Origin: Nitrospirota bacterium
Lineage (GTDB): Bacteria > Nitrospirota > UBA9217
Reading direction: 5' to 3'
Assembly (NCBI GenBank): GCA_963754875.1
Contig: CAVWHO010000020.1
Location: 64,001 to 128,000 of the forward strand
Length of the DNA stretch: 64,000 nt
How positions within the stretch are numbered: the first letter of the stretch is position 1; every line of letters begins with the position of its first letter. The translations under genes and the position numbers were made by a program. This document shows, one piece after another, positions 1-64,000 of the stretch. The notes beneath the pieces were generated by a model. The model searched no databases. It was not told the DNA's origin and was given only the letters and a program-made list of their open reading frames with translations.

Positions 1-2153
1 GAAGAGAGCGGCCATTTCTGGTCCCCCTTGCCGCTGCCTGGCTGCGGGGCGATGCATTACGTGAGCCGCCATGGATTCGGTTACAGTGTCTTTGAACACA
101 TGGAGGACGGGATCAGCTCGGAGGTCTGGGTTTACGTTGCAACTGATGCATCGATCAAATTTACGGCACTGAAGGTGAAAAACAGATCGGGCCGCCGGCG
201 ACGGATCTCAGCCTTCGGGTACGTGGAATGGGTGCTCGGAGATTTGCGGCCGAAAACATCGATGCATGTGATCACCGAAATCGACCCTAAAACAGGCGCG
301 ATCTTCGCGCGGAACCCTTATAACTCGGAGTTTGCTGACCGGACCGCGTTCTTTGATGCGGGCGAGGCGACCCGGACCGTGACCGGCGACCGGACCGAGT
401 TCCTCGGCCGCAACGGCGTACTTCGGAGCCCGGCTGCGATGACCCGTAGCCGGCTTTCCGGAAGGGTGGGGGCTGGTCTGGACCCCTGCGCCGCTATCCA
501 GGTCCCCTTCGATCTGGCGGACGGGCAGGAGCGGGAGATTATCTTCAGGCTCGGGGCAGGGAGAAACACCGAGGACGCAGGTAACCTGGTGCGGCGCTTC
601 CGGGGGGCCGTTGCCGGCCGCGGGGCGCTTGAAAAGGTCTGGGAGTACTGGAACCACACCCTCGGCGCAGTGCAGGTGGAAACGCCCGACCAGTCCGTCA
701 ACATGCTGGCCAACGGCTGGCTCCTCTACCAGACCCTGGCATGCCGACTTTGGGCGCGGTCCGGATACTACCAGTCCGGCGGAGCATTCGGTTTCCGCGA
801 CCAGTTGCAGGACGTGATGGCGCTCGTCCATTCCGAACCGCGGCTCGTACGAGAGCACCTTCTCCTCTGCGCGGCCCATCAGTTCAGGGAGGGAGATGTC
901 CAGCACTGGTGGCATCCCCCGACAGGACGGGGTGTGCGTACACGCTGCTCCGATGATTTTCTCTGGCTGCCCCTGGCCGCGTGCCGCTACGTTCTCTTAA
1001 CCGGAGACACGGGGGTGCTGGATGAAACCGTCCGTTTCATCGACGGCCGGCCGCTCAACCCGGACGAGGACTCCTATTACGATCTTCCTCATGCGTCTGA
1101 AGAAACAGCAAGTTTGTACGATCATTGTGTGCGGGCCATTCTGAAGGGCCTTACCCGCGGCGAGCACGGTCTGCCGCTCATCGGCTCCGGTGATTGGAAC
1201 GACGGCATGAACCTGGTTGGCAGGCTTGGCAAGGGTGAAAGCGTCTGGCTTGGATTTTTCCTGTATGAAGTGCTTGTGCGTTTTTCGGAGATTGCGCGGC
1301 TCCATGGCGATCCGTCGCTCGTTGAACGCTGCCAGGAGGAAGCTGCCCGTTTGCGCGGGGATATCGAGGGAAATGGCTGGGACGGCGAGTGGTACAGGCG
1401 TGCTTTTTTTGACGACGGTTCTCCTCTGGGTTCTGCAACCAATCCTGAATGCCGCATCGATTCCATTGCGCAAAGCTGGTCCGTTCTCTCGGGCGCCGGA
1501 GATCATGAACGCTCCCTCACTGCAATGGAATCAGTGAACAAGCTGCTTGTTCGACGGGACCACAACCTGATCCAGCTCCTTGCCCCGCCGTTCGACAAAT
1601 CGGATCTGAATCCGGGCTATATCAAGGGCTACGTTCCCGGTGTAAGGGAGAACGGCGGGCAGTACACCCACGCGGCAATCTGGACTGCCATGGCCTTTGC
1701 CGCACGGGGCGACAGCAACCGGGCGTGGGAACTGCTCAAAATGATCAACCCGATAAACCATGCGAGAACGCCGCGAGAGGTCGCGATCTACAAGGGCGAG
1801 CCGTACGTTGTCGCCGCCGACGTGTATGCGGCCCCTCCTCACATCGGACAAGGCGGATGGACCTGGTACACGGGATCGGCCGGGTGGATGTACCGGCTGA
1901 TCGTGGAGTCGCTCCTGGGGCTGCAGCTTGAAACAGACAGCCTGCGCTTCGAACCGTGCCTGCCCAAGGAGTGGGATTCGTTCAAGGTGCACTACGGTAC
2001 CGGGAAACCATCTACCATATCACTATCCGACAATTGCGCGACAACAGCGAGGCAAGCGTGACCGTCGACGGCGTTATGCAGAGCAAGAAGACTATTCCCC
2101 TTGTTGACGACCGTCAGGAGCATGAGGTAGAGGTGAGAATTGCAGCGAAGTGA
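1..2153 (+). CDS. GH94 glycoside phosphorylase, C-terminal part (cellobiose phosphorylase / cyclic beta-1,2-glucan synthase NdvB-like); 5'-partial, frameshift near 1995
   Basis: Motifs YQSGGAFGFRDQLQD, DWNDGMN, RENGGQYTHAA, WYTGSAGW. C-terminus (YRETIYHITI...IPLVDD) continues in another frame, ORF 1956-2153. Confidence 0.9.
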
Positions 2154-2222
2154 GTGATTGAAAATTTTGTAATGGCCTCAAAATGGCCTGTACATGCTCT
2201 GCGCTTTCAAACCGCCTCAAGA

Positions 2223-2307
2223 CCCATCCCCACCCCGACCCTCCCCTTGAAAGGGAGGGAGAATTCATTTCTCCCCCTTCAAGGGGGAGACTGAAGAGGG
2301 GGATGGG
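2223..2307. repeat. GC-rich composite palindromic (REP-like) intergenic element
   Basis: Outer inverted repeat cccatcccc...ggggatggg encloses two hairpins, ctccccttgaaagggag and ctcccccttcaagggggag. Confidence 0.6.
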
Positions 2308-2437
2308 TTTTCTGTGAATCGTCTATACTATTTTAAGACGACTAAAAAAATTATCACATCACATCGTACTTCACTATGATCGTCAAGTTTCTTTCCCGCA
2401 TGTTGTACTAACTCCAAATGTCCTATATACTATTCTT

Positions 2438-3931
2438 ATGACCATATCAAACTACAGTGACAAACAACACCGTTCCCTGTTGCAAAGGATCGCCCGTCGG
2501 GCGATGGTCGAGCGAGGGCTGCTTCCTGACTTCTCTCCCCAGGCGCTTACGGAACTTGACGAGATCCACGGACCTGCGACACAAACGGAAAAGGCCGTGC
2601 ACGATCTGCGGCACTTCCTCTGGTGTTCAATCGACAACGATGACTCGCGCGATCTGGACCAGTTGACCGTTGCAGAGACTATGCCGGACAAAAGTGTAAA
2701 GGTCCTCATTGCAGTCGCTGATGTCGACTCCCTCGTCAAAAGGGGATCGGCAATCGATGAGCACGCGCGCAAGAATACTACTTCAGTATATACTGCTGCC
2801 AAGATCTTTCCCATGCTGCCGGAAAAGCTTTCTACGGACCTTACGTCCCTCAACTTCGCGTCGGATCGGCATGCGATGATCGTCGAACTGGTTGTGAGCG
2901 AAGAGGGAGCGCTGCTCCGTTCCGACGTGTACGAAGCGCTTGTCCGGAACCATGCAAAGCTCGCGTACAACAGCGTTGCCGCCTGGCTGGAGAGCGCCGG
3001 TGCAATCCCGCCCGAGATACCTGCGGTCCCCGGCCTAGAGGAGAACCTCCGGATGCAGGACCGCGTCGCCCAGCAACTGAAGACGCGCAGGCACGAGCAC
3101 GGCGCGCTTACCCTTGAGACCGTGGAGGCGCGGCTGGTGTTCGACGCCGATGAATTGAAGGACCTTCAGGCAGAACGAAAGAACAGGGCTAAAGACATCA
3201 TCGAGGACCTCATGATCGCAGCGAACGGCGTGACAGCGCGCTTTCTCTCAGCCAAGGGCCTGCCGTCGTTCCGGCGCGTTGTCCGGACACCGAAACGGTG
3301 GGACCGGATCAGAGAGCTGGCCTCGGACCATGGCCAAACGCTTCCTGAAGAACCTGATGCGAGATCTCTTGAAGCGTTCCTCACCAAGGCGCAGGCTGCT
3401 GACCCGCTCCGGTTTCCCGATCTTTCCCTCGCAATCATCAAACTGCTTGGCGCAGGCGAGTACGCGCTGGAGGTACCGGGAGGCAGTACAGGCGGTCACT
3501 TTGGGCTTGCAGTCCAGGATTATTCCCACTCCACGGCTCCGAACCGGCGGTATCCGGACCTGATCACGCAGCGCTTGCTCAAGGCGGCCATAGCCGGTCA
3601 ACACATGCCGTACGAAAACGGGGAGCTGTCAGCATTGGCAACACACTGTACGGAACAAGAGGACGCGGCAAAGAAGGTAGAACGTCAGGTCAGAAAATCC
3701 GCAGCGGCAATGCTCTTGGAACACAGGATCAACGAGCAGTTCGACGCCTTCGTTACGGGCGCAGCGGAAAAAGGCACCTGGGTCAGGCTTCTCTCTCCGC
3801 CTATAGAAGGAAGGCTTACAAGCGGTTTTGAGGGCCTCGACGTGGGCCACAGGGTCCGCGTCCAGCTTATGAGTACGGATGTGGAACGCGGCTATATCGA
3901 CTTCAGGAGGGTCGGGGAAGGGAAGGCGTAA
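2438..3931 (+). CDS. RNB-domain exoribonuclease (RNase II/R family)
   Basis: SIDNDDSRDLDQ catalytic motif, HFGLA..YSHSTAPNRRYPDL, C-terminal S1-like segment. Confidence 0.9.
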   Translation: MTISNYSDKQHRSLLQRIARRAMVERGLLPDFSPQALTELDEIHGPATQTEKAVHDLRHFLWCSIDNDDSRDLDQLTVAETMPDKSVKVLIAVADVDSLVKRGSAIDEHARKNTTSVYTAAKIFPMLPEKLSTDLTSLNFASDRHAMIVELVVSEEGALLRSDVYEALVRNHAKLAYNSVAAWLESAGAIPPEIPAVPGLEENLRMQDRVAQQLKTRRHEHGALTLETVEARLVFDADELKDLQAERKNRAKDIIEDLMIAANGVTARFLSAKGLPSFRRVVRTPKRWDRIRELASDHGQTLPEEPDARSLEAFLTKAQAADPLRFPDLSLAIIKLLGAGEYALEVPGGSTGGHFGLAVQDYSHSTAPNRRYPDLITQRLLKAAIAGQHMPYENGELSALATHCTEQEDAAKKVERQVRKSAAAMLLEHRINEQFDAFVTGAAEKGTWVRLLSPPIEGRLTSGFEGLDVGHRVRVQLMSTDVERGYIDFRRVGEGKA

Positions 3932-4263
3932 GAGCAAAGAAGAAACAAATCAAATCCTGCTCAAAAAGAAATGTATGCCAAAACGCGGGCACAAACAGTA
4001 CCGCAGAGAAAAACTCAAAACAATGTTCTGGGTTAGAGCACTGTCCGTGTCGTTTCAAGGCGAAGACCCGGCATAGTTAATATGCGGTGCCGCCGGCCTG
4101 CGCCCGTAGCCCTCGCTGTTCTTTGGTTTTTTCTCCTGTTCGCCTATCGGAATAATTGATGCTATAATTTATGTATACAATCGAGTATTTCCCAGGAAAC
4201 CTGATTCGGTCGGTTGAATACCGAAACGAACCGAAAAAAGCAAAAGAAAGGTGATAGACGAGC

Positions 4264-4410
4264 ATGAAAAAAATTAGGATACTGATAATCGGTCTCCTGT
4301 TGGTCGTGTCCAGCGGTTGTTTTCCCGTTTTTGTGCCTGTCGACGGCGGCCACGGAGGACATGGGGAACACGAACGTGGTGGAGATCGCGATCGTGGCGA
4401 ACGCCATTAA
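4264..4410 (+). CDS. Small putative lipoprotein with Gly/His/Arg-rich tail (48 aa; not in ORF track)
   Basis: Manual translation MKKIRILIIGLLLVVSSGCFPVFVPVDGGHGGHGEHERGGDRDRGERH*. Lipobox-like SSGC; aaggtga upstream. Confidence 0.55.
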   Translation: MKKIRILIIGLLLVVSSGCFPVFVPVDGGHGGHGEHERGGDRDRGERH

Positions 4411-4774
4411 AGTGCTGCCGGGTTAGATCAGGGTCTATCTGTTTCACAGCGCATCTCGCATCTCGTTTCTCAAAAAAAGAACGCTGTTATTTCCCGTGCG
4501 AAATTCACGGCCCGCTGATCCACCTCGGACAAATACGCAGACAGTCTCGTAGGTCGGGTAGAGCAGAGCGAAACCCGACACAATGATCCCAACCACGCCG
4601 AGCGGAACGCTGAGTAAAGAGGCTCTCCTTAAAAAATACCATTAAATAGCAAGAATTGGTATAAATCATTGCATCTCTCGCCGTGCCGGCAATGATACGT
4701 GAAATTGATGAGAAATAATGTTATAATGCGTTCAGCTGAAATGAGCGTAAATCTACTGAATTGGAGCTGGAGCC

Positions 4775-4996
4775 ATGATAAAACAACTTACAGCAATTAT
4801 TGAGCGTGAAGAGGGCGGATACGTATCTCTTTGCCCGGAATTTGATATCGCCAGCCAGGGCGATACAATCGAAGAGGCCCGCTTGAACCTTCGAGAGGCC
4901 CTTGAGTTGTTCTTCGAGACTGCATCCCCCAAAGAGATTCAGACGCGTATGCACGAAGAAGTTCACGTTACCAGAGTGGAGGTTGCGGTTGGGTAA
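4775..4996 (+). CDS. hicB: HicB-family antitoxin
   Basis: AIIEREEGGYVSLCPEFDIASQGDTIEEARLNLREALELF is typical of short HicB proteins. Confidence 0.85.
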   Translation: MIKQLTAIIEREEGGYVSLCPEFDIASQGDTIEEARLNLREALELFFETASPKEIQTRMHEEVHVTRVEVAVG

Positions 4997-5210
4997 GCTT
5001 CGCATCCTTTCGGGGAAATTAGTTGCGACATCCTTGAGAAACGCGGTTTTATTCAGGTGCGTCAGCGTGGCAGTCATATTGTGATGCAGAAGCGATTGCC
5101 TGATACGACAATCACCGTACCCGTTCCAAATCATGCCGAGTTATGCATCGGCACACTTCACAATCCATCATCCGCCAGTCTGGTTTAAATAAATCTGAAT
5201 TCGGGTCCTG
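4989..5210 (+). pseudogene. hicA: HicA-family toxin, frameshifted
   Basis: GKLRILSG in one frame, then RQRGSHIVMQK...TVPVPNHAELCIGTL in another. Overlaps the hicB stop. Indels may be assembly errors. Confidence 0.7.
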
Positions 5211-5269
5211 AATAGATTCCGACCAACGGATACATAGCGACGCGCCAGAGGCGGCGCGAAGAGGTTATC

Positions 5270-5992
5270 ATGGCCAAATTGCAGCAGAGGGAAGTCCTTT
5301 GCCAGATTTGCAAAGAACAAAAGAAAATGAGCGAAGTGTTTTCAGCGGATGTTGTCCGGGAGCCGATCGTCGAGAAGATTTTGGCGAACCACCCCGACTG
5401 GTCCTCGCAGGGTTTCATCTGTAAAGCCGACCTCAATCGCTATCGGGCAGAGTATGTCAAGGACGTCATCAAGGCGGACAAAGGCGAGTTGTCGGTATTG
5501 GATGAACAGGTCGTAAAAAGTCTGGAAGAGCAGGAACTTCTGTCAAAAAACATCAATGTTGAGTATGACCGGCAGCGGAGCGTAGGCGAGATCATGGCGG
5601 ACAGGCTTGCCGACTTCGGCGGCAGCTGGCTCTTTATCGGCATCTTCTGTGTGGTGCTGTTAGTATGGATAGTCATGAATTCCGCTGTCATGCTCATGAA
5701 GCCCTTTGATCCCTATCCGTATATATTTCTCAACCTGATCCTATCCTGTCTTGCCGCCATGCAGGCCCCTGTCATTCTCATGAGCCAGAACCGCCAGGAG
5801 GCGAGGGACCGCATTCAGGCGGAGCATGATTATCGTATCAACCTCAAGGCTGAACTGGAGATCCGCCACTTGCACGAGAAGATCGACCATCTTCTCATGA
5901 ATCAGTGGCAGCGGCTGATGGAAATCCAGCAGATCCAGATGGAGCTCATGGAAGAGCTTGCGCATAAAAAAGGGCGGGAACGGACGGAATAA
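5270..5992 (+). CDS. DUF1003 family membrane protein
   Basis: FGGSW, FDPYPYIFLNLILSCLAAMQAPVILMSQNRQ signature. Confidence 0.85.
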   Translation: MAKLQQREVLCQICKEQKKMSEVFSADVVREPIVEKILANHPDWSSQGFICKADLNRYRAEYVKDVIKADKGELSVLDEQVVKSLEEQELLSKNINVEYDRQRSVGEIMADRLADFGGSWLFIGIFCVVLLVWIVMNSAVMLMKPFDPYPYIFLNLILSCLAAMQAPVILMSQNRQEARDRIQAEHDYRINLKAELEIRHLHEKIDHLLMNQWQRLMEIQQIQMELMEELAHKKGRERTE

Positions 5993-6287
5993 CGCTTTCT
6001 TGTGAGGTCTATGGTCAGCATTCCTGTACGTCGGTTTGAGCGTTGGTGTTGGACTGTGCCCTTCCTTGATGTGTTGCCAAAACAGGCATAATACTTATTT
6101 TGGCAGTATACTTATAGCCAGATAAACTCACTTGAAAGATCACTTACGCGGCAGTTCAAATGTACACTGTTGCGCTCACGCACGCGTTATTTTACACACT
6201 TTAGATCAAAGGTCATGGAGACTGGCGGCTGATGCGGGGGATGCACCGGCCGGTAATGAATCTGAGGCAGCTTGAAAGGAGGATCAT

Positions 6288-6437
6288 ATGTTGTGGACAA
6301 TCGCCGCGGTACTGATAATTCTGTGGTTGTTGGGGCTGGTGTCCGGCTATACGATGGGTTATTTTATTCACATCCTGCTGGTCATTGCCATCATCGTTGT
6401 GCTGGTCAGAGTCATTCGGGGACGAAAACCGTTTTAG
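6288..6437 (+). CDS. Small lmo0937-like membrane protein (49 aa; not in ORF track)
   Basis: Manual translation MLWTIAAVLIILWLLGLVSGYTMGYFIHILLVIAIIVVLVRVIRGRKPF*. Strong RBS aaaggagg. Confidence 0.8.
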   Translation: MLWTIAAVLIILWLLGLVSGYTMGYFIHILLVIAIIVVLVRVIRGRKPF

Positions 6438-6492
6438 ATCTCAAGTTCAGTACTAACAGGTCACATCATGATCACAAAAAGGAGTAATTGCC

Positions 6493-6807
6493 ATGAAAAA
6501 TAGAAATATTGTTATCCGAGGTTTAATGCTTCTTATGTTGATCTCCTTTTTTGCAGCCTGCGCATCCACTACTACACATGAGAGTACAGGTGAATACGTT
6601 GACGATTCGGTCATCACGGCCAAGGTAAAATCTCTGCTTGCAGCAGATGATTTTCTCAAGTCATTTCAGATCAACGTCAAAACCTACCAGGGAATTGTGC
6701 AACTGAGCGGGTTCGTTAATTCTCAGCAGACCGTTGATAAAGCGGGTGAGGTCGTAAAGAGCGTCAAAGGGGTAAAATCCATAAAAAATGATCTGATCAT
6801 GAAATAG
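6493..6807 (+). CDS. BON-domain lipoprotein (OsmY-like)
   Basis: Lipobox FAAC; GEYVDDSVITAKVK...VQLSGFV...VKGVKSIKNDL. Confidence 0.9.
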   Translation: MKNRNIVIRGLMLLMLISFFAACASTTTHESTGEYVDDSVITAKVKSLLAADDFLKSFQINVKTYQGIVQLSGFVNSQQTVDKAGEVVKSVKGVKSIKNDLIMK

Positions 6808-7072
6808 GCGACCGTTGTCCTTTTCCGGATGAAGCATTGCGGCCCTCGTCGGCCAGAATTCCAAAGTCCGTTATTTCGCTTGTGAACGCTGTTGAGTGGT
6901 GTAGAGCAGAGTCATCCAGAGCCGAAAACTCTTTTAGGCGAAGGGAGACGATGAATTCATCCCGGATAAACTCTCCTAAGCGTGTACGAGAGGCTACCCC
7001 GGGGAAGTCGTAATTGACGGCAAAAAGCGACAGAAGCAATACCGACCAGAAGAGTGAAGAAAGGTGTGAATC

Positions 7073-8953
7073 GTGGCTGAAGATAAGAAGGACGACAAAG
7101 GCAGTACCCCCAGTGTCTATTGGAGGTACCTTGCGGTATTTTTTGCTGTTTCCGTTTTAATGTATTTATGGGGCGGTTTTTTCAATAGTAACGCTCCCGC
7201 GCACACTACAATAAACTACAGCCAGTTTATGGAGCAGCTGAGCGCAGGCAATATCAAATCCGTTTCCATAAAAAAGGAATTGCTCAGCGGGGAGTTCGTG
7301 AAAGAGACGAGCGTCTTGCTCCCGGAAGAAAAGAAGCCCAGCCAGGTGAAATACTTCAAGACCGTCCTGCCTTCTTTCCAGGGGGAAGGGCTCCTGTCCC
7401 AGCTCAAAGAAAAGAATGTGAACATCACCATCGAATCCTCTGAACAAGGGGCGCTCTGGCAGATGGTGATAGGGTTCCTGCCCTGGTTATTGATCATCGG
7501 TTTCTGGATTTTCATATCGAAGCGGAATCAGCAGATCCAGGGAGGTCCCGGTGGCCTCTTTGCGTTCGGGGCAAGCAAGGCCAAGCTGTATGATGTGAAA
7601 AAACCGAAAGTGACCTTTCAGGACGTTGCCGGGATGGACAATGTGAAGATGGAACTGAGGGAGACCATCGAGTTCCTGAAAGATCCCTCCCGGTTCGAAA
7701 AGATCGGGGCAAAGGTCCCGAAAGGCGTGCTTCTGATCGGACCTCCGGGCACAGGCAAAACCCTTTTTGCTCGCGCAACCGCAGGCGAGGCCGCAGTGCC
7801 TTTTTACAGCATCAGCGCCTCGGAATTCATAGAAATGTTCGTAGGCGTCGGCGCCTCACGGGTCAGGGATATGTTCAAAAAAGCCAAGGAGACTCAGCCG
7901 AGCATCATTTTTATCGACGAGCTCGATGCGGTAGGACGTACGCGCGGAGCAGGGCTTGGAGGCGGAAGTGATGAACGGGAGCAGACGCTGAACCAGTTGT
8001 TGAGCGAGATGGACGGATTCAACCCTCATGAAGAAGTGATCGTCATGGCCGCGACCAACAGGCCCGATGTCCTGGACCCCGCGCTTCTCCGGCCGGGAAG
8101 GTTCGACCGTCACATCGTGGTAGACCGGCCGGGCTGGAAAGAACGGAAGGCGATCCTGGAGATCCATGTGAGGGGCAAGAAGCTGGCGCCTGATGTGGAT
8201 TTCGAAGCCCTGGCAAAGGGCACGCCGGGCATGACCGGCGCCGACCTCAAGAACCTCACCAACGAGGCCGCTTTGGTCGCCTTGCGGAAGAACAAAGAGA
8301 TGATTGACCGGATCGACTTTTTAGAGGCCGAGGACAGTATCCTGATGGGGGCCGTGAAGGAGTTGACCATCAGCGATCTGGAAAAACGGATAACCGCCTA
8401 TCATGAGGCAGGTCATACGCTCACGGCCTGGGAATTGCCCGGCGCTGATCCCATCTACAAGGTCAGCATCATCCCGCGCGGAATGGCGATGGGTGTTACG
8501 CAACTCCTGCCTGGAGAAGACCGGCACTATTATCCCCGTACCTATCTGATGAACAGGTTGAGCATCAACCTTGCCGGACGGGTTGCGGAAAAGATCGTGT
8601 TTAACGATATCAGCAGCGGCGCACAGAACGACCTGAAAGACGCGACCGCGCTTGCCGAGAAGATGGTGGCGCAGTGGGGCATGAGCGATAAGGTCGGTCC
8701 GGTAAATCTCGGCCGCGGCGAAGAACATCCGTTCCTGGGCAGGGAGTTGTCTTTGCCGAAGCGCTACAGTGAGGAGATGGCCTGGCTCATGGACCAGGAG
8801 ATCCAGAAAATCATCATTGATGCGGAATCACGGGCAACGGAAATATTGATCGGGAAAAGGCATACCCTTGACGCGCTCGCGGAAGCTTTGATGAAGGAAG
8901 AAATGCTGGAACGGGCTGATGTGGAACGGATAATAGAGGCTACGAAAGGATAA
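7073..8953 (+). CDS. ftsH: ATP-dependent zinc metalloprotease FtsH
   Basis: Two TM segments, Walker [31 protein letters not shown] zinc motif. Confidence 0.95.
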
Positions 8954-8993
8954 CAAGAGTCACACCCATCCAGGCCTTATATAATGGACAGAC

Positions 8994-9027
8994 AAAAACT
9001 CAGAGGTTTTATTTCCTCTGAGTTTTT
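8994..9027. terminator. Intrinsic terminator hairpin after ftsH
   Basis: aaaaactcagagg / cctctgagttttt perfect inverted repeat with A- and T-tracts. Confidence 0.7.
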
Positions 9028-9042
9028 CTGATTGATCCTCTT

Positions 9043-9180
9043 ACGGTGCGACCACGGTACGAGGTTTTCAGGGCTAGTTCGTTGATTAATAATTTGGCGG
9101 GAGAGCATGAAAATTCGAACTACTGTTTGCACTTAAATTATCAAAGAGTTACAGACCTTTGCGGTACGATCACGGTACGA
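9043..9180. repeat. att junction 1: tRNA-Sec 3'-end copy (9095-9120) with arm-type repeats and IHF-like site
   Basis: tggcgggagagcatga is identical to the tRNA 3' end, followed by diverged aaattcgaac. (a/g)cggt(a/g)cga repeats at 9043, 9054, 9161 and 9172. tatcaaagagtta at 9139. Confidence 0.85.
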
Positions 9181-9611
9181 GGTTGAAAATATTCACGTTA
9201 CGCCCCCGATTTGAGTCACCCATTTGAAGGCGACCTGTCAACGGTAATTCTAATTATTCTTGCCGGGCAGTGAGACTGCAAAGTTCAGTATTCTAACGCG
9301 TTCCTAAGTAAGTATTTCTTGTATCGTATTCTGCAGGTCTATTCAAGATGCAGTTCAGAAGCATAAGTACGACTAATGTAGTGATGATTGAGTGGTTCGG
9401 CAAATGAATTGTTAATTTTGGAGCAATTGACAACAATTGCCGAAGAGCTAAAATTTAATTGGTGGCCGAAAAAGCATGGTGTTAGCGATCCGATAGAAGA
9501 AAAAAACAGTTTATAAAAAATGAAGAATGATTTTAAGATTCAATTAGAAATGGACTCCTGTAACGCAGGAAGTAACAATCGCTATCATCATAATATGCCG
9601 ATGGCAACATC

Positions 9612-10652
9612 ATGAAACAAATCCTCCAACGAGCAGCGGCTGGTTTTTATCCCGGCTATTTTTCTTTTGTCATGGCCACAGGCATTGTATCCATAGCCGC
9701 GTTGCTGCAGCGAATGGAAATGACGGCAGCGGCCCTTTTTATTCTGAATAAGATCGCTTATGCTGTTTTGATTTTTCTTATGGCCTTGCGAGGGCTGCTG
9801 TTGCCAAGAGAATTTGTATCCGACATGACAACGCCGGCCCGGGCGCCTGCACTGTTTACGATAACTGCCGGGACGTGTATTCTCGGCAGTCAATTTCTTA
9901 TTTTATCGGGATCGTTTCATGTTGGTTACTTCTTCTGGTCCGCTGGCTTATTCTTCTGGACGGTTCTCAGCTACGCATTTTTTACTGCGGTTATTATCAG
10001 GAAAGAAAAAACTACGGACGAGGGTGAGCTGAGCGGTTCATGGCTGATCTTTGCAGTCGGGACACAGGCTGCAGCTGTCGTCACCATCCTGCTCACACCT
10101 TACCTCGCCCGCGGGCAGGACGTTATGCTGCTGGTCGCATCGACCATGCACGGTGCGGGAATCGCACTCTATTTTATCCTCATTGTCCTTATAAGCCGCC
10201 GCATGATATTCTTTGAACTTGCTGCGGAAAAATTGATTCCAACCTACTGGATTAACATGGGTGCTGCCGCCATCAGCACACTGGCAGGGGCCGAACTCAT
10301 GCTGCACGCCCGCTTCTGGGGTTTTTTGCAGGAAGCGCTTCCCGCTCTCAGGTGGACGACGCTGGTGCTCTGGGCAGTGACGACCTGGTGGTTTCCCCTC
10401 CTGGTATTGCTCAACCTCTGGCGGTATGGATACAAGCGTTTTCCCATTGCCTACGACGTCGAACACTGGAGCATGGTTTTTCCGCTCGGCATGTATGCGG
10501 CATGCACGTTTCAATTCGGAGAAGCTGCAGGGCTACCAGCTCTTTTATCCATCTCCCGCTATTTGTTCTACCTTGCCCTGGCTGCATGGATACTGGTATT
10601 CACCGGTATGGTTGTCAGTCTGTTGCGAAAGTTCACTAATATCATCGCTTAA
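9612..10652 (+). CDS. TDT/SLAC1-family (tellurite-resistance/C4-dicarboxylate) anion channel
   Basis: PGYFSFVMATGIVS, YWINMGAAAIS, WSMVFPLGMY; about 10 hydrophobic helices. Confidence 0.85.
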   Translation: MKQILQRAAAGFYPGYFSFVMATGIVSIAALLQRMEMTAAALFILNKIAYAVLIFLMALRGLLLPREFVSDMTTPARAPALFTITAGTCILGSQFLILSGSFHVGYFFWSAGLFFWTVLSYAFFTAVIIRKEKTTDEGELSGSWLIFAVGTQAAAVVTILLTPYLARGQDVMLLVASTMHGAGIALYFILIVLISRRMIFFELAAEKLIPTYWINMGAAAISTLAGAELMLHARFWGFLQEALPALRWTTLVLWAVTTWWFPLLVLLNLWRYGYKRFPIAYDVEHWSMVFPLGMYAACTFQFGEAAGLPALLSISRYLFYLALAAWILVFTGMVVSLLRKFTNIIA

Positions 10653-11096
10653 TGCTGGTTTCCCTTGCTGTACTTGAATTAGGTGTGAGAGGCCAAATTA
10701 AAGAAAGACAGCCATCCAGACCTATGAGGGGCAGACCACAGCCTCCTATATTGTAGGGTCCAAGCAGTAAAGCTGGTCTGTCATATACTTTAAAACTGAT
10801 GTTTAGCCCCTCCTGAACAAGATTAATGTCTGGTTCGCTGCTGAATAATCTGTTTGTTCAATAGGAAGTTTTCTGCGGAATAACGGGCTGCTTCTAATAG
10901 TGGTAAAATTTTAATTAAGGGCACAAAGATTCTGAGGTGTTTTCGTTCAACCTGTGTAATAAAAAAGTTTCGTAAAAACTCAACTCTCTTTGCCCCTTAG
11001 ATTCACAGCAACAAAAAAAATATTTACCGTGGATAAAGGAAAGCAGGTTATGAAAATGAAGTTATCACTGTACGACTTAATGAAAAAGGAGGCCTT

Positions 11097-11399
11097 ATGA
11101 TTTCAAAGTTACTTGTACCAATAGATGGATCAAAAGTATCGCATAAAGCCGCAAAATACGCGGTTGAACTCGCCAGGCAGACAGGCGCATCTTTGGCGCT
11201 GCTGAGCGTCATTGATAATCGCTTCGTCGTCGATCAGACAGTTTCAGCTTCCGCATCGCCGACCCATTTAAAAGAGTCTGTCGAAGATTATTTGAAGCAG
11301 TCAGCGCAATCTTTCACTGACGAGATAGCAAAAGTCTGCAAGCGGAATCGCATTCAATGCAAAGCTGTTATAAAGAAATGGACAAATATCGATGCATAG
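11097..11399 (+). pseudogene. Universal stress protein, C-terminally truncated
   Basis: KLLVPIDGS N-terminus. Lacks the G-x2-G...GS C-terminal half and runs into the rubredoxin start. Confidence 0.7.
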
Positions 11400-11569
11400 T
11401 ATGTGGATACATTTATGATCCTGATATGGGCGAGCCTGACAACGAGATTCTTTCGGGCACCGGCTTTGAAAACGTGCCGGACACCTATGTTTGTCCTATA
11501 TGCGGTGCGCCCAAGGACCAGTTTGAAAAAGTAAACTGGAGGAGGATAAACGCATGGGTTATACAATAG
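11378..11569 (+). CDS. Rubredoxin
   Basis: [15 protein letters not shown]...[23 protein letters not shown]. Confidence 0.9.
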
Positions 11570-11817
11570 TTGCGCTGAAGGCTAAGATTCTGGAGATGTA
11601 CCCCGAAATTGAAAAACAAGGCATCTCAGCGAGCCTAGAATTCAGCGAGCAGAAAAATGCCTATATTGTAAAGTTCAAAAAAGAGCAGCATGAACTTATA
11701 ACGTACCTTGAGAAAAAGGATGCCGACGATTGCATGGACGGCATTAAATGCGTATATCTCGGCGTACAGATCGGACAGTTCGTAAAAAACTTCGAAATTA
11801 GAGAAAAGGATTATTGA
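11554..11817 (+). CDS. Hypothetical protein (87 aa)
   Basis: RBS ggagga; C-x5-C near the C-terminus; lies in the rubredoxin/ferredoxin cluster. Confidence 0.7.
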
Positions 11818-11837
11818 AGTCAAGAGTGGAGTGAATA

Positions 11838-12015
11838 ATGCATAAACTGCTGATAGATTGGGACACCTGTATAGGCTGTGGTTCATGCGTTGCTATTTGT
11901 CCTGCCGTATTCGAACTCAGAGATGACGAAAAGCCGGGTTTACGGCCCGGACAAGTGCGATACCTGTAATTGTCAGGGGGCAATATACGTTTGTCCTACT
12001 CAAGCGATAATTTAG
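11838..12015 (+). CDS. Monocluster ferredoxin, frameshifted (not in ORF track)
   Basis: MHKLLIDWDTCIGCGSCVAICPAVFEL, then ...CQGAIYVCPTQAII* in a shifted frame. Confidence 0.75.
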
Positions 12016-12069
12016 ATCGAATATGAAGAAAGGCTGAAATCCGTTATCGAAAATAAAGGAGGATCCACC

Positions 12070-12516
12070 GTGGCACTCACAGCTCCCGAATCTCTGAAAC
12101 GTGAACATGAGGAACTTCATGCGGACCTTGTCGCCGCGACCAAGGCGGGTGGGAAGACCGGCCTTGCTGCGCAGGCAGTCGCACAGGCGCTCCATCCCCA
12201 TTTTTTAAAGGAGGAGGAGTACGCAATGCCGCCGCTTGGCCTCCTGGCGCAGATCGCGAAAGGCGACGTGCCGCCTGACAGCGGCGCGGTCATAGCAATG
12301 ACCGATGAACTGAAGAAGGACCTCGGACACATGCTCCACGAGCATAAGGCTATTGTTATTCAGCTTCACCGGCTTATGGAAGATGCAAAGAGCGAACGAA
12401 GGGACGAATACGTCCATCTGGCGGAACGGCTTATGCTGCACGCCCGGACCGAGGAGGAAGTTTTGTATCCTGCCGCCATTTTGATCGGAGAGTATCTGAA
12501 ACTGAAAAAAGGATGA
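12070..12516 (+). CDS. Hemerythrin-domain protein
   Basis: EHEELH, HFLKEE, EHKAI and HARTEEEVLYP motifs. Confidence 0.8.
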   Translation: MALTAPESLKREHEELHADLVAATKAGGKTGLAAQAVAQALHPHFLKEEEYAMPPLGLLAQIAKGDVPPDSGAVIAMTDELKKDLGHMLHEHKAIVIQLHRLMEDAKSERRDEYVHLAERLMLHARTEEEVLYPAAILIGEYLKLKKG

Positions 12517-12533
12517 AAGGAAGGTCGGCTGAC

Positions 12534-12749
12534 ATGGGGAAAAGACTATTTAAAGTAGAAGATCGATTCTGCGACGAATGCGCCCTTGCCCTGCGAAGAT
12601 TCATCGGGCATGAGGAAGGGGTTGAGGCCGTTGACGTGGAAAACAAGATGATCGCTGTTGTCTTCAATCCCGCAAAGATGCCGGAGGAACGGCTCGACAG
12701 GATCACGAAGGACAGCCTGGAGAAGCTCGGGCATAAGTTGATCGAATGA
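12534..12749 (+). CDS. HMA-like small metal-binding protein
   Basis: FCDEC motif in a ferredoxin-like fold pattern, 71 aa. Confidence 0.65.
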   Translation: MGKRLFKVEDRFCDECALALRRFIGHEEGVEAVDVENKMIAVVFNPAKMPEERLDRITKDSLEKLGHKLIE

Positions 12750-12824
12750 CGGTCTTTGATAGCGCAGCTGGACTACCAACAATCTTAGGCATGAACGGAC
12801 TGTTCGACGCAGGAGGAATCGACC

Positions 12825-13999
12825 ATGATTGAAAAAGCCCTCGAAGGAAGTAAACGCTATTGGGCGTGGCTTATCTTCCTGAGTATCCTGGCGCTGGTGG
12901 GGCTCTTGTACTATCTTCGACAGTTTAGTGTCGGGTTGGGCATCACCGGTCTGGGCCGGGACGTCTCATGGGGCCTGTATATCGGCCAGTTTACCTTCCT
13001 GGTCGGCGTGGCTGCCTCGGCGGTGATGCTCGTCATCCCCTACTACCTGCACGATTATCATAAGTTCAGCAAGATCGTGATACTCGGCGAATTCCTTGCG
13101 ATCTCCTCAGTCACGATGTGCATTCTGTTCATCTTCGCGGACATGGGACAGCCCATGAGGATCATGAATGTGGTCCTGCACCCCACGCCGAGTTCCATCA
13201 TGTTCTGGGATATGATCGTTCTTGTGGGATACCTTATCCTGAACATCCTGATCGGATGGGTCACCTTGGACGCCGACCGGCAAGGGGTCCCACCGCCAGG
13301 ATGGATTAAACCTTTCATCTATTTATCCATACCCTGGGCCATCAGCATTCATACGGTAACGGCATTCCTGTACGCCGGCCTTCCGGGCAGGTACTTCTGG
13401 CTCAGCGCGATCATGGCGGCCCGGTTTCTGGCCTCGGCCTTTGCCGGCGGGCCCGCCTTCCTGATTATTCTTGCCCTGATCGTTCGGAGGCTGACGAAAT
13501 TCGATCCGGGCAGGGAGCCCATTCAGGCTCTGGGGAAGATCGTGACCTATGCTATGTTCGCAAATGTCTTTTTCCTCGGGCTGGAGTTTTTTTCAGCCTT
13601 CTACAGCAGCATCCCCGAGCACACGGTATCGTTCAAGTATCTCTATGTCGGTCTCGAAGGGCATCGTGAGTTGGTGCCTCTTATGAGGGTTTCATCAATC
13701 TTTGCGGTCCTGTCGCTGGTGATGTTGCTCATACCTTCTTTGCGGAATAAATGAGGGATCGCTCGTGATCGCCTGCATCCTGCTCTTCATCTCCCTCTGG
13801 ATCGACAAAGGATTCGGGCTGGTCATCGGCGGTTTCATTCCGAATCCCATGGGACCAGGTGCGTACCTACTGGCCGACCTTGCCCGAGATGTGGATAACG
13901 ATCGGCATCTGGTCCACGGGACTCTTGATCCTGAGCATGCTCTACAAAATTGCCGTTTCCGTCAGAATTGAGACTCAAGGCATTGAGATTAAGCATTAG
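12825..13999 (+). CDS. NrfD/DsrP-family polytopic membrane subunit, frameshifted near the 3' end; orphan
   Basis: GLGITGL.RDVSWGLYI.QFTFLVGVAASAV, DMGQP.R, WAISIHTVTAF. WIDKG.GL..GGF.PNP continues in ORF 13765-13971. Confidence 0.8.
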
Positions 14000-14083
14000 T
14001 TCATGATACTTAGGCAGTATTGAACGGTATTTAGCCGGATCGTCACGTTCAAAGGATGAGGAGCAGGTCTGAAGAAACTTCCC

Positions 14084-15373
14084 ATGGAAAATGAAGAATT
14101 CCGAATACTGAATCGCCTTCAGACCTTCACGCGCACTTTTCCCATTGCAGCCGCAATGCTGGACCGAAACATGCACTACATGGCAGTAAGCGACCGCTGG
14201 CTGGAAACCTTCCACTTAGTCGGCCAGATTCTCATGGGACGCAGTCATTATGATATTTTTCCCGAAACGAGCGACGACTGGAAAGCTCTTTATAACCGCA
14301 GCATGGCAGGCGGACATGAAATCCGGGAAGGGAACCGCATCGATCGCGAGGACGGCTCGACTCAATGGCTCAGATGGGAAGTCGTTCCGTGGCTTGATGA
14401 AGAAGAGAGCGAAACAGGCGGAATTATCATAAGCGTTGAAGATATTACCGAACGAAAAAAGACCGAGGACGCTCTCAAACGTAGCGAAACACGCTTCCGG
14501 CAGTTGCTCGAGTTCGCCCCGGACGGAATAGTCGTAGTCAACGAACAGCATGAGATCATTATGGTCAATGGCCGGACACGGCAATTGACCGGCTACTCCA
14601 GTGAAGAACTGATCCAACAGCCGATCGAAAAGCTCGTTCCTGATGAAATCTCTGTCGTGCATGTGGGGTGGAGAAATGAATTCGTACAGGGACTTCGCCC
14701 GAACGCGCACAAACGCGGTGAGAGCAGCGAACTCTTTTGCCGACGTAGGGATGGATCGACGTTTCCTGCCGATATCAGCGTCAGCCCCCTTGCCGGTGAT
14801 GAAGGGCCGATGGTATTTGCAATTATTCGGGACATAACTGAACGCAAGAAACTCGAAGAAATACTGCGAAAACTATCAATAACAGATGGACTGACAGGGC
14901 TGGCCAATCGGCGCGCTTTCGATGAAGCAATCGAGCTTGAGTGGAGGCGGGCCGTCCGAGCCGGGACCCCGATAGCGCTCATCATGATAGACATCGACAA
15001 TTTCAAAAAATTAAACGACACTTACGGACATCCTGCCGGCGATGAATGCCTGAGAATTATCGGCAAGGTGCTCAAAAATATGATCCGTCGGGCCGGCGAT
15101 CTCGCGGCCCGGTACGGCGGAGATGAGTTCGTTCTTCTGTTGCCTGCTACTAATGTAAGCGAGTCACAAAAAATAGCTGAAGAAATAAGATCTACTTTAG
15201 CAATGACGAAGATATTGCCCGGTGGAAGGGACACAGGCTTTTTTGCACGGCTCAGTATTGGTATTAGTGCAGTTGTACCGAACCAGGGTGCCTCTGCCGA
15301 AGGGCTGCTCGCAATAGCGGACCAGGCTCTGTATCGGGCAAAACAATCGGGGAAAAACCGAATAGCAAGCTGA
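14084..15373 (+). CDS. PAS-PAS-GGDEF diguanylate cyclase
   Basis: Two PAS domains; DGLTGLANRR, RYGGDEF, RAGD I-site. Confidence 0.9.
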   Translation: MENEEFRILNRLQTFTRTFPIAAAMLDRNMHYMAVSDRWLETFHLVGQILMGRSHYDIFPETSDDWKALYNRSMAGGHEIREGNRIDREDGSTQWLRWEVVPWLDEEESETGGIIISVEDITERKKTEDALKRSETRFRQLLEFAPDGIVVVNEQHEIIMVNGRTRQLTGYSSEELIQQPIEKLVPDEISVVHVGWRNEFVQGLRPNAHKRGESSELFCRRRDGSTFPADISVSPLAGDEGPMVFAIIRDITERKKLEEILRKLSITDGLTGLANRRAFDEAIELEWRRAVRAGTPIALIMIDIDNFKKLNDTYGHPAGDECLRIIGKVLKNMIRRAGDLAARYGGDEFVLLLPATNVSESQKIAEEIRSTLAMTKILPGGRDTGFFARLSIGISAVVPNQGASAEGLLAIADQALYRAKQSGKNRIAS

Positions 15374-15544
15374 CGCATGAAACTAGGCAGCTCCTTCTTT
15401 TTGATTTGATGATCGTTTTCCAAACCGGAATCACTTGATTTCGTACGAATTGCATCTTTTCTTCCCTTACCCCTCTAATACCTACGACCCATTGACTCAA
15501 AGTTTCATGAAGTGATAACATTTACTTAGAGGAGGTTGCATACT

Positions 15545-15919
15545 GTGATAATAACAAAACGCGTCTATGAACCGCCGTCTCGTGACGACGGCAAAAGAAT
15601 ACTTGTCGATCGGCTATGGCCAAGAGGTCTGGAAAAAAAAGCTGCTCAGGTGGATGAATGGATGAAAGATGTCGCTCCGAGCAGCGAACTCCGGAAATGG
15701 TTCGGCCATGATCCCGAAAAATGGGCCGAGTTCAAACAGCGCTTTTTTAAAGAACTTCAGGGGAAACAGGAACAGCTCGAGCGGATCGCTGACTTTGCCC
15801 AAAAAGGACGGGTTACCTTGCTGTTCGGGTCAAAGGAAGAACGCTTTAACAACGCATCAGCCCTGAAAGAATACTTGGAAGCTCGGATGAAAGCTTCTGA
15901 AAGGAAAAAAGCCGCATGA
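15545..15919 (+). CDS. DUF488 (YeaO-like) protein
   Basis: KRVYEP...DGKRILVDRLWPRG...APSSELRKWFGHDP; RBS gaggagg. Confidence 0.85.
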   Translation: MIITKRVYEPPSRDDGKRILVDRLWPRGLEKKAAQVDEWMKDVAPSSELRKWFGHDPEKWAEFKQRFFKELQGKQEQLERIADFAQKGRVTLLFGSKEERFNNASALKEYLEARMKASERKKAA

Positions 15920-15946
15920 TACGCGACGACCTTTTCATTGCTGAGC

Positions 15947-16870
15947 ATGGAGCAAATCACGCTGCACATAAAACCACGATCGCCTTTTCGGTTGGATCTG
16001 ACGGTATGGGCGCTACGGCGTCAACCGCACAACAAAATCGATCTGTGGGACGGTAAGACCTACACACGGATCTTTGTTATGGACGGCCTGCAGTTCAAGG
16101 TAGAGGTGACGCAGAAAGATCCAGGGGACAATTCTTGAGTCTCCGTGCTTGTTTCAGGCCATAAGCTCGTCACAGACCAAGTAAAAAGAGCGACCACCGT
16201 TCTTCTCAGGAAGATCTTAGGAACTGACGTAGAGTTAGGAAAATTTTATCAAATCGCGGACAAGGATGGGGTGCTTAGTCCGCTTGCGAGCAGATTCGCC
16301 GGACTTAAGCCGCCCCGTTTTCCCACCATATTTGAAGCCCTCATTAACGCCTTTGCCTGCCAGCAACTTTCCCTTAGCGTAGGAATTACGCTCCTGAACC
16401 GATTAAGTGCAACGTATGGAGCATCTTTCGGTGACGATATCAATTCTCCCCACGCCTTTCCTACGCCGGAAGATCTTGCGAGTGCGGAACCAGCAATGCT
16501 TAGAAAGCTTGGATTCAGCCGAAATAAAGGACACGCAATCATAACCCTGGCGCAGTCCGTCCTCGACAGGAAAATCGACCTTGAGAGCCTGGAATTGATG
16601 AACGACCAGGAGGCTGTCGATGGTCTGCAGCAGATCGCCGGCGTCGGCCGCTGGTCTGCGGAGTATGTGTTGCTCAGAGGGCTGAGGCGTCTCAATATTT
16701 TTCCGGGAGATGATGTAGGAGCGCGAAATAATCTTCAACGATTTTTATCGTTGAAAGGTAAACCGGATTACGCGGCCATAAAGCGGGTAATGCTCCGCTG
16801 GAAACCGTACCAAGGGTTCGTGTATTTCCATCTTTTACTTGAGAAACTGAGGTCGAAAGGTTTTTTGTAA
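15947..16870 (+). CDS. alkA: AlkA-family DNA-3-methyladenine glycosylase, interrupted by an in-frame TGA at 16136-16138
   Basis: PFRLDLT N-terminus, FEALINA..CQQLS, HhH motif IAGVGRWSAEYVLLRG, FPGDD. Confidence 0.8.
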
Positions 16871-16970
16871 TCATGGACCGATTTTGGAGACAACTGTCGC
16901 GACAGAAAGGGGGCGATGCCTCTCACAGAAATACTAAGAAAGAGGCTGAGATGCTATGGATACTGAAACA

Positions 16971-17025
16971 TTGAAGGAATATGTCGAAGCCTGAGTGAAT
17001 GCATCGGAGCGGAAAAGCCGCATAG
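16971..17025 (+). pseudogene. Degenerate duplicate of the DUF488 gene 3' end
   Basis: Reads LKEYVEA*VNASERK/AA* versus LKEYLEARMKASERKKAA* at 15863-15919. Confidence 0.6.
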
Positions 17026-17103
17026 TGTGACGATAATACCATACTCGGGATCGATCCTCTATGATTGAGGGCAAGTGAGTTTTTTAGAAAAGGAGGAGGA
17101 TTT

Positions 17104-17973
17104 ATGACAACCTATAGCGCCGTTAAAATCGACAATGTTAATATATTCTACCGCGAAGCGGGGCCCGCCGACGCCCCGGTGATCGTTCTTCTGCACGGCT
17201 TTCCGTCTTCGTCGCACATGTACAGGAATCTGCTGACGAAACTTGAGGACGACTTTCATCTCATCGCACCCGACTACCCGGGCTTTGGAAACAGCGACCG
17301 GCCTCTGATCGGCGAATTCGCGTACACCTTCGATCATCTGGCGGAAGTCGTGGAAAAATTCTTTCAAAAGCTGGGTCTAAAGAAATTCTCGCTCTATATG
17401 CAGGATTACGGCGGGCCCGTCGGCTTTCGTATTGCCGCGAAACATCCCGACTGGATTGCTGCGCTCATCATTCAGAACACCAATGCCTATGAAGAGGGCC
17501 TGACACCACTCTTTGAACGGTTGCGGCCGCTCTGGGAAGAACAGACGATCTCAACCGAACGACGGGTCAATAAGACCCTTCACCGGTCAGGCACGATGTG
17601 GCAGTACATCCACGGTGCTCGCGACAAGAGAAAGATTAGCCCAGATGCCTGGAACATGGACCAGTATTTTCTGGACCAGCCCCAGAGCCATTTCATCCAG
17701 TTCAAACTGCAGGCGGATTTCGACTCGAACCTGAAGCGCTATCCTGAATGGCAGAACTACTTTAGAACGCACCAGCCGCCGACGCTTGTCGTGTGGGGCA
17801 AGAATGACAAAATCTTCAGCCCCAAGGGCGCCGAAGCATATAAGCGCGACCTCAGGAACATCGAGGTGCATATGCTCGATACGGGTCATTTCGCCCTTGA
17901 AGAGGACTGCGATGTCATCGCAGGCCACATGAGGAGGTTCCTCAAGGCCTACGAACGGGAAAAAGCAGCTTAA
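17104..17973 (+). CDS. Alpha/beta hydrolase (epoxide hydrolase/dehalogenase-like)
   Basis: LLHGFPSSS, APDYPGFG, nucleophile motif QDYGG, DTGHFALE. Confidence 0.9.
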   Translation: MTTYSAVKIDNVNIFYREAGPADAPVIVLLHGFPSSSHMYRNLLTKLEDDFHLIAPDYPGFGNSDRPLIGEFAYTFDHLAEVVEKFFQKLGLKKFSLYMQDYGGPVGFRIAAKHPDWIAALIIQNTNAYEEGLTPLFERLRPLWEEQTISTERRVNKTLHRSGTMWQYIHGARDKRKISPDAWNMDQYFLDQPQSHFIQFKLQADFDSNLKRYPEWQNYFRTHQPPTLVVWGKNDKIFSPKGAEAYKRDLRNIEVHMLDTGHFALEEDCDVIAGHMRRFLKAYEREKAA

Positions 17974-18249
17974 ACCAATCCAGTGCTGCCTTCGCGGCTG
18001 GATTTTACCGTCTGGTGCTATGTTGCCAATTATTTAACCGACTGACCAATGAAACGGAAAGACGTAGGGGTGGGTTTTTGCCATGTCACTGTTCTTGGTC
18101 GGTTCGCAGATGTCCATTCTAAGAACCAATCGGCACACACATTTCTGAAAAAAAATCATACTCCTAATACTATAGTTATATTGACAACGAAATAGACGAT
18201 GGTAAGTTCATAACATACGGCTTTTATTCATTCGGTACGGGAGTTTATC

Positions 18250-18790
18250 ATGAAACCGGTAGCCCCCTTGATGATAGAACACAGGCTTATTGATCGCATG
18301 CTCGCGCTCCTGGCCCTGGAGCATCGCAGAATCGTTGAATCCGAAAATATTGATTATGGTTTCCTCGATGTGAGCATAGATTTCTTAAAGACCTACGTAG
18401 ATAAATATCACCACGGGAAGGAAGAAGATATCCTGTTCAGGGAACTCGACGAAAAACCGCTTTCTCCGGAAGACCGGAAAATGCTGAATGAGTTGATTGA
18501 AGAACATGGTCGTACACGAAAAGCAGTCCGAAGGCTTGAGAGCCGCACGGAGACAGCAGGCCGGTGAAAAAAATGTCATAACGGAAATCACAAGGCAAAT
18601 AGAAACTCTCACAAAGTGGTACCCTGTCCATATCGAGAAAGAAGATAAACAATTTTTTGTTTCTTCCATGAACTACCTGAGCGAGCAGGAACAGGCGACA
18701 ATGCTGGAAAAATCGAGGGAGTTCGACAGGAACTTTACGCAACATCGGTTCGAGGACATCATCACGGAACTGGAAGCAGCGAAAAAGTAG
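18250..18790 (+). CDS. Hemerythrin-domain protein, frameshifted near 18540
   Basis: EHRLI, HHGKEEDILF, EEH; HIEKEDKQFF in a second frame. Confidence 0.8.
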
Positions 18791-18891
18791 CTGTTGGTCA
18801 TCCGGGAATCCTCTTCGGTAATGCTGATTCACCGGCATGACGGCTCATTTTACAACGGATTGCTTTTAAAATTCAGAAAGGGAGGCATGAC

Positions 18892-19314
18892 ATGGTACAA
18901 AAAGCGAGCACGAAGCTGACGGAGATGATGAACCAGGCTCTCGCCGCCGAACTGCAGGCGATCATTCAGTACCAGTGGCATCACGTGATGGTCAAGGGGA
19001 TGTATTCCGTCGAGTTGTCAGAAGTTTTCAAGAAGGCATCTATGGTGGAAATGAGGCATGCTGAAGAGATCGCGGAACGGCTGAATTATTTTGCCGTTGT
19101 GCCTACGATCAAGCCCGGTCCCATCGCGATCGGGGGTGACGCACCAACGATGATCAGGGCAGATGTCAAGGCGGAGGAAGAGGCTATCACGCTGTACAAG
19201 ACCATAATCAACCAGGCGGCCTCTGAGGGGGACGAAACGACGAGGCTCCTTTTTGAGGAGATCCTTTCCGACGAAGAAGACCACCATGATACATTTACTA
19301 CACTGCTTGGATAA
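18892..19314 (+). CDS. Bacterioferritin / ferritin-like protein
   Basis: ELQAIIQY, EMRHAEEIAER, EEEAI..Y and DEEDH di-iron motifs. Confidence 0.85.
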   Translation: MVQKASTKLTEMMNQALAAELQAIIQYQWHHVMVKGMYSVELSEVFKKASMVEMRHAEEIAERLNYFAVVPTIKPGPIAIGGDAPTMIRADVKAEEEAITLYKTIINQAASEGDETTRLLFEEILSDEEDHHDTFTTLLG

Positions 19315-19344
19315 CTGATCACTTATTTTCACTTGGAAGCAACT

Positions 19345-19479
19345 TTGACGAACTCGTAAAAATTTGTTTTTCACACGAAGGCACAGAGAACACGAAGAAA
19401 ATATAATTGATAATAAAAGATTCTTCTCTTTGTGGCTTCGTGGCTTTGTGTGAGGCAAGACTTTTTACGAATTTATCAA
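19345..19479. repeat. Miniature inverted-repeat element (MITE-like)
   Basis: Imperfect terminal IRs ttgacgaactcgtaaaaa / tttttacgaatttatcaa and inner IR cacacgaaggcac...gtggctttgtgtg. Confidence 0.55.
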
Positions 19480-19533
19480 CTTTGATAAAGAATTAACCGC
19501 AACTTGGAAAAGGTAGGAAGAAAAATATGAATA

Positions 19534-19896
19534 GTGATCAACTTTATCTCGGAAGCAACAAAAGAAATATCTGAAAAGAGAGCTGCCTTTGCTCCGGAAA
19601 TAATGGAGGCATTCCGTAACTTTAGCAAAAAAGTCTTTAAAGAGGGCGCTCTTCCCGAAAAAACGAAACAGCTTATCGCCGTGGCAGTGGCGCATGTAAC
19701 TCAATGTCCTTATTGCATTCACGACCATACCGCACAGGCCATGAGAAAAGGAGCCAGCAAAGAAGAAATTATGGAAGCCATTTGGGTGGCTTCTGAAATG
19801 CGGGCCGGAGCAGCTTATGCTCATGCTGCATTGGCAATAGATGAAAAAAAAACCATAGAAGGCCACTATGATTTATTTACGACCTTGCTCGGATAA
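19534..19896 (+). CDS. Carboxymuconolactone decarboxylase / AhpD-like protein
   Basis: GALPEKTKQLIAVAVAHVTQCPYCIHDH motif. Confidence 0.85.
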   Translation: MINFISEATKEISEKRAAFAPEIMEAFRNFSKKVFKEGALPEKTKQLIAVAVAHVTQCPYCIHDHTAQAMRKGASKEEIMEAIWVASEMRAGAAYAHAALAIDEKKTIEGHYDLFTTLLG

Positions 19897-20057
19897 GTGA
19901 TCTGTTTCTTGAAGTGGAAACGAATTCGAAAAAAAATAAAAATTTTTGTATTTCCAGAACACGTGAAAACACCGCTTAAACGCCGTTGCCTGAAAAATCT
20001 TCTTGTGCTGTTGTTTTGTTTAAGCGCAGGTAAAAAGAAAGATGCCGGGCGGACAGT

Positions 20058-20537
20058 ATGACAACGAATGCAAACAGCCGACCGCCGCTACCGCCGTTCA
20101 ATCGGGAAACCGCGGTCCAGAAGGTACGTATGGCCGAGGATGGTTGGAATTCACGCGATCCCGAGCGGGTATCGCTTGCCTACACGGTTGACAGCAGATG
20201 GAGGAACCGGGCCGAATTCATTTCAGGACGCGAGGAGATCGTCAGGTTCCTGCAGCGCAAATGGGCAAAGGAGCTCGACTACCGGCTCATCAAGGAAGTA
20301 TGGGCGTTTCATGAAGCGCGGATAGCGGTACGCTTCGCGTATGAGTGGCACGACGACGCGGGCAATTGGTTCCGGTCGTACGGCAACGAGAACTGGGAGT
20401 TCGACGAATACGGACTGATGCGCGTCCGTCTTGCGAGCATCAACGATCTCCCGATCAAAGAAGCGGACCGGAAATACCGCTGGCCGCTGGGTAGACGTCC
20501 CGATGATCATCCCGGGCTTTCGGATCTTGGACTCTGA
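20058..20537 (+). CDS. DUF1348 NTF2/SnoaL-like protein
   Basis: RPPLPPF...[10 protein letters not shown]...[12 protein letters not shown]. Confidence 0.85.
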
Positions 20538-20618
20538 TCAAGGGTTATCTGTCAGTTACGAAATTGGTCAGGTATAATAAATTAAAGACTACAACTCAAA
20601 TAGAAGGAGGAAGAGAAA

Positions 20619-21263
20619 ATGAAGAAAAGATTGTTTAAGATGGCAGTTGTATTTTTAGGAGTGTTCATAGTACTTGCGGCACCGTATTCTTTTGCCAAGG
20701 AAAAGAAGGTGGCAGTCAAATTCAACCACAAAACGGTCGAGTTGCAGCTTGCGCTCCGTGATCTATGGGTGGGTCACATATTCTGGGTCAGGAACGTAGT
20801 CCTGGCGACGAAGTACGGAGACGCCGATGCCGCGAAGGCTGCCGAGGACAAGGTGGTAGAGAATGCAAAAGCGATAGGCGAAGCCATCGTCCCGATTTAC
20901 GGTAAAGAGGCAGGCGACAAACTCTTTGGCCTTCTGGCCGGGCATTACGGCGCGGTCAAGGATTACATGACCGCTGCTTTCGCCGGCAACGCCGATGCCA
21001 AGGGTGCGGCCGTTGAGAAGCTCAAAAAGAACGCCGAGGAAATTGCGACGTTCCTGAGCTCGGCGAACCCTAACTGGCCCAAACAGACGCTCGTCGACCT
21101 GTTGATGGCCCATGGCGCCCATCATGTTGCTCAGATCGACCAGGTCAATATTAAAGACTTCGCAGCTGAAGCGAAGACCTGGGATGATATGAGAAAGCAT
21201 ATTTATGTGATCGCCGACGCTCTGGCGGGCGGCATTGTGAAACAGTTCCCCAAAAAGTTCTAA
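20619..21263 (+). CDS. Exported helical protein of unknown function
   Basis: Signal peptide ending in SFA; His in repeated helices (LWVGH, LLAGH, LLMAH); RBS aaggagg. Confidence 0.75.
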   Translation: MKKRLFKMAVVFLGVFIVLAAPYSFAKEKKVAVKFNHKTVELQLALRDLWVGHIFWVRNVVLATKYGDADAAKAAEDKVVENAKAIGEAIVPIYGKEAGDKLFGLLAGHYGAVKDYMTAAFAGNADAKGAAVEKLKKNAEEIATFLSSANPNWPKQTLVDLLMAHGAHHVAQIDQVNIKDFAAEAKTWDDMRKHIYVIADALAGGIVKQFPKKF

Positions 21264-21413
21264 AACGAAGATCAGAACTTCCGCTGAGCGGATTGGCGGA
21301 ACGGAAGAATGCTGCAAAACCACGGTGTGAATCAGCTGGGGAGCCGGCGGTGAAAAATGTTTGCAGCATTCATCCGTTTTCTTACAGTCGCAGAACGCCA
21401 GGGAGTTTCATCG

Positions 21414-22286
21414 ATGACCACAAGAGGCGCATTTCTCCAATTCCTCAGCAGATTCTTCTGTTCGCTGCTGGCGCTGCTATACTTCGTCCTCCCGCCAACT
21501 GCATTCGCGACAACCACTGACATAGAAAAAGGGAAAGAGATCTTCAATGCCAAATGCACGCCCTGCCACACGATCGGCGGGGGAAGGAAGGTCGGTCCTG
21601 ATCTCCGGGGCGTAACGGCCGATCACCCGAAGACCTGGCTTTTCTCCTTCATATCCGATCCCGATAAAATGTTCAGTGCGAACGACCCCATGGCAACCGG
21701 TTTGCTGAAAGAATACAAATGAAGATGCCGAATTTGGGGCTGTCGGCCGAAGACGTCAATGCTGTTATCAGTTATCTTGAAACGCAGGCAGGCGCCGAAC
21801 AAAAGACTGCTGCACCAAGTCAGGTAGAAGCGAAAGGACCGTCACCTGCTGCAGATGCTGAGCGAGGGGGAAAATATTTTTCCGGACAGCTCGTATTCAA
21901 GAATAACGGTCCGGCGTGCATGGCCTGTCATACCGTGGCAGGTATCAAGTTCTGGGGCGGCGGCACCCTCGGCCCGGATTTGACGGATATTTATGCGCAG
22001 CTGGGCGAGGGAATCGTCTCCCTGCTCGTAACTGTGCCTTTCCCGACCATGAAGCCGATCTTCGACAACCATCCGTCTGTCGGAAGACGAGGCCCGTGAT
22101 CTTGCGGCTTTTCTCAGGGGGACAGCTTCCCGGCACGCTGAAAATCATACTACGCAGATCATAGTGAGTTCTTTCCTTGCCTTTGTCATTCTGATGATCA
22201 TCATCCTCGTCCTTTGGCGGAACCGGCTCACGAGCGTCCGTAAGGCATTAGTGGAGAGGGCAGAGCGGGAGGATAATATTCGATGA
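21414..22286 (+). CDS. Di-heme c-type cytochrome with C-terminal membrane anchor (NarC-like), frameshifted
   Basis: CTPCH and CMACH heme motifs in ORFs 21357-21722 and 21719-22099. Hydrophobic tail; stop overlaps the narG start. Confidence 0.75.
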
Positions 22287-25200
22287 GCTGGATACAGGAC
22301 ATCATGGATCCCGAAGAAGCGGCTCTGGGAAGAGATGTACCGGAACCGCTGGCAGCATGACAAGCGCGTCCGCAGCACCCACGGCGTGAACTGCACCGGC
22401 GGTTGCTCCTGGGAAGTCTACGTGAAAGACGGCATCGTGACCTGGGAGATGCAGGCCACTGATTACCCGCGTCTCGAACCAGGCCTCCCGCCCTATGAGC
22501 CCCGCGGGTGCCAGCGCGGGATCACGTTCTCCTGGTATGTCTACAGCCCCTTGCGGGTCAAGTATCCCTACGTGCGAGGCGTCCTCCTAGACCTGTGGCG
22601 CACGGCGCGGGCAGCGCATGCAGATCCTGTTGCAGCCTGGGCCTCTATTGTCGAGAATGAGGCGAGCAGGAAGAGCTATCAGCAGGCGAGGGGCAAAGGG
22701 GGGCTGCGCCGGAGCACCTGGGACGAGGTGCTGGAGATCATTGCTGCGTCCACGATCTATACGGCAAAAAAATACGGGCCTGACCGGGTCATCGGCTTCT
22801 CTCCCATCCCCGCCATGTCCATGCTGAGTTATGCTGCGGGCACGAGGTTCCTCCAGCTTTTCGGCGGCGTGGCCCTGAGTTTCTACGACTGGTATGCTGA
22901 TTTTCCTCCTGCATCTCCCGAGGTCTGGGGCGAGAAAACGGACGTGGCCGAGAGCGCGGACTGGTACAACAGCAAATTCATCGTCACCATGGGCGCAAAT
23001 CTCAACATGACCCGAACGCCTGACGTGCATTTTGTTGCCGAAGCGCGGAACAACGGAACCAAGCTCGTCGTGTGCTCGCCGGACTTCAGCCAGGTCGCGA
23101 AATACGCCGACTGGTGGCTCCCGATCAACGCGGGACAGGACGGCGCTTTCTGGATGGCGGTCAATCACGTGATCCTGAAGGAATTTCATGTTGATTCCGA
23201 AGTCCCTTATTTTACCGATTATCTCAAACGCCTAAGCGACTGCCCCCTTTCTGGTGGAGCTGGAAGAACACGAGGGAGCATACACGGGCAGGGAGGTTTC
23301 TGCGCGCAGACCGTATAGATCGCTACCATAAAGAAGAAAAGGGCGAATGGAAGTTCCTCGTCTTCGACAGGATATCCAGCGAACCCCGCATGCCCAAGGG
23401 CAGCATCGGGTTCCGGTGGCAGGAGCAAAAAGGCAAGTGGAACCTCGAGATGAAGGACGGAACGGATGGAAGCGCGATCGATCCACTCCTCACACTCCTC
23501 GATACGCGCGAAGGCGCGCTCCCTATGGTCTTTACCGAATTCGCGAGCAAAAAAAACTTCTCCCGGCACGTACCGGTACGGTACGTGCAGACCGACAAGG
23601 GGAGGATAGCCGTTACAACGGTCTTCGACATTTTAATGGCGCAGCATGGTGTCGGCCGTGGGCTCGAAGGAGAATATCCGGAGAACTACGCTGCTCAGGA
23701 CGCTCCTTATACACCGGCCTGGCAGGAGCAGTATACCGGTATCAGCAGGGACACGGTGGTCCGCTTCGCCCGAGAATGGGCGCAGACCGCAGAGAAGACG
23801 AAGGGCAAGTGCATGGTCATCGTCGGCTCGGGTGTCAACCACTGGTACCATGCGAACATTACTTACCGGACCGCGATCACGGCGCTCATCCTTTGCGGCT
23901 GTGTTGGGAAGAACGGCGGCGGTCTGAACCACTACACAGGGCAGGAAAAGCTCGCGCCCGAGGCATCGTGGAAGAGCCTCGCCTTCGCCCTTGACTGGAC
24001 GCACGCTCCCCGGCTGGTGAATGCGCCGTCCTTTCATTACGTGCACTGCGACCAGTGGCGCTACGACGATCCGCAGCATGAGGGTGAGGTCCTGGGGTTC
24101 CGGCACCCCATGGACATGCAGGTGAACGCAGTGCGCCAGGGCTGGCTGCCCTTCTTCCCCCAGTTCAATCGAAATCCCATCGAGCTCGTGCGTGAGGCCG
24201 AAAAGGCAGGCGCAAAGAGCGAGACAGAAATCATCGACTGGCTCGTAAGACAGCTGAAGGAAAAGAAAGTGCAGTTCGCCGTGGAAGACCCGGACGCTCC
24301 CGAGAACTGGCCTCGCGTCTGGTATATCTGGAGGGGGAACGCGCTTTTGACGAGCGCCAAGGGGCATGAGTATTTTCTCCGCCATTATCTCGGCACGGAT
24401 TCGAATGCCGTGGCCGATGAAACAGGGAGCGATAAGACGAGCGAAGTAAAGCGGGATGGCCCGGTCCCCACGGGCAAGCTCGACCTCGTTGTGGACATCA
24501 ACTTCCGCATGGATTCCTCGGCCCTGTATTCGGACATCATTCTTCCGACTGCGACGTGGTATGAAAAGGACGATCTCAATACGACCGATCTCCACTCGTT
24601 CATCCATCCTTTGTCCGAAGCGGTCCCCCCGTGCTGGGAATCGAAGACCGACTGGGACATTTTCAAAGCCGTAGCGGAAAAGGTGAGCGAGCTCGCGCCT
24701 GCTCATTTTCCCGGGCCTTTTCGGGACATCGTGGCAGTTCCGCTCGGACACGATACGCCGCAGGAAATATCCCAGCCCGAGGTCAAGGACTGGTACCGGG
24801 GCGAGTGCGATCCCGTGCCGGGAACAGACCATGCCGCAATTCAAGGTGGTCGAGCGCGATTACGTAAATCTGCATAACCGTTTTGTCTCCTACGGACACC
24901 AGGAGCGGGACGAAGGCATGGCTGAACGCGGGATCCGGTGGGACATCAAGGACCTTTACGACGATTTCACGAAAGCTGCTCCGACGATCACCTGGAACGG
25001 AAAACAGTATCTTTCTCTTACGAATGTCCGGGAAGCAGCGAACGTGCTTCTTCATTTTGCGCCGGAGACGAACGGAGAGATCGCTCATCGAGGTTTCAAA
25101 GCACTCGAGAATGCGGTCGGACTTCCGCTTGCAGACCTTGCGGACGACAATCGTGCTGTCCGGCGAAGTTTTGACGACCTGGTTGCACAGCCCCGGAGGA

Positions 25201-25886
25201 TCCTCACGAGCCCGATGTGGACAGGCATCACGAACGAAGGCAGGGCCTATGCGTCCTTCTGTCTCAACGTCGAACGGCTCGTGCCGTGGCGCACGCTCAC
25301 GGGACGTCAGCATTTCTACGTAGACCATCAGGGATACATCGACTTCGGAGAAAACCTCCCGGCGTTCAAATCGAAGATCGGACTTCAGGACACGCGTGAT
25401 CTCTTGAAAAACGCTCCATCGGACAAGGCCCTCGTCCTCAACTGCATCACGCCCCACGGGAAATGGCACATCCACAGCACCTATTCCGATAACCTGATCA
25501 TGCTCACGCTTTCACGCGGCGTGGAGCCCTTCTGGTTGAACCTCGAGGATGCGAAAAAGATTGGAGTAAAGGACAACGATTGGATAGAGGTGTACAACGA
25601 CAACGGCGTGATCGTGACCCGCGCGGCAGTGAGTGTCCGCATCCCCCGGGGAGTCGGGATCTTTTACCATGCACCGGAGCGGACCGTCTCGTTCCCCAAG
25701 TCGCCCACAAGAAACAACCGGCGCGGAGGCGGGACGAACAGCATAACACGCATCCGGCTCAAGCCGTCGCTTATGGTCGGCGCATACGCGCAGCTGTCTT
25801 TTGCCTTCAATGCCTGGGGCCCTCCGGCAGGGGACCGGGACACGTACACGATCGTGCGCAAGCTGGAAGGGAAACCGGTTTTTTAG
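22283..25886 (+). CDS. narG: Respiratory nitrate reductase alpha subunit (split by frameshifts)
   Basis: [43 protein letters not shown]. Pieces at 22335-23318, 23390-24877 and 24831-25886; start reads MSWIQDI. Confidence 0.92.
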
Positions 25887-25918
25887 CGAATCCTAAAATA
25901 GGTTCAGATGACAACAAA

Positions 25919-25993
25919 CGCACCCTAAAGGGTGCGGCTACAAAAAGAAATATCAACATGCTTCGTTTTGGTAGCCGCAGGCTTCAGCCTGCG
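25919..25993. repeat. Inverted pair of GTAG-type REP elements between narG and narH
   Basis: cgcaccctaaagggtgcggctac (25919-25941) and gtagccgcaggcttcagcctgcg (25971-25993). Confidence 0.7.
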
Positions 25994-26034
25994 AGAATAG
26001 CTTACAAGTCAGTGAGGGTTTGAAGGAGTTTCTC

Positions 26035-27524
26035 ATGAATATTCGCGCGCAGGTTTCCATGGTGTTTCATCTCGATAAATGCATCGGCTGCCACACTTGC
26101 AGCATCGCCTGCAAGAACATCTGGACGTCGCGCCGCGGGGCCGAGTACATGTGGTGGAACAACGTGGAGACCAAGCCCGGGACCGGCTATCCCACACTTT
26201 GGGAGGACCAGGAGAAATACTCCGGCGGATGGCTCAAGGGAAAGGACAAGCCGAAGCTCCGGCTCCAGGGCCGGGCCGGTGCGCTCGGCAATATCTTTTT
26301 CAATCCCCGCCTGCCGACCATGGATGACTATTACGAGCCCTGGACCTATCGCTACGAAGAGCTGTTCACCGCGCCGCAGGGGAAGGATCAGCCTGTTGCG
26401 GCCCCTGTTTCGCAGATGACGACACAAGCACATCGACATCGAGGCCGGCCCAAACTGGGACGATGACCTCGGGGGTTCGTCCATTTACGCAGCGAACGAT
26501 CCCAACTTCAAGGCTTTAACTGTGGAAGAGCGGAGGCAGGTCTTCGAACTCGAGCGCATGGTCATGTTCTATCTGCCGCGCATCTGCAACCACTGCCTGA
26601 ACCCCGGTTGCGTTGCAGCCTGTCCGTCCGGTGCGATCTACAAACGGGGAGAGGACGGCATAGTACTCGTGAGCCAGGAAAAATGCCGGGCCTGGCGCAT
26701 GTGCATCTCCGGGTGCCCGTACAAGAAAACCTATTTCAACTGGAACACGGGCAAGGCGGAAAAGTGCATCCTCTGCTATCCCCGGCAGGAAACAGGCCAG
26801 GCGCCTGCGTGTTTCCATTCCTGCGTCGGCCGCATCCGCTATCTGGGGGTCGTGCTCTATGACGCGGACCGGATCAGCGAGATGGCGAATTTGCCGGATA
26901 AAGACCTTGTTGAAGGCCAGCAATCGCTGATCCTCGATCCCTTTGACAAGGAAGTCGTTAAAAAAGCGAAAGAGGACGGCATTCCGGACGCTGTGCTCGA
27001 AGCGGCCCAAAAATCGCCGGTGTACTGGTTCGTAAAAGTATGGAAGCTGGCCCTGCCGCTCCATCCCGAGTTCCGGACCCTGCCCATGCTTTTTTACGTG
27101 CCTTCTCTCACGCCGGTTATGGCCTCGGTCTCGAACGGGCTCTACGAGCTCAAGGAATCTCTTTTCGGCACTTCCAACAGTTCCCGTGTCTCGACCCGCT
27201 ACCTTGCCTCGCTCTTTACTGCCGGAGACGAGGACGAAATCGTTCGGGTGAACAAAAAGCTCCTGGCAGTACGCATGTACAAACGGGCGGAAACCGTGGG
27301 AGACCTGGACCAAAAGGAAGTGAAGAGAATACTCGAGGAGGCGCGCACAACACCTGAAGAGGCTGAGGCGATCTTTCGGCTTGACTTCTCTGCCATCTTT
27401 CAAGGACCGGTTCGTGATACCGCCGTTCCTGCGCGAACAGGCTGTCGAGTCCCTGCAGAAGCCTCAAACCCACAAGGAGGAGGCGGGCTTCGGATTTATT
27501 CGTCCTCCGAAGCGCGGGTGGTAG
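26035..27524 (+). CDS. narH: Respiratory nitrate reductase beta subunit (frameshifted)
   Basis: LDKCIGCHTCSIACKNIW, PRICNHCLNPGCVAACP, CRAWRMCISGCPY, LHPEFRTLPM. Confidence 0.92.
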
Positions 27525-27527
27525 CTC

Positions 27528-28058
27528 ATGATGATGCAAATGAACAAAAATATATACAATTTGCTCGCTGATGTCCTTGAGTATCCCGGTCCCGGGGTCA
27601 GGGGGCAGGCGGAGGCGTGCAGCCTTGCTCTGAAATCCTTGAACGTGAAGGCACAAGGCCGTTTCGAAGCATTCTCGAAATTTTGCACAACCATGCCGGT
27701 CAGCCGCCTCGAAGAACTGTACACCGACACCTTTGATCTTCAGGCCATCTGCTGCCCCTACGTGGGCTTTCACCTCTTCGGCGAGGACCGCGGCCGGGGC
27801 ATGTTCATGGTCAAGTTGAAGGAGCATTACCGTAAAGAAGGCTATCCCGGGAACGGAGAGCTTCCTGACCATATCAGCGTCATGCTCCGCTTCCTGTCTC
27901 ACGCGGAACGTAATAACGAGACCATGGACCTGATCAGCTATTGCCTTATTCCGGCAATGAAAAAAATGGTTTCTCTATTCAAGGATAGCGCTAACCCCTA
28001 CCAAGGAGTCCTCGAAACGGCACTCGTGCTGCTCGAACCGGAAAAAGGCGGGTCCTAA
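27528..28058 (+). CDS. narJ: Nitrate reductase molybdenum cofactor assembly chaperone
   Basis: LEYP, YTDTFD and ELPDH motifs; position after narH. Confidence 0.85.
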   Translation: MMMQMNKNIYNLLADVLEYPGPGVRGQAEACSLALKSLNVKAQGRFEAFSKFCTTMPVSRLEELYTDTFDLQAICCPYVGFHLFGEDRGRGMFMVKLKEHYRKEGYPGNGELPDHISVMLRFLSHAERNNETMDLISYCLIPAMKKMVSLFKDSANPYQGVLETALVLLEPEKGGS

Positions 28059-28062
28059 CCGA

Positions 28063-28668
28063 ATGTATATAATTGAAGAAGAAAAGAAGCTCAAGTTTGA
28101 AAAACTGCTTGCGGAGTCCGTGCATAGTCATGGACACCTGTGCCCCGGGCAGGTACTCGGCGTGAAGATGTCCCTTCGGGGGCTGTGCGAGATCGGCATT
28201 CAGGACCCGAAGTGCAAACAGCGAAAAGACTTCATCGTAATCGTTGAAATGGACCGCTGCGTGCTCGACGCGGTGCAGTCCGTGACCGGCTGCAGCCCGG
28301 GCCGAAGAACGTTAAAGTTCATGGATTACGGCAAAATGGCAGCGACCTTCGTTAACCTGCAGACGGGACGATCCGTCAGAATTCTTGCGCGGGAGGACTC
28401 CCGGGAACTGGCTAAAGAGTACGCGCCGGATTTCGCTGACGTCTACGCTGCACAGTGCGAAGCGTACAAAAACATGTCCGATGAGCTGCTGTTTGATGTT
28501 ACGAACGTTGAGGTCCTGCTAAGACCCGAAGACATGCCGGGCAGGCCGCTCAGACGTATCCGCTGTGACAGCTGCGGAGAACAGGTGCAGGACATGCGCG
28601 AGATCTATCGCAACGGGAAGGTGTTGTGCAAGCCCTGCGCTGATGGAGGGTATTACTTCACAAAGTAA
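28063..28668 (+). CDS. FmdE-family protein with C-terminal zinc finger
   Basis: HGHLCPGQVLG, EMDRC..DAVQ.VTGCS.G, CDSCGE...CKPC. Confidence 0.85.
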   Translation: MYIIEEEKKLKFEKLLAESVHSHGHLCPGQVLGVKMSLRGLCEIGIQDPKCKQRKDFIVIVEMDRCVLDAVQSVTGCSPGRRTLKFMDYGKMAATFVNLQTGRSVRILAREDSRELAKEYAPDFADVYAAQCEAYKNMSDELLFDVTNVEVLLRPEDMPGRPLRRIRCDSCGEQVQDMREIYRNGKVLCKPCADGGYYFTK

Positions 28669-28691
28669 CTCTTAAAAGGAAGGGACCATTC

Positions 28692-29417
28692 ATGGCAGAA
28701 AGCATTTACTTTGTCGTATTTCCTTATATTGCCGTTGTGCTGGCCATGGGAGTTGGGCTCTATCGGTATTTCACGAACCGGTTCTCCTATTCGAGCATGT
28801 CCACCCAGTTTCTAGAAAACCGCGCACTCTTCTGGGGTTCAATTCCCTGGCATTACGGCATCGTACTTATCCTGATCGCCCACTTGCTTGCGACCGTGAT
28901 CCCGGGTTTTTGGGTTTCGCTTCATAGCAACAGGGTTTTGATGATGGTCATAGAGCTTGTCGGCGGGGCCCTGGGTCTGCTTACGCTTCTGGGCATCGCA
29001 GTCCTCATAATCCGAAGGCTCGTCAATGCAAAGACACGACACGTTACCACGGTCATGGACTGGATACTTCTTATTGACCTTTTGCTCCAGGTCGTCGCAG
29101 GCCTTTATATCGCACTCTTTGTGCGATGGGGGTCCCTATGGTATGAGTACATTGCCACACCGTGGCTCATTTCCCTCGCTGGGCTGTCGCCGCGGACCGA
29201 CTTGGTAACTTCGTTGCCGTGGATCGTCCGGTTCCACATGGTCAATGCCTTCGTCCTCATCGGCCTTTTTCCGTTCACCCGTCTTGTGCACATTTTTACC
29301 GTGCCGCTCTCCTACTTGTGGAGATCGTACCAGGTAACGATCTGGAACATTGATCGATCAGGAGGAAAAGCTGAGATGAAAGTCGAAACTAAAGGTAGTA
29401 CTCGTGAAGTGGATTGA
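28692..29417 (+). CDS. narI: Respiratory nitrate reductase gamma subunit
   Basis: FPY, SSMSTQFLE, WHYGI...AH, FH...FPFTRLVH. Confidence 0.92.
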   Translation: MAESIYFVVFPYIAVVLAMGVGLYRYFTNRFSYSSMSTQFLENRALFWGSIPWHYGIVLILIAHLLATVIPGFWVSLHSNRVLMMVIELVGGALGLLTLLGIAVLIIRRLVNAKTRHVTTVMDWILLIDLLLQVVAGLYIALFVRWGSLWYEYIATPWLISLAGLSPRTDLVTSLPWIVRFHMVNAFVLIGLFPFTRLVHIFTVPLSYLWRSYQVTIWNIDRSGGKAEMKVETKGSTREVD

Positions 29418-29530
29418 AGGTTGGCATATCTCATATGCATTGCTCGGGCTTTGCCGCAGCCTCCGCGGTCGCGAACCTCTTTATCCGACGTTCGTTCGAA
29501 TCTGAAGTGGGACGCGCATGGGCTCGCCAT

Positions 29531-29655
29531 ACGGTACGAGTTTTTCAGGGCTAGTTCGTTGATTAAAAAATGGCGGGAGAGCATGAGAATCGAAAACACT
29601 TGACGCTTAATGGAATCAAAGGCTTCCATCTACGTGCTGTATGATTGCTGTATAG
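29531..29655. repeat. att junction 2: 24-bp tRNA-Sec 3'-end copy (29571-29594) with arm repeats
   Basis: tggcgggagagcatgagaatcgaa. acggtacga at 29531; gctgtatga and gctgtatag at 29636 and 29647; aatcaaaggcttc at 29614. Confidence 0.9.
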
Positions 29656-30109
29656 CATTTTTTGGCTATCAGAATAAAAAGATAATTAATCACGCCGGAG
29701 TTGCAGCATCTCGCTTTTAACTAACACAGAACAACGGCTGCCCGAATGGACTTTCCGTGATGATCTATAGTGCGCACTTCATATCCATTGTATCCAGACT
29801 TCATTTCGAAGTTATTATCCAAACATAACATCAATCGTCATTTCTTGTTGTTTGTGACTGCTCTTTGCTTTTTCGATCCATTTATCCACATCGCTCCAGT
29901 CATCCTCCTCCCCGAAAAAACTCCGCCGAAGTCCTTGATCTCCATGATTAGACGGTTTTATTTGTGATAAGCTTACTATAGCGAAGTGCCCGACGCTGCA
30001 AGGCAGAAGCTCTAAATGAAGCAGTAACTCTGCTTAAAGTTGTGTTTTCGAATCTCAATGAACGGTTCGAACATGTCAACCGCGGAAAATACATATCAAA
30101 GAGGATGAC

Positions 30110-30517
30110 ATGACAAACAAATACGTATTACTACTGATTGCTTCATTGTCTTTAATGACTTTCCTCTTAGGTTGCGGCAAGGGGGGAAGCAATCCCTACT
30201 CATCGCCGAACGTGGCCGAAACTTGGAGTGGTATCTGGATTAGCAATAAAGTTATCTCATCTGGAACTTTTTCCATGACAATAACTCAATCGAATACGGC
30301 ATTCTCTGGCAGCATAACAATGAGTGGCTCTCCTTGTTTTTCAACTGCCACCATCGCCGACTGGACTGTTGCGGGGAATACGGTCAGTTGGAGTTCTCCT
30401 GAAATTGGTAATTTTACAGGGACTATTTCCGGAGCTACGATATCCGGGACTTACTCTGTGACCTCAGCAGGCGCATGCTTCGGCGATACCGGAATTTTTT
30501 CAGTCACAAGCACGTGA
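30110..30517 (+). CDS. Putative Ser/Thr/Gly-rich lipoprotein
   Basis: Lipobox LLGC; beta-rich sequence with two Cys. Confidence 0.7.
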   Translation: MTNKYVLLLIASLSLMTFLLGCGKGGSNPYSSPNVAETWSGIWISNKVISSGTFSMTITQSNTAFSGSITMSGSPCFSTATIADWTVAGNTVSWSSPEIGNFTGTISGATISGTYSVTSAGACFGDTGIFSVTST

Positions 30518-30679
30518 TGATATTACGTAACTCGTAGATGAGGGCAGGTGCAACTTTACAGAAAGTATTTCTCCTTGTCTCCCTCTTTGAAAGAGTAGTA
30601 AAAGCTAAAATGGCGCGGAATAGTCTTCTTTCACTCACTGAAAAGGGAAGTTTTCCTCAAAGTGCCTCAGTAAGCCGCT

Positions 30680-31333
30680 TCAGGCTGCTGCCCGGCGTTG
30701 GAAGTTCCGGAGGAACATTGTCACATCCGCATCGGTCACCTGCATGAAATCCTCGTAGTAACTGCCGACAGAAAAAAAATCCTCGGGCATGGCCAGACAA
30801 ACAAAGACATCGACCATCTTTTGCAATTCCGCTGCGGTCTCTGGAGGGGCAACCGGTACGGCGACGACGAGCTTCCCGACCTGTTGACGCTTCAACGTCT
30901 CCACGGCCGCCTTCATCGTAGCACCGGTAGCAACGCCGTCGTCGACAAGAATAATGGTTTTGCCCCGAAGGTTCACGAGCTTTTGACCGCCTCGGTACAG
31001 CCGCTGCCTGCGGGCGGTCTCCTCACGCTGACGTGCGGCCTCGCCGCGCAGATATTCCCTTGTGACGCCCGCCGAGGCAACAACGTCCTCGTTATAGACG
31101 ATGCTGCCGGTTTCGGAAATTGCACCTACAGCAAGCTCGGGTTGCCCGGGGTGTCCTATTTTCCGGACGATGAGGACGTCGAGAGGGGCTTTGAGGCGAT
31201 TCGCGATCTCGACACCGGTGACGACCCCGCCCCGGGGAAGCGCGAGTACGAGCATGTTCTTCTGGCCGATATATTCCTTCAAACGTTCCGCAAGCTGTGC
31301 TCCTGCATCTTTTCTGTCTTTGAACATGGTCAA
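30680..31333 (-). CDS. Phosphoribosyltransferase-family protein
   Basis: FKDRKDAG..LA, VLALPRGG, ILVDDGVATGAT PRPP loop. Confidence 0.9.
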   Translation of the reverse strand: MTMFKDRKDAGAQLAERLKEYIGQKNMLVLALPRGGVVTGVEIANRLKAPLDVLIVRKIGHPGQPELAVGAISETGSIVYNEDVVASAGVTREYLRGEAARQREETARRQRLYRGGQKLVNLRGKTIILVDDGVATGATMKAAVETLKRQQVGKLVVAVPVAPPETAAELQKMVDVFVCLAMPEDFFSVGSYYEDFMQVTDADVTMFLRNFQRRAAA

Positions 31334-31623
31334 GTCTCCTCATTTCATTTTATCAAATAAGCTTCTGAACCGTGATCGTTCTCTATGAACAACAGCAAGT
31401 TGCGGATTGTACGTATTCATTGCTTTTCCGAAACGAGAAAGGCTTTAGGCATTCGCCCTCCTGGTCTTCTGCTCATGAAGATTGAGTCCTGCGTGCGCAA
31501 GGACTGTTTCTCTGCCCATGACAAGGGACAAAGAGCAAAGTCCTGCAACATTCATCCTTGTCCGGCAGAGCTATAATGTAGATATCAGCAAGGACAATGT
31601 TCAGTGAAAAGAGGTGAGTGTGT

Positions 31624-31806
31624 ATGAACGTCAACCTGGAGAAGAACGAGCGGGATTTGCTCGTCACCGAGCTGGAAAATACCACAATTCCCCAGCTCAG
31701 GGAACTGATTGCCTCGGGGAGCATGCGGAAAAAAGGCCGCGATGAACTGAAGCTGGACGAGGAAGTTCTCAAGGGCTTGCTCGAGAAACTGAAAAAGGCT
31801 GCCTGA
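31624..31806 (+). CDS. Small hypothetical protein
   Basis: RBS gaggtga; 60-aa helical ORF. Confidence 0.55.
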   Translation: MNVNLEKNERDLLVTELENTTIPQLRELIASGSMRKKGRDELKLDEEVLKGLLEKLKKAA

Positions 31807-31934
31807 TCTGCAGCAATGGTGTTTCCGGGAAATAATTTCGCAGCCGCCCGATGGAGCCGGGCGAAAGAGAGAAGGAGTGCATCAATTGTGCACTCCTTTT
31901 TGCATTTTACGGCAGCCCGTCATGAATTGTAACA

Positions 31935-32858
31935 ATGAACTATTTGAACTTCATACCAGCCTATCTCAAGCTTCCTTCCGGCATATTGATGCACAAAGCG
32001 GAACGCGCGGAAGAAATACTCAAGAGCTGCACACTCTGCCCGAGGGAGTGCAAGCTCGACAGAACCAAGGGCAAAAGAGGATTTTGCAGAACAGGAGACA
32101 AGCCCTTTGTTTCGAGCTGGGGACCCCACTTCGGAGAGGAACGTCCGCTCGTGGGATCGCATGGTTCAGGGACCATCTTCTTCGGGAACTGCAATCTTCG
32201 CTGCCTGTTCTGCCAGAACTACACCATCAGCCACCTGGGAGAAGGGTCAGAGATGTCCAATGAACGGCTCGCCGAAGTAATGCTTGAGCTTCAGCAGAAT
32301 GGCTGCCACAACATTAACCTCATAACACCGACCCACCAGATGCCCATGATCCTTCGCGCCCTGTCGATCGCCGCAGGGCAGGGTCTTGTCGTTCCGATCG
32401 TTTATAACTGCGGAGGCTACGAATCCCTCGAAGCCATCAAGCTCCTGGATGGGATCATAGATATCTACATGCCGGACTTCAAATACGCTGACCCGGAAAT
32501 GTCATTCAAATATTCGAATGCCAAAGACTATCCTGCCGTGACAAAGGCCGTTATCAAGGAGATGCATCGTCAAGTAGGAGATTTGGTGATGGATGAATCA
32601 GGCATTGCCCAACGAGGACTTCTGCTGCGGCATCTTGTCCTGCCCGAGGGCATTGCAGGGACCCGCGAGGTTGTCCGGTTCATCGCCGAGGAACTTTCGA
32701 AAAACACCTATGTCAACATCATGGACCAGTACTATCCCTGTTACAAGGCATTAGATCAGGCGCCTCTTGACAGAAGGATCACAAGGAAAGAATTCGCGGA
32801 AGCAGTCAAGCTGGCGCGCGAAGCCGGTCTGACCCGGCTTGACGGCGTGACCGTTTAG
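31935..32858 (+). CDS. Radical SAM protein (PflX-like)
   Basis: CTLCPREC, HFGEE, GSGTIFF..CNLRCLFCQNY.IS, DIYMPDFKY. Confidence 0.88.
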   Translation: MNYLNFIPAYLKLPSGILMHKAERAEEILKSCTLCPRECKLDRTKGKRGFCRTGDKPFVSSWGPHFGEERPLVGSHGSGTIFFGNCNLRCLFCQNYTISHLGEGSEMSNERLAEVMLELQQNGCHNINLITPTHQMPMILRALSIAAGQGLVVPIVYNCGGYESLEAIKLLDGIIDIYMPDFKYADPEMSFKYSNAKDYPAVTKAVIKEMHRQVGDLVMDESGIAQRGLLLRHLVLPEGIAGTREVVRFIAEELSKNTYVNIMDQYYPCYKALDQAPLDRRITRKEFAEAVKLAREAGLTRLDGVTV

Positions 32859-33183
32859 CAACACAGAGGATGACATTGGCGCGTATGTCGTATGTAACGC
32901 GGCGCTATAGTTTTTGTTGCATTCGTCTTCATAACGCAAATACTGATATGTTAGCATATCCCAGAAAAAAATTTCGCTGAGACCCCTGTCTTTTCCGTTG
33001 CCAGCACTCGGTACAGAGGATGCATTAATTCTGCATCTTCCGTCTACATACAGAGCAAGCGAGTGCATCTTGTGCTGCCTTGTTTGACAATGAACCTGTC
33101 CGTTGTTATACATGAACTAGTGTGTGATAACCATCAACTGAGATGTTGTCTTTCAGACGTCAGACATGAGGAGGGCAGCTGTC

Positions 33184-35058
33184 ATGGATCAATACCAGGA
33201 ATTTTCCATCGCGACCGATGCGCAATCAATGCTGAAAAAGGCCCACGACGACGGTGTGGCAACCGCATGGGACCGGGCCAGGAAGCAACAACCGCAGTGT
33301 CTGTTCTGCAAATCAGGGTTGTCATGCCGTGTATGCGCCATGGGCCCCTGCCGGATCGATCCCCACGGTAAAGGCGCGCATTACGGTGTATGCGGAGCTG
33401 ACGCCGATATCATTGCGGCGAGAAACCTGTCAAGGATGGTTGCGGCCGGTTCCGCAGCCCATTCGGACCACGCCCGCGACCTTGTCGAGGTGCTGTATAA
33501 CGTGGGCAAAGGTAAGGCAGCGGGATATGCGATAAAAGACCCGGAAAAACTGAAGAGGGTTGCAACTGAATACGGCATTTCGATCAACGGTCTCAGCGAC
33601 AGGGAGCTCGCGGTCAAGCTGGCGGAATCAATGATGGAAGATTTCGGGATGAAGAAAGGACGGGTGACCTTTGTCAGCAGGGCGCCGAAGCAGCGAATAG
33701 AGCTCTGGGAAAAATTGAACGTCGTTCCGCGCGGGATAGACAGGGAGACCACTGAAACGATGCACCGCACGCACATGGGCGTGGACAACGATTACGTTTC
33801 TCTTTTGCTTCACGCGGTGAGGAACAGTCTTTCCGACGGCTACGGGGGGTCGATGATCGCTACTGAATTGTCCGACATCCTCTTCGGGACGCCGAAACCC
33901 GGTCTTTCCACGATCAACCTGGGGGTATTGAAAGAGGATCACGTCAATATCCTGGTTCATGGCCACAACCCCGTCGTGTCCGAGATGATCGGGCTGGCGG
34001 TTGAAGACGGCGAAATAATCAAACTAGCGCAGTCGAAAGGTGCAAAGGGCATTAACCTCGCCGGTCTGTGCTGTACCGGCAACGAACTCTTGATGCGGAA
34101 AAAAATACCCATGGCCGGCAATCATCTCATGACCGAACTGACGATAGTCACCGGCGCCGTTGAATCTATCATCGTGGATTACCAGTGCGTCATGCCTGCC
34201 CTCGCGCAGGTGGCGCATTGTTATCACACAAAGCTGTATTCCACCTCTAACAAGGCAAAATTTCCTTTTATGGAACACGTTGAATTCAACCCTGAGAACG
34301 CAAAGGAACAGGCCTTCAAAGTGGTACGGGCATCGATAGAAAACTATGCCCGCAGAAACAAAGACAGGGTATCCATCCCCGTTTCTCCGGTCAAGAGTAT
34401 GACCGGATTTTCCGTGGAGTCTATCGTTGGAGCGCTCGGCGGAAGCCTCACCCCGTTGATCGATGCGATCAAAGCAGGTAAAATAAAAGGAGCAGTGGGT
34501 GTGGTCGGATGCAACAACCCGAAGATAAGACAGGATTACGGTCACGTAGGGCTGATCAAACGTCTCATAGCAAATGACATCCTTGTTCTTACAACAGGAT
34601 GCGCAAATGTGGCTGCAGGAAAGGCCGGTTTGCAGATGCCGGAGGCAAAAAACCTGGCCGGTCCCGGTTTGAAAGAGATCTGCGGCCTTCTCAATATACC
34701 TCCTTCACTTCATGTCGGCTCTTGTGTCGATAATTCAAGGATCGTCGTTATCGCCTGCGCATTGGCCAATGCTCTCGGCGTTGACATCGATAAACTGCCC
34801 CTCGCTGGCGCAGCCCCGGAGTGGTATTCCGAAAAAGCCGTTGCCATTGCCTTCTATGTTATGGCCAGCGGGATTTATACCGTCCTCGGGGTGATGCCGC
34901 CCATTGGTGGAAGCACGAATGTAACGAAGCTTGCAACGTCCGGACTTAAGGATGTCTTTGGCGCCAGCTTTGCTGTAGAAGCCGACCCCGACAGGGCAGC
35001 CGATCTTATCATTGCCCACATTACCGAGAAGAGGAAGGGATTGGGTTTGAGTGCTTAG
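33184..35058 (+). CDS. cooS: Anaerobic Ni,Fe carbon monoxide dehydrogenase catalytic subunit
   Basis: B-cluster CRVCAMGPC...CG; AHSDH; C-cluster ligands HGHNP, CCTG, YQC, GCNN, TGC, GSCVD; SEKA. Confidence 0.95.
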   Translation: MDQYQEFSIATDAQSMLKKAHDDGVATAWDRARKQQPQCLFCKSGLSCRVCAMGPCRIDPHGKGAHYGVCGADADIIAARNLSRMVAAGSAAHSDHARDLVEVLYNVGKGKAAGYAIKDPEKLKRVATEYGISINGLSDRELAVKLAESMMEDFGMKKGRVTFVSRAPKQRIELWEKLNVVPRGIDRETTETMHRTHMGVDNDYVSLLLHAVRNSLSDGYGGSMIATELSDILFGTPKPGLSTINLGVLKEDHVNILVHGHNPVVSEMIGLAVEDGEIIKLAQSKGAKGINLAGLCCTGNELLMRKKIPMAGNHLMTELTIVTGAVESIIVDYQCVMPALAQVAHCYHTKLYSTSNKAKFPFMEHVEFNPENAKEQAFKVVRASIENYARRNKDRVSIPVSPVKSMTGFSVESIVGALGGSLTPLIDAIKAGKIKGAVGVVGCNNPKIRQDYGHVGLIKRLIANDILVLTTGCANVAAGKAGLQMPEAKNLAGPGLKEICGLLNIPPSLHVGSCVDNSRIVVIACALANALGVDIDKLPLAGAAPEWYSEKAVAIAFYVMASGIYTVLGVMPPIGGSTNVTKLATSGLKDVFGASFAVEADPDRAADLIIAHITEKRKGLGLSA

Positions 35059-35224
35059 AATAAGTTTAGACGGCGAGGGCCTCGACTACGCTGGGCTTCG
35101 CCAGTATCCGGTCTCTTGTGGCTAGAATTAGATATCCTCTGGGCGGCGGAAAAGACATGCACGACGGGAGCCCGGGCGGTGGATACTGAGAGATATGAAT
35201 GCCTGAACAGACCATGGAGCATGC

Positions 35225-36442
35225 ATGAGCACTGAACAAATAAAGGATAAGTTCCCAGACACCGGTGATTTTTTCCAGACGATCTTCGAAAGCAGCCCAT
35301 ACCCCATGTGGGTCTATGACCTGGAGACCATGAAGTTCCTGGCGGTCAACAATGCAACCGTGGAGCTTTACGGTTATACACGCGAAGAGTTCCTTTCCAT
35401 GAACATCAAGGAGATCAGGCCTCCTGAGGAAGTGCCCCGCCTTGTCAATATGATCTTGCGGCTCGGCATGGGAGTACAGCACTTAGGCTCCTGGAAACAC
35501 CGCAGGAAGGACGGTTCTCTCATGGATGTGGAGATCTCGTCCCATGGTATCCTCTTCGAAGGACGGAAGGCGCGCTTTGTGATCATCCAGGATGTTACCG
35601 AGCGCAAGCGGACCGAATGGATGTTGCGCGCCAGCGAGGAGCGGCATAGGTTAATCCTTGGGACAGCAATGGACGGGTTCTGGCTTGTGGACATGCAGGG
35701 ACATCTTTTGGAAGTCAATGAGGCATATTGCCGAATGAGCGGCTATAGCGAACAGGAACTGCTGGCCATGAGTATTTCCGATCTGGAGGCCGCCGAGCTT
35801 CCCGTTGAAACGTCATCACATATACAAAAGGTCGTATCCGAAGGCGAGGATCGCTTTGAGAGCGTGCACCGACGTAAGGATGGAAGCACTTTTAACGTCG
35901 AGGTCAGCGTCCAGTTCAAGCCCATCGACGGAGGGCGGATTGTCGGGTTCATGCGCGACATAACCGCACGCAGAAAGGCAGAAGAGAATCTCAGGGAATC
36001 AGAAGAGAAATTGCGTGTGCGATCGCAGGAGCTCGAGGAGATGAACAGCGCACTGAAGGTCTTACTTAAGCAGCGGGAACAGGACAGGAAAGAAATTGAG
36101 GAGAAAGTCCATACAAATGTGAAGCAACTTGTGCTGCCCTATATCGAAAAGCTGAAGAAGCGCAAGTTCGGAGAAGATGCTGCATACCTTAATATCATCG
36201 AGGCCAATCTTCATGGGGTGATATCCTCATTAGCAACGACGACGTCAGGAAAATTACGCAGGTTGACACCACAGGAACTACTCGTGGCCAATCTTATTAA
36301 TGACGGCAAACAGGATAAGGATATTTCTGAAATGCTAAACGTATCGATTCATACAATTAAAGCTCACCGAAGAAACATCAGAAAAAAGCTCGGCCTTACC
36401 AAGGGAAAAGCCAACCTACGAACTTTTCTTTCTAACTTATAA
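35225..36442 (+). CDS. PAS-PAS-LuxR transcriptional regulator
   Basis: Two PAS domains; LTPQE...GKQDKDISEMLNVSIHTIKAHRRNIRKKLG HTH. Confidence 0.85.
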   Translation: MSTEQIKDKFPDTGDFFQTIFESSPYPMWVYDLETMKFLAVNNATVELYGYTREEFLSMNIKEIRPPEEVPRLVNMILRLGMGVQHLGSWKHRRKDGSLMDVEISSHGILFEGRKARFVIIQDVTERKRTEWMLRASEERHRLILGTAMDGFWLVDMQGHLLEVNEAYCRMSGYSEQELLAMSISDLEAAELPVETSSHIQKVVSEGEDRFESVHRRKDGSTFNVEVSVQFKPIDGGRIVGFMRDITARRKAEENLRESEEKLRVRSQELEEMNSALKVLLKQREQDRKEIEEKVHTNVKQLVLPYIEKLKKRKFGEDAAYLNIIEANLHGVISSLATTTSGKLRRLTPQELLVANLINDGKQDKDISEMLNVSIHTIKAHRRNIRKKLGLTKGKANLRTFLSNL

Positions 36443-36681
36443 TATTAGTCCGTATAGCTATTATATAGTTAATAATATCCCCTAGAATCCTCGAACTTAC
36501 TGATTATAATAATGTTAAGTATGGTTAACTGAGAAAAAATACCTCAACGCATCTTTGGCTAACTTCTGCAATCTTATAAAGACTTGTAAAAACATTGGCT
36601 TCTAGGGATTGCCATGCACGTTATCATGAAAATTTTTATAACGTGGGCTGACTGCATTTTATAAGTATAGAAGGATCTATC

Positions 36682-37362
36682 GTGAGAAAGCCAAGGGTCG
36701 TCATTTTTAATGATAGTGGGCATATTCAACGTGAGCTGACAACTTTTTTTCATAACTGCGGCTACGAAACTTTTATTGCAACGGAATCTATCAGATGTCC
36801 CGTTTATGATAAAAATGAGAACAAAACCTGCCCTGGCCCCGTTCTCTGCGGCGATATCATGGTCGCAGTCCAAGATGTAGAGCAGAGTAAGAGTGTCGAC
36901 CTATTCAATAGGCAATTGCGGATCGGATGCAAACTGACATCCCGTAATAAAACGATCATCACTCGTTCCCTCGTCCGTGACAGGTTTGATCACATTAATG
37001 TCGGGGGAATAACAATATTTGGAAATCCGTTCGATTTCGGCGTCTTTGCAGCTTGGGTTAAAGACTGTGAAAGCCGTATGAACCTGACGCAAAGACTCGC
37101 TGTTATGCGTCGCGCAAACAGGGATGCCTCTAGCAAACATGTCCAGTTTCGATTGCTTGATGAAGATGTTGACATCGAGGCTCAAGCAGTGAACGTAAAT
37201 AGTTGCGGTATCTGCCTGAAGATATCTCATCCGCTCAAACGAGGGCAGGTGCTTCATTTTGTGGACCAGAGTCGTCGGGCAGACGCTGAGGAGGGTATAG
37301 TACAATGGACGAAAAAGCTTGATGACGGGCGGTATCTCGCTGGAGTGACTTTCTGTGTGTAA
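36682..37362 (+). CDS. Degenerate receiver-like domain plus PilZ-like C-terminal domain
   Basis: RRANR and NVNSCG PilZ-like motifs; Cys-containing N-terminus. Confidence 0.55.
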   Translation: MRKPRVVIFNDSGHIQRELTTFFHNCGYETFIATESIRCPVYDKNENKTCPGPVLCGDIMVAVQDVEQSKSVDLFNRQLRIGCKLTSRNKTIITRSLVRDRFDHINVGGITIFGNPFDFGVFAAWVKDCESRMNLTQRLAVMRRANRDASSKHVQFRLLDEDVDIEAQAVNVNSCGICLKISHPLKRGQVLHFVDQSRRADAEEGIVQWTKKLDDGRYLAGVTFCV

Positions 37363-37428
37363 AATTCTCGGATTTTTCAATGTCCTCACGAATTCATCAA
37401 TTTACATCACGGGGAGGAGGAAACAGTT

Positions 37429-37743
37429 ATGGCGGCACTAGAGACGGTTAAGAACATAAAAGAGTCTATACGTAGAGCTGTTACAACGCAGCAAATAGAA
37501 TTCACATTCCGTGCTCCGGAAGCCAAAAAAGTATATATTGCAGGAACATTCAATGACTGGAATACGAAATCAATGCCTATGAAAAAAAGCAAGGACGGAA
37601 CCTGGCGAATTATGGTCAAACTTTCTCCCGGGAGGTACGAGTATAAATATTTCGCAGACGGAATGTGGGCACAAGATATTCCCGGCGCAGAATTGGCTCC
37701 AAATCCTTTCGGCACCCAAAATTGCGTTATTAATGTCGAGTAA
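37429..37743 (+). CDS. Glycogen-binding (CBM48/AMPK-beta-like) domain protein
   Basis: APEAKKVYIAGTFNDW, GRYEYKY..DG.W, NPFG..N. Confidence 0.85.
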   Translation: MAALETVKNIKESIRRAVTTQQIEFTFRAPEAKKVYIAGTFNDWNTKSMPMKKSKDGTWRIMVKLSPGRYEYKYFADGMWAQDIPGAELAPNPFGTQNCVINVE

Positions 37744-37772
37744 GGGCTACCGATAGTGTTACAGACAAGATT

Positions 37773-38069
37773 ATGAAAAAAGAAACCCCTTTTGCGGACG
37801 CGCGCAAGACGGCAGTTTTTACGACGCGGGACATCGTCGAAGAAGGTAAGCCTATCTTGTTTGTCACTCACGATCCTGACGATGGGGCGTGGGAGTTTCA
37901 CACGAGGAAAACAGTTCCGGCCTCTGAAGCCAAAGTCGTCGCTCTGGATGAAATCATCTTCCGTGACCCCAGCGTAGTCGAACTGGCTGACCTGCCACTC
38001 GGGTGGTCAGCCATTCGAGATTCAATTATATCACCATGGAAACGGCAACCAATTTTATCAAGCGCTTAA
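37773..38069 (+). CDS. Hypothetical protein
   Basis: PILFVTHDPDDGAWEF...LADLPLGWSA.R; protein-like ORF following the CBM48 gene. Confidence 0.7.
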   Translation: MKKETPFADARKTAVFTTRDIVEEGKPILFVTHDPDDGAWEFHTRKTVPASEAKVVALDEIIFRDPSVVELADLPLGWSAIRDSIISPWKRQPILSSA

Positions 38070-38138
38070 CATGGCGTTACACCCTAGGTCGAACACGCTA
38101 CGGCGCGGCTTCTGTGCTTCATTATTCGCAGAGAGAAT

Positions 38139-38417
38139 ATGCCAAGGACAACATTTAAGGTTGTGGAAACCTTTAACATCAAGGGACACGGTGTAATCCT
38201 CGTGGGGGACAAGTCATTTTCTGATTTTCACGAAATCAAGTCGTGCGATATCGAAATCATCACGCCGAACGGAGATGTCCTGAAGGGCGTTGCCTTCAAG
38301 GAATGGCTCCTTGGTTCATCGACACCTCAGCCGAATGAGATAGAAGCATTCTTTATCAGAGGAATGAAAAAATCTGAAATTCCGATAGGTTCTATGGTCA
38401 GAGTCAAACAAGAGTAA
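38139..38417 (+). CDS. Hypothetical protein (EF-Tu domain-2-like beta barrel)
   Basis: FKVVETFNIKGHGVILVG resembles translation-factor barrel starts. Confidence 0.55.
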   Translation: MPRTTFKVVETFNIKGHGVILVGDKSFSDFHEIKSCDIEIITPNGDVLKGVAFKEWLLGSSTPQPNEIEAFFIRGMKKSEIPIGSMVRVKQE

Positions 38418-38605
38418 GTCACCCACCAACCAGTAAACATCTTAATAGTTGCGCCAAGTCGTTATGCATATTTAACTAGTAATTCACAATAATTTTAAAT
38501 TGTAAAATTACGGCTTAGTATGCCTCGCAGATATCCTAATTTGACTGTATTAAAAAATATCTGTGATAATTTGTACTGCGACGTCCTTCCTGAAGCTGGT
38601 TAACT

Positions 38606-39061
38606 ATGAAGAAAATTAGCCGAATCAGTTTTGGAGGCACGGCTGCGATTGTAACCAGTATGGCCCTGATCACTGGCCTCAACGCAGTTGGGACGGGCAA
38701 ATCCGCCCTCATTACCGCTCTCCTGATTGCCGCGCTTGCGGATAACCTCACCGATTCATTGAGCATCCATATTTATCAAGAGTCTGAGCGACTTGATGAA
38801 CGAGAGGCGTTCATCGGCACGTTGTCGAACTTTACCACACGGTTGTTAGGCTCCCTCAGCTTCGTATTAATAGTCGTTGTATTCCCGCCTAACATTATTG
38901 TCCTAGGATCGATTGTCTGGGGCATGTTATTTTTAGGCGTGTTATCTTACCTTCTTGCACGCGAAAGAAACGTTGGGATTCTCTCAGAAGTTATTAAACA
39001 TCTCGCTGTGGCAGCAGCTGTCCTTATCATAAGCAAGTCCATTGCCTATCTCTTAATCTGA
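38606..39061 (+). CDS. VIT1/CCC1-like membrane protein
   Basis: SFGGT..IVT, LADNLTDSLSIHIYQESE; five hydrophobic helices. Confidence 0.6.
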   Translation: MKKISRISFGGTAAIVTSMALITGLNAVGTGKSALITALLIAALADNLTDSLSIHIYQESERLDEREAFIGTLSNFTTRLLGSLSFVLIVVVFPPNIIVLGSIVWGMLFLGVLSYLLARERNVGILSEVIKHLAVAAAVLIISKSIAYLLI

Positions 39062-39190
39062 TGTTTGCCATACTTCCTAAAGAATCGATTCAGGGCTAAG
39101 CAGTCTTGGTCACTATCGCGTTAGCTTTACCCCACTTTAATTCGATGAGGCATCCTGTCTGTAGGCTGCTGCGGATTTATAAAAACATCC

Positions 39191-39720
39191 TGAAATACCC
39201 AGCAGCTCTGCTGCTGGGATGAAAAGGATATCCTGACGAAGTCAGGATGAGAATCTGTTACAATACGGGCCATGAGCCCATTGAGAAGAAGCAAACATAG
39301 CGTCTATGATCTGAAGTACCATTTTGTATGGATACCAAAATATCGAAGGAAGCTGTTCAGCGATCGAATGACGACGAGACTGAAAGAGATATTTCGTGAG
39401 ATCGCAGAGCGATATGAATTTGAAATAGATACGATGGAAGCAATGGATGATCATGTGCATTTGTTTTTGGTTGTGCCACCGAAGTATGCTCCAGCGAGGG
39501 TAGTACAGATAATCAAAAGCATATCGGCAAAGATGATGTTTCGAGAATTCCCCGAGATAAAGAAAAAACTTTGGGGAGGAGAACTCTGGAATGACGGCTA
39601 CTTTGTCCGTTCGGTTGGCGACAAAGTAACGGCTATATTCGGTATCAGCATGATGAGCAAGTTGGCTTTAGGTTCTAGCGCATTTAGGATGCCCCGCAGC
39701 TCTGCTGCGGGGTAATTCAC
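39191..39720 (+). mobile_element. IS200-type insertion sequence
   Basis: Matching subterminal hairpins cccagcagctctgctgctggg and ccccgcagctctgctgcgggg flank tnpA; ends in ttcac. Confidence 0.85.
39272..39715 (+). pseudogene. tnpA: IS200/IS605 Y1 transposase TnpA with damaged C-terminus
   Basis: YHFVWIPKYRR, DHVHL (HUH) and LWNDGYFV present. The YIRYQ helix is out of frame. Confidence 0.8.
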
Positions 39721-39899
39721 TAATCGATAACTGCAAAGTACATTTGCAATTGAGGCTTAATAACATTCTTATAACTGCTATAATAATACCGTCCGGTAAA
39801 GAGCCGAACCGCTACGCGATAGGTTGCACTGTCGTATTGCAAACCGTTGGCTTTTAAACGCTGGAACGCTGCATTTCAGGATGAACATCAGGTGAACTC

Positions 39900-40103
39900 A
39901 TGAAAGCGCTGCTTGCGACAGATGGGTCTCAATACTTCGCATGTGCGGCGCAATTCCTGACTCGTATCAAGTGGTCCCAAGATGATACCATACCGGTATT
40001 TCACGTTATTTTAGCGGTCGAGTTCCGAAATGACGTGAAGTTCAGCATCATAGCTTTGTCCGACCCGGCCCGGCTTTATAATACTGAAAGGAGAATGAAA
40101 TGA
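39900..40103 (+). pseudogene. Universal stress protein N-terminal fragment
   Basis: MKALLATDGS start, then divergence. Confidence 0.5.
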
Positions 40104-41212
40104 ACGGGACATTGTCTCAGGGCTCATGGAAAATCGGAACGATCATGGGAATACCTATCCGGGTGCACTTCTCATGGTTTATCGTCTTTGGTTTGATAAC
40201 TTGGTCTCTCTCGACGTTCTACTTTCCCGAGGCGGCGCCGAACCTTCCGGCCGCATCGTATTGGGTCAAAGGCGTTCTGGCAGCGCTCCTGCTTTTTGCC
40301 TCCGTCGGTTTCCACGAGCTTGCCCATTCTTTTGTGGCAAAGAAATACAAGATCTCCATTGAGAGCATTACGCTCTTCATATTTGGAGGCGTTGCGCAGA
40401 TGAAGGGTGAGCCGCCGTACCCGAAGGCGGAATTCAGAATCGCAATTGCCGGCCCGCTTTCAAGCTTTTTTCTTTCCGCTCTGTTCTTTTTTCTGTCGAT
40501 GACTGCCGCAGGCGGGACCAAGGCCCTTTTTTCCTATCTTGCGCAGATAAATTTTATCATCGCGGTGTTCAATCTCATTCCCGGTTTTCCGATGGATGGC
40601 GGCAGGGTGCTGAGGTCCGCAATCTGGAAGAAAAAAAAGGACTTTTTTTACGCGACCCAGAAGGCGTCGAACATCGGGCGGAAGATCGCTGTGTTTTTCA
40701 TTTTTTTCGGGCTCTTCTCCGTTTTTACCCGCATGCCGGGTGGGTTGTGGCTGATGCTCATCGGGTGGTTCCTTTACACCGCCGCCCAGTCAAGCTATCA
40801 GCAGTCCACCCTTCAGGAGAGCTTGTCGGGGATCAGGGTCAGGGACATCATGGTGAAGGATATTTTGACGCTCAGCTCGTCCGTGACCATCGACGAGGCT
40901 GTGAACGGCTATTTTCTCAGATACGGCTACGGCGGATTCCCCGTCGCTGATGATGGGAAATTTCTCGGCCTCGTGACCTTAAAAGAGGTCAAGGATGTCC
41001 CGAAAGCAGACTGGGGAACAGTGAAGGTGATTGACGTTTTAGTTCCCCATGACAGAAGATGGGAGGTCTCTGCTGAAGACGACATCATGCGGGCCCTTGA
41101 GATAATGATCCGAGAAGACAAGGGAAGGCTGGTCATTATCGAAAACGGCAGGCTGAGCGGCCTGATCACGAGAAACGGCATTGCTCGGTATGTGCAGATA
41201 AAGGGGAAATGA
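40100..41212 (+). CDS. M50 site-2 protease with CBS domains
   Basis: HELAH, IAIAGP, FNLIPGFPMDGGRVL, C-terminal CBS pair. Confidence 0.92.
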   Translation: MNGTLSQGSWKIGTIMGIPIRVHFSWFIVFGLITWSLSTFYFPEAAPNLPAASYWVKGVLAALLLFASVGFHELAHSFVAKKYKISIESITLFIFGGVAQMKGEPPYPKAEFRIAIAGPLSSFFLSALFFFLSMTAAGGTKALFSYLAQINFIIAVFNLIPGFPMDGGRVLRSAIWKKKKDFFYATQKASNIGRKIAVFFIFFGLFSVFTRMPGGLWLMLIGWFLYTAAQSSYQQSTLQESLSGIRVRDIMVKDILTLSSSVTIDEAVNGYFLRYGYGGFPVADDGKFLGLVTLKEVKDVPKADWGTVKVIDVLVPHDRRWEVSAEDDIMRALEIMIREDKGRLVIIENGRLSGLITRNGIARYVQIKGK

Positions 41213-41775
41213 TGCCGGCGAGCGAAAGAAATAATAATATTCACGCACGGTTTCTGGTGAGCCGAGTCATGCTTCGCGCCCTGCTTCCGGCACCGACGTT
41301 GTGGGTGCCCACTGGAGGTGATGCCGAGTTGTGATGTTGCGGTGTAGAAACCCAGCTCCGCGTAGACGCGGAATTCGCTACATACCGTCGAAGACCGCAC
41401 GCTTCGCACGCAGTGAACATCTGCGGGACGTAATCTCTAGTATTTCTCAACTATTCATATCAGCTCAGCGCGGTTACACATTTGTAAGTGTATCTCTTAG
41501 TGATACTGATTCTGATCGAGGTGCAGAATATCGATTGAAACATGTAGTGTGATGTACATAATGAATCATGATGTAGACTGAATGAATGTGCAGAATAACA
41601 TCTTGTTTCATTTACATGAGGTCTACGAAGAAGACAAGCTACATGGAAGAACAGATTGCCTATGCTCTGAAGAAGGTTGCTACGCGCACGTCAGTTTAGG
41701 GGGTCGTCAGGAAGATAGGATTTCGGCTCAAATCAAGATGCCGTTTCTAAAAAGCAATCATAAAGCATATTTTTT

Positions 41776-41908
41776 GCTCTATGGGTGCTGTATGAGAATT
41801 ATAGGTGTAAGTCTTTGAAAGATTGGCGGGAGAGCATGAGAATCGAAATTATGCCTGTGCCTAATTTATCAATGAGTTAAAGACTTATACGGTATGTTCA
41901 CGGTATGA
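41776..41908. repeat. att junction 3: 24-bp tRNA-Sec 3'-end copy (41824-41847) with arm repeats
   Basis: gctctatgg and gctgtatga at 41776 and 41787; tatcaatgagtta at 41867; acggtatgt and acggtatga at 41889 and 41900. Confidence 0.9.
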
Positions 41909-42417
41909 AATTCATTTCCAGATCCACTGACATCACTCCCGCGAAATCCATCCACCCGGTTACCTCAGTATCGTTGCTCTTGTTAGAACTGATAGCAAGA
42001 AAAGCCCCTAAATGTCTGTTCTCATAATATCATTCGGAGCAGTGACTTTTCTTACTTGCCACTTGTACTTATAACGGCAAAAAATCCAGATGCCCAAGCA
42101 TCGACAGTTACACCTGCTACACTCACAAACTCACTGCCTGTCTCCCCTGTAATATATGCCTCGTCGTTCTTTTGCATCTAGTAGAGTCGACCTGTTTATA
42201 CGGGTGGTAGTATGGATATTCCTTGTTCTCCCCATCCACTCTTGCCGCAACTCCGCATGAGGTATTTCCCTGCAATTTTCGCAGCACCATCCCGTGCTTG
42301 CACTCAGAGAGGAGGGGCTGTTCTCCGTGCGCAGTCAGTGTTCGTCCATTTTCCACGAACTTGAAACCCCACATCTTTTGTCTTATCGCGATCTTACCTT
42401 GTCGGTTAAGCGCCATC

Positions 42418-42552
42418 AGAAAAAACCTTTTCACAGTGGAAAACGAAATTGCTTCAATATTTCATTTTGAAAAGAAGGATGTTGCAGTTCCCTCTAGAAC
42501 CTTCAAGATATCAGTTAGTTGAGAATCGCCATGGTCGGGCACACCTATTGCA
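42418..42552 (+). promoter_or_regulatory. Sigma54 promoter with putative upstream activator sites for tcdh
   Basis: GGcacacctattGC (GG-N10-GC, 42538-42551); imperfect palindrome ttttcacagtggaaaa; IHF-like tatcagttagttg. All conserved in a second copy at 56704-56839. Confidence 0.8.
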
Positions 42553-42629
42553 ATATTATGCAAACAGGAACGGCGCTTAACAGGTAGCTTCATCAATTTG
42601 GGTCCAAAAAAAAGGACAAGGAGGTTAAG

Positions 42630-44167
42630 ATGAAAGTAACAAGACGCAATTTATTTAAGCTTGGTATTGCAAGCGCAGTAGCCGGGGTGGTAGCGAAAGT
42701 AGGTTCTCTAAAAGTGGGCCTGTCCTCCAACACAGCTGAGGCCGGCATATTCGGGGACCCTACGTTCCAGGATGTCTACAACCAGATCGGAAAATACATT
42801 CATCTGGTCCCGGGCAAGTTCGCCGGCGGCGTCTCCGCCCATGATATGTCGACCGGTCAATGTCTTGCCTCGATGAATATGAGCATATGGGCCGGGAATA
42901 AAACACCAATCGTTCACCATCTCGCCGCATTCGCTTCTCCAGACCCCTACAAGGAATTCGAGTGGATCGTCGATTCTCAAGGGGGGAAAAACCTGTATAT
43001 CTACGGTGTGACCACACCCGTGAAGGACCCCGCAGAAGGGTTCAATATCTGGAGATGCAATTACGATGGCACCAAGATGAACGTCCTGGAAGACGTTGCG
43101 GAAACTACGGGCATCGGCCTTGGTGTGCACGTCACTGTGGCGCCTGATAACAAACGGTTCTCCGTGTGTGACGGCCAGAAGGACATCATGGCGGTATTCA
43201 AGAAGGGCGAAGGCACGGGTAATTCTACCGTGGAGGCCGCAGTCCTCTTTGACTGGGAGTATAACAATTCGGAACTTTCGCGGGTTTGGTTGGACGGGGG
43301 AACGCTCACTATCAGAAAGCTTCATGCCCCCTACGACCTGAAAGGGACCAAGGGATGCAAGACTGACTGGGAGCTTGTTCCTGGCGGTGAACTTTTCGCT
43401 GAGCAGGGGAAAGTTCCCGGCCCCCGGCTGAAGAACCTCGTCGCTCTCGACTCACTTTGCTGGGATCCGAACCACAAGAACTATGCTATTGCAGCCCTTC
43501 GCCTCCCCGGATGCGGCGTCGTTTTCGATACGACAACGTGGGAACCGAAAGCTATCTGCGTCGGGTCCGATAAGCATGCCAAGCAGGGCTTCCAGGTACC
43601 GGTACAGAAGGTAGGCAACGGGGAATGGAAGGCTGTCTTTAAGAATGTTCCCACGCCGGCACATCAGGCGGGCTTCAGTCCCGACGGAGACCGTTTTATC
43701 CTCATGAACAACAGCCGGGAGAACATTATGGCGGTCTTCGATTCGAGCAATCAGTCAGATCCTACAAGTTGGAGAAGAATTGCAGGAGTCGGCGATCCCA
43801 GCTGGCGCGGCGCCTATCCGAATCCGTTCCATATGGCCTTTACGCCTGACGGCCGAAGATGTACGTGACGCTGTGGTGGCCGTCCCCGAGCACGAACGGC
43901 ATTGCCGCTGTCGACACAAAGACCTGGAAAATTATCAAGACCATAGATATAGGACCGGACACGCACACTATCGCGGTCACCGATGACGGGAAATGGCTGT
44001 TCGGCGTGTTCAGTGGTTATCAGAAGACCAAGACCGGGACCTACGTGGTCCGTGTCAAGGATGACAAATTTTATGGTTATCTGCCGAGCCCTTACGGCAG
44101 CCACGATTCCGTCATCGTACCAAAATCGGTTGCCGGTCTAGCGTTTTCAAGGTGCCCTACCACTTAG
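42630..44167 (+). CDS. tcdh: Thiocyanate dehydrogenase (TcDH), Tat-exported copper beta-propeller; one frameshift near 43855
   Basis: Tat signal TRRNLFK. Motifs recognised from characterised TcDH: PGKF, HHLAAF.SPDPYKEFE, QGGKNL.IYG, GLGVHVT, DGQKD, DWELVPGGE, HQAGFSPDG, GAYPN.FHM.FTPD, WWPSP..NG, GPD.HT, SGYQ, LPSP.G.HD..IVP. Confidence 0.88.
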
Positions 44168-44203
44168 CAAACTGTTCGCGGGCGATCCGCGCGGAATGTC
44201 GAA

Positions 44204-44243
44204 AAACCCCTTGATGGAAGACTAGCTCTCCATCAAGGGGTTT
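44204..44243 (+). terminator. Stem-loop directly after tcdh
   Basis: aaaccccttgatgga / tccatcaaggggttt, 15-bp perfect inverted repeat. Confidence 0.7.
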
Positions 44244-44297
44244 AAGGCCCGATGCACAAGGGCGCGGCCATATACCCGCGACCATGGGAGATTAAAC

Positions 44298-45512
44298 ATG
44301 ATCAGGTCCCTCTTTGGACTTGCTTATCAGAATCTACAGGTGAAACATCTGCGTTTCTACATCATTCTGGTCAGCGTTAGCATAGTCATCGGGGCGTTCT
44401 TTGCAAGTTCTATCCTCATTATGGGGATCAACCACACTCTTAACCAGGGCCTCTCGAAACTCGGGGCCGACCTACTCGTAATTCCCAAGGAATCCCTGGT
44501 AAATCTCAAGTCGGCGCTCCTGACGGGAGAGCCTTCCGCCTTTTATATGGACAGTGCAGTGCTCGACAAGATACGGGTGCTGAAGGGCGTTAAGAAGGTA
44601 TCGGGACAGATTTTTCTGACCAGCGCAACGGGAGATTGCTGCGTCATGGGAAATTCATTTCTCATTGGTTTCAATCCCAAAGATGATTTCACCGTGATGC
44701 CGTGGGTGGACAAGAGCGTAAAGGAACCGTTCCCGCCCGATGGAGCGATTGTCGGCGCAATGACGCCCTGGAATCTGGAGGACGGTCTTAAATTCTACGG
44801 TGTTCGTTTGAAAGTATGGGCCAAGCTCGAACGGACCGGGATCGGATTGTACGATAACGCAGTTTTTTTCAATATCGACCGGGCCTATGAAATGTCCGAG
44901 AAGTCGCAGCGCGATTCATTGGTGAAGCCTCTTGCGCCGCTGAGAAACAGAATATCCGGCGGATTGGTCCAGCTCGACGTAGGGGCAAAAATCCCGTTCA
45001 TCACATTTTCGATCCTGAAGGATAATCCCAGTCTGAAGGTGGTGACCACGGGAAATATCGCGACCTCGGCTCGGCAGACGACGGTAGCCGTATTTTTTGG
45101 CATCGTCGTGCTCATCGTTGTCCTCATTCTGTCCAATGTCCTTATGATTAATGCCATATTCTCCGCTGTTGTGAATGAACGCAAAAGAGAAATCGGCATT
45201 ATCAGGGCTATCGGGGCTACAAAAGCCAATATATTCATGCTCATCCTTTATGAATCGACCCTGATCAGCGTCATCAGCGGCTTTATGGGCATGGTCATCG
45301 GGGGAGTTCTCCTGAAACTGTTCCAACGGTCGATTATCTTTTACCTGAAAATGCTCAACATACCGTTTATGCTGCCGCCCTTCGAAATGATCGCATCAAT
45401 GATGGTGGGAGCGATTGGGGTGGCTCTTATCATGGGGGTAAGCGGGTCGATGTATCCGGCCATCCTCGCTGTGAGGATAGATCCTCACGAAACTATGAAG
45501 CAGGGGTTATGA
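44298..45512 (+). CDS. MacB/FtsX-type ABC permease
   Basis: LGADLLVIP, periplasmic CC pair, ERKREIGIIRAIGA. Confidence 0.88.
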   Translation: MIRSLFGLAYQNLQVKHLRFYIILVSVSIVIGAFFASSILIMGINHTLNQGLSKLGADLLVIPKESLVNLKSALLTGEPSAFYMDSAVLDKIRVLKGVKKVSGQIFLTSATGDCCVMGNSFLIGFNPKDDFTVMPWVDKSVKEPFPPDGAIVGAMTPWNLEDGLKFYGVRLKVWAKLERTGIGLYDNAVFFNIDRAYEMSEKSQRDSLVKPLAPLRNRISGGLVQLDVGAKIPFITFSILKDNPSLKVVTTGNIATSARQTTVAVFFGIVVLIVVLILSNVLMINAIFSAVVNERKREIGIIRAIGATKANIFMLILYESTLISVISGFMGMVIGGVLLKLFQRSIIFYLKMLNIPFMLPPFEMIASMMVGAIGVALIMGVSGSMYPAILAVRIDPHETMKQGL

Positions 45513-45513
45513 C

Positions 45514-46245
45514 ATGGCAGACTTCATTCGGACTCGTGCACTAAAGAAGATCTATTATCTGGGTGATCAGCGAGTTGAGGCCCTGAAGGGCGTCGATCTC
45601 GACATTCCCTCGTCTGATTTCGTGGTCTTTATGGGCCATTCGGGATCAGGTAAGACCACGCTCATCAGCACCATCGGCGGGCTTACGAAACCAACCGAGG
45701 GGACAGTATCAATCGATGGCGTTGACATCTGGAAACTGAACGACCGGGAACTTTCCATCCTGAGGAACCGCAAGATCGGTTTCGTCTTCCAGTCCTTCAG
45801 TCTGCTGTCGACGCTGAACGTCCTCAACAATGTCGTTATGCCTGTGATATTCAACAAGAACGGGGACCGCGATGCGGATGTCGTCCGAGATCGTGCGATA
45901 TCCATCCTCGAGGGTCTCAACATGAAGAAAAAGATCGAGTCATATCCTTCGGAACTGTCGGGGGGGGAACAGCGGCGGGTGGCCATTGCACGTGCGCTCA
46001 TAAACGACCCCGACATTATCCTTGCCGACGAGCCGACCGGCGAGCTCGATATCAGAACGGAGCAGGAGGTCATTGACATCTTCCGGATGATCAACACGCA
46101 ATACAAAAAAACCATAATCGTTGTGAGCCACAGCCTCACCTGGCTCGAATCTGCTAAGACGGTTGTCGTCATGAAGGACGGGTTTTTGTACCGGGATGTG
46201 GCAGATCCCGTTGAGGCCTTGATGGGAAAGATTTGCAAGCCATGA
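45514..46245 (+). CDS. ABC ATPase (LolD-like)
   Basis: GHSGSGKT, LSGGE, ILADEPTG. Confidence 0.92.
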   Translation: MADFIRTRALKKIYYLGDQRVEALKGVDLDIPSSDFVVFMGHSGSGKTTLISTIGGLTKPTEGTVSIDGVDIWKLNDRELSILRNRKIGFVFQSFSLLSTLNVLNNVVMPVIFNKNGDRDADVVRDRAISILEGLNMKKKIESYPSELSGGEQRRVAIARALINDPDIILADEPTGELDIRTEQEVIDIFRMINTQYKKTIIVVSHSLTWLESAKTVVVMKDGFLYRDVADPVEALMGKICKP

Positions 46246-47690
46246 CCATCCTGAAATTCGCGCTACTTGACCTGATGCGCAGGCCGAAAAAGAGCGGGTT
46301 GATCGTTTTTGCGATCGTCATATCCGTTGCGCTCCTGTCTTCGCTTTCGATCGTAAGCACTTCGGCGACGTCAAACATACTGGAAGTGATCTCAAAGACA
46401 GGTCATACGCTGACCGTTCGTCCCGTCATAACCGCCGCTATCGACGAGGCGGACAAGAGTGCACTGCAGAACCTCACCATTTCGGAGGTGGTCTTCGGCA
46501 AATATATACCCGAGTCGGCGGTGCAGGAGATTTCAAGGACATATGACAAGGCAATTCGGGAGGGATGGGAACGGAAAGGCGGGCTGGTCAGCAACCCGGG
46601 AATCCCGGACACGAGCATCGTACCGCCGACCTGGGCGCCCCGGCTCTACGTGAAGGCGGTGGTGGACGGTCATGAGGCTATCGTTACGGGAATCGATATC
46701 ACCAAGGAATATTTCGTCCGTTTCTGGTGGACCTTGTCCAGCGGCGAGTGGCCGAAAAATGTGGATGTCAAGAATGTCGATACGAAGATCGATGCCATGT
46801 ATGTCATGGGGCGCGACGGACAGGTAACCGTGAAGAAGCCGAAATACCGGCTCGATGAACAGGGGAAGACAATATACGATGACAGTCATCATGACAACGC
46901 TACCGGGTCATCAGACGATAAGCTGCGCCATTTTGCCTATGGGCATGGAGCCGCCGATGAGATCAGAAACGATGCCTATCTCGGGGGGGGGTATGCCGCC
47001 GCCAGGAGACTGAAAGTCGGAGATACCATGACGGTTGCATCGCGACAATTCAAGGTCATGGGCGTCCTGGAGGAAACGAACTCCGCCGATGATTATATGG
47101 TCTTTATTCCGTTGTTGACGGCCCAGAAAATGTTTCACAAGGAAGGATATATATCGCTGCTGAGCGTCAGGGCCATGTGCCCTAACTGCCCCGTTGGAGA
47201 CGCCATGGTGGAGTTGAACAAGAACATCACGGGCATTACCGCGGTCTCCCAGCTCGACGTCGCGGGTTTGCAGTTCGACTTTTTTAATATGCTGTATCGC
47301 TTCCTCTTGGCAGTGGTGGTTGCCACCATTGCCGTGGGTATCTTTTCGATCTTCAACATTGTCGCCGGCTCTCTGTACGCGCGGGCGCGGGAGGTCGGCC
47401 TGCTCAAGGCGGTCGGCGCATCGCGTTTTCAGCTTGTCAGGATATTTCTGTACGAACACCTTATAATCGGGATCATTGCGGGGCTCGGCGGATTTGCGGC
47501 GGGTGTCGGCATGGCGCATATCATGAATACGTTCCTCGGTATTGGAGCGGTCGTCCGGGTCGAGGTTGGGGTGCTATGGCACGCACTGGCTCTCGGCATA
47601 ATTTGCAGCCTCCTCGCCATTTATTACCCGGCATATAAACTGTCGGGTATAAAGATCACGGAGACGTTTCGAACCCAGTGGGAGGTTTAG
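46242..47690 (+). CDS. MacB/FtsX-type ABC permease with CxxC motif and His-containing insert
   Basis: MCPNCP, DDSHHDN insert, REVGLLKAVGA. Confidence 0.88.
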   Translation: MTILKFALLDLMRRPKKSGLIVFAIVISVALLSSLSIVSTSATSNILEVISKTGHTLTVRPVITAAIDEADKSALQNLTISEVVFGKYIPESAVQEISRTYDKAIREGWERKGGLVSNPGIPDTSIVPPTWAPRLYVKAVVDGHEAIVTGIDITKEYFVRFWWTLSSGEWPKNVDVKNVDTKIDAMYVMGRDGQVTVKKPKYRLDEQGKTIYDDSHHDNATGSSDDKLRHFAYGHGAADEIRNDAYLGGGYAAARRLKVGDTMTVASRQFKVMGVLEETNSADDYMVFIPLLTAQKMFHKEGYISLLSVRAMCPNCPVGDAMVELNKNITGITAVSQLDVAGLQFDFFNMLYRFLLAVVVATIAVGIFSIFNIVAGSLYARAREVGLLKAVGASRFQLVRIFLYEHLIIGIIAGLGGFAAGVGMAHIMNTFLGIGAVVRVEVGVLWHALALGIICSLLAIYYPAYKLSGIKITETFRTQWEV

Positions 47691-47691
47691 G

Positions 47692-48882
47692 TTGAACTTA
47701 TTGTCGCTCGTGACTAAGGACATCATGCGGAGAAAGGGGAAAAGCGTTTATCTGCTGACCGCCATGCTTATTCCTGTTGTTATTCTCAGTACGATCCTGC
47801 TGACGGTCGACAACGCGGACAGGTCCCTCGCGACCCTCGCCTCGAAATTCGGCTTTACCATGACTGTGCAGCCGAAGAACATCAAGGTCGAGCGGATCGA
47901 TCAGATCGGTGTGGTGATTAATGAGTTCCTGCCGGAGACCGTCATGAAATCAATTGACGAGATTGTCAGGAAAAGGACAGGGAACAAGCAAGAAGCGATT
48001 ATCATCGCGCCGCGGATATACCAGCGGACGGATACCGTGATCCGGAAGTCTTCCGTCAGTACGGTCGTCGCCGGTATCGATTTTCAATCCGAACGAGCGG
48101 CCAAACCGTCCTGGAGTCTGGCGAGCGGGCAATGGCCGACGGGAGAAGGGGAGGCTGTGATAGGCGGGACTTTTGCCCGCGCGAACAATCTCTCGGAGAA
48201 TGCGGTAATCTCGGTGGACGGCAGGGCCTTTACGGTTGCGGGTATCCTTAAAAATTATAACGTCTCCGACGATTATATGGTTTTTGTCCCCTTCAGTGTT
48301 CTCCAGGCCCTTTCCGATAAAAAAGGTTTCTTATCGCTCGTAAATGTGCAGAATGTTTCCCTTGACCGGGATCGGAACCTCCTGCGCGATGTTGTCACTG
48401 AATTGAACAGCACCATTCCCGACGTCAAGACCCTCGTACCTCAGCAGTTTAGCACGATGAAATATGTCTTTCTCAAGAAAACCTTCAAATTTCTCCTTTC
48501 CATCGTTGCGTCAACGGTGTTCATCAGCATATTCGCGATCTTCAATATCGTTACGAGTGTACTCTATTCCCGCATCAGGGAGATTGGCCTGCTGAAGACC
48601 GTGGGTGCCTCGCGGTCGCAGCTGCTTCTCGTTTTTCTCGGCGAGTACTCAGCCATGGGCCTCGCGGCCGGTATCGCGGGTTATCCGATCGGCATGGTGA
48701 TGACCTACGTCCTCGATTCCTTTGTTCTGAACCTTGGCGCAGGCGTCCATTTTAGCCTCTCAGTGTTTCTTGCTGCGATCGCTTCCGGTATTCTCTGCAG
48801 CCTGGTGGCTGGCTTTTACCCAACCTACAAGCTGTCGGGGATAAAAATATCGGACAGCTTCAGATCCCAGTGGGAGGTGTGA
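47692..48882 (+). CDS. MacB/FtsX-type ABC permease (paralog of the preceding gene)
   Basis: REIGLLKTVGA; shared C-terminus YKLSGIKI...FR.QWEV. Confidence 0.88.
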   Translation: MNLLSLVTKDIMRRKGKSVYLLTAMLIPVVILSTILLTVDNADRSLATLASKFGFTMTVQPKNIKVERIDQIGVVINEFLPETVMKSIDEIVRKRTGNKQEAIIIAPRIYQRTDTVIRKSSVSTVVAGIDFQSERAAKPSWSLASGQWPTGEGEAVIGGTFARANNLSENAVISVDGRAFTVAGILKNYNVSDDYMVFVPFSVLQALSDKKGFLSLVNVQNVSLDRDRNLLRDVVTELNSTIPDVKTLVPQQFSTMKYVFLKKTFKFLLSIVASTVFISIFAIFNIVTSVLYSRIREIGLLKTVGASRSQLLLVFLGEYSAMGLAAGIAGYPIGMVMTYVLDSFVLNLGAGVHFSLSVFLAAIASGILCSLVAGFYPTYKLSGIKISDSFRSQWEV

Positions 48883-49607
48883 TTTTGGACAACAACGAAG
48901 GGGAAACATTCCTGGAACTTCGGGATGTCAGCAAGGCATTCAGACTGGCGTCGGGGGAGGTAAAGGCACTCGACGGCGTTTCTCTCAGCATCGGAAGGGG
49001 CACACTGGTCGCACTTGTGGGACCGAGCGGGTCTGGCAAGACCACCCTTCTCAATATCATCGGTGCTCTTGATAAACCGTCCCAGGGGGAGGTGCTGCTG
49101 GAGGGGATCAGGATCGACAGTTTGTCGGAAGAGAAACTGGTCCAGTTCCGCAGAGAGAAGTTCAGCTTTATATTCCAGGACGCAAAACCACTGCGTATGC
49201 TGAACGTGCTCGAAAACACACTGCTCCCTTTCAGCTTTTTCAAACCGAAGCACAGCAGCGGGAGCATAAAGGACACCGGAATAGAGATAATCAAATCCCT
49301 GGGGCTAGGGCATCGGCTTTACCATATGCCGAGCCAGCTAAGCGGCGGAGAGATCCAGCGTGTGGCCATTGCCCGTGCGCTGATAACCCGTCCGGCAGTC
49401 ATCCTTGCCGACGAACCGACTGCCAATCTCGACCGGGATAACCGGCTGTTCGTTATGGAGACCTTTAAACTACTTTCCCGCGAGCGGGGGATAACCATAG
49501 TATTTTCCACCCATGACCTTGAGATAGCTAATAGCTCCGACCGTATCATCCAGATGAAGGACGGCGTGCTGTTAAAGGATGAGTCTCCCTTGTGCCCGGT
49601 CTGTTAG
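48870..49607 (+). CDS. ABC ATPase (LolD-like)
   Basis: GPSGSGKT, LSGGE, ILADEPTA. Confidence 0.92.
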   Translation: MGGVILDNNEGETFLELRDVSKAFRLASGEVKALDGVSLSIGRGTLVALVGPSGSGKTTLLNIIGALDKPSQGEVLLEGIRIDSLSEEKLVQFRREKFSFIFQDAKPLRMLNVLENTLLPFSFFKPKHSSGSIKDTGIEIIKSLGLGHRLYHMPSQLSGGEIQRVAIARALITRPAVILADEPTANLDRDNRLFVMETFKLLSRERGITIVFSTHDLEIANSSDRIIQMKDGVLLKDESPLCPVC

Positions 49608-49643
49608 ATATAAGGGCGTGGCGCCAAAAGAAAGGGTGCAGGC

Positions 49644-50318
49644 ATGAAAAGCAAAACTGATATACTTGCTGCCCTGAAAAGCAGGAAAATGGCTGTTGCG
49701 TTCGTGACGGCAATCGTTGTCCTTCTGCTGGCGGACATCGTTGTCGGACGCTGGCAGGAAAGTATTATCAGGGGAAAAGAGGCAGCGATTAAACGCCTCC
49801 AGGCGCAGGCGTCTCGCATGCTTTCCGTCGATGTTCGCGATATCACCGAAACGGCCGGCATCACTCACACGGGACGTTATGAAGTGCTCATACGGATAGA
49901 CAACGTCGGTGAAGAGCCGGCCTACTTGACGCACCCATCAGTGAAGGCCTACATTCAGACCGGAACCATCTCGTGGACAGAAGTGCCCGTAGCGGAAAAG
50001 GCCGGTGAGAAACAGGAACAGGTATACAAGATCGCAGAAGGTCACCTGCTTTTCAGAAAAATACTTACGGTCTCCCAGCGTTTACCCTACAACAAATACC
50101 TGATCCCGAAGTACATGCATGTGCGGTTCTATATAACCATGGATGTCCTTCCGGAAAGCGGTTTTAAGGAGGGAGAAGTCGTTGAAAGGAAGAGCGATAT
50201 CTACATTTATCTTAAACCCTACTGGATCAGCCGAAGGGAAATCGCTAAGGCGATAGATTTCGGTGACACGAAGATCCCGGTTTATATGCCTATATCGTCG
50301 TTCAGGAACTGGAACTAG
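49644..50318 (+). CDS. Membrane-anchored protein of unknown function (paralog 1)
   Basis: N-terminal TM; AYIQTG..SWTEVP, YMHVR and YLKPY shared with the next gene. Confidence 0.8.
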   Translation: MKSKTDILAALKSRKMAVAFVTAIVVLLLADIVVGRWQESIIRGKEAAIKRLQAQASRMLSVDVRDITETAGITHTGRYEVLIRIDNVGEEPAYLTHPSVKAYIQTGTISWTEVPVAEKAGEKQEQVYKIAEGHLLFRKILTVSQRLPYNKYLIPKYMHVRFYITMDVLPESGFKEGEVVERKSDIYIYLKPYWISRREIAKAIDFGDTKIPVYMPISSFRNWN

Positions 50319-50368
50319 TTGACGTCCCGGCGCGCTCGTTCGGAGTCTGTCGACGGGGGGATTACGAA

Positions 50369-50995
50369 ATGCTCAGAAAAAAGAAACTGATCGCCTCGCT
50401 TATCGGGGTTGTCCTCCTCTTCGTTGTCGCTGATTACCTGGTCGGGCTGAAAGAGACCGCCATCATCAGGGAAAAGGAGGCAAAAAAGGAGCGGCTGGAA
50501 AAAAGGGCCTTCTATCAGATCATGCCCGACGTCGAGGACGCACGGATCATCAAGGGAAAGCCGGGGCAATACGAGATTGTTATCAAGATAGAAAACCTTG
50601 CAGATGAGCCCGTGTATATATCCTATCCGCAAGCGGTTGCGTACGTTCAGACCGGTATGTCCTGGACGGAAGTCCCTGTACGCGAGGGCGAACGAAAAGC
50701 GGAGGAGCAGGTCATCCGTATTGAACCGGGAGTCCATCGTTACCGGAAGATTATCACGATCAGCCGCTCTATAAAATACAGCTATTATCAGATGTTTGGT
50801 TACATGCACGTCCGTGTCCGTCTTTCCCTGTTCGTGCTGCCGGAAAGCGCCTTCAAGGAAGAAGAGGTCGTTGACCGATATTCGGATGCTTATATGTATT
50901 TGAAGCCCTATTACATCACTGACCGGGAGATCGCCCGGCAGGTGAAATTTCCAGACAACAAGATACCCGTTATGATACCGATGCCGCCCCATTAA
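50369..50995 (+). CDS. Membrane-anchored protein of unknown function (paralog 2)
   Basis: N-terminal TM; AYVQTG.SWTEVP, YMHVR, YLKPY. Confidence 0.8.
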   Translation: MLRKKKLIASLIGVVLLFVVADYLVGLKETAIIREKEAKKERLEKRAFYQIMPDVEDARIIKGKPGQYEIVIKIENLADEPVYISYPQAVAYVQTGMSWTEVPVREGERKAEEQVIRIEPGVHRYRKIITISRSIKYSYYQMFGYMHVRVRLSLFVLPESAFKEEEVVDRYSDAYMYLKPYYITDREIARQVKFPDNKIPVMIPMPPH

Positions 50996-51015
50996 GAAAA
51001 AGGAGGGAAAAAACA

Positions 51016-51429
51016 ATGCGTACGGATACGATGTTAAGGTGGACAGGGGTTTTCTCCATCTTGGCAATAAGCGTTTTCCTGATGGCCTTCGAGCAGAAAG
51101 GAATCAATAGCGAACAGGGATTCTACTCGATCGATGTGCAGTGCGCTGCAAATCCGGTGACGGTTGGCAAAAACAACATGACTGTCACGATAAACGATGC
51201 GAAATCCCTGAAGCCCTTCGAAAAAAAGCTGACTGTTGAAGTGATTCCCTGGATGCCAACCCATGAGCACGGCTCGAGTGATATTGCGTCGGTGACATAT
51301 CTCGGGAAGGGACTGTATCGTGTTGAAGGAATTAACTTCACTATGCCGGGGGAGTGGGATGTATACTTCAAGATACGAGACGGAAGCAAAGAAGATTCTG
51401 CGGTTTTCAACGTTAACATTACCCCATGA
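51016..51429 (+). CDS. YtkA/FixH-like exported protein, candidate Cu chaperone
   Basis: Signal peptide; WMPTHEHG and FTMPGEW Met/His motifs. Confidence 0.7.
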   Translation: MRTDTMLRWTGVFSILAISVFLMAFEQKGINSEQGFYSIDVQCAANPVTVGKNNMTVTINDAKSLKPFEKKLTVEVIPWMPTHEHGSSDIASVTYLGKGLYRVEGINFTMPGEWDVYFKIRDGSKEDSAVFNVNITP

Positions 51430-51555
51430 TCGTCGTTCAATGATCTTTCTTCGGCGGCAGGGCGCTATAAAAAAGCGGCATCAGGAACTGGTATTTCATC
51501 ATTCACCGTCCTGCTATATAAAAAAACATTTCTGAAGATAGAGTTCAAAGACGTT

Positions 51556-52077
51556 ATGCCGAACGCCTGTCTGAAAAAAGCAGTACCTATCTGCATGTTT
51601 GTCGCCCTGTGCGCGTATGCTGGAGCCGGATTTGCAGGGAGGATGACCCCGGACCACTTCGCCGCGGAAGTGTCGAACATTACTTATCAGAACAACGACG
51701 AGTACCTTGTGGAAATTACCATAACAAACAGTTCTAATGAAACAGTGGTTCTGGAAGGATATGAGGCGAGTTTTTCCGTACAGAGCGAAATCCTTGGCCA
51801 GTGGATTGAACTTAGCCATCGCGCGGTCGGCGTTCCGGGGCACCCTGCCGGGCTCGCTGCTCTCAGCGGAAAAAAATGGAAGACCACGGAGACCGTAATT
51901 ATACCGTTCGCTGGTCCTCACCTGTTCAGAAACCATGAGGGTGATATGAATTTGCTGTTCCGATATAAGCTCAAATTAACTGGTACCTCATCTTCCCGAG
52001 AAGGTGAAGACGGTGGAGAAAGTGCTTATTGGGTGACGCCGCAAACAGACCGGTGGGTGCTCAGGGAGGGGATGTAG
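51556..52077 (+). CDS. Exported hypothetical protein
   Basis: Signal peptide; Ig-like beta pattern. Confidence 0.7.
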   Translation: MPNACLKKAVPICMFVALCAYAGAGFAGRMTPDHFAAEVSNITYQNNDEYLVEITITNSSNETVVLEGYEASFSVQSEILGQWIELSHRAVGVPGHPAGLAALSGKKWKTTETVIIPFAGPHLFRNHEGDMNLLFRYKLKLTGTSSSREGEDGGESAYWVTPQTDRWVLREGM

Positions 52078-52307
52078 AGGCGACATTCACCATGCCGTTA
52101 GATCTCGTGGTACGAGTGGTGAGTTTGCAGATCAGCGAGCTGGTTTCCCGGACTAAGATCCGGCATATGGCATAATGTGATGATAACTTATCTGGTTTTT
52201 TCAGGGTGCCGTTGTGATATAATATAACGTCAACGAAAGATTAGGAGCGGTTTGCGGTTATGAACGGCAGAAGGGGCGTCAAGAAGGGTCTTCCGAAGGA
52301 AAGGAAA

Positions 52308-52604
52308 ATGAGGCTAAACTGCTGGGAAGTCATGAAGTGCGGAAGGGAACCCGGAGGGAGCAACGTAGCGGCACACGGGATATGCCCTGCCGTGACCTGC
52401 GCAAAGCTTGACAGCGCTCACGGAGGGAAAAATGCGGGCCGTGTGTGCTGGATCGTTGCCGGCACGATGTGTGGTGGAGAGATTCAGGGGAGTTTCGCTC
52501 GAAAATACTCCGACTGCCGGAAATGCAGGTTCTACCAGATGGTAATGGAAGAAGAAGGGCCGAACTTTCATTTAACAATAGACCTTGTAGAGTGGCTCAA
52601 ATAG
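52308..52604 (+). CDS. Small Cys-rich 'two-CW' domain protein
   Basis: NCWE..KCGR, CPA, GRVCW.VAGT.C, C..C.FY. Confidence 0.75.
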   Translation: MRLNCWEVMKCGREPGGSNVAAHGICPAVTCAKLDSAHGGKNAGRVCWIVAGTMCGGEIQGSFARKYSDCRKCRFYQMVMEEEGPNFHLTIDLVEWLK

Positions 52605-52606
52605 GC

Positions 52607-53950
52607 TCATCTAATACCGTATCTATTCATCTTACGCCAGAGCGTCGTTCTGTTGGTTCCCAGTTCTCTGCATACTTTGCCCAGATTGTGGTCGTTCCTT
52701 TCGATGCTTTTCACGATGACATCTTTTTCCCATTCTTCCAGGGTGCCGGGATTTTCCTCTTTGCTCGCGCCGATAGACATGTCAAACAGTTGGTTTGTAA
52801 ACCCGAGCGACAGATCGGGTACTGTTATCACCAGCCCCGTTGCGATTGCTGCAGCACTGGTTATGATGTTCTGCAGTTCACGCACATTCCCGGGGAAGTC
52901 ATATCGGTAAAGAAATTCCAGGGCTTCCGGCGACAGGTCAATATCAGGTTTGCTGTGCGCGACCCTGACGTTTTTCAAAAAATTTTGAGCCAGGACGGGA
53001 ACATCCTCCGGTCGCTCCCTGAGCGGCGGGATGTGGACTTGGGTGACCTTGATTCGGTAATAGAGGTCTTCCCGGAATGTGCCGTTCTCAACGGCCTGTT
53101 CAAGATTCCGGTTCGTGGCGGCGATTATCCTGACATCCACACCCCTGTGTTGGTTCTCACCCACCCGTCGGATAGTTCGGTCCTGCAGAACGTCAAGTAA
53201 CTTTGCCTGCATGGTATACGGCATAGCACAGATCTCATCGAGGAACAGGGTCCCGCCGTTCGCTTCTTCAAATAAACCTTTTCTGTCAAGAATCGCTCCG
53301 GTAAACGCTCCCTTCACATGACCGAACAGCTCGCTTTCCAGCAGGTGTTCTGGGACGGCGGAACAGTTTATGGCCACATACGATTTCCTGCTTCTGCAAC
53401 TGAGGCTGTGCACCGTTTTGGCGACGAGGTTCTTTCCGGTGCCTGTCTCTCCGGATATAAGGACCGTCAGATCCACTTGAGCAATCTTGCGTATCTTGGC
53501 AATCAGCGCTTTTGTTGCATCACTGTATCCAAGGATGGGAATCTCGCTGTCATTTGTCTCATGCAGGGACGTTATCTCGCGTTCCGTCTCTATATGGGTC
53601 AGGGACTTTCTTACCCGGTGAAGTATCTCTTCGTTCTTAAAAGGCTTTACGATATAATCGAAAGCCCCGAGTTTCATGGCCAGGACGGCGGAATCGACCG
53701 TACCGTACCCCGTCATGATGATCACGTCAGCCTGGTGATGTCTTTCGAGGACATAATACAGAACGTCGAGTCCGGTGCCCGGCGACATTTTCAAGTCCGT
53801 AATAACTAGATCAAATTGACCTGAGGCGAGGTGTTCGGCGGCGCGCTTTCCGTTTTTCGCCTCTTCCACCGAATAACCTTCTTTCCGCAAGAGAATCACG
53901 AGGCTCCGTCTCATGCCGTCCTGATCGTCTATTACTAGTATCTTGGCCAT
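52607..53950 (-). CDS. Sigma54-dependent response regulator (NtrC family)
   Basis: Receiver domain, GETGTGK, GAFTGA, PGNVREL, Fis-type HTH. Confidence 0.95.
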   Translation of the reverse strand: MAKILVIDDQDGMRRSLVILLRKEGYSVEEAKNGKRAAEHLASGQFDLVITDLKMSPGTGLDVLYYVLERHHQADVIIMTGYGTVDSAVLAMKLGAFDYIVKPFKNEEILHRVRKSLTHIETEREITSLHETNDSEIPILGYSDATKALIAKIRKIAQVDLTVLISGETGTGKNLVAKTVHSLSCRSRKSYVAINCSAVPEHLLESELFGHVKGAFTGAILDRKGLFEEANGGTLFLDEICAMPYTMQAKLLDVLQDRTIRRVGENQHRGVDVRIIAATNRNLEQAVENGTFREDLYYRIKVTQVHIPPLRERPEDVPVLAQNFLKNVRVAHSKPDIDLSPEALEFLYRYDFPGNVRELQNIITSAAAIATGLVITVPDLSLGFTNQLFDMSIGASKEENPGTLEEWEKDVIVKSIERNDHNLGKVCRELGTNRTTLWRKMNRYGIR

Positions 53951-53988
53951 TTACTCTCCACTTCTGTCCGGCCGCCCACCATTCGCTC

Positions 53989-55733
53989 TCACGCTCGGTC
54001 GCCCTCACATGCGGCCTCAACCGTCTCGGGGGCGGGGAAATTAAGCTGAACATGGGTTCCCTTCCCCGGGGTGCTGGAAAGAAGAACGTACCCGTTGTGT
54101 TCCTTCACGATTTTGTGCACGATATTGAGCCCCAGGCCCAGTCCCGAGTCTTTTGTCGTGAAAAAAGGTTGAAAGGCCTGCGACACGACTTCCGGAGACA
54201 TACCGGCACCGGTATCGGCTATTGAGATCTCCACTTCGTTCTCGGACCGCTTGAACCGTGTTGAAATGGATACTTCTCCTCCTGCCGAAATAGCCTGCCG
54301 GGCGTTGATCAGCAGGTTGAGCAGGATCTGTCTGAATCGGTTCTCTGTCGAGCATCAGCCGGGGCACATCCGGCGCGAAGGAGTGCTCGATCCGGACCTT
54401 CGTCCAGCCTAACTTGTCGCTCCGGAGCAGCGAGATCGTTTCCTGGATGAGCGGGTGGACATCGGTCGCCTCCATCTTCAAGAGCGACGGGCGGGCGAAG
54501 CTTAAGAAATCCTCGGTCATATTGTTGAGCCGGTCCATTTCTTTTTCGACGATCCCGATCAATTCGAGATCGTCGCGGCCTAACGAGCTGTACCGTTTGA
54601 GCGCACCAAGAGAATTGGAGATGGCGCCGAGAGGGTTCCTGATTTCATGTGCCACCATGGCGGCCATTTTGCCCAACGAAGCAAGCTTTTCCGATTCCTT
54701 TAGGTATTTTTGCGTCGTTTTCAGTCGGTCATAAGCATCGCGGATCTCGAAGTTTTTCTGCTCGATCTCCCGGAGGAAGTTAGCCAGCTTAATCTTTGAT
54801 TCATGAAGGCGGTACACGGTGTGGGTGAATCCGTAAACAAGGCCGATGAGTAGACCTGAAGATATCATTACCTTGATGATATGCCAGTACCACCAGAGGG
54901 GATCCCAGAGTTTTGAAAAGGAGAACAACAGCTCACTTTCAAAGAAAAGGAGAGCTGCCGTCCCGAAGATCAGGTAAATGACGTCATTTGTTTTCAAAAA
55001 ACCTTTTACGAAAACGAAGCCTACAAGGAGATACAACATGCCTGCAATGAAATTGACAGCGTAAATCAAATTGCTAAATTGTCCTCGTACCTGGATCGCA
55101 CTCGCACTGTGCGGAGGCCTTATTGACAAGACGTTGGGAATGATCTCGACCATTCTCGTAGCCAGCAGGGCGAGTAGGATGATCAGGACGATCCCCGAGG
55201 CAACGAGACCGCTTCTGGTCCATGATGATTTTGCAGGTTCGCCCATCTTTTTGTTCAGAAAGGTGGAACCCGCGAGGAATACGAGACCCGAAAAAAGCGC
55301 TGCAGGAATGGAACCAGACAAAAGTGTTGTAATCATAATCGGAAAAAGCGTGAAAGATGTCGAGGATGCCGATCGAAAAGAATGCAAAGACTAGCCAGAG
55401 GATGTTTTTCTTCCCCGAAAGCTGGTATTCCCAGGCCAGGATGAATGCTATGATGCCGGAGATGAGTCCGCAGAATAGTTCAAGTGTCGCATGTTTTGAA
55501 GCATCTACAAAGAACAGATTGTTTGCCGCTGGTATGACGAATGGCTCGACGATAGACAAGGAGGCAACAGTAGCCAAGGTGAAAAAAGTGAGGAAAAGAA
55601 GCTTGTTTCGGTTGATCGGGGAGTGACCGCTTTCTACATCATCCAAGCGAAATACCACATACCTGAGCAATGGCTCCTCGTAATTCACGGAGAGCAATTT
55701 CCTCAAATGACTGATTACGCGGTGTATTATCAT
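53989..55733 (-). CDS. Multi-TM sensor histidine kinase (split by two frameshifts)
   Basis: Hydrophobic N-terminus (ORF 55074-55733), AHEIRNPL H-box, D.G.G...PFFTTK..GLGLGL in ORF 53989-54234. Confidence 0.88.
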
Positions 55734-56015
55734 TCCGAAGGTCCTGAAGAGGAATTTGCAAGGATTGCAACCAGAAAAAGTAAACTGCCATCAAACCGGT
55801 ATGACATGGGCGGGCTGCTCTCAAAAGACAGAGCTGTTCTCGGCAACACTGCTTAACTCTGTCCCCATATGTTTAATGTTACACCATATTGCAAAAAAAT
55901 ACTACTGCTGCGGACATATGAAAGAGACGTACTTGAGACTGGACTGAGGTGCGAGGAGGGAAATAACGGTTTGCATTGAAAACTTGTCTTTTATTTTTTC
56001 TCGTTTTTTTGTTTT

Positions 56016-56186
56016 TCAGACTGGCTTGTTTTTGGATTCATCTTCTCCTGAAATGGCTTTCTTAAATGATTTTATACTTTTCCCTAGACCTTCTCCAATT
56101 TCCGGTAGCTTTCCAGGGCCAAAAATTATTAACACGATAAAGAGAATTACGAGCAAATGCATTGGCCGAAAAAGTCCTTCAAACAT
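56016..56186 (-). CDS. tatA: Twin-arginine translocase subunit TatA
   Basis: [39 protein letters not shown] aaggag. Confidence 0.92.
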
Positions 56187-56480
56187 AATTAATTTCTCCT
56201 TTGACATACTACTATTTTTTGACGTTAGAAATACCAATTTGTATATTTGTAAAATATTTGCATAGAAGAACGGTTTCAATTATTAAATGGGTGATATAGG
56301 TAGGCAAGCATAGATTTAGGTCCAGATCTTGCTCGCATGACTGCCGCATAACTTTTATCCTATATCTGAGTTGCCGAGTGCGCGACATCTCCTAGACTGG
56401 CTGCGCAGTTTCTCTAATAAAAATGCGTTATTCATGGCCAATTGATTTCCGAATATTATGAGCAAAAAAAGGCGCAATAC

Positions 56481-56618
56481 TAATGTAGGATCGCCGAATA
56501 TGGTGGTTCCGCGGTTTCGGGTGGCACTCCCACTTTTATAGAACCCGCTTTAGATACCACCCCGGCTACCGTACTAGCAAATGCCAAGTTTGAACAAACT
56601 ACGACTTGTTAAATTCAT
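56481..56618 (-). pseudogene. Degenerate copy of the 5' end (Tat signal region) of tcdh
   Basis: Reads MNLTSRSLFKLGI/ASTVAGVVSKAGSIKVGVPPETAE/TIFGDPT versus tcdh MKVTRRNLFKLGIASAVAGVVAKVGSLKVGLSSNTAEAGIFGDPT; two indels. Confidence 0.8.
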
Positions 56619-56703
56619 TTTAACATCTTTTGTCATTTGTTTGGGGTCACATCCCGATGAAGTTAAATATTAAGCACCTCTTTTCACCTCTTATCAGTTA
56701 CAC

Positions 56704-56839
56704 TGCAAAACGTATGCCCGACCATGCCTGTTTTCAACTAACTGATTCCTTGGAGGTTCTAGATGGAACCGCACAGTCCATCTTTCCAAATTGAAACATT
56801 CAAAGAACGGGGTTTTCCATTGTGAAAAGAGTTTTTTCT
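56704..56839 (-). promoter_or_regulatory. Second copy of the tcdh sigma54 promoter, facing tatA
   Basis: Minus strand reads ttttcacaatggaaaa...tctagaacctccaaggaatcagttagttga...catggtcgGGcatacgttttGC. Confidence 0.8.
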
Positions 56840-57415
56840 TGCACAGACCATCAGTCTAATCCTCGCTACTGCCTACTCATTTACTTTCTGGCTTCTTCTA
56901 AATAATTGGTATTCTTTGATTTAGCTTGCTTTGAGGCACTTCGGTGGATCTTGGAGACGAGTTTCAGTATATGTTCCATGATCTACTAATTTTGCCTGGC
57001 AGGTTTGCTCGCTTCTTATGGTGTTGCTTGCGCAATCATTTATCTCTAAAAAAAATATAGCGCATTGCGTAATGTCCGCCAGTAACATGTGGATATCTGC
57101 CTTGGGGCGGAAACGTGATGACTTTATAGTTAATATAAATTGATATTTATTCCGTCGGAGCAGGCGGCTGCAGAAGGATAGCGATTTACTATGGGACGAG
57201 CGTAAACAATATCATGGCAGCGATGGAATAAACGGCATAGCGGAATGATTTCAGGAAACGGAAACTCGGGCACGGTTTATTATCAAGGGCAATAATCAAT
57301 ATTGGGCTGTCGCTGCGGATATGTAAGTGGACTAGACGGACTGGGAGGAACAAAATAAAGTAGATGCCACGGTATGAGGTTTTAAAACGTATCTATTTGA
57401 AATTAAATGGAAAAT

Positions 57416-57514
57416 TGGCGGGAGAGCATGAGAATCGAACTCACCTCACCGTACTCACGCACGGTGACAGCGGATTTGAAGTCCGGGACGGGCACCAGCT
57501 CCGTAACCTCTCCC
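57416..57514 (-). tRNA. selC: tRNA-Sec (anticodon UCA)
   Basis: CUUCAAA anticodon loop, UGGU D-loop, 9-bp variable arm, GUGAG-UUCGAUU-CUCAU T-arm, GCCA end; near selA/selB. Confidence 0.93.
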
Positions 57515-57678
57515 TTATGAGAAGTGCTTATTTGAAAATTGAAGGTTGGAAATTGGAAAATTGAAAATCTGCAATCTTCGACAATTATACTGTAAACGGT
57601 GTTGCTTCGCAACTGCGTTTTACTTTCAAAACACTTTCCTGTTTTGTCCTCAGCACTCTTAACTTACGTTGTAAAGAT

Positions 57679-59676
57679 CTACGCCTTTTTTTTCGTCAGC
57701 AGGTCCATTGCTTTGTCCAGGTCAACATGGGCGCCGAGAAGCACCACGATATCGTCGGGCTGAAGGGCGAGTTCCGGGCCGGGGTTTGTGATCGCTTCGT
57801 TGTTTCGCGCGATGGCGATGACCGTGGCGCCGGTATTTTTCCGGATGTCGAGGTCGCGGAGGGTCTTGCCCGCGCCCGGGGAATCAGGCCCGATCTGGAT
57901 GTTGTCCACGGTCGCCCCGACGAACAGCGCGGCGATGCGGCCGATGTTCTCCTGGTCCAGCGAGTAGCCCCGCAGCATTTTATAGCCGCCGAAACGCACA
58001 AGCTGGATCTGGCTCGCAATGATGTTGCCCGGGACGTGATACTCGTGCAGCACGCGCGAAAAGATCTCGATCGAGGTCTCGAACTCCTCGGGGATCACCT
58101 GGTTTGCGCCGAGCTTGGTAGAGCTCGTCCACTTCACGTGGCATACCGGGTGCGGATGAGAATGAAGATCGCGGGATTGAGCTCGCGCGCCATGCGGATG
58201 GCGATCCGCGTCGCCGTGTTGTCGGAGATGGCGAAGACAATGACCTTGGCGCAATCCACGCCGGCCCGCAGCGAGCACGTCCCTTCGCGTGATGTCGCCG
58301 TAGATGATGGGCTCGCCTTCTTCGCGCGCCTTGCGGATCGTATCTGCGTTCACCTCAAGCACGACATAGGGGATATGGGTCGCCTTGAGCGTCTTGGAAA
58401 GGTTGCGGCCGTTCAAACCGTATCCCGCAATGATCGTGTGCCCGGTGAGCGAACAGAAGTTTTTCTTTTCGCCGGCTTCTGCGGTCGTTTCGGGAAGACG
58501 CGTGGTGAACCAGGGGCCTGCCTGGATCAGGAACGGTGCGGCAAGCATGCTCAGGATGGACGTATTGATGAACAACTGGAAGACGTCTCCGCCCATCAAA
58601 CCGCTGTCGTGGCCCTGCTGGGCCAGGAGAAAGGAAAATTCGCCGATCTGGGCAAGGCCGAGTCCGGTAAGCAGGGAGGTGCGTATGGGATAGCGAAGCA
58701 TCCAGGCAGTCGCTGCCACGAGGCCGGTCTTCAAAACGATGAGGACCGCGGCAAGGAAAACGAGGATGAGCCAGTGGGTCCTGAAAAATTCGGTGTGCAG
58801 CAGCATGCCGATGGAAATGAAGAAGATGCTCGCGAAATAATCCCGAAAGGGCATGATCTCCGCCACGATATGGTGGCTGTATTCGGACTCGGAGATGATC
58901 AGGCCGGCAAGGAATGCACCGAGCGCGAGGGACAGGCCGAGGCTGTAGGTGACCCAGGCCGTGCCGAGGCAGAGCAGCACCACGAGGAGAAAGAAGATCT
59001 CCCGGTTCCGAAGCCTGATGACGTGGTGGAGCAGGAACGGGACGACCTGGCGTGCAGCGATATACACGCCGATGAGACCGAGGACGGCCTTGCCGAGGGA
59101 GATGAGGACCGAGAGGGGCGTGACCGCGCCTGCCGAACTAGCCTGGCTCAGGACCGGCAGCAGGAGCATCATGGGTACAACTGCAATGTCCTGGAATAGC
59201 AGGATGCCGGTGCCGAGCCGTCCGTGGGCCGTGTCGAGCTCGGTTCGGTCGGCGTACATCTTGAGCACGATGGCCGTGCTGCTTAAGGACGCGAGGAAAC
59301 CGAAGAACAGGGCCTGGGGCAGCGGATAGTGGAAGAGGACCGCGATGCCCATGACAACGGCGATGGTCAGCACGACCTGGATGCCGCCGCCGATCAGGAA
59401 CTGCCGTCCTGACTTGAAGATGTCCTCAAGGGAAAATTCGAGGCCCACGGTGAACAGGAGCAGGACCACGCCGATGTCGGCGAGTCGTTCGACCACCCTG
59501 GTCTCGGTAATGATCGCGGCGCCGTAGGGGCCGATCAGAACACCGGTGATCAAGAACCCCACGAGCGCAGGCAGCTTCGCGCGGTGGAATACATAGGTGA
59601 TCGGAAGGGACACCGCGAGCAGGATGATCAGTTCGCGGAGAATGGTGATTTCCTGTTCCTGCATGGAGCTACTCAT
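57679..59676 (-). CDS. CPA2/Kef-type cation:proton antiporter with TrkA-N and TrkA-C domains (compensating frameshifts about 58140-58270)
   Basis: GVVLLLFTVGLEFS, SSTAIV, LLFQD, GLAQIGEFSF, IAGYGLNG. Confidence 0.9.
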   Translation of the reverse strand: MSSSMQEQEITILRELIILLAVSLPITYVFHRAKLPALVGFLITGVLIGPYGAAIITETRVVERLADIGVVLLLFTVGLEFSLEDIFKSGRQFLIGGGIQVVLTIAVVMGIAVLFHYPLPQALFFGFLASLSSTAIVLKMYADRTELDTAHGRLGTGILLFQDIAVVPMMLLLPVLSQASSAGAVTPLSVLISLGKAVLGLIGVYIAARQVVPFLLHHVIRLRNREIFFLLVVLLCLGTAWVTYSLGLSLALGAFLAGLIISESEYSHHIVAEIMPFRDYFASIFFISIGMLLHTEFFRTHWLILVFLAAVLIVLKTGLVAATAWMLRYPIRTSLLTGLGLAQIGEFSFLLAQQGHDSGLMGGDVFQLFINTSILSMLAAPFLIQAGPWFTTRLPETTAEAGEKKNFCSLTGHTIIAGYGLNGRNLSKTLKATHIPYVVLEVNADTIRKAREEGEPIIYGDITRRDVLAAGRRGLRQGHCLRHLRQHGDADRHPHGARAQSRDLHSHPHPVCHVKWTSSTKLGANQVIPEEFETSIEIFSRVLHEYHVPGNIIASQIQLVRFGGYKMLRGYSLDQENIGRIAALFVGATVDNIQIGPDSPGAGKTLRDLDIRKNTGATVIAIARNNEAITNPGPELALQPDDIVVLLGAHVDLDKAMDLLTKKKA

Positions 59677-60957
59677 AGCACATCCCTCAGGAGAAGCAAA
59701 CAGGCATTAGAAACCTTGCTCAATGCGTTCGAGCGCCATGCCTCGATCTTCTTCCGTTTCATGATCACGATGAAAAACACGATCCCGCAGATCAGCCCGC
59801 CTAGGGCGAAGGTGAGGGGAGCTTTGAGGACATGGGCGACTGAGCCGGCAAACAAGCTTCCGAAGGGCGTCAAACCGCCGAATGCAAGGGTGTAGACGCT
59901 CATTACTCTTCCACGAAGCCGGTCCTCGGTGTTCAACTGGACTGTGGTGTTTGCCATGCCGAAGAAGGTGACCATGGACCAGCCGGACAAAGCGAGCAGG
60001 AGGGCGGTCAGTCCGTAGGATTTCTGTAACCCGATAAGCATCAGGACGAGCGACAGCCCCATCCCGCCGCCCAACAGGAGGAATCGATTTGGGTCCGTGC
60101 TTGCTCAGGACTGCCAGGGAAAAAGCGCCGATCAAGGCGCCGACGCCGAAGGAAGACATGAGGAAGCCGTAGGCCGCGGCATCGCGGTGGAGCTCTTGCC
60201 GGGAGAAGACGGGGACGAGTACGTTAAAATTCGTTCCGAAGATGCTGACCACGGACACGAGAAGAATGACGATCATGACCACGGGCGTGTTCTTGATGTA
60301 GCTAATCGCTTCCCTGATGTCGGAAATGACGTGGTAAGACCTCGGCTCAGCCGGGCGCTCGGCGAACTTCATAAGCAAAAGTCCCCACAGCACGGCCAGG
60401 AAACTGAGCCCGTTGACGAAGAAACAGACTGCGGTCCCGGCTGCGCCGATGAGGAGTCCCGCTATCGCAGGGCCGACGGCCCTCGCTGCATTGAATATGG
60501 AGGAGTTCATCGCAATGGCGTTCATGAGGTCTTCTTTGCCGACCATCTCGATGATGAAGGCCTGACGCGCCGGCATGTCGATGGTATTGACGATGCCGAG
60601 GAGCGTGGCAAGGATCAGGATGTGCCAGTATTGGACTACCCCGCCCCAGACGAGCAGGGAAAGCGTAAACGCCAGGAGCATGAGGACCGTCTGGGTCATG
60701 ATGATGATCTTCCGTTTGGAGAAGTAATCGATGAACGGACCGGTAATGAACGAGAGGAACAGCATGGGCAGGAACTGGAGCGCCGAAACCACGCCCAGCT
60801 TGAAGGACGAATGGGTGAGTTCCAGAACGAGCCACGCCTGTCCCACGTTCTGCATCCAGGTGCCGATGAGGGACACGAGTTGGCCGGAAAAAAAGAGGCG
60901 GAAGTTCCGGTGGCGCAAGGAGCGGAAGAGCGTTTTCATCATTGATGGTTCTTGCAT
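59673..60957 (-). CDS. MFS transporter (frameshift near 60080)
   Basis: RNFRLFF.GQLVSLIGTWMQ, DMPARQAF; C-terminus LRGRVMSVY in ORF 59673-60074. Confidence 0.88.
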
Positions 60958-61177
60958 AGTGTTGTCTCTTTCAAATAAAGTATAGCACCTGAAGGGGAGG
61001 GACAAAAGAAGTGAGCATAACGAAGAAGGTTGAATGAACTACTTCACCTACGAGTGTGCAACGATGACTCCTTAAAAATAATTCGATATTCTGGTTGAAT
61101 CATGCATTGTTGAACGCCATGATTCTGAACTGAAAATCATGAAAAAGCTCTCCGAGCTGGCGCTTTTAGTATCTAGA

Positions 61178-61627
61178 TTATTTTATTATCCACTCGGCAA
61201 GGATATGACCCAGAAGAAATATACTGGCAAGAATGAAAAGAAAAGATACGATTTCAAGAAACCAAAGGATAGGCCCATTATGCGAATGAGGAGAGTTTTT
61301 TGTCGTATCGGAAAGGGTGAGCTTGCCAGATGATATTGGTAAGCCCTTTGTGCTTTTTTTTACCCAAATTGTGCATCCGAAAAAGTATAGCGGTAGAATG
61401 ATGAAAAAAAATTGTGGTAAGTTCAGAAACGTTGAAAATGTGACAGCTAATGGTACGCAAATTAGCAAGAGGCGCTTTATAGTAAGTCGAAACCCGTCTT
61501 TTCTATCATCGGGAAGAATATATCCTTTACTGAATATCCACAAAGGATAAAATATTGTATTCCCTTTTTCATCTGTTTTAAATGAAGCATCCGTGAGTCC
61601 GTCAAAGTATCCCATATTATACCTCAT
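61178..61627 (-). CDS. Hypothetical membrane protein (AT-rich)
   Basis: MGYFDGLTDASFKTD...FYP.W...KGY followed by TM segments. Confidence 0.6.
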   Translation of the reverse strand: MRYNMGYFDGLTDASFKTDEKGNTIFYPLWIFSKGYILPDDRKDGFRLTIKRLLLICVPLAVTFSTFLNLPQFFFIILPLYFFGCTIWVKKSTKGLPISSGKLTLSDTTKNSPHSHNGPILWFLEIVSFLFILASIFLLGHILAEWIIK

Positions 61628-61851
61628 ACGTATCGTTTCAATTATTAACTAGGCTGACCAAACAGGTGCGTGACGTAAGGCCGAGATTGCCTGCTTTTTA
61701 CGAATATATGCCTGATCGAAGAAGATGTCAACGATTTCGAATGGACTCCAAATGGATTTTACGGGTAGCTGTTCACGTATACAGGTTCAAAATTTATGTG
61801 TTCCAGAGAATGGAAACTTCAACAGCTTAAGGATGAAGTCGATAACGTACA

Positions 61852-63753
61852 TCATCCCCGCAACACTCTCTTGTCCCCGACCCGCTGCGTCAGCTTCTGC
61901 GAGTCGAAGTATTCCATGAGCGGCACGGCGAACTTGCGCGAAGTTTTGGCCAGATCGCGGAACTCGGCCATGGAGATCTCTTTCTTGTCATCGAGGTACT
62001 TCTTGAGATCGGTCCTGACCTGCTCCAGAACATTTTTGTCGAGATGAATCGAGTCATTTATCCTGACTGTGCGGCCCTCGTCGGAGAGAAGTTTCATCAG
62101 GTCTTTGGCGTCTTTTTCCGTGATGCCGAAGAGAGCAGGGAGCTCTTCCCTGACCGGGGGCTGGGTCCCGCCTTTCGTGATGGCCTCGACGATCTTATTC
62201 TTGACCTCATCCTGGATTGCGCCGCGCGCTGCCTTGAACCCAGGGACCTTGAGCTTCGAACCTTCCGCCTCGATCTGCTTCTTTTTTACGAGTCCATCGA
62301 TCGTCGTGTTCAGGATTTTGGCGGAGACCCGCATTCTGAGCATGCCCTTGAGCTCTTCCTTGTCCAGGCCCGGTTTAAGCGGGTTGTCCTTGTGATACTG
62401 TTTGATAAAGTCGACGACTTTCTTTTCCAATGTCCCGAGATGCGTTGCATGTACATAGAGGTTGTCGACTCTTTGCGCCGTCTTCTTCTGGGTCAACGCT
62501 GCGAGGGCCGAAAGGATCGACTGTTTGTCCGCGGCAACAGCGCCGATGGCCTCTGCTTCTTCCATTCCTGCGAGGCCTTTACCGGAGATGAAGAGCCCCA
62601 GTATCTCTTCGAGCGTTCCTTTTTCGAGCGTGTCCAGGTCCTTGAGAGATTCCTGCATTGTCGCGGTTTTGTGCCGCCGCGTGTGGGGGGTCAGGACCAT
62701 GCCGCCGCCTAGGGTTTCCATGGGAGAATAGAAGCGGAGGATGTACCGGTCTCCGTGCTGGACGATCACGGGTTGGTCGAGCCGGAGTTGGACGTACGTT
62801 TCCTCGCCGGGAGCAATAACGTTCGACCCGAGGACGGTGATCCTGCCGATGGCCTCCTGCGTGGTGTTATAAAATCTGATGCGCGCGCCGGTTTTGAGTC
62901 CCCGCGGGGCCTGCTTCAAGAGATCGAGTTTTGCATCCAGCGTTTTGGTCGGTGTGAAGAACCCGGCGCTCACAATGGTATCTCCGCGCGAAAGTTGGTT
63001 TTTCTCAATCCCCTGAAGGTTTACGGCCGTACGCTGACCGGCAACGGAGCGCTGTACTGCCTGGTTATGGGACTGCATGCCTCGTACCTTCGTTTTGATG
63101 CCCTTCGGCACGATCTCTATCTCCTGGTCCGTGCTGATCGTGCCCGAGAGCAGCGTGCCGGTGATGACCGTGCCGAAGCCTTTCATGGTGAATACGCGGT
63201 CGATGGGAAGCCGCAGGATGCCGTTCGATGATTTCGGGGCAACTTCATTCGAAAGTTTCGCCAGCTCCGCGACGAGCGCAGGGAGGTTTTCCCCGGTTTT
63301 GGACGAGACAGGGACGATGGTGGATTTTTCCAGGAACGTGCCCTTGACGAAGTCGCGCACCTCGTCCTGCACTAGGGCAAGCCAGTCCTTTTCGACCATA
63401 TCCGTTTTGGTGAGGGCGATGATGCCTTTTTTGACGCGAAGGAGATCGCAGATGGCAAGATGCTCGCGGGTCTGGGGCATGATGCCTTCGTCGGCTGCGA
63501 TCACGAGCATGACGATGTCGATGCCGCCCACGCCGGCGAGCATGTTCTTGATCAGGCCTTCATGGCCGGGAACGTCGACGATGCCGAGGCGGTTGCCGCC
63601 GGGCAGATCGAGGGAAGCGAACCCGAGGTCGAGCGTGATGCCGCGCTCTTTTTCTTCTTTAAGGCGGTCCGGGTCAGTACCGGTCAGGGCCTTGACGAGG
63701 CTGGATTTTCCGTGGTCGATATGTCCGGCAGTGCCGAGGATGATGTATTTCAT
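61852..63753 (-). CDS. selB: Selenocysteine-specific elongation factor
   Basis: GTAGHIDHGKS, DVPGHE, winged-helix C-terminus SRKFAVPLMEYFD...R.GD.R. Confidence 0.97.
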   Translation of the reverse strand: MKYIILGTAGHIDHGKSSLVKALTGTDPDRLKEEKERGITLDLGFASLDLPGGNRLGIVDVPGHEGLIKNMLAGVGGIDIVMLVIAADEGIMPQTREHLAICDLLRVKKGIIALTKTDMVEKDWLALVQDEVRDFVKGTFLEKSTIVPVSSKTGENLPALVAELAKLSNEVAPKSSNGILRLPIDRVFTMKGFGTVITGTLLSGTISTDQEIEIVPKGIKTKVRGMQSHNQAVQRSVAGQRTAVNLQGIEKNQLSRGDTIVSAGFFTPTKTLDAKLDLLKQAPRGLKTGARIRFYNTTQEAIGRITVLGSNVIAPGEETYVQLRLDQPVIVQHGDRYILRFYSPMETLGGGMVLTPHTRRHKTATMQESLKDLDTLEKGTLEEILGLFISGKGLAGMEEAEAIGAVAADKQSILSALAALTQKKTAQRVDNLYVHATHLGTLEKKVVDFIKQYHKDNPLKPGLDKEELKGMLRMRVSAKILNTTIDGLVKKKQIEAEGSKLKVPGFKAARGAIQDEVKNKIVEAITKGGTQPPVREELPALFGITEKDAKDLMKLLSDEGRTVRINDSIHLDKNVLEQVRTDLKKYLDDKKEISMAEFRDLAKTSRKFAVPLMEYFDSQKLTQRVGDKRVLRG

Positions 63754-63830
63754 ATATCAGAAGCCAGAAGAGAGAAGTCAGAATTCAGAATACAGAAGGA
63801 AGGCGAATAATCGATTCGGTTTTCTCCTGA

Positions 63831-64000
63831 CTACCGGCTCCTGGCTGCTGACTCCTGAAGTATTCTCCTTAATGCCCCCACGATCTTTCCGATCTCTTCG
63901 TCATTCAGCGTCCGCGGGTCGAAAATGACCATGCCTTCCTTGATGCGCGTAATGATGTGCGGCTTGCCGAGGCGCAAGCCGGATTCGATCTGGTTTGCGC
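63831..64000 (-). CDS. selA: L-seryl-tRNA(Sec) selenium transferase, C-terminal end (partial)
   Basis: Manual translation ...LRLGKPHIITRIKEGMVIFDPRTLNDEE...; directly upstream of selB. Confidence 0.8.
   Translation of the reverse strand, partial: ANQIESGLRLGKPHIITRIKEGMVIFDPRTLNDEEIGKIVGALRRILQESAARSR

Follow-up and report, generated by a model that had tools for sequence, protein, structure and literature searches.

At least four blocks of accessory genes, each of 12-20 kb and without an insertion enzyme, are stacked beside the tRNA-Sec gene (selC) of this uncultured member of the Nitrospirota. We favour, with a probability of about 0.6, a reading in which this integrase-free, att-bounded stack represents successive shells of temperate phages and phage satellites that were emptied, refilled and possibly remobilised. 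The ends of the blocks match phage and satellite docking sites in related genomes and, therefore, an origin of the shells from such elements is very likely; continued remobilisation is slightly favoured.

The array and its junctions

The tRNA-Sec gene lies on the minus strand at 57416..57514 of the window, the whole stretch of 64,000 nucleotides that was analysed, and its last 24 nt, from the T-loop to CCA (57416-57439), form the duplicated att core. The original observation of exact copies of this 24-mer, one diverged copy, and units of about 15.6, 12.3 and 20.5 kb was borne out. Exact matches occur at 29571, 41824 and 57416, with none in 100 shuffles, the copy at 9095 retains 16 exact nucleotides followed by one substitution and one inserted base, and the core-to-core distances are 20,476, 12,253 and 15,592 nt. 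Extending the search to the whole genome, as had been proposed, added a fifth copy, 23/24 identical, at position 56424 of the contig (C20:56424), which is 7.6 kb beyond the left edge of the window.

Numbered outwards from the tRNA, the units comprise unit 1 (41848..57415, 15.6 kb, arms A/A), unit 2 (29595..41823, 12.3 kb, arms B/B), unit 3 (9120..29570, 20.5 kb, arms A/A) and unit 4 (C20:56448-73094, 16.7 kb, with positions 1..9094 in the window), whose distal core is the 23/24 match at C20:56424 and carries degenerate arms. Unit 5 extends 43.5 kb beyond unit 4 to a host cytochrome c7 gene at C20:12913; it has a class C right arm and lacks a distal att, the outermost att having been lost. Relatives with an empty site lack the whole insertion of about 108 kb, and the conserved host flank (57679..63753, minus strand), with Na/H exchanger, MFS and selB genes, lies outside the array.

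Each junction is a lambda-type att composite of a core, an IHF-like site and a pair of arm repeats, and the order is throughout right arm, IHF-like site, tRNA core, IHF-like site, left arm, with the fixed spacing that characterises lambda-type (heterobivalent) sites. On the plus strand, the tRNA-proximal end of unit 1 (57370..57402) has a single class A arm (57370-57376) and a weak IHF-like site with 2 mismatches (57390-57402). Junction a3 (41777..41907, plus strand) has its core at 41824-41847, flanked on the unit 2 side by class B arms at 41777 and 41788 and an IHF-like site, and on the unit 1 side by an IHF site with 0 mismatches (41867-41879) and a class A arm pair at 41890 and 41901. Junction a2 (29532..29654, plus strand) reads from a single class A arm at 29532 through an IHF-like site and the core (29571-29594) to an IHF-like site (29614-29626) and a class B arm pair (29637 and 29648) on the unit 2 side. 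At junction a1 (9044..9179, plus strand) a class A arm pair (9044 and 9055) and an IHF-like site precede a damaged core (9095-9119), in which the substitution and the insertion both fall in the T-loop part; the unit 3 side carries an IHF site (9139-9151) and a class A arm pair (9162 and 9173). At either end, units 1-3 thus retain a core, an IHF-like site and arms of matching class, with a single right-hand arm in units 1 and 3. The ends of units 3 and 4 are partly eroded, with spacers 6-7 nt short, and the arms at a0 are degenerate.

A degenerate arm-pair pattern has four matches genome-wide, all of them at array junctions. Including the relatives, the arm pair begins 41-43 nt from the core in 16/22 left ends, whether an integrase is present or not, and the arm class, assigned partly by eye, is the same at both ends in 12/13 two-ended units (permutation p 1e-5), the mismatched unit being in the relative G002. 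Scored against the IHF consensus, 8/9 flanks have at most one mismatch, compared with 3.4% of 3,000 AT-rich windows. The occurrence of three arm classes in one array (A, B and C) indicates different integrases.

The regularity of these ends bears on whether unrelated contigs were joined artificially via the repeated 24-mer. The assembly has many frameshifts (37 in 190 kb outside the array, affecting 29/156 genes, although some may lie in the reference proteins), and no public run with half or more of the sampled words was found in which to confirm the junctions; the runs available gave contigs from other organisms, with shares of at most 0.12, and were not taken as evidence of habitat. Nevertheless, arm classes agree across 12-20 kb within units, the same junction architecture recurs in independent assemblies, and, at this contig size, a repeat of 24 nt lacks the length needed to cause a misjoin, so that an artefact is extremely improbable.

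Cargo without an integrase

The thiocyanate dehydrogenase (TcDH), CO dehydrogenase (CODH) and nitrate reductase genes recognised earlier are all confirmed, although "energy-metabolism modules" is too narrow a description, since a large part of the cargo falls outside energy metabolism. Unit 1 encodes the TcDH homologue (match to PDB 5f75, E 1.5e-116), ABC/FtsX transporters, a YtkA protein and a sigma54 two-component system. Unit 2 carries genes for a radical SAM protein, the anaerobic CODH (cooS, 33166-35058, TIGR01702 above cut-off), PAS-domain and CBM48 proteins, an IS200 transposase (39272-39715) and an M50/CBS peptidase. Unit 3 encodes a SLAC1 channel, Usp, hemerythrins, a lone dsrP paralogue, PAS-GGDEF and ferritin-like proteins, c-type cytochromes and narGHJI with an FmdE gene (22335-29417), and a broken MFS start directly adjoins its arm. 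Unit 4 carries genes for a 2,887-aa GH94 protein, RNB, DUF1003 and BON proteins and an extra FtsH.

The units are internal mosaics of modules that relatives hold elsewhere. G068 has the unit 1 module at a site other than selC (94% identity over 9,063 nt), cargo modules without array-type ends occur in G068, G012 and G057, and in G002 cargo lies on the opposite side of the tRNA. Three further features were considered and set aside. Co-orientation of the integron kind (86% of ORFs on the plus strand in units 1-4) is approached by shares of 78-80% elsewhere on the contig, and the units of relatives show mixed orientation. Inverted repeats at 42420-42739 and 56508-56836, as candidate element ends, match sequence that lies upstream of TcDH in G068 and G012. 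Finally, broken narG, narH, TcDH and sensor-kinase genes are not taken as signs of decay because assembly frameshifts also occur elsewhere; the narGH frameshifts gave P 0.08 against the assembly background, and the kinase and TcDH genes are free of these indels in contigs from other runs.

That no unit contains a tyrosine or serine recombinase, relaxase or phage gene had been noted from the ORFs, and profile searches agree. None of 14 genome matches to PF00589 lies within C20:13-121 kb, neither of two resolvase matches is on C20, and no relaxase or phage gene was detected by Pfam in 63 window ORFs or by PHROGs in the 29 unannotated ones. The suggested search for integrase remnants in the four junction zones, by tblastn, six-frame HMM, C-terminal HMM and DNA alignment, yielded none, while the same C-terminal HMM recovered 6/6 integrase-bearing control ends; the window's own left ends show no remnant tie to the integrase (p 0.13-0.98). 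A cognate integrase is absent from this 90%-complete assembly, where the family's best match is a Xer-like protein of about 25% identity, and from the near-complete relatives G001 and G002. No helper was found in viral contigs by core, integrase or arm pattern.

Origin and possible use of the ends

In relatives, ends of this kind enclose a prophage and satellite-like elements carrying a Zn-ribbon tyrosine integrase whose gene ends inside the distal arm, and loss of this integrase is graded. At selC it is intact in G073, G069, G041 and unit 1 of G012, frameshifted in G006, reduced to a C-terminal half with stops in unit 3 of G012, and absent from unit 2 of G012 and from G001, G002 and G010. Cognate selC integrases ride on such elements in 5/64 family genomes, and in a scan limited to PHROGs capsid, terminase, replication-initiator, DnaC, primase or head-protease genes accompany them in 4/5 integrase-bearing units, that of G041 showing no phage hallmark. 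The integrase, replication and packaging genes typical of prophages or PICI-like satellites are thus present in relatives' units and absent from those of the window. A class B unit of G012 with an integrase pseudogene shares a 340-nt right end, at 74% identity, with window unit 2. Residues R225, K260, R324 and Y355 are invariant in the integrases and H346 is nearly so; the structure model (pLDDT 92.7), with Tn1549 and lambda Int as closest matches, predicts a fold of their type preceded by an N-terminal Zn-ribbon and beta-sheet, a candidate arm-binding domain. Tyrosine recombinases linked to the tRNA in G001 and G012 units were rejected as cognate because they lie beside Y2 transposases and are of the IS91 type.

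An integron-like platform had been envisaged originally, with purpose-built cassettes inserted by a single integrase resident elsewhere in the genome or array. Its appeal lies in units without integrase or remnant, in cargo reaching to within 112-152 nt of the core, in an assembly incomplete enough to hide an enzyme, and in the number and order of cassettes, which vary among relatives at selC as the proposed comparison was to reveal. We consider it improbable, given three arm classes in one array, only a Xer-like genome match, cognate integrases that are located on prophage and satellite-like elements, and units that are mosaic; the near-complete G001 and G002, without the cognate integrase, already point the same way. 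Integrons consist of a row of cargo units with recombination sites between them; the present array differs in its double-stranded lambda-type ends, its 12-44 kb units and its several specificities, and no intI, attI or attC was seen in it, nor any tyrosine recombinase at C20:13-121 kb. Its junctions consist of cores derived from the tRNA and of arms in direct repeat, no junction inverted repeat occurs among the 25 longest of 84, and the sole Rfam match is tRNA-Sec. The evidence therefore supports the idea that tyrosine integrases stacked the units in tandem at a single att site. It does not support a single integrase supplied from this genome or from a unit outside the window, and "integron-like platform" overstates a pattern in which cargo also occurs elsewhere without ends.

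For phage and satellite shells, the following course may be envisaged. Temperate phages and satellites would have integrated one after another at the 3' end of tRNA-Sec, the crossover of each newcomer falling in the T-loop of the tRNA once restored, and older units being displaced outwards; growth of the array would have involved three or more integrase specificities (classes A, B and C). Deletions would then have removed integrase and phage genes as far as the arm, with host-type modules presumably brought in by IS-driven or illegitimate recombination. Units 1 and 2, with intact ends, are probably still excisable or co-excisable, in the manner of CIMEs, when a phage or satellite of matching class visits.

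That the ends are no longer used is somewhat unlikely. Here the shells, of the same origin, would be neutral landing zones ("grounded prophages") gaining genes by IS activity and homologous recombination. The missing helper in this genome, G001 and G002, the eroded ends, cargo lacking these ends or on the other side of the tRNA, the many IS elements in relatives' integrase-free units and the lack of any whole unit recurring in another genome are all consistent with dead scars. Against this, 10/13 integrase-free left ends found by core alone retain the arm pair (at most 2 mismatches) without a detectable integrase remnant, a long remnant persisting at only one further such end; a uniform-deletion model, crude and treating ends that are not independent, gives p 0.016. 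The arm block is also better conserved than host genes: the unit 1 left end is 90% identical to that of G001 over 88 nt, compared with 82-84% for host genes. Across eight integrase-free class A left ends the IHF and arm block averages 81% identity and the sequence just beyond 53% (28 pairs), a difference biased upwards by the four ends found through an arm search. These conserved ends adjoin different distal neighbours, and a contig of run X6 joins a unit-2-type right end straight to the tRNA body. Another X6 joint (48395-57408, 30-nt side) was treated as chance.

More ambitiously, and doubtfully, the units may be att-only cargo shuttles, integrase-free 10-25 kb cassettes barcoded by arm class which move between Nitrospirota genera. 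They would use the integrase, and perhaps also the capsid, of prophages and satellites of matching class, and the tRNA-Sec array would grow as they deliver modules for the respiration of nitrate, CO and thiocyanate.

Two findings speak against the favoured reading of emptied and refilled shells. An integrase was found at none of the class A ends of the sub-type present in the window (0/9), and the prophage end of G073 is only 60-66% similar in the IHF and arm block, so that the direct parent is unsampled.

Relation to known accretion systems

The donor enzymes behind an integrase-free stack can be named here, and the arm "barcode" links every orphan unit with a class of integrase. Together they make an old question testable, namely whether ends like those of CIMEs are kept because they are still used, with matched and mismatched integrase and arm pairs as built-in controls. 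The array further reveals a site at which uncultured Nitrospirota keep modules for nitrate reductase, CO dehydrogenase and thiocyanate dehydrogenase, and units of this kind would be missed by finders requiring an on-board integrase, such as Islander (PMC4383910).

A literature search, mostly outside subscription papers and supplements, found no paper on selC islands of Nitrospirota. Phage-ICE tandems have been demonstrated, with no integrase-free shells in the text available to us (PMC13651849), and the accessible parts of PMC5812530 and bioRxiv 10.64898/2026.01.13.699239 add nothing specific. As far as the available texts describe them, several systems are closer. In Prochlorococcus tRNA islands, transient integrase-bearing PICI-like elements displace older material outwards and leave partial tRNAs, and most island DNA is not element DNA; tycheposons, however, carry cargo together with the integrase, and what is left behind has no sharp limits, in contrast to the frequent retention of both ends here (bioRxiv 10.1101/2020.12.28.424599). 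Dehalococcoides ssrA islands stand in tandem at a single RNA gene, no more than about 100 kb from it; 15 of them are without integration modules and carry 38 respiratory rdhA genes. The 3' end of their recombinase gene overlaps attL, much as the relatives' integrase overlaps the distal arm, but the enzyme is a serine recombinase, DsiB, in a six-gene module targeting tmRNA, and the accessible text describes no lambda-type arm/IHF anatomy (PMC3146451). Grounded (cryptic) prophages, fixed by recombinase loss, then gain metabolic and stress genes, but they keep phage genes, whereas here the att ends alone remain (PMC6379469).

The pattern itself is already in print as CIME accretion. CIMEs are elements without integration and transfer genes that keep attL and attR and are stacked at the 3' end of a gene by later arrivals (PMC5704250, in the part available). 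The window units likewise lack such genes, retain both att ends in units 1-3 and stand in tandem with related elements at one target, and in G012 the intact element is nearest the tRNA. CIMEs are described there as decayed ICEs or IMEs, whereas the integrase-bearing relatives here are a prophage and satellite-like elements, with phage or satellite genes in 4/5 (scanned with PHROGs). Moreover, several arm classes alternate in this array, and its shells retain no phage or backbone gene.

The tRNA-Sec repeat array and its junctions

The tRNA-Sec gene (selC), identified by both ARAGORN and Rfam, lies on the minus strand at window positions 57416–57514 and, as originally predicted, its 3' end recurs within the window: positions 29571 and 41824 carry exact repeats of the last 24 nt, for which 100 shuffles gave no match, and a damaged copy is present at 9095. 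The genome-wide search for this 24-mer, proposed with the original prediction, yielded a fifth copy (23/24) at position 56424 of the source contig C20 (the window spans C20:64001-128000), beyond which other matches in the genome carry five mismatches. The observed array is real and larger than first reported, with units, numbered outward from the tRNA, of 15.6, 12.3, 20.5 and 16.7 kb, and a further 43.5 kb that lacks its distal att site. Among the relatives, a count by eye placed a cytochrome c7 gene terminator right against the tRNA end in 17 of the 42 rows covering such ends, and since this gene ends at C20:12913 in the source genome, about 108 kb have been inserted. Database records carrying the 24-mer name Nitrospirota in nearly all titles. 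On C20, RT and maturase pieces mark a group II intron immediately 3' of the first cytochrome c7 gene's terminator (L001:9330-12350) and, at another extracted locus (L030:4098-6493), two apparently complete tRNA-Sec ends occur 2.4 kb apart, each preceded by its own terminator.

The duplicated stretch extends from the T-loop through the CCA end, which corresponds to the T-loop/junction integration subsite named in the accessible part of PMC4383910. Direct repeats with an 11-nt period flank the core, and a degenerate arm-pair pattern has four matches genome-wide, all at these junctions. Candidate IHF sites, scored against an IHF consensus, occur between core and arms with at most one mismatch in 8/9 flanks, compared with 3.4% of AT-rich windows, and the genome encodes five IHF/HU-family proteins. 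The arms were assigned to classes A (CGGTAYG), B (CTGTAY), C (GGGGAGA) and D, and the array runs A/A, B/B, A/A, degenerate A/A and then a class C right (tRNA-proximal) end. Across all genomes the class is the same at both ends of 12 of 13 two-ended units (permutation p 1e-5), with classes assigned partly by eye, single arms included and the one mismatched unit in G002; of 22 left (tRNA-distal) ends, 16 have an arm pair that begins 41–43 nt from the core. This anatomy, together with the arm classes, implies that every junction combines one element's right end with the next element's left end. Apparent splits in cargo genes were rejected as real breaks and are probably assembly errors; that the array itself is an assembly artefact is scarcely credible beside such matched ends in several genomes.

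The right ends of units 4 (9054–9119) and 3 (29531–29594) share 91% identity across 66 nt, and both have a shortened arm-core spacer, a sequence likeness that suggests sibling elements or a duplication. That of unit 2 (41484–41823) carries an apparent decayed start of what is presumably an IS3-type orfA, common to G012 and, in part, to G001.

Integrases and the origin of the units

The claim that the units carry no recombinase, relaxase or phage gene holds for the ORF sets searched with Pfam (63 ORFs in the window and 38 upstream of it), NCBIfam (25 in the window) and PHROGs (29 lacking annotation), their sole mobile gene being an IS200 transposase. The genome-wide tyrosine recombinase search proposed with it gave 14 PF00589 matches, and a search with PF00239 gave two, all outside the array. 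A six-frame search with an integrase-family profile was negative throughout the array, and what it matched elsewhere in the genome was weak, Xer-like or distant. The assembly is 90% complete, so that absence of a cognate integrase from the genome is not proven. The relatives G001 (99%) and G002 (100%) also carry integrase-free units and lack a close integrase homologue, no score exceeding 100 bits. A platform served by one resident integrase, for which the incomplete assembly leaves some room, is very improbable beside these two genomes and the succession of arm classes.

A profile built from three integrases found at selC gave matches in 10 of 64 family genomes, five with the gene at selC; members elsewhere lie mostly at other tRNAs or tmRNA, and 91 homologues were found. 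The selC integrases are tyrosine recombinases of about 390 aa with an N-terminal CxxC...CxxC motif and conserved catalytic residues, and a structure model predicts a fold nearest to Tn1549 and lambda Int. Class C integrases share 67–90% identity among themselves, falling to about 55% with class A and 34% with class D. The gene forms the tRNA-distal end of the element, the arm repeats providing its last codons. More distant Zn-ribbon members occur at other tRNAs and tmRNA (L094–L098, L101), with the reading frame extending into the tRNA gene in L096 and L097, and a second, short tyrosine recombinase (210–222 aa) lies near the tRNA-proximal end of class C elements (L110:8445 to L111:3666 in G041; L078:9137-9805 in G006).

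G073 has as its class A unit a prophage of 43.6 kb, and units of G069, G012 and G006 are satellite-like elements of 9.6–12 kb that carry genes for replication, primase, terminase or head protease; G041's integrase-bearing unit has no phage or satellite hallmark. Outward from its tRNA, G012 carries an intact class D element, an integrase-free C unit and a B unit whose integrase survives as a half-deleted pseudogene. The right ends of this B unit and of window unit 2 have 340 nt in common. The relatives' integrase-free units contain IS elements and host-type genes, with no capsid or terminase among 93 ORFs searched with Pfam, and integrase remnants were detected in 0/16 integrase-free left ends and in 6/6 controls. 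The units very probably originated from phages or satellites.

Cargo and a second stack

Unit 1 carries a TcDH homologue, whose gene is present in 5/64 family genomes, ABC transporters and a sigma54 system; its module recurs in G068, of a different genus, with 94% identity across 9 kb; there it lies 790 kb from selC and arms are absent from the 74 kb examined. In unit 2 a CODH module (92% to G050) is joined to a PAS-protein module (83–87% to G001, G067, G012, G065 and G010). Modules of units 3 and 4 recur in G002 (nar and ftsH 83–86%, GH94 73–77%, host genes 74–75%) within a 105-kb island on the opposite side of the tRNA, the homology stopping 112 and 152 nt short of the cores. No whole window unit was found again in any other genome. 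The occurrence of modules without these ends, their identities and the lack of whole-unit recurrence indicate a shared accessory pool, recently transferred and independent of the ends.

The G002 island (G002:C2:1517263-1622945) is a stack on the 5' side of the tRNA, with counterparts of 84 kb (G012:C1:747306-831536) and 25 kb (G001:C1:856632-881633). In G002 and G012 the stack is bordered by a duplicate of the tRNA's 5' half that extends as far as the anticodon arm, and a separate integrase of about 360–400 aa (L054, L029, L059) may serve it.

Further features were observed in the units. Unit 1 has, at its far end, an inverted copy, 75–78% identical, of the sequence upstream of TcDH and the beginning of that gene (the pair being 42420–42739 and 56508–56836); contigs from other runs cover it too, and it is possibly a shared regulated promoter. 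An MFS gene start with an internal deletion (29380–29530) ends right at the unit 3 arm, with an intact paralogue at C20:17563. A lone dsrP paralogue (12825–13754) is 76% identical to a copy on C19, without dsrMKJO adjacent. In the outermost unit (L002:10589 to L003:15974; C20:30.6-56 kb), very large DUF11 repeat proteins cluster with OmpA, TPR and ExbB-type genes, resembling an export system for surface adhesins.

A scheme for the array and its relation to known systems

We propose, with a probability of about 0.6, that the units are phage or satellite shells, emptied, refilled and perhaps remobilised. Successive elements of several classes would integrate at the restored tRNA end, deletion would then remove integrase and phage genes as far as the arm, accessory modules would enter the emptied shells, and a visiting matched integrase might excise or co-excise those still intact. 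Continued use of the ends is favoured by the remnant-free left ends, by the IHF and arm block, whose identity averages 81% among eight class A ends (four from searches requiring the arm) against 53% immediately beyond, by end sub-types recurring with differing distal neighbours, and by a contig of a public sequencing run (X6) in which a unit-2-type end is fused directly to the tRNA. Opposed to it are the missing helper, the eroded right ends, the absence of integrase from all nine class A ends of the window's sub-type, and the damaged core at 9095 which, by analogy with lambda-type chemistry, should make it harder for units 3 and 4 to be excised separately. That the ends are dead scars, as these latter points would have it, we regard as rather unlikely.

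The array is well resolved in its mechanism but belongs to an already known sort; its novelty lies in the family of phage/satellite donors and in the arm barcode. Our literature search found no description of islands at the tRNA-Sec locus in Nitrospirota. As far as the accessible part of PMC5704250 describes it, CIME accretion works alike, but the array does not show the ICE/IME descent of CIMEs, nor did it behave as an integron in integron tests. A close parallel is found in the Dehalococcoides ssrA arrays, for which the portion of PMC3146451 available describes 15 islands without integration modules that carry respiratory genes, and the visiting-element model for Prochlorococcus islands, as outlined in the available section of bioRxiv 10.1101/2020.12.28.424599, also fits the tRNA-Sec array.

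What the first reader, a model, noticed from the sequence alone, without database searches (positions are those of the whole stretch)
42418..56839. Copper thiocyanate dehydrogenase cluster on a mobile island in an apparent anaerobe
Seen: a Tat-signal beta-propeller (about 510 aa after repairing one indel) retaining the residues I recall as the trinuclear-Cu/catalytic set of Thioalkalivibrio TcDH: Lys in PGKF, HH, GVH, GGE, ALD, AHQ, PFH, DTH and SHD. It is followed by ABC genes, a sigma54 two-component system and tatA. Established: TcDH oxidises SCN- to cyanate and sulfur and is characterised mainly in sulfur-oxidising Proteobacteria, with similar ABC/tatA neighbours. Inference: this is a divergent TcDH in a Sec-using host with CooS, rubredoxin and a DsrP-like gene, and the att-bounded unit would directly explain horizontal spread of tcdh. 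No cyanase or cytochrome c acceptor gene is in the island.
Basis: partly seen in the sequence, partly recalled or inferred. Interest (0 to 1): 0.85.

Follow-up and report, generated by a model that had tools for sequence, protein, structure and literature searches.

The report
Mobile thiocyanate dehydrogenase cassette in Nitrospirota
A 15.6-kb stretch bounded by copies of the end of a tRNA gene carries a close relative of the copper enzyme thiocyanate dehydrogenase, with all its listed active-site residues and its usual helper genes; it likely lets this Nitrospirota bacterium oxidise thiocyanate and has likely moved recently between genera.

Summary
Observation confirmed, interpretation partly. 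42630-44167 is a true TcDH orthologue: 13 of 13 listed active-site residues are kept, and a model of a 95%-identical orthologue matches pmTcDH at 1.4 A. It heads the usual ABC / hypothetical / sigma54 operon and belongs to a long-stemmed Tat-signal Nitrospirota clade. The one-base break is private to this assembly (four runs and one metagenome contig lack it) and probably an error. The unit 41824-57439 is bounded by tRNA-Sec 3'-end copies with matched arm-like repeats but has no integrase. An independent contig has intact tcdh beside the same att type. The structural genes differ at only 6-15% of silent sites from another genus, against 48-55% for two core genes: recent transfer. The 'anaerobe' premise fails: the host has caa3, cbb3 and cNOR besides dsrAB, aprA and SQR, and CooS, rubredoxin and the DsrP-like gene sit in neighbouring islands. 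The att core was found only in the host's family, so it explains local spread, not spread across phyla. The scan noted Nitrospirota TcDH twice before on other genomes; the vehicle and the transfer evidence are what this locus adds. No activity has been measured.

The parts
41824..41847 (+). Left att core: exact 24-nt copy of the tRNA-Sec 3' end
41889..41907 (+). Paired ACGGTATG arm-like repeats inside the left end; same arrangement at a tRNA-Sec element of G001 and in metagenome loci
42420..42551 (+). tcdh upstream region with conserved enhancer-like boxes and a sigma54 -24/-12 motif (GGCAC-N5-TTGC, 42538-42551)
   Evidence: function inferred
42630..44167 (+). tcdh: Tat-signal thiocyanate dehydrogenase, 512 aa when read through; one base missing at 43855/43856
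44298..45512 (+). FtsX/MacB-type permease 1 (directly after tcdh in nearly all family loci)
45514..46245 (+). LolD-like ABC ATPase 1
46233..47690 (+). FtsX/MacB-type permease 2
47692..48882 (+). FtsX/MacB-type permease 3 (proteobacterial clusters have two permeases)
48870..49607 (+). LolD-like ABC ATPase 2
49644..50318 (+). Membrane-anchored hypothetical protein A, about 30% identical to the hypothetical gene of the Thioalkalivibrio cluster
50369..50995 (+). Membrane-anchored hypothetical protein B, paralogue of A; no family found
51016..51429 (+). YtkA-like protein with a WMPTHEHG motif; candidate copper chaperone
   Evidence: PF13115, E 4e-11; role of YtkA/CtaK from the abstract of PMC13344008; inference
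51556..52077 (+). Exported hypothetical protein C, seen only in Nitrospirota clusters among the loci fetched
52260..52604 (+). Two-CW domain protein (NF045718), seen only in the Tat-signal Nitrospirota clusters
52607..53950 (-). Sigma54-dependent response regulator with GAFTGA motif
53989..55733 (-). MASE3-type sensor histidine kinase, split by two one-base insertions; 594 aa and intact in G081
56016..56186 (-). tatA, 56 aa
56482..56837 (-). Inverted, 73%-identical remnant of the tcdh promoter and first ~45 codons; keeps the sigma54 motif (56705-56718) and points at tatA
   Evidence: promoter part also in contigs of runs X1 and X3
57369..57376 (+). ACGGTATG arm-like motif inside the right end
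57416..57514 (-). tRNA-Sec; its 3' 24 nt form the right att core

Best explanation
[quoted passage not shown] Inferred steps: the sensor kinase and sigma54 regulator would switch on tcdh, and probably tatA through the duplicated promoter. The ABC genes, the YtkA-like protein and chromosomal CopC/CopD would supply or load copper. With no acceptor gene in the unit, the two electrons would pass to a chromosomal c-type cytochrome and on to cbb3 or caa3 oxidase under low oxygen, or to cNOR. The sulfur would enter the host's SQR / DsrE-DsrH-like / DsrABC system; cyanate would be released or break down unaided. The cassette likely entered an att element of the ACGGTA arm type, was integrated by a tyrosine recombinase no longer in the unit, and has exchanged its structural genes recently with another genus of the family.
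For: Shown: 13 of 13 listed active-site residues kept, including the His482 equivalent that the outer homologues replace by Gln. AlphaFold model of the intact 95%-identical orthologue L013: pLDDT 90.4; Foldseek to pmTcDH 8q9x TM 0.88/0.97, rmsd 1.4 A, E 2e-67, against about 1e-11 for NosZ. Tree: Tat-signal Nitrospirota clade 100/100, with the Sec-type Nitrospirota clade (96/94) sister to the clade of the characterised enzymes, 100/100. Same operon as in Thioalkalivibrio, where it is induced by thiocyanate (PMC5744179). Break absent from contigs of runs X1, X3, X4, X5 and from L164; 9 of 85 conserved test genes of this assembly also change frame; private codon changes in tcdh plus permease 1 are 32 silent to 9 replacing. 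Mobility: att cores with matched arm motifs; 1 of 5 metagenome hits to the att-plus-arm pattern carries intact tcdh 1 kb away; silent-site distance to G081, another genus, 0.06-0.15 for tcdh to hypB against 0.48 (selB) and 0.55 (kefC); tcdh in 2 of 15 genomes of the genus and 5 of 64 of the family. Host: caa3, cbb3, cNOR, dsrAB, aprA, SQR, tatC, copCD.
Against: No activity or expression data for any member of this clade; no RNA holder was listed. The clade has a long stem (0.57 changes per column) and about 30 fixed differences from the proteobacterial clade, among them Thr169 to Pro and Thr435 to Pro beside Phe436/His437. The break is a deletion outside a homopolymer, whereas nearly all background breaks of this assembly are one-base insertions, so a real lesion is not excluded; raw reads of the source were not available. 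The kinase gene is also broken twice. No electron acceptor is identified; no cyanase was found in a 90%-complete genome. No integrase in the array and no cognate integrase found in relatives; no circular form seen. The core-gene control for transfer rests on two genes.
Confidence: 0.7

Rival explanations
1. The enzyme family assignment holds, but this strain's copy is a fresh pseudogene: the deletion in tcdh is real.
For: The break is a deletion outside a homopolymer, unlike nearly all background breaks, which are insertions. Island cargo nearby (narG, narH) is broken several times. A decayed second tcdh 5' end lies in the same unit.
Against: 9 of 85 conserved genes of this assembly change frame. 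No stop codons or excess replacements in the structural genes. The two kinase breaks are of the common insertion type. Four runs and L164 have the intact frame.
Confidence: 0.25
2. The enzyme oxidises thiocyanate, but for detoxification or to gain nitrogen rather than to feed respiration.
For: The gene is rare and mobile (5 of 64 family genomes). No dedicated cytochrome in the unit. In G012 a cyanase gene lies 1.1 kb upstream of tcdh. No soxB found.
Against: Cyanase was found in only 1 of the 5 tcdh carriers of the family and not in this genome. The reaction needs a high-potential acceptor anyway, and the host has three such sinks.
Confidence: 0.2
3. The Nitrospirota clade keeps the copper site but has shifted to another small sulfur or selenium anion or thio-compound.
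For: Long stem, fixed changes near the active-site lid and beside His437, extra clade-specific genes, hosts with no known thiocyanate use.
Against: All 13 listed residues plus Tyr164, Pro291 and Phe436 are kept. The whole operon and its regulator are orthologous to the thiocyanate-induced cluster. Cyanase adjoins tcdh in G012.
Confidence: 0.12
4. The att-bounded unit is an immobile relic: the cassette reached this hotspot by homologous exchange between resident islands and no longer excises.
For: No integrase in 65 kb of array. The cassette is a mosaic (silent distance to G081 0.06-0.15 for structural genes, 0.26-0.41 for ytkA to kinase). The spacer between att and cassette differs between the window and L164. 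G012, G071 and G081 hold tcdh away from any att copy.
Against: Both cores are exact 24-nt matches and both ends keep arm motifs of one type. A second strain has tcdh beside the same att type. Other tRNA-Sec elements of the family carry tyrosine integrases that might act in trans. One contig of run X3 joins the left flank straight to the tRNA body, as an empty site would.
Confidence: 0.4

Closest known systems
Thiocyanate dehydrogenase of Pelomicrobium methylotrophicum (pmTcDH; PDB 8q9x, 8q9y, 8z75)
   Same: Best sequence and fold match; all listed ligands and catalytic residues; twin-arginine signal; permease-ATPase genes directly downstream in a Pelomicrobium locus.
   Different: About 55% identity to the modelled orthologue; separate long-stemmed clade; Thr169 to Pro, Thr435 to Pro, Met481 to Thr, His527 to Ser; host is a dsrAB-bearing Nitrospirota bacterium.
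TcDH and gene cluster of Thioalkalivibrio paradoxus / thiocyanoxidans (PDB 5F75; PMC5328954, PMC5744179)
   Same: tcdh, ABC genes, hypothetical genes, sigma54 two-component system and tatA in one cluster.
   Different: Three permeases instead of two; ytkA-like, hypC and two-CW genes added; regulator pair on the opposite strand; no fccAB, no cytochrome c552, no copCD in the unit; cluster sits between tRNA-Sec att copies.
tRNA-integrated genomic islands in tandem arrays (tyrosine-recombinase type; selC islands reviewed in papers seen as search listings only)
   Same: Duplicated tRNA 3' end as att core, flanking arm-like repeats, several units stacked at one tRNA.
   Different: No integrase in this unit or in the other three of the array; cargo is respiratory and metabolic; no transfer genes seen.
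Nitrous oxide reductase NosZ and cd1-type propellers
   Same: Beta-propeller fold, histidine-bound copper in NosZ.
   Different: 11-13% identity, TM 0.40-0.49; no CuA domain; no nosZ found in the genome.

Membership tests
Thiocyanate dehydrogenase (TcDH) | Seven-bladed propeller that superposes on solved TcDH | tested here: met
   Model of the 95%-identical intact orthologue L013, rmsd 1.4 A, TM 0.97 by target; the window's own protein was not folded.
Thiocyanate dehydrogenase (TcDH) | 13 active-site residues K103, H135, H136, Q156, H206, E288, D314, H381, H437, H482, H528, D529, R544 (PMC6504805, Fig. 4 legend) | tested here: met
   13 of 13; outer homologues have Gln at 482.
Thiocyanate dehydrogenase (TcDH) | Twin-arginine export signal and a Tat system | tested here: met
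   TRRNLFK at residues 4-10; tatA in the unit, tatC elsewhere.
Thiocyanate dehydrogenase (TcDH) | Groups with the characterised enzymes, apart from the His482-to-Gln homologues | tested here: met
   Sister to, not inside, the proteobacterial clade; 100/100 for the joint clade (rooted on the Gln482 group).
Thiocyanate dehydrogenase (TcDH) | ABC / hypothetical / sigma54 two-component gene cluster | tested here: met
Thiocyanate dehydrogenase (TcDH) | Intact reading frame in this genome | tested here: inconclusive
   Broken in the assembly, intact in close strains; error type atypical.
Thiocyanate dehydrogenase (TcDH) | Binds three Cu and oxidises SCN- to cyanate and sulfur | not testable with these tools
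   Needs enzyme assay.
tRNA-integrated genomic island | Intact tRNA at one end, copy of its 3' end at the other | tested here: met
tRNA-integrated genomic island | Own integrase gene | tested here: not met
   14 PF00589 matches in the genome, none at C20 56-121 kb; no open frame or remnant in the end spacers.
tRNA-integrated genomic island | Absent from the same site in relatives | tested here: met
   tRNA-Sec of relatives is empty or holds other cargo; tcdh in 2 of 15 genomes of the genus.
tRNA-integrated genomic island | Excision or circular form | tested here: inconclusive
   No circular joint in contigs of four runs; one empty-site-like contig.
Strict anaerobe host | No oxygen-reducing terminal oxidase | tested here: not met
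   caa3 and cbb3 gene sets.

The most novel reading that the evidence does not exclude
Sulfite-reductase-bearing Nitrospirota of wetlands and soils run the TcDH (cyanate) pathway without oxygen, passing electrons through periplasmic cytochromes to NO reductase during nitrate respiration, and trade this ability as an integrase-free cassette at tRNA-Sec. That would be the first anoxic use of TcDH, described as oxygen-dependent in vivo (PMC5744179), and the first identified vehicle for tcdh.
Probability: 0.2. Interest if true: 0.8.

Novelty: new member of a known kind. Interest (0 to 1): 0.52.

Why it matters
TcDH has been studied in a few aerobic sulfur oxidisers of soda lakes, brines and reactors. 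A conserved clade of about 20 sequence clusters in dsrAB-bearing Nitrospirota, with near-identical strains in wetland, soil and peat runs, points to thiocyanate turnover in low-oxygen freshwater habitats by organisms filed as sulfate or sulfur respirers. The locus shows how the operon moves within a family (att element, recent exchange between genera). It also offers an intact orthologue for testing the enzyme with other second-shell residues, without its known acceptors, and a candidate copper chaperone (YtkA-like).

Tried and rejected
Pfam and NCBIfam have no model for the propeller. No RNA holder listed: says nothing on expression. No served run holds the source strain (best share 0.34), so the break could not be checked on raw reads; run X2 does not cover the site. 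Search for the cognate integrase led nowhere: the integrase-like gene in the G001 element with the same arms belongs to an IS91-type pair; the att core had 0 matches in viral contigs. L164's left flank does not match the window's right end, so it is not a circle of this unit. The joint 48395 to 57408 in run X3 (side 30) was set aside as unreliable. The 76-aa frame after dsrB fits dsrD by place but matched no family (the control rang nowhere), so the direction of Dsr is left open. The 'stop in dsrA' in my note is only the gene's end. soxB, nrfA, nosZ, cynS not found in the 90%-complete genome; PF02239 gave one weak match, no clear nirS, nirK was not searched. Atlas searches for hypB and hypC gave only unnamed clusters. 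The sigma70 and terminator scan was at chance level; the sigma54 pattern count alone (3 against 1.3 expected) is not significant, its weight comes from position and conservation. The arm-motif test used a motif picked after seeing the data. NosZ or cd1 identity rejected. No complex prediction was run.
Full report
1. The gene. Two overlapping frames, 42630-43868 and 43859-44167, match solved thiocyanate dehydrogenases end to end: best chain 8q9x, E 1e-130 and 1.8e-38. Read through with X at the break the protein has 512 aa, like its closest relatives. PMC6504805 (passages read, Fig. 4 legend) lists 13 active-site residues of 5F75. I mapped them through the 548-aa Thioalkalivibrio thiocyanoxidans sequence of L033, after checking the numbering by hand on the 5F75 alignment. 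All 13 are kept: K63, H96, H97, Q117, H167, E248, D274, H345, H401, H446, H492, D493, R508. Second-shell differences: Thr169 to Pro, Thr435 to Pro, Met481 to Thr, His527 to Ser. An AlphaFold model of the intact 95%-identical orthologue L013 (75-row alignment, pLDDT 90.4) matches pmTcDH at rmsd 1.4 A and TM 0.97 by target; ranks 1-20 are all TcDH chains, and NosZ follows at E about 1e-11.

2. The clade. The protein search gave 465 hits among 7996 scored candidates; the top 20 clusters are 69-83% identical, then identity drops to 57%. The genome scan returned 44 loci; the 13 full-length ones at 71-87% identity to the query are all titled Nitrospirota. In a careful tree of 40 rows, chosen from the 87 of the quick tree to cut near-duplicates, the Tat-signal Nitrospirota clade has support 100/100 and a stem of 0.57. 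It joins a Nitrospirota clade whose named members lack the twin arginines (96/94), and both are sister to the clade holding Thioalkalivibrio and Pelomicrobium (rooted on the group with Gln at 482). The gene is therefore old in Nitrospirota, not a fresh import from Proteobacteria. It is rare: 2 of 15 genomes of the genus, 5 of 64 of the family, 10 of 401 in a phylum sample (three candidates scored per genome). Named loci and handles come from one collection and overlap, so I do not add them.

3. The operon. Permease, ATPase, two permeases, ATPase, two paralogous anchored proteins, a YtkA-like protein, an exported protein and a two-CW protein follow tcdh; a sigma54 regulator, a sensor kinase and tatA face them. 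Most of this order is kept in the clade's loci as far as they reach. It corresponds to the Thioalkalivibrio cluster (PMC5328954, passages), which is induced on thiocyanate (PMC5744179, passages). A sigma54 motif lies at 42538-42551 and is conserved in seven aligned upstream regions. An inverted 73%-identical copy of this promoter and the first 45 or so codons lies at 56482-56837 and points at tatA. In run X3 the promoter part is kept (3 differences in 106 nt) while the next 300 nt are replaced, which suggests the promoter copy is useful. YtkA/CtaK is implicated in CuA assembly in Bacillus (PMC13344008, abstract only), so the YtkA-like gene is a candidate copper chaperone; copC and copD are elsewhere in the genome.

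4. The break. Contigs of runs X1, X3, X4 and X5 carry one more base at 43855 (five runs laid, X2 does not cover the site), as does L164. These are other strains at about 95-96% identity, not the source. Of 200 long frames from 400 kb of G001, 85 passed the identity and coverage filter; 9 of these change frame in this assembly and 5 more show a stop. Private codon changes in tcdh plus permease 1 are 32 silent and 9 replacing, against 51/13 and 27/14 in two intact relatives. Against this, the background breaks are nearly all one-base insertions, as are the two in the kinase, while the tcdh break is a deletion outside a homopolymer. I put assembly error at about 70-75%.

5. The island. tRNA-Sec lies at c57416-57514. 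Its 3' 24 nt recur exactly at 41824 and 29571, and with changes at 9096 and 7.6 kb left of the window: four stacked units. The TcDH unit has ACGGTATG motifs inside both ends; the CooS unit has a different GCTGTAT type at both of its ends. Six such motifs fall in the eight 100-nt flanks against 0.02 expected (0 of 20000 draws; motif chosen after inspection). None of the genome's 14 integrase matches lies in the array. Relatives use the same tRNA as a hotspot, some with tyrosine integrases, but I found no integrase tied to this arm type. A metagenome scan using only the att-plus-arm pattern gave 5 loci; one, L164, has an intact 512-aa tcdh, 98% identical, 1 kb from the core, with a different spacer. 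So the link between tcdh and this att type exists in a second strain. In G012, G071 and G081 tcdh is not beside an att copy, and none of 13 named clade loci has the core in the DNA fetched. The core was found in 22 of 24 genomes of the family and 0 of 16 outside it.

6. Transfer. Against G081, of another genus, fourfold-site distance is 0.06-0.15 for tcdh to hypB, 0.26-0.41 for ytkA to kinase, and 0.48 and 0.55 for selB and kefC. Against G012, of the same genus, tcdh is at 0.37-0.45 and selB at 0.56. The structural block was thus exchanged recently across genera, and the cassette is a mosaic. The control is only two core genes.

7. The host. It has dsrA and dsrB over the cut-offs, dsrC, DsrE- and DsrH-like genes, aprA and an SQR, and also caa3, cbb3 and cNOR with a dihaem NorC; narGHJI sits, frameshifted, in a neighbouring unit. 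Ten of ten family genomes tested have heme-copper oxidase family genes. CooS, rubredoxin and the DsrP-like gene lie in other att units and say little about the core lifestyle. A related organism, Ca. Nitrobium versatile, was inferred to oxidise sulfide with reductive-type Dsr and cNOR (PMC8906906, passages). cynS was not found here; it is in 7 of 64 family genomes and in 1 of the 5 tcdh carriers, G012, where it lies 1.1 kb upstream of tcdh. Cyanase is not a marker of this pathway (PMC6504805). The acceptor is open: Thioalkalivibrio uses a cytochrome c552 encoded near the operon (PMC9456337, passages); this unit has none, while the genome has many c-type cytochromes.

8. Mechanism. Shown: family membership by sequence, fold and gene order; att-bounded, integrase-free structure; recent transfer. 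Inferred: Tat export, copper loading, SCN- oxidation, electron flow to cbb3, caa3 or cNOR, sulfur hand-over to the SQR/Dsr system, integration by a recombinase in trans. In vivo the pathway is described as aerobic (PMC5744179; PMC5778177, passages); the host's oxidases make low-oxygen use the plain reading, and NO-coupled use the bold one.

9. Novelty. I found no paper on TcDH in Nitrospirota: 'Thermodesulfovibrionia' with 'thiocyanate' gave 0; 'Nitrospirota' with 'TcDH' gave 3 listed, of which one places tcdh in a Thiohalobacteraceae genome, one names it as a bulk function and one was seen as a listing only. The primary structural papers on TpTcDH and pmTcDH (recalled) did not come up in the library and may show such homologues in trees or supplements that I could not see. 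The scan has noted Nitrospirota TcDH on two other genomes and this tandem array in another reading. Verdict: a new member of a known enzyme family in an unstudied clade, with real evidence for a mobile vehicle and recent transfer inside one family. Interest 0.52.

Noticed in passing
window 9043-57514 and G000:C20:56424: Four stacked att-bounded units at tRNA-Sec, none with an integrase; two arm types (ACGGTA and GCTGTAT) pair up at the ends of single units. Cargo includes Nar, CooS, rubredoxin, a DsrP-like fragment and a cyclic glucan phosphorylase-like gene.
   Followed up: partly
window 21357-29417: Cytochrome c plus narGHJI operon with several frameshifts in 8 kb, more than the background rate of about 0.12 per kb; poor polishing or real decay.
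   Followed up: no
window 57679-61005: KefC-like and MFS genes right of the tRNA also change frame; selB follows at 61852-63753.
   Followed up: partly
G000 whole assembly: Background breaks are nearly all single-base insertions outside homopolymers; about one conserved gene in ten is split.
   Followed up: yes
L136:13672-15563: In G081 a rhodanese-like gene and an ExtKL-like multihaem cytochrome follow the kinase: candidate sulfur carrier and acceptor, not found beside tcdh in this genome.
   Followed up: partly
L019:7390-9691: Beta-carbonic-anhydrase-like, DsrE-like and metallo-hydrolase genes directly upstream of tcdh in one clade member.
   Followed up: no
L016:16722-18179, L017:15907-17439: NosL-domain genes inserted in the tcdh operon of two clade members, again pointing to copper delivery.
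   Followed up: no
L041, L043-L048, P0070, P0081, P0086-P0114: A broad outer group (Planctomycetota, Alphaproteobacteria and unnamed) has Gln in place of the His482 copper ligand, the change made in the 6sji and 8yu5 mutants; its function is open.
   Followed up: partly
L038, L039, L042: Sister Nitrospirota clade with a plain Sec-type signal instead of twin arginines.
   Followed up: partly
G000 C3, C4, C10, C13, C19, C20: Nine tatA/tatB-like matches in the genome.
   Followed up: no
window 39195-39715: IS200-type transposase between short direct repeats in the CooS unit.
   Followed up: no
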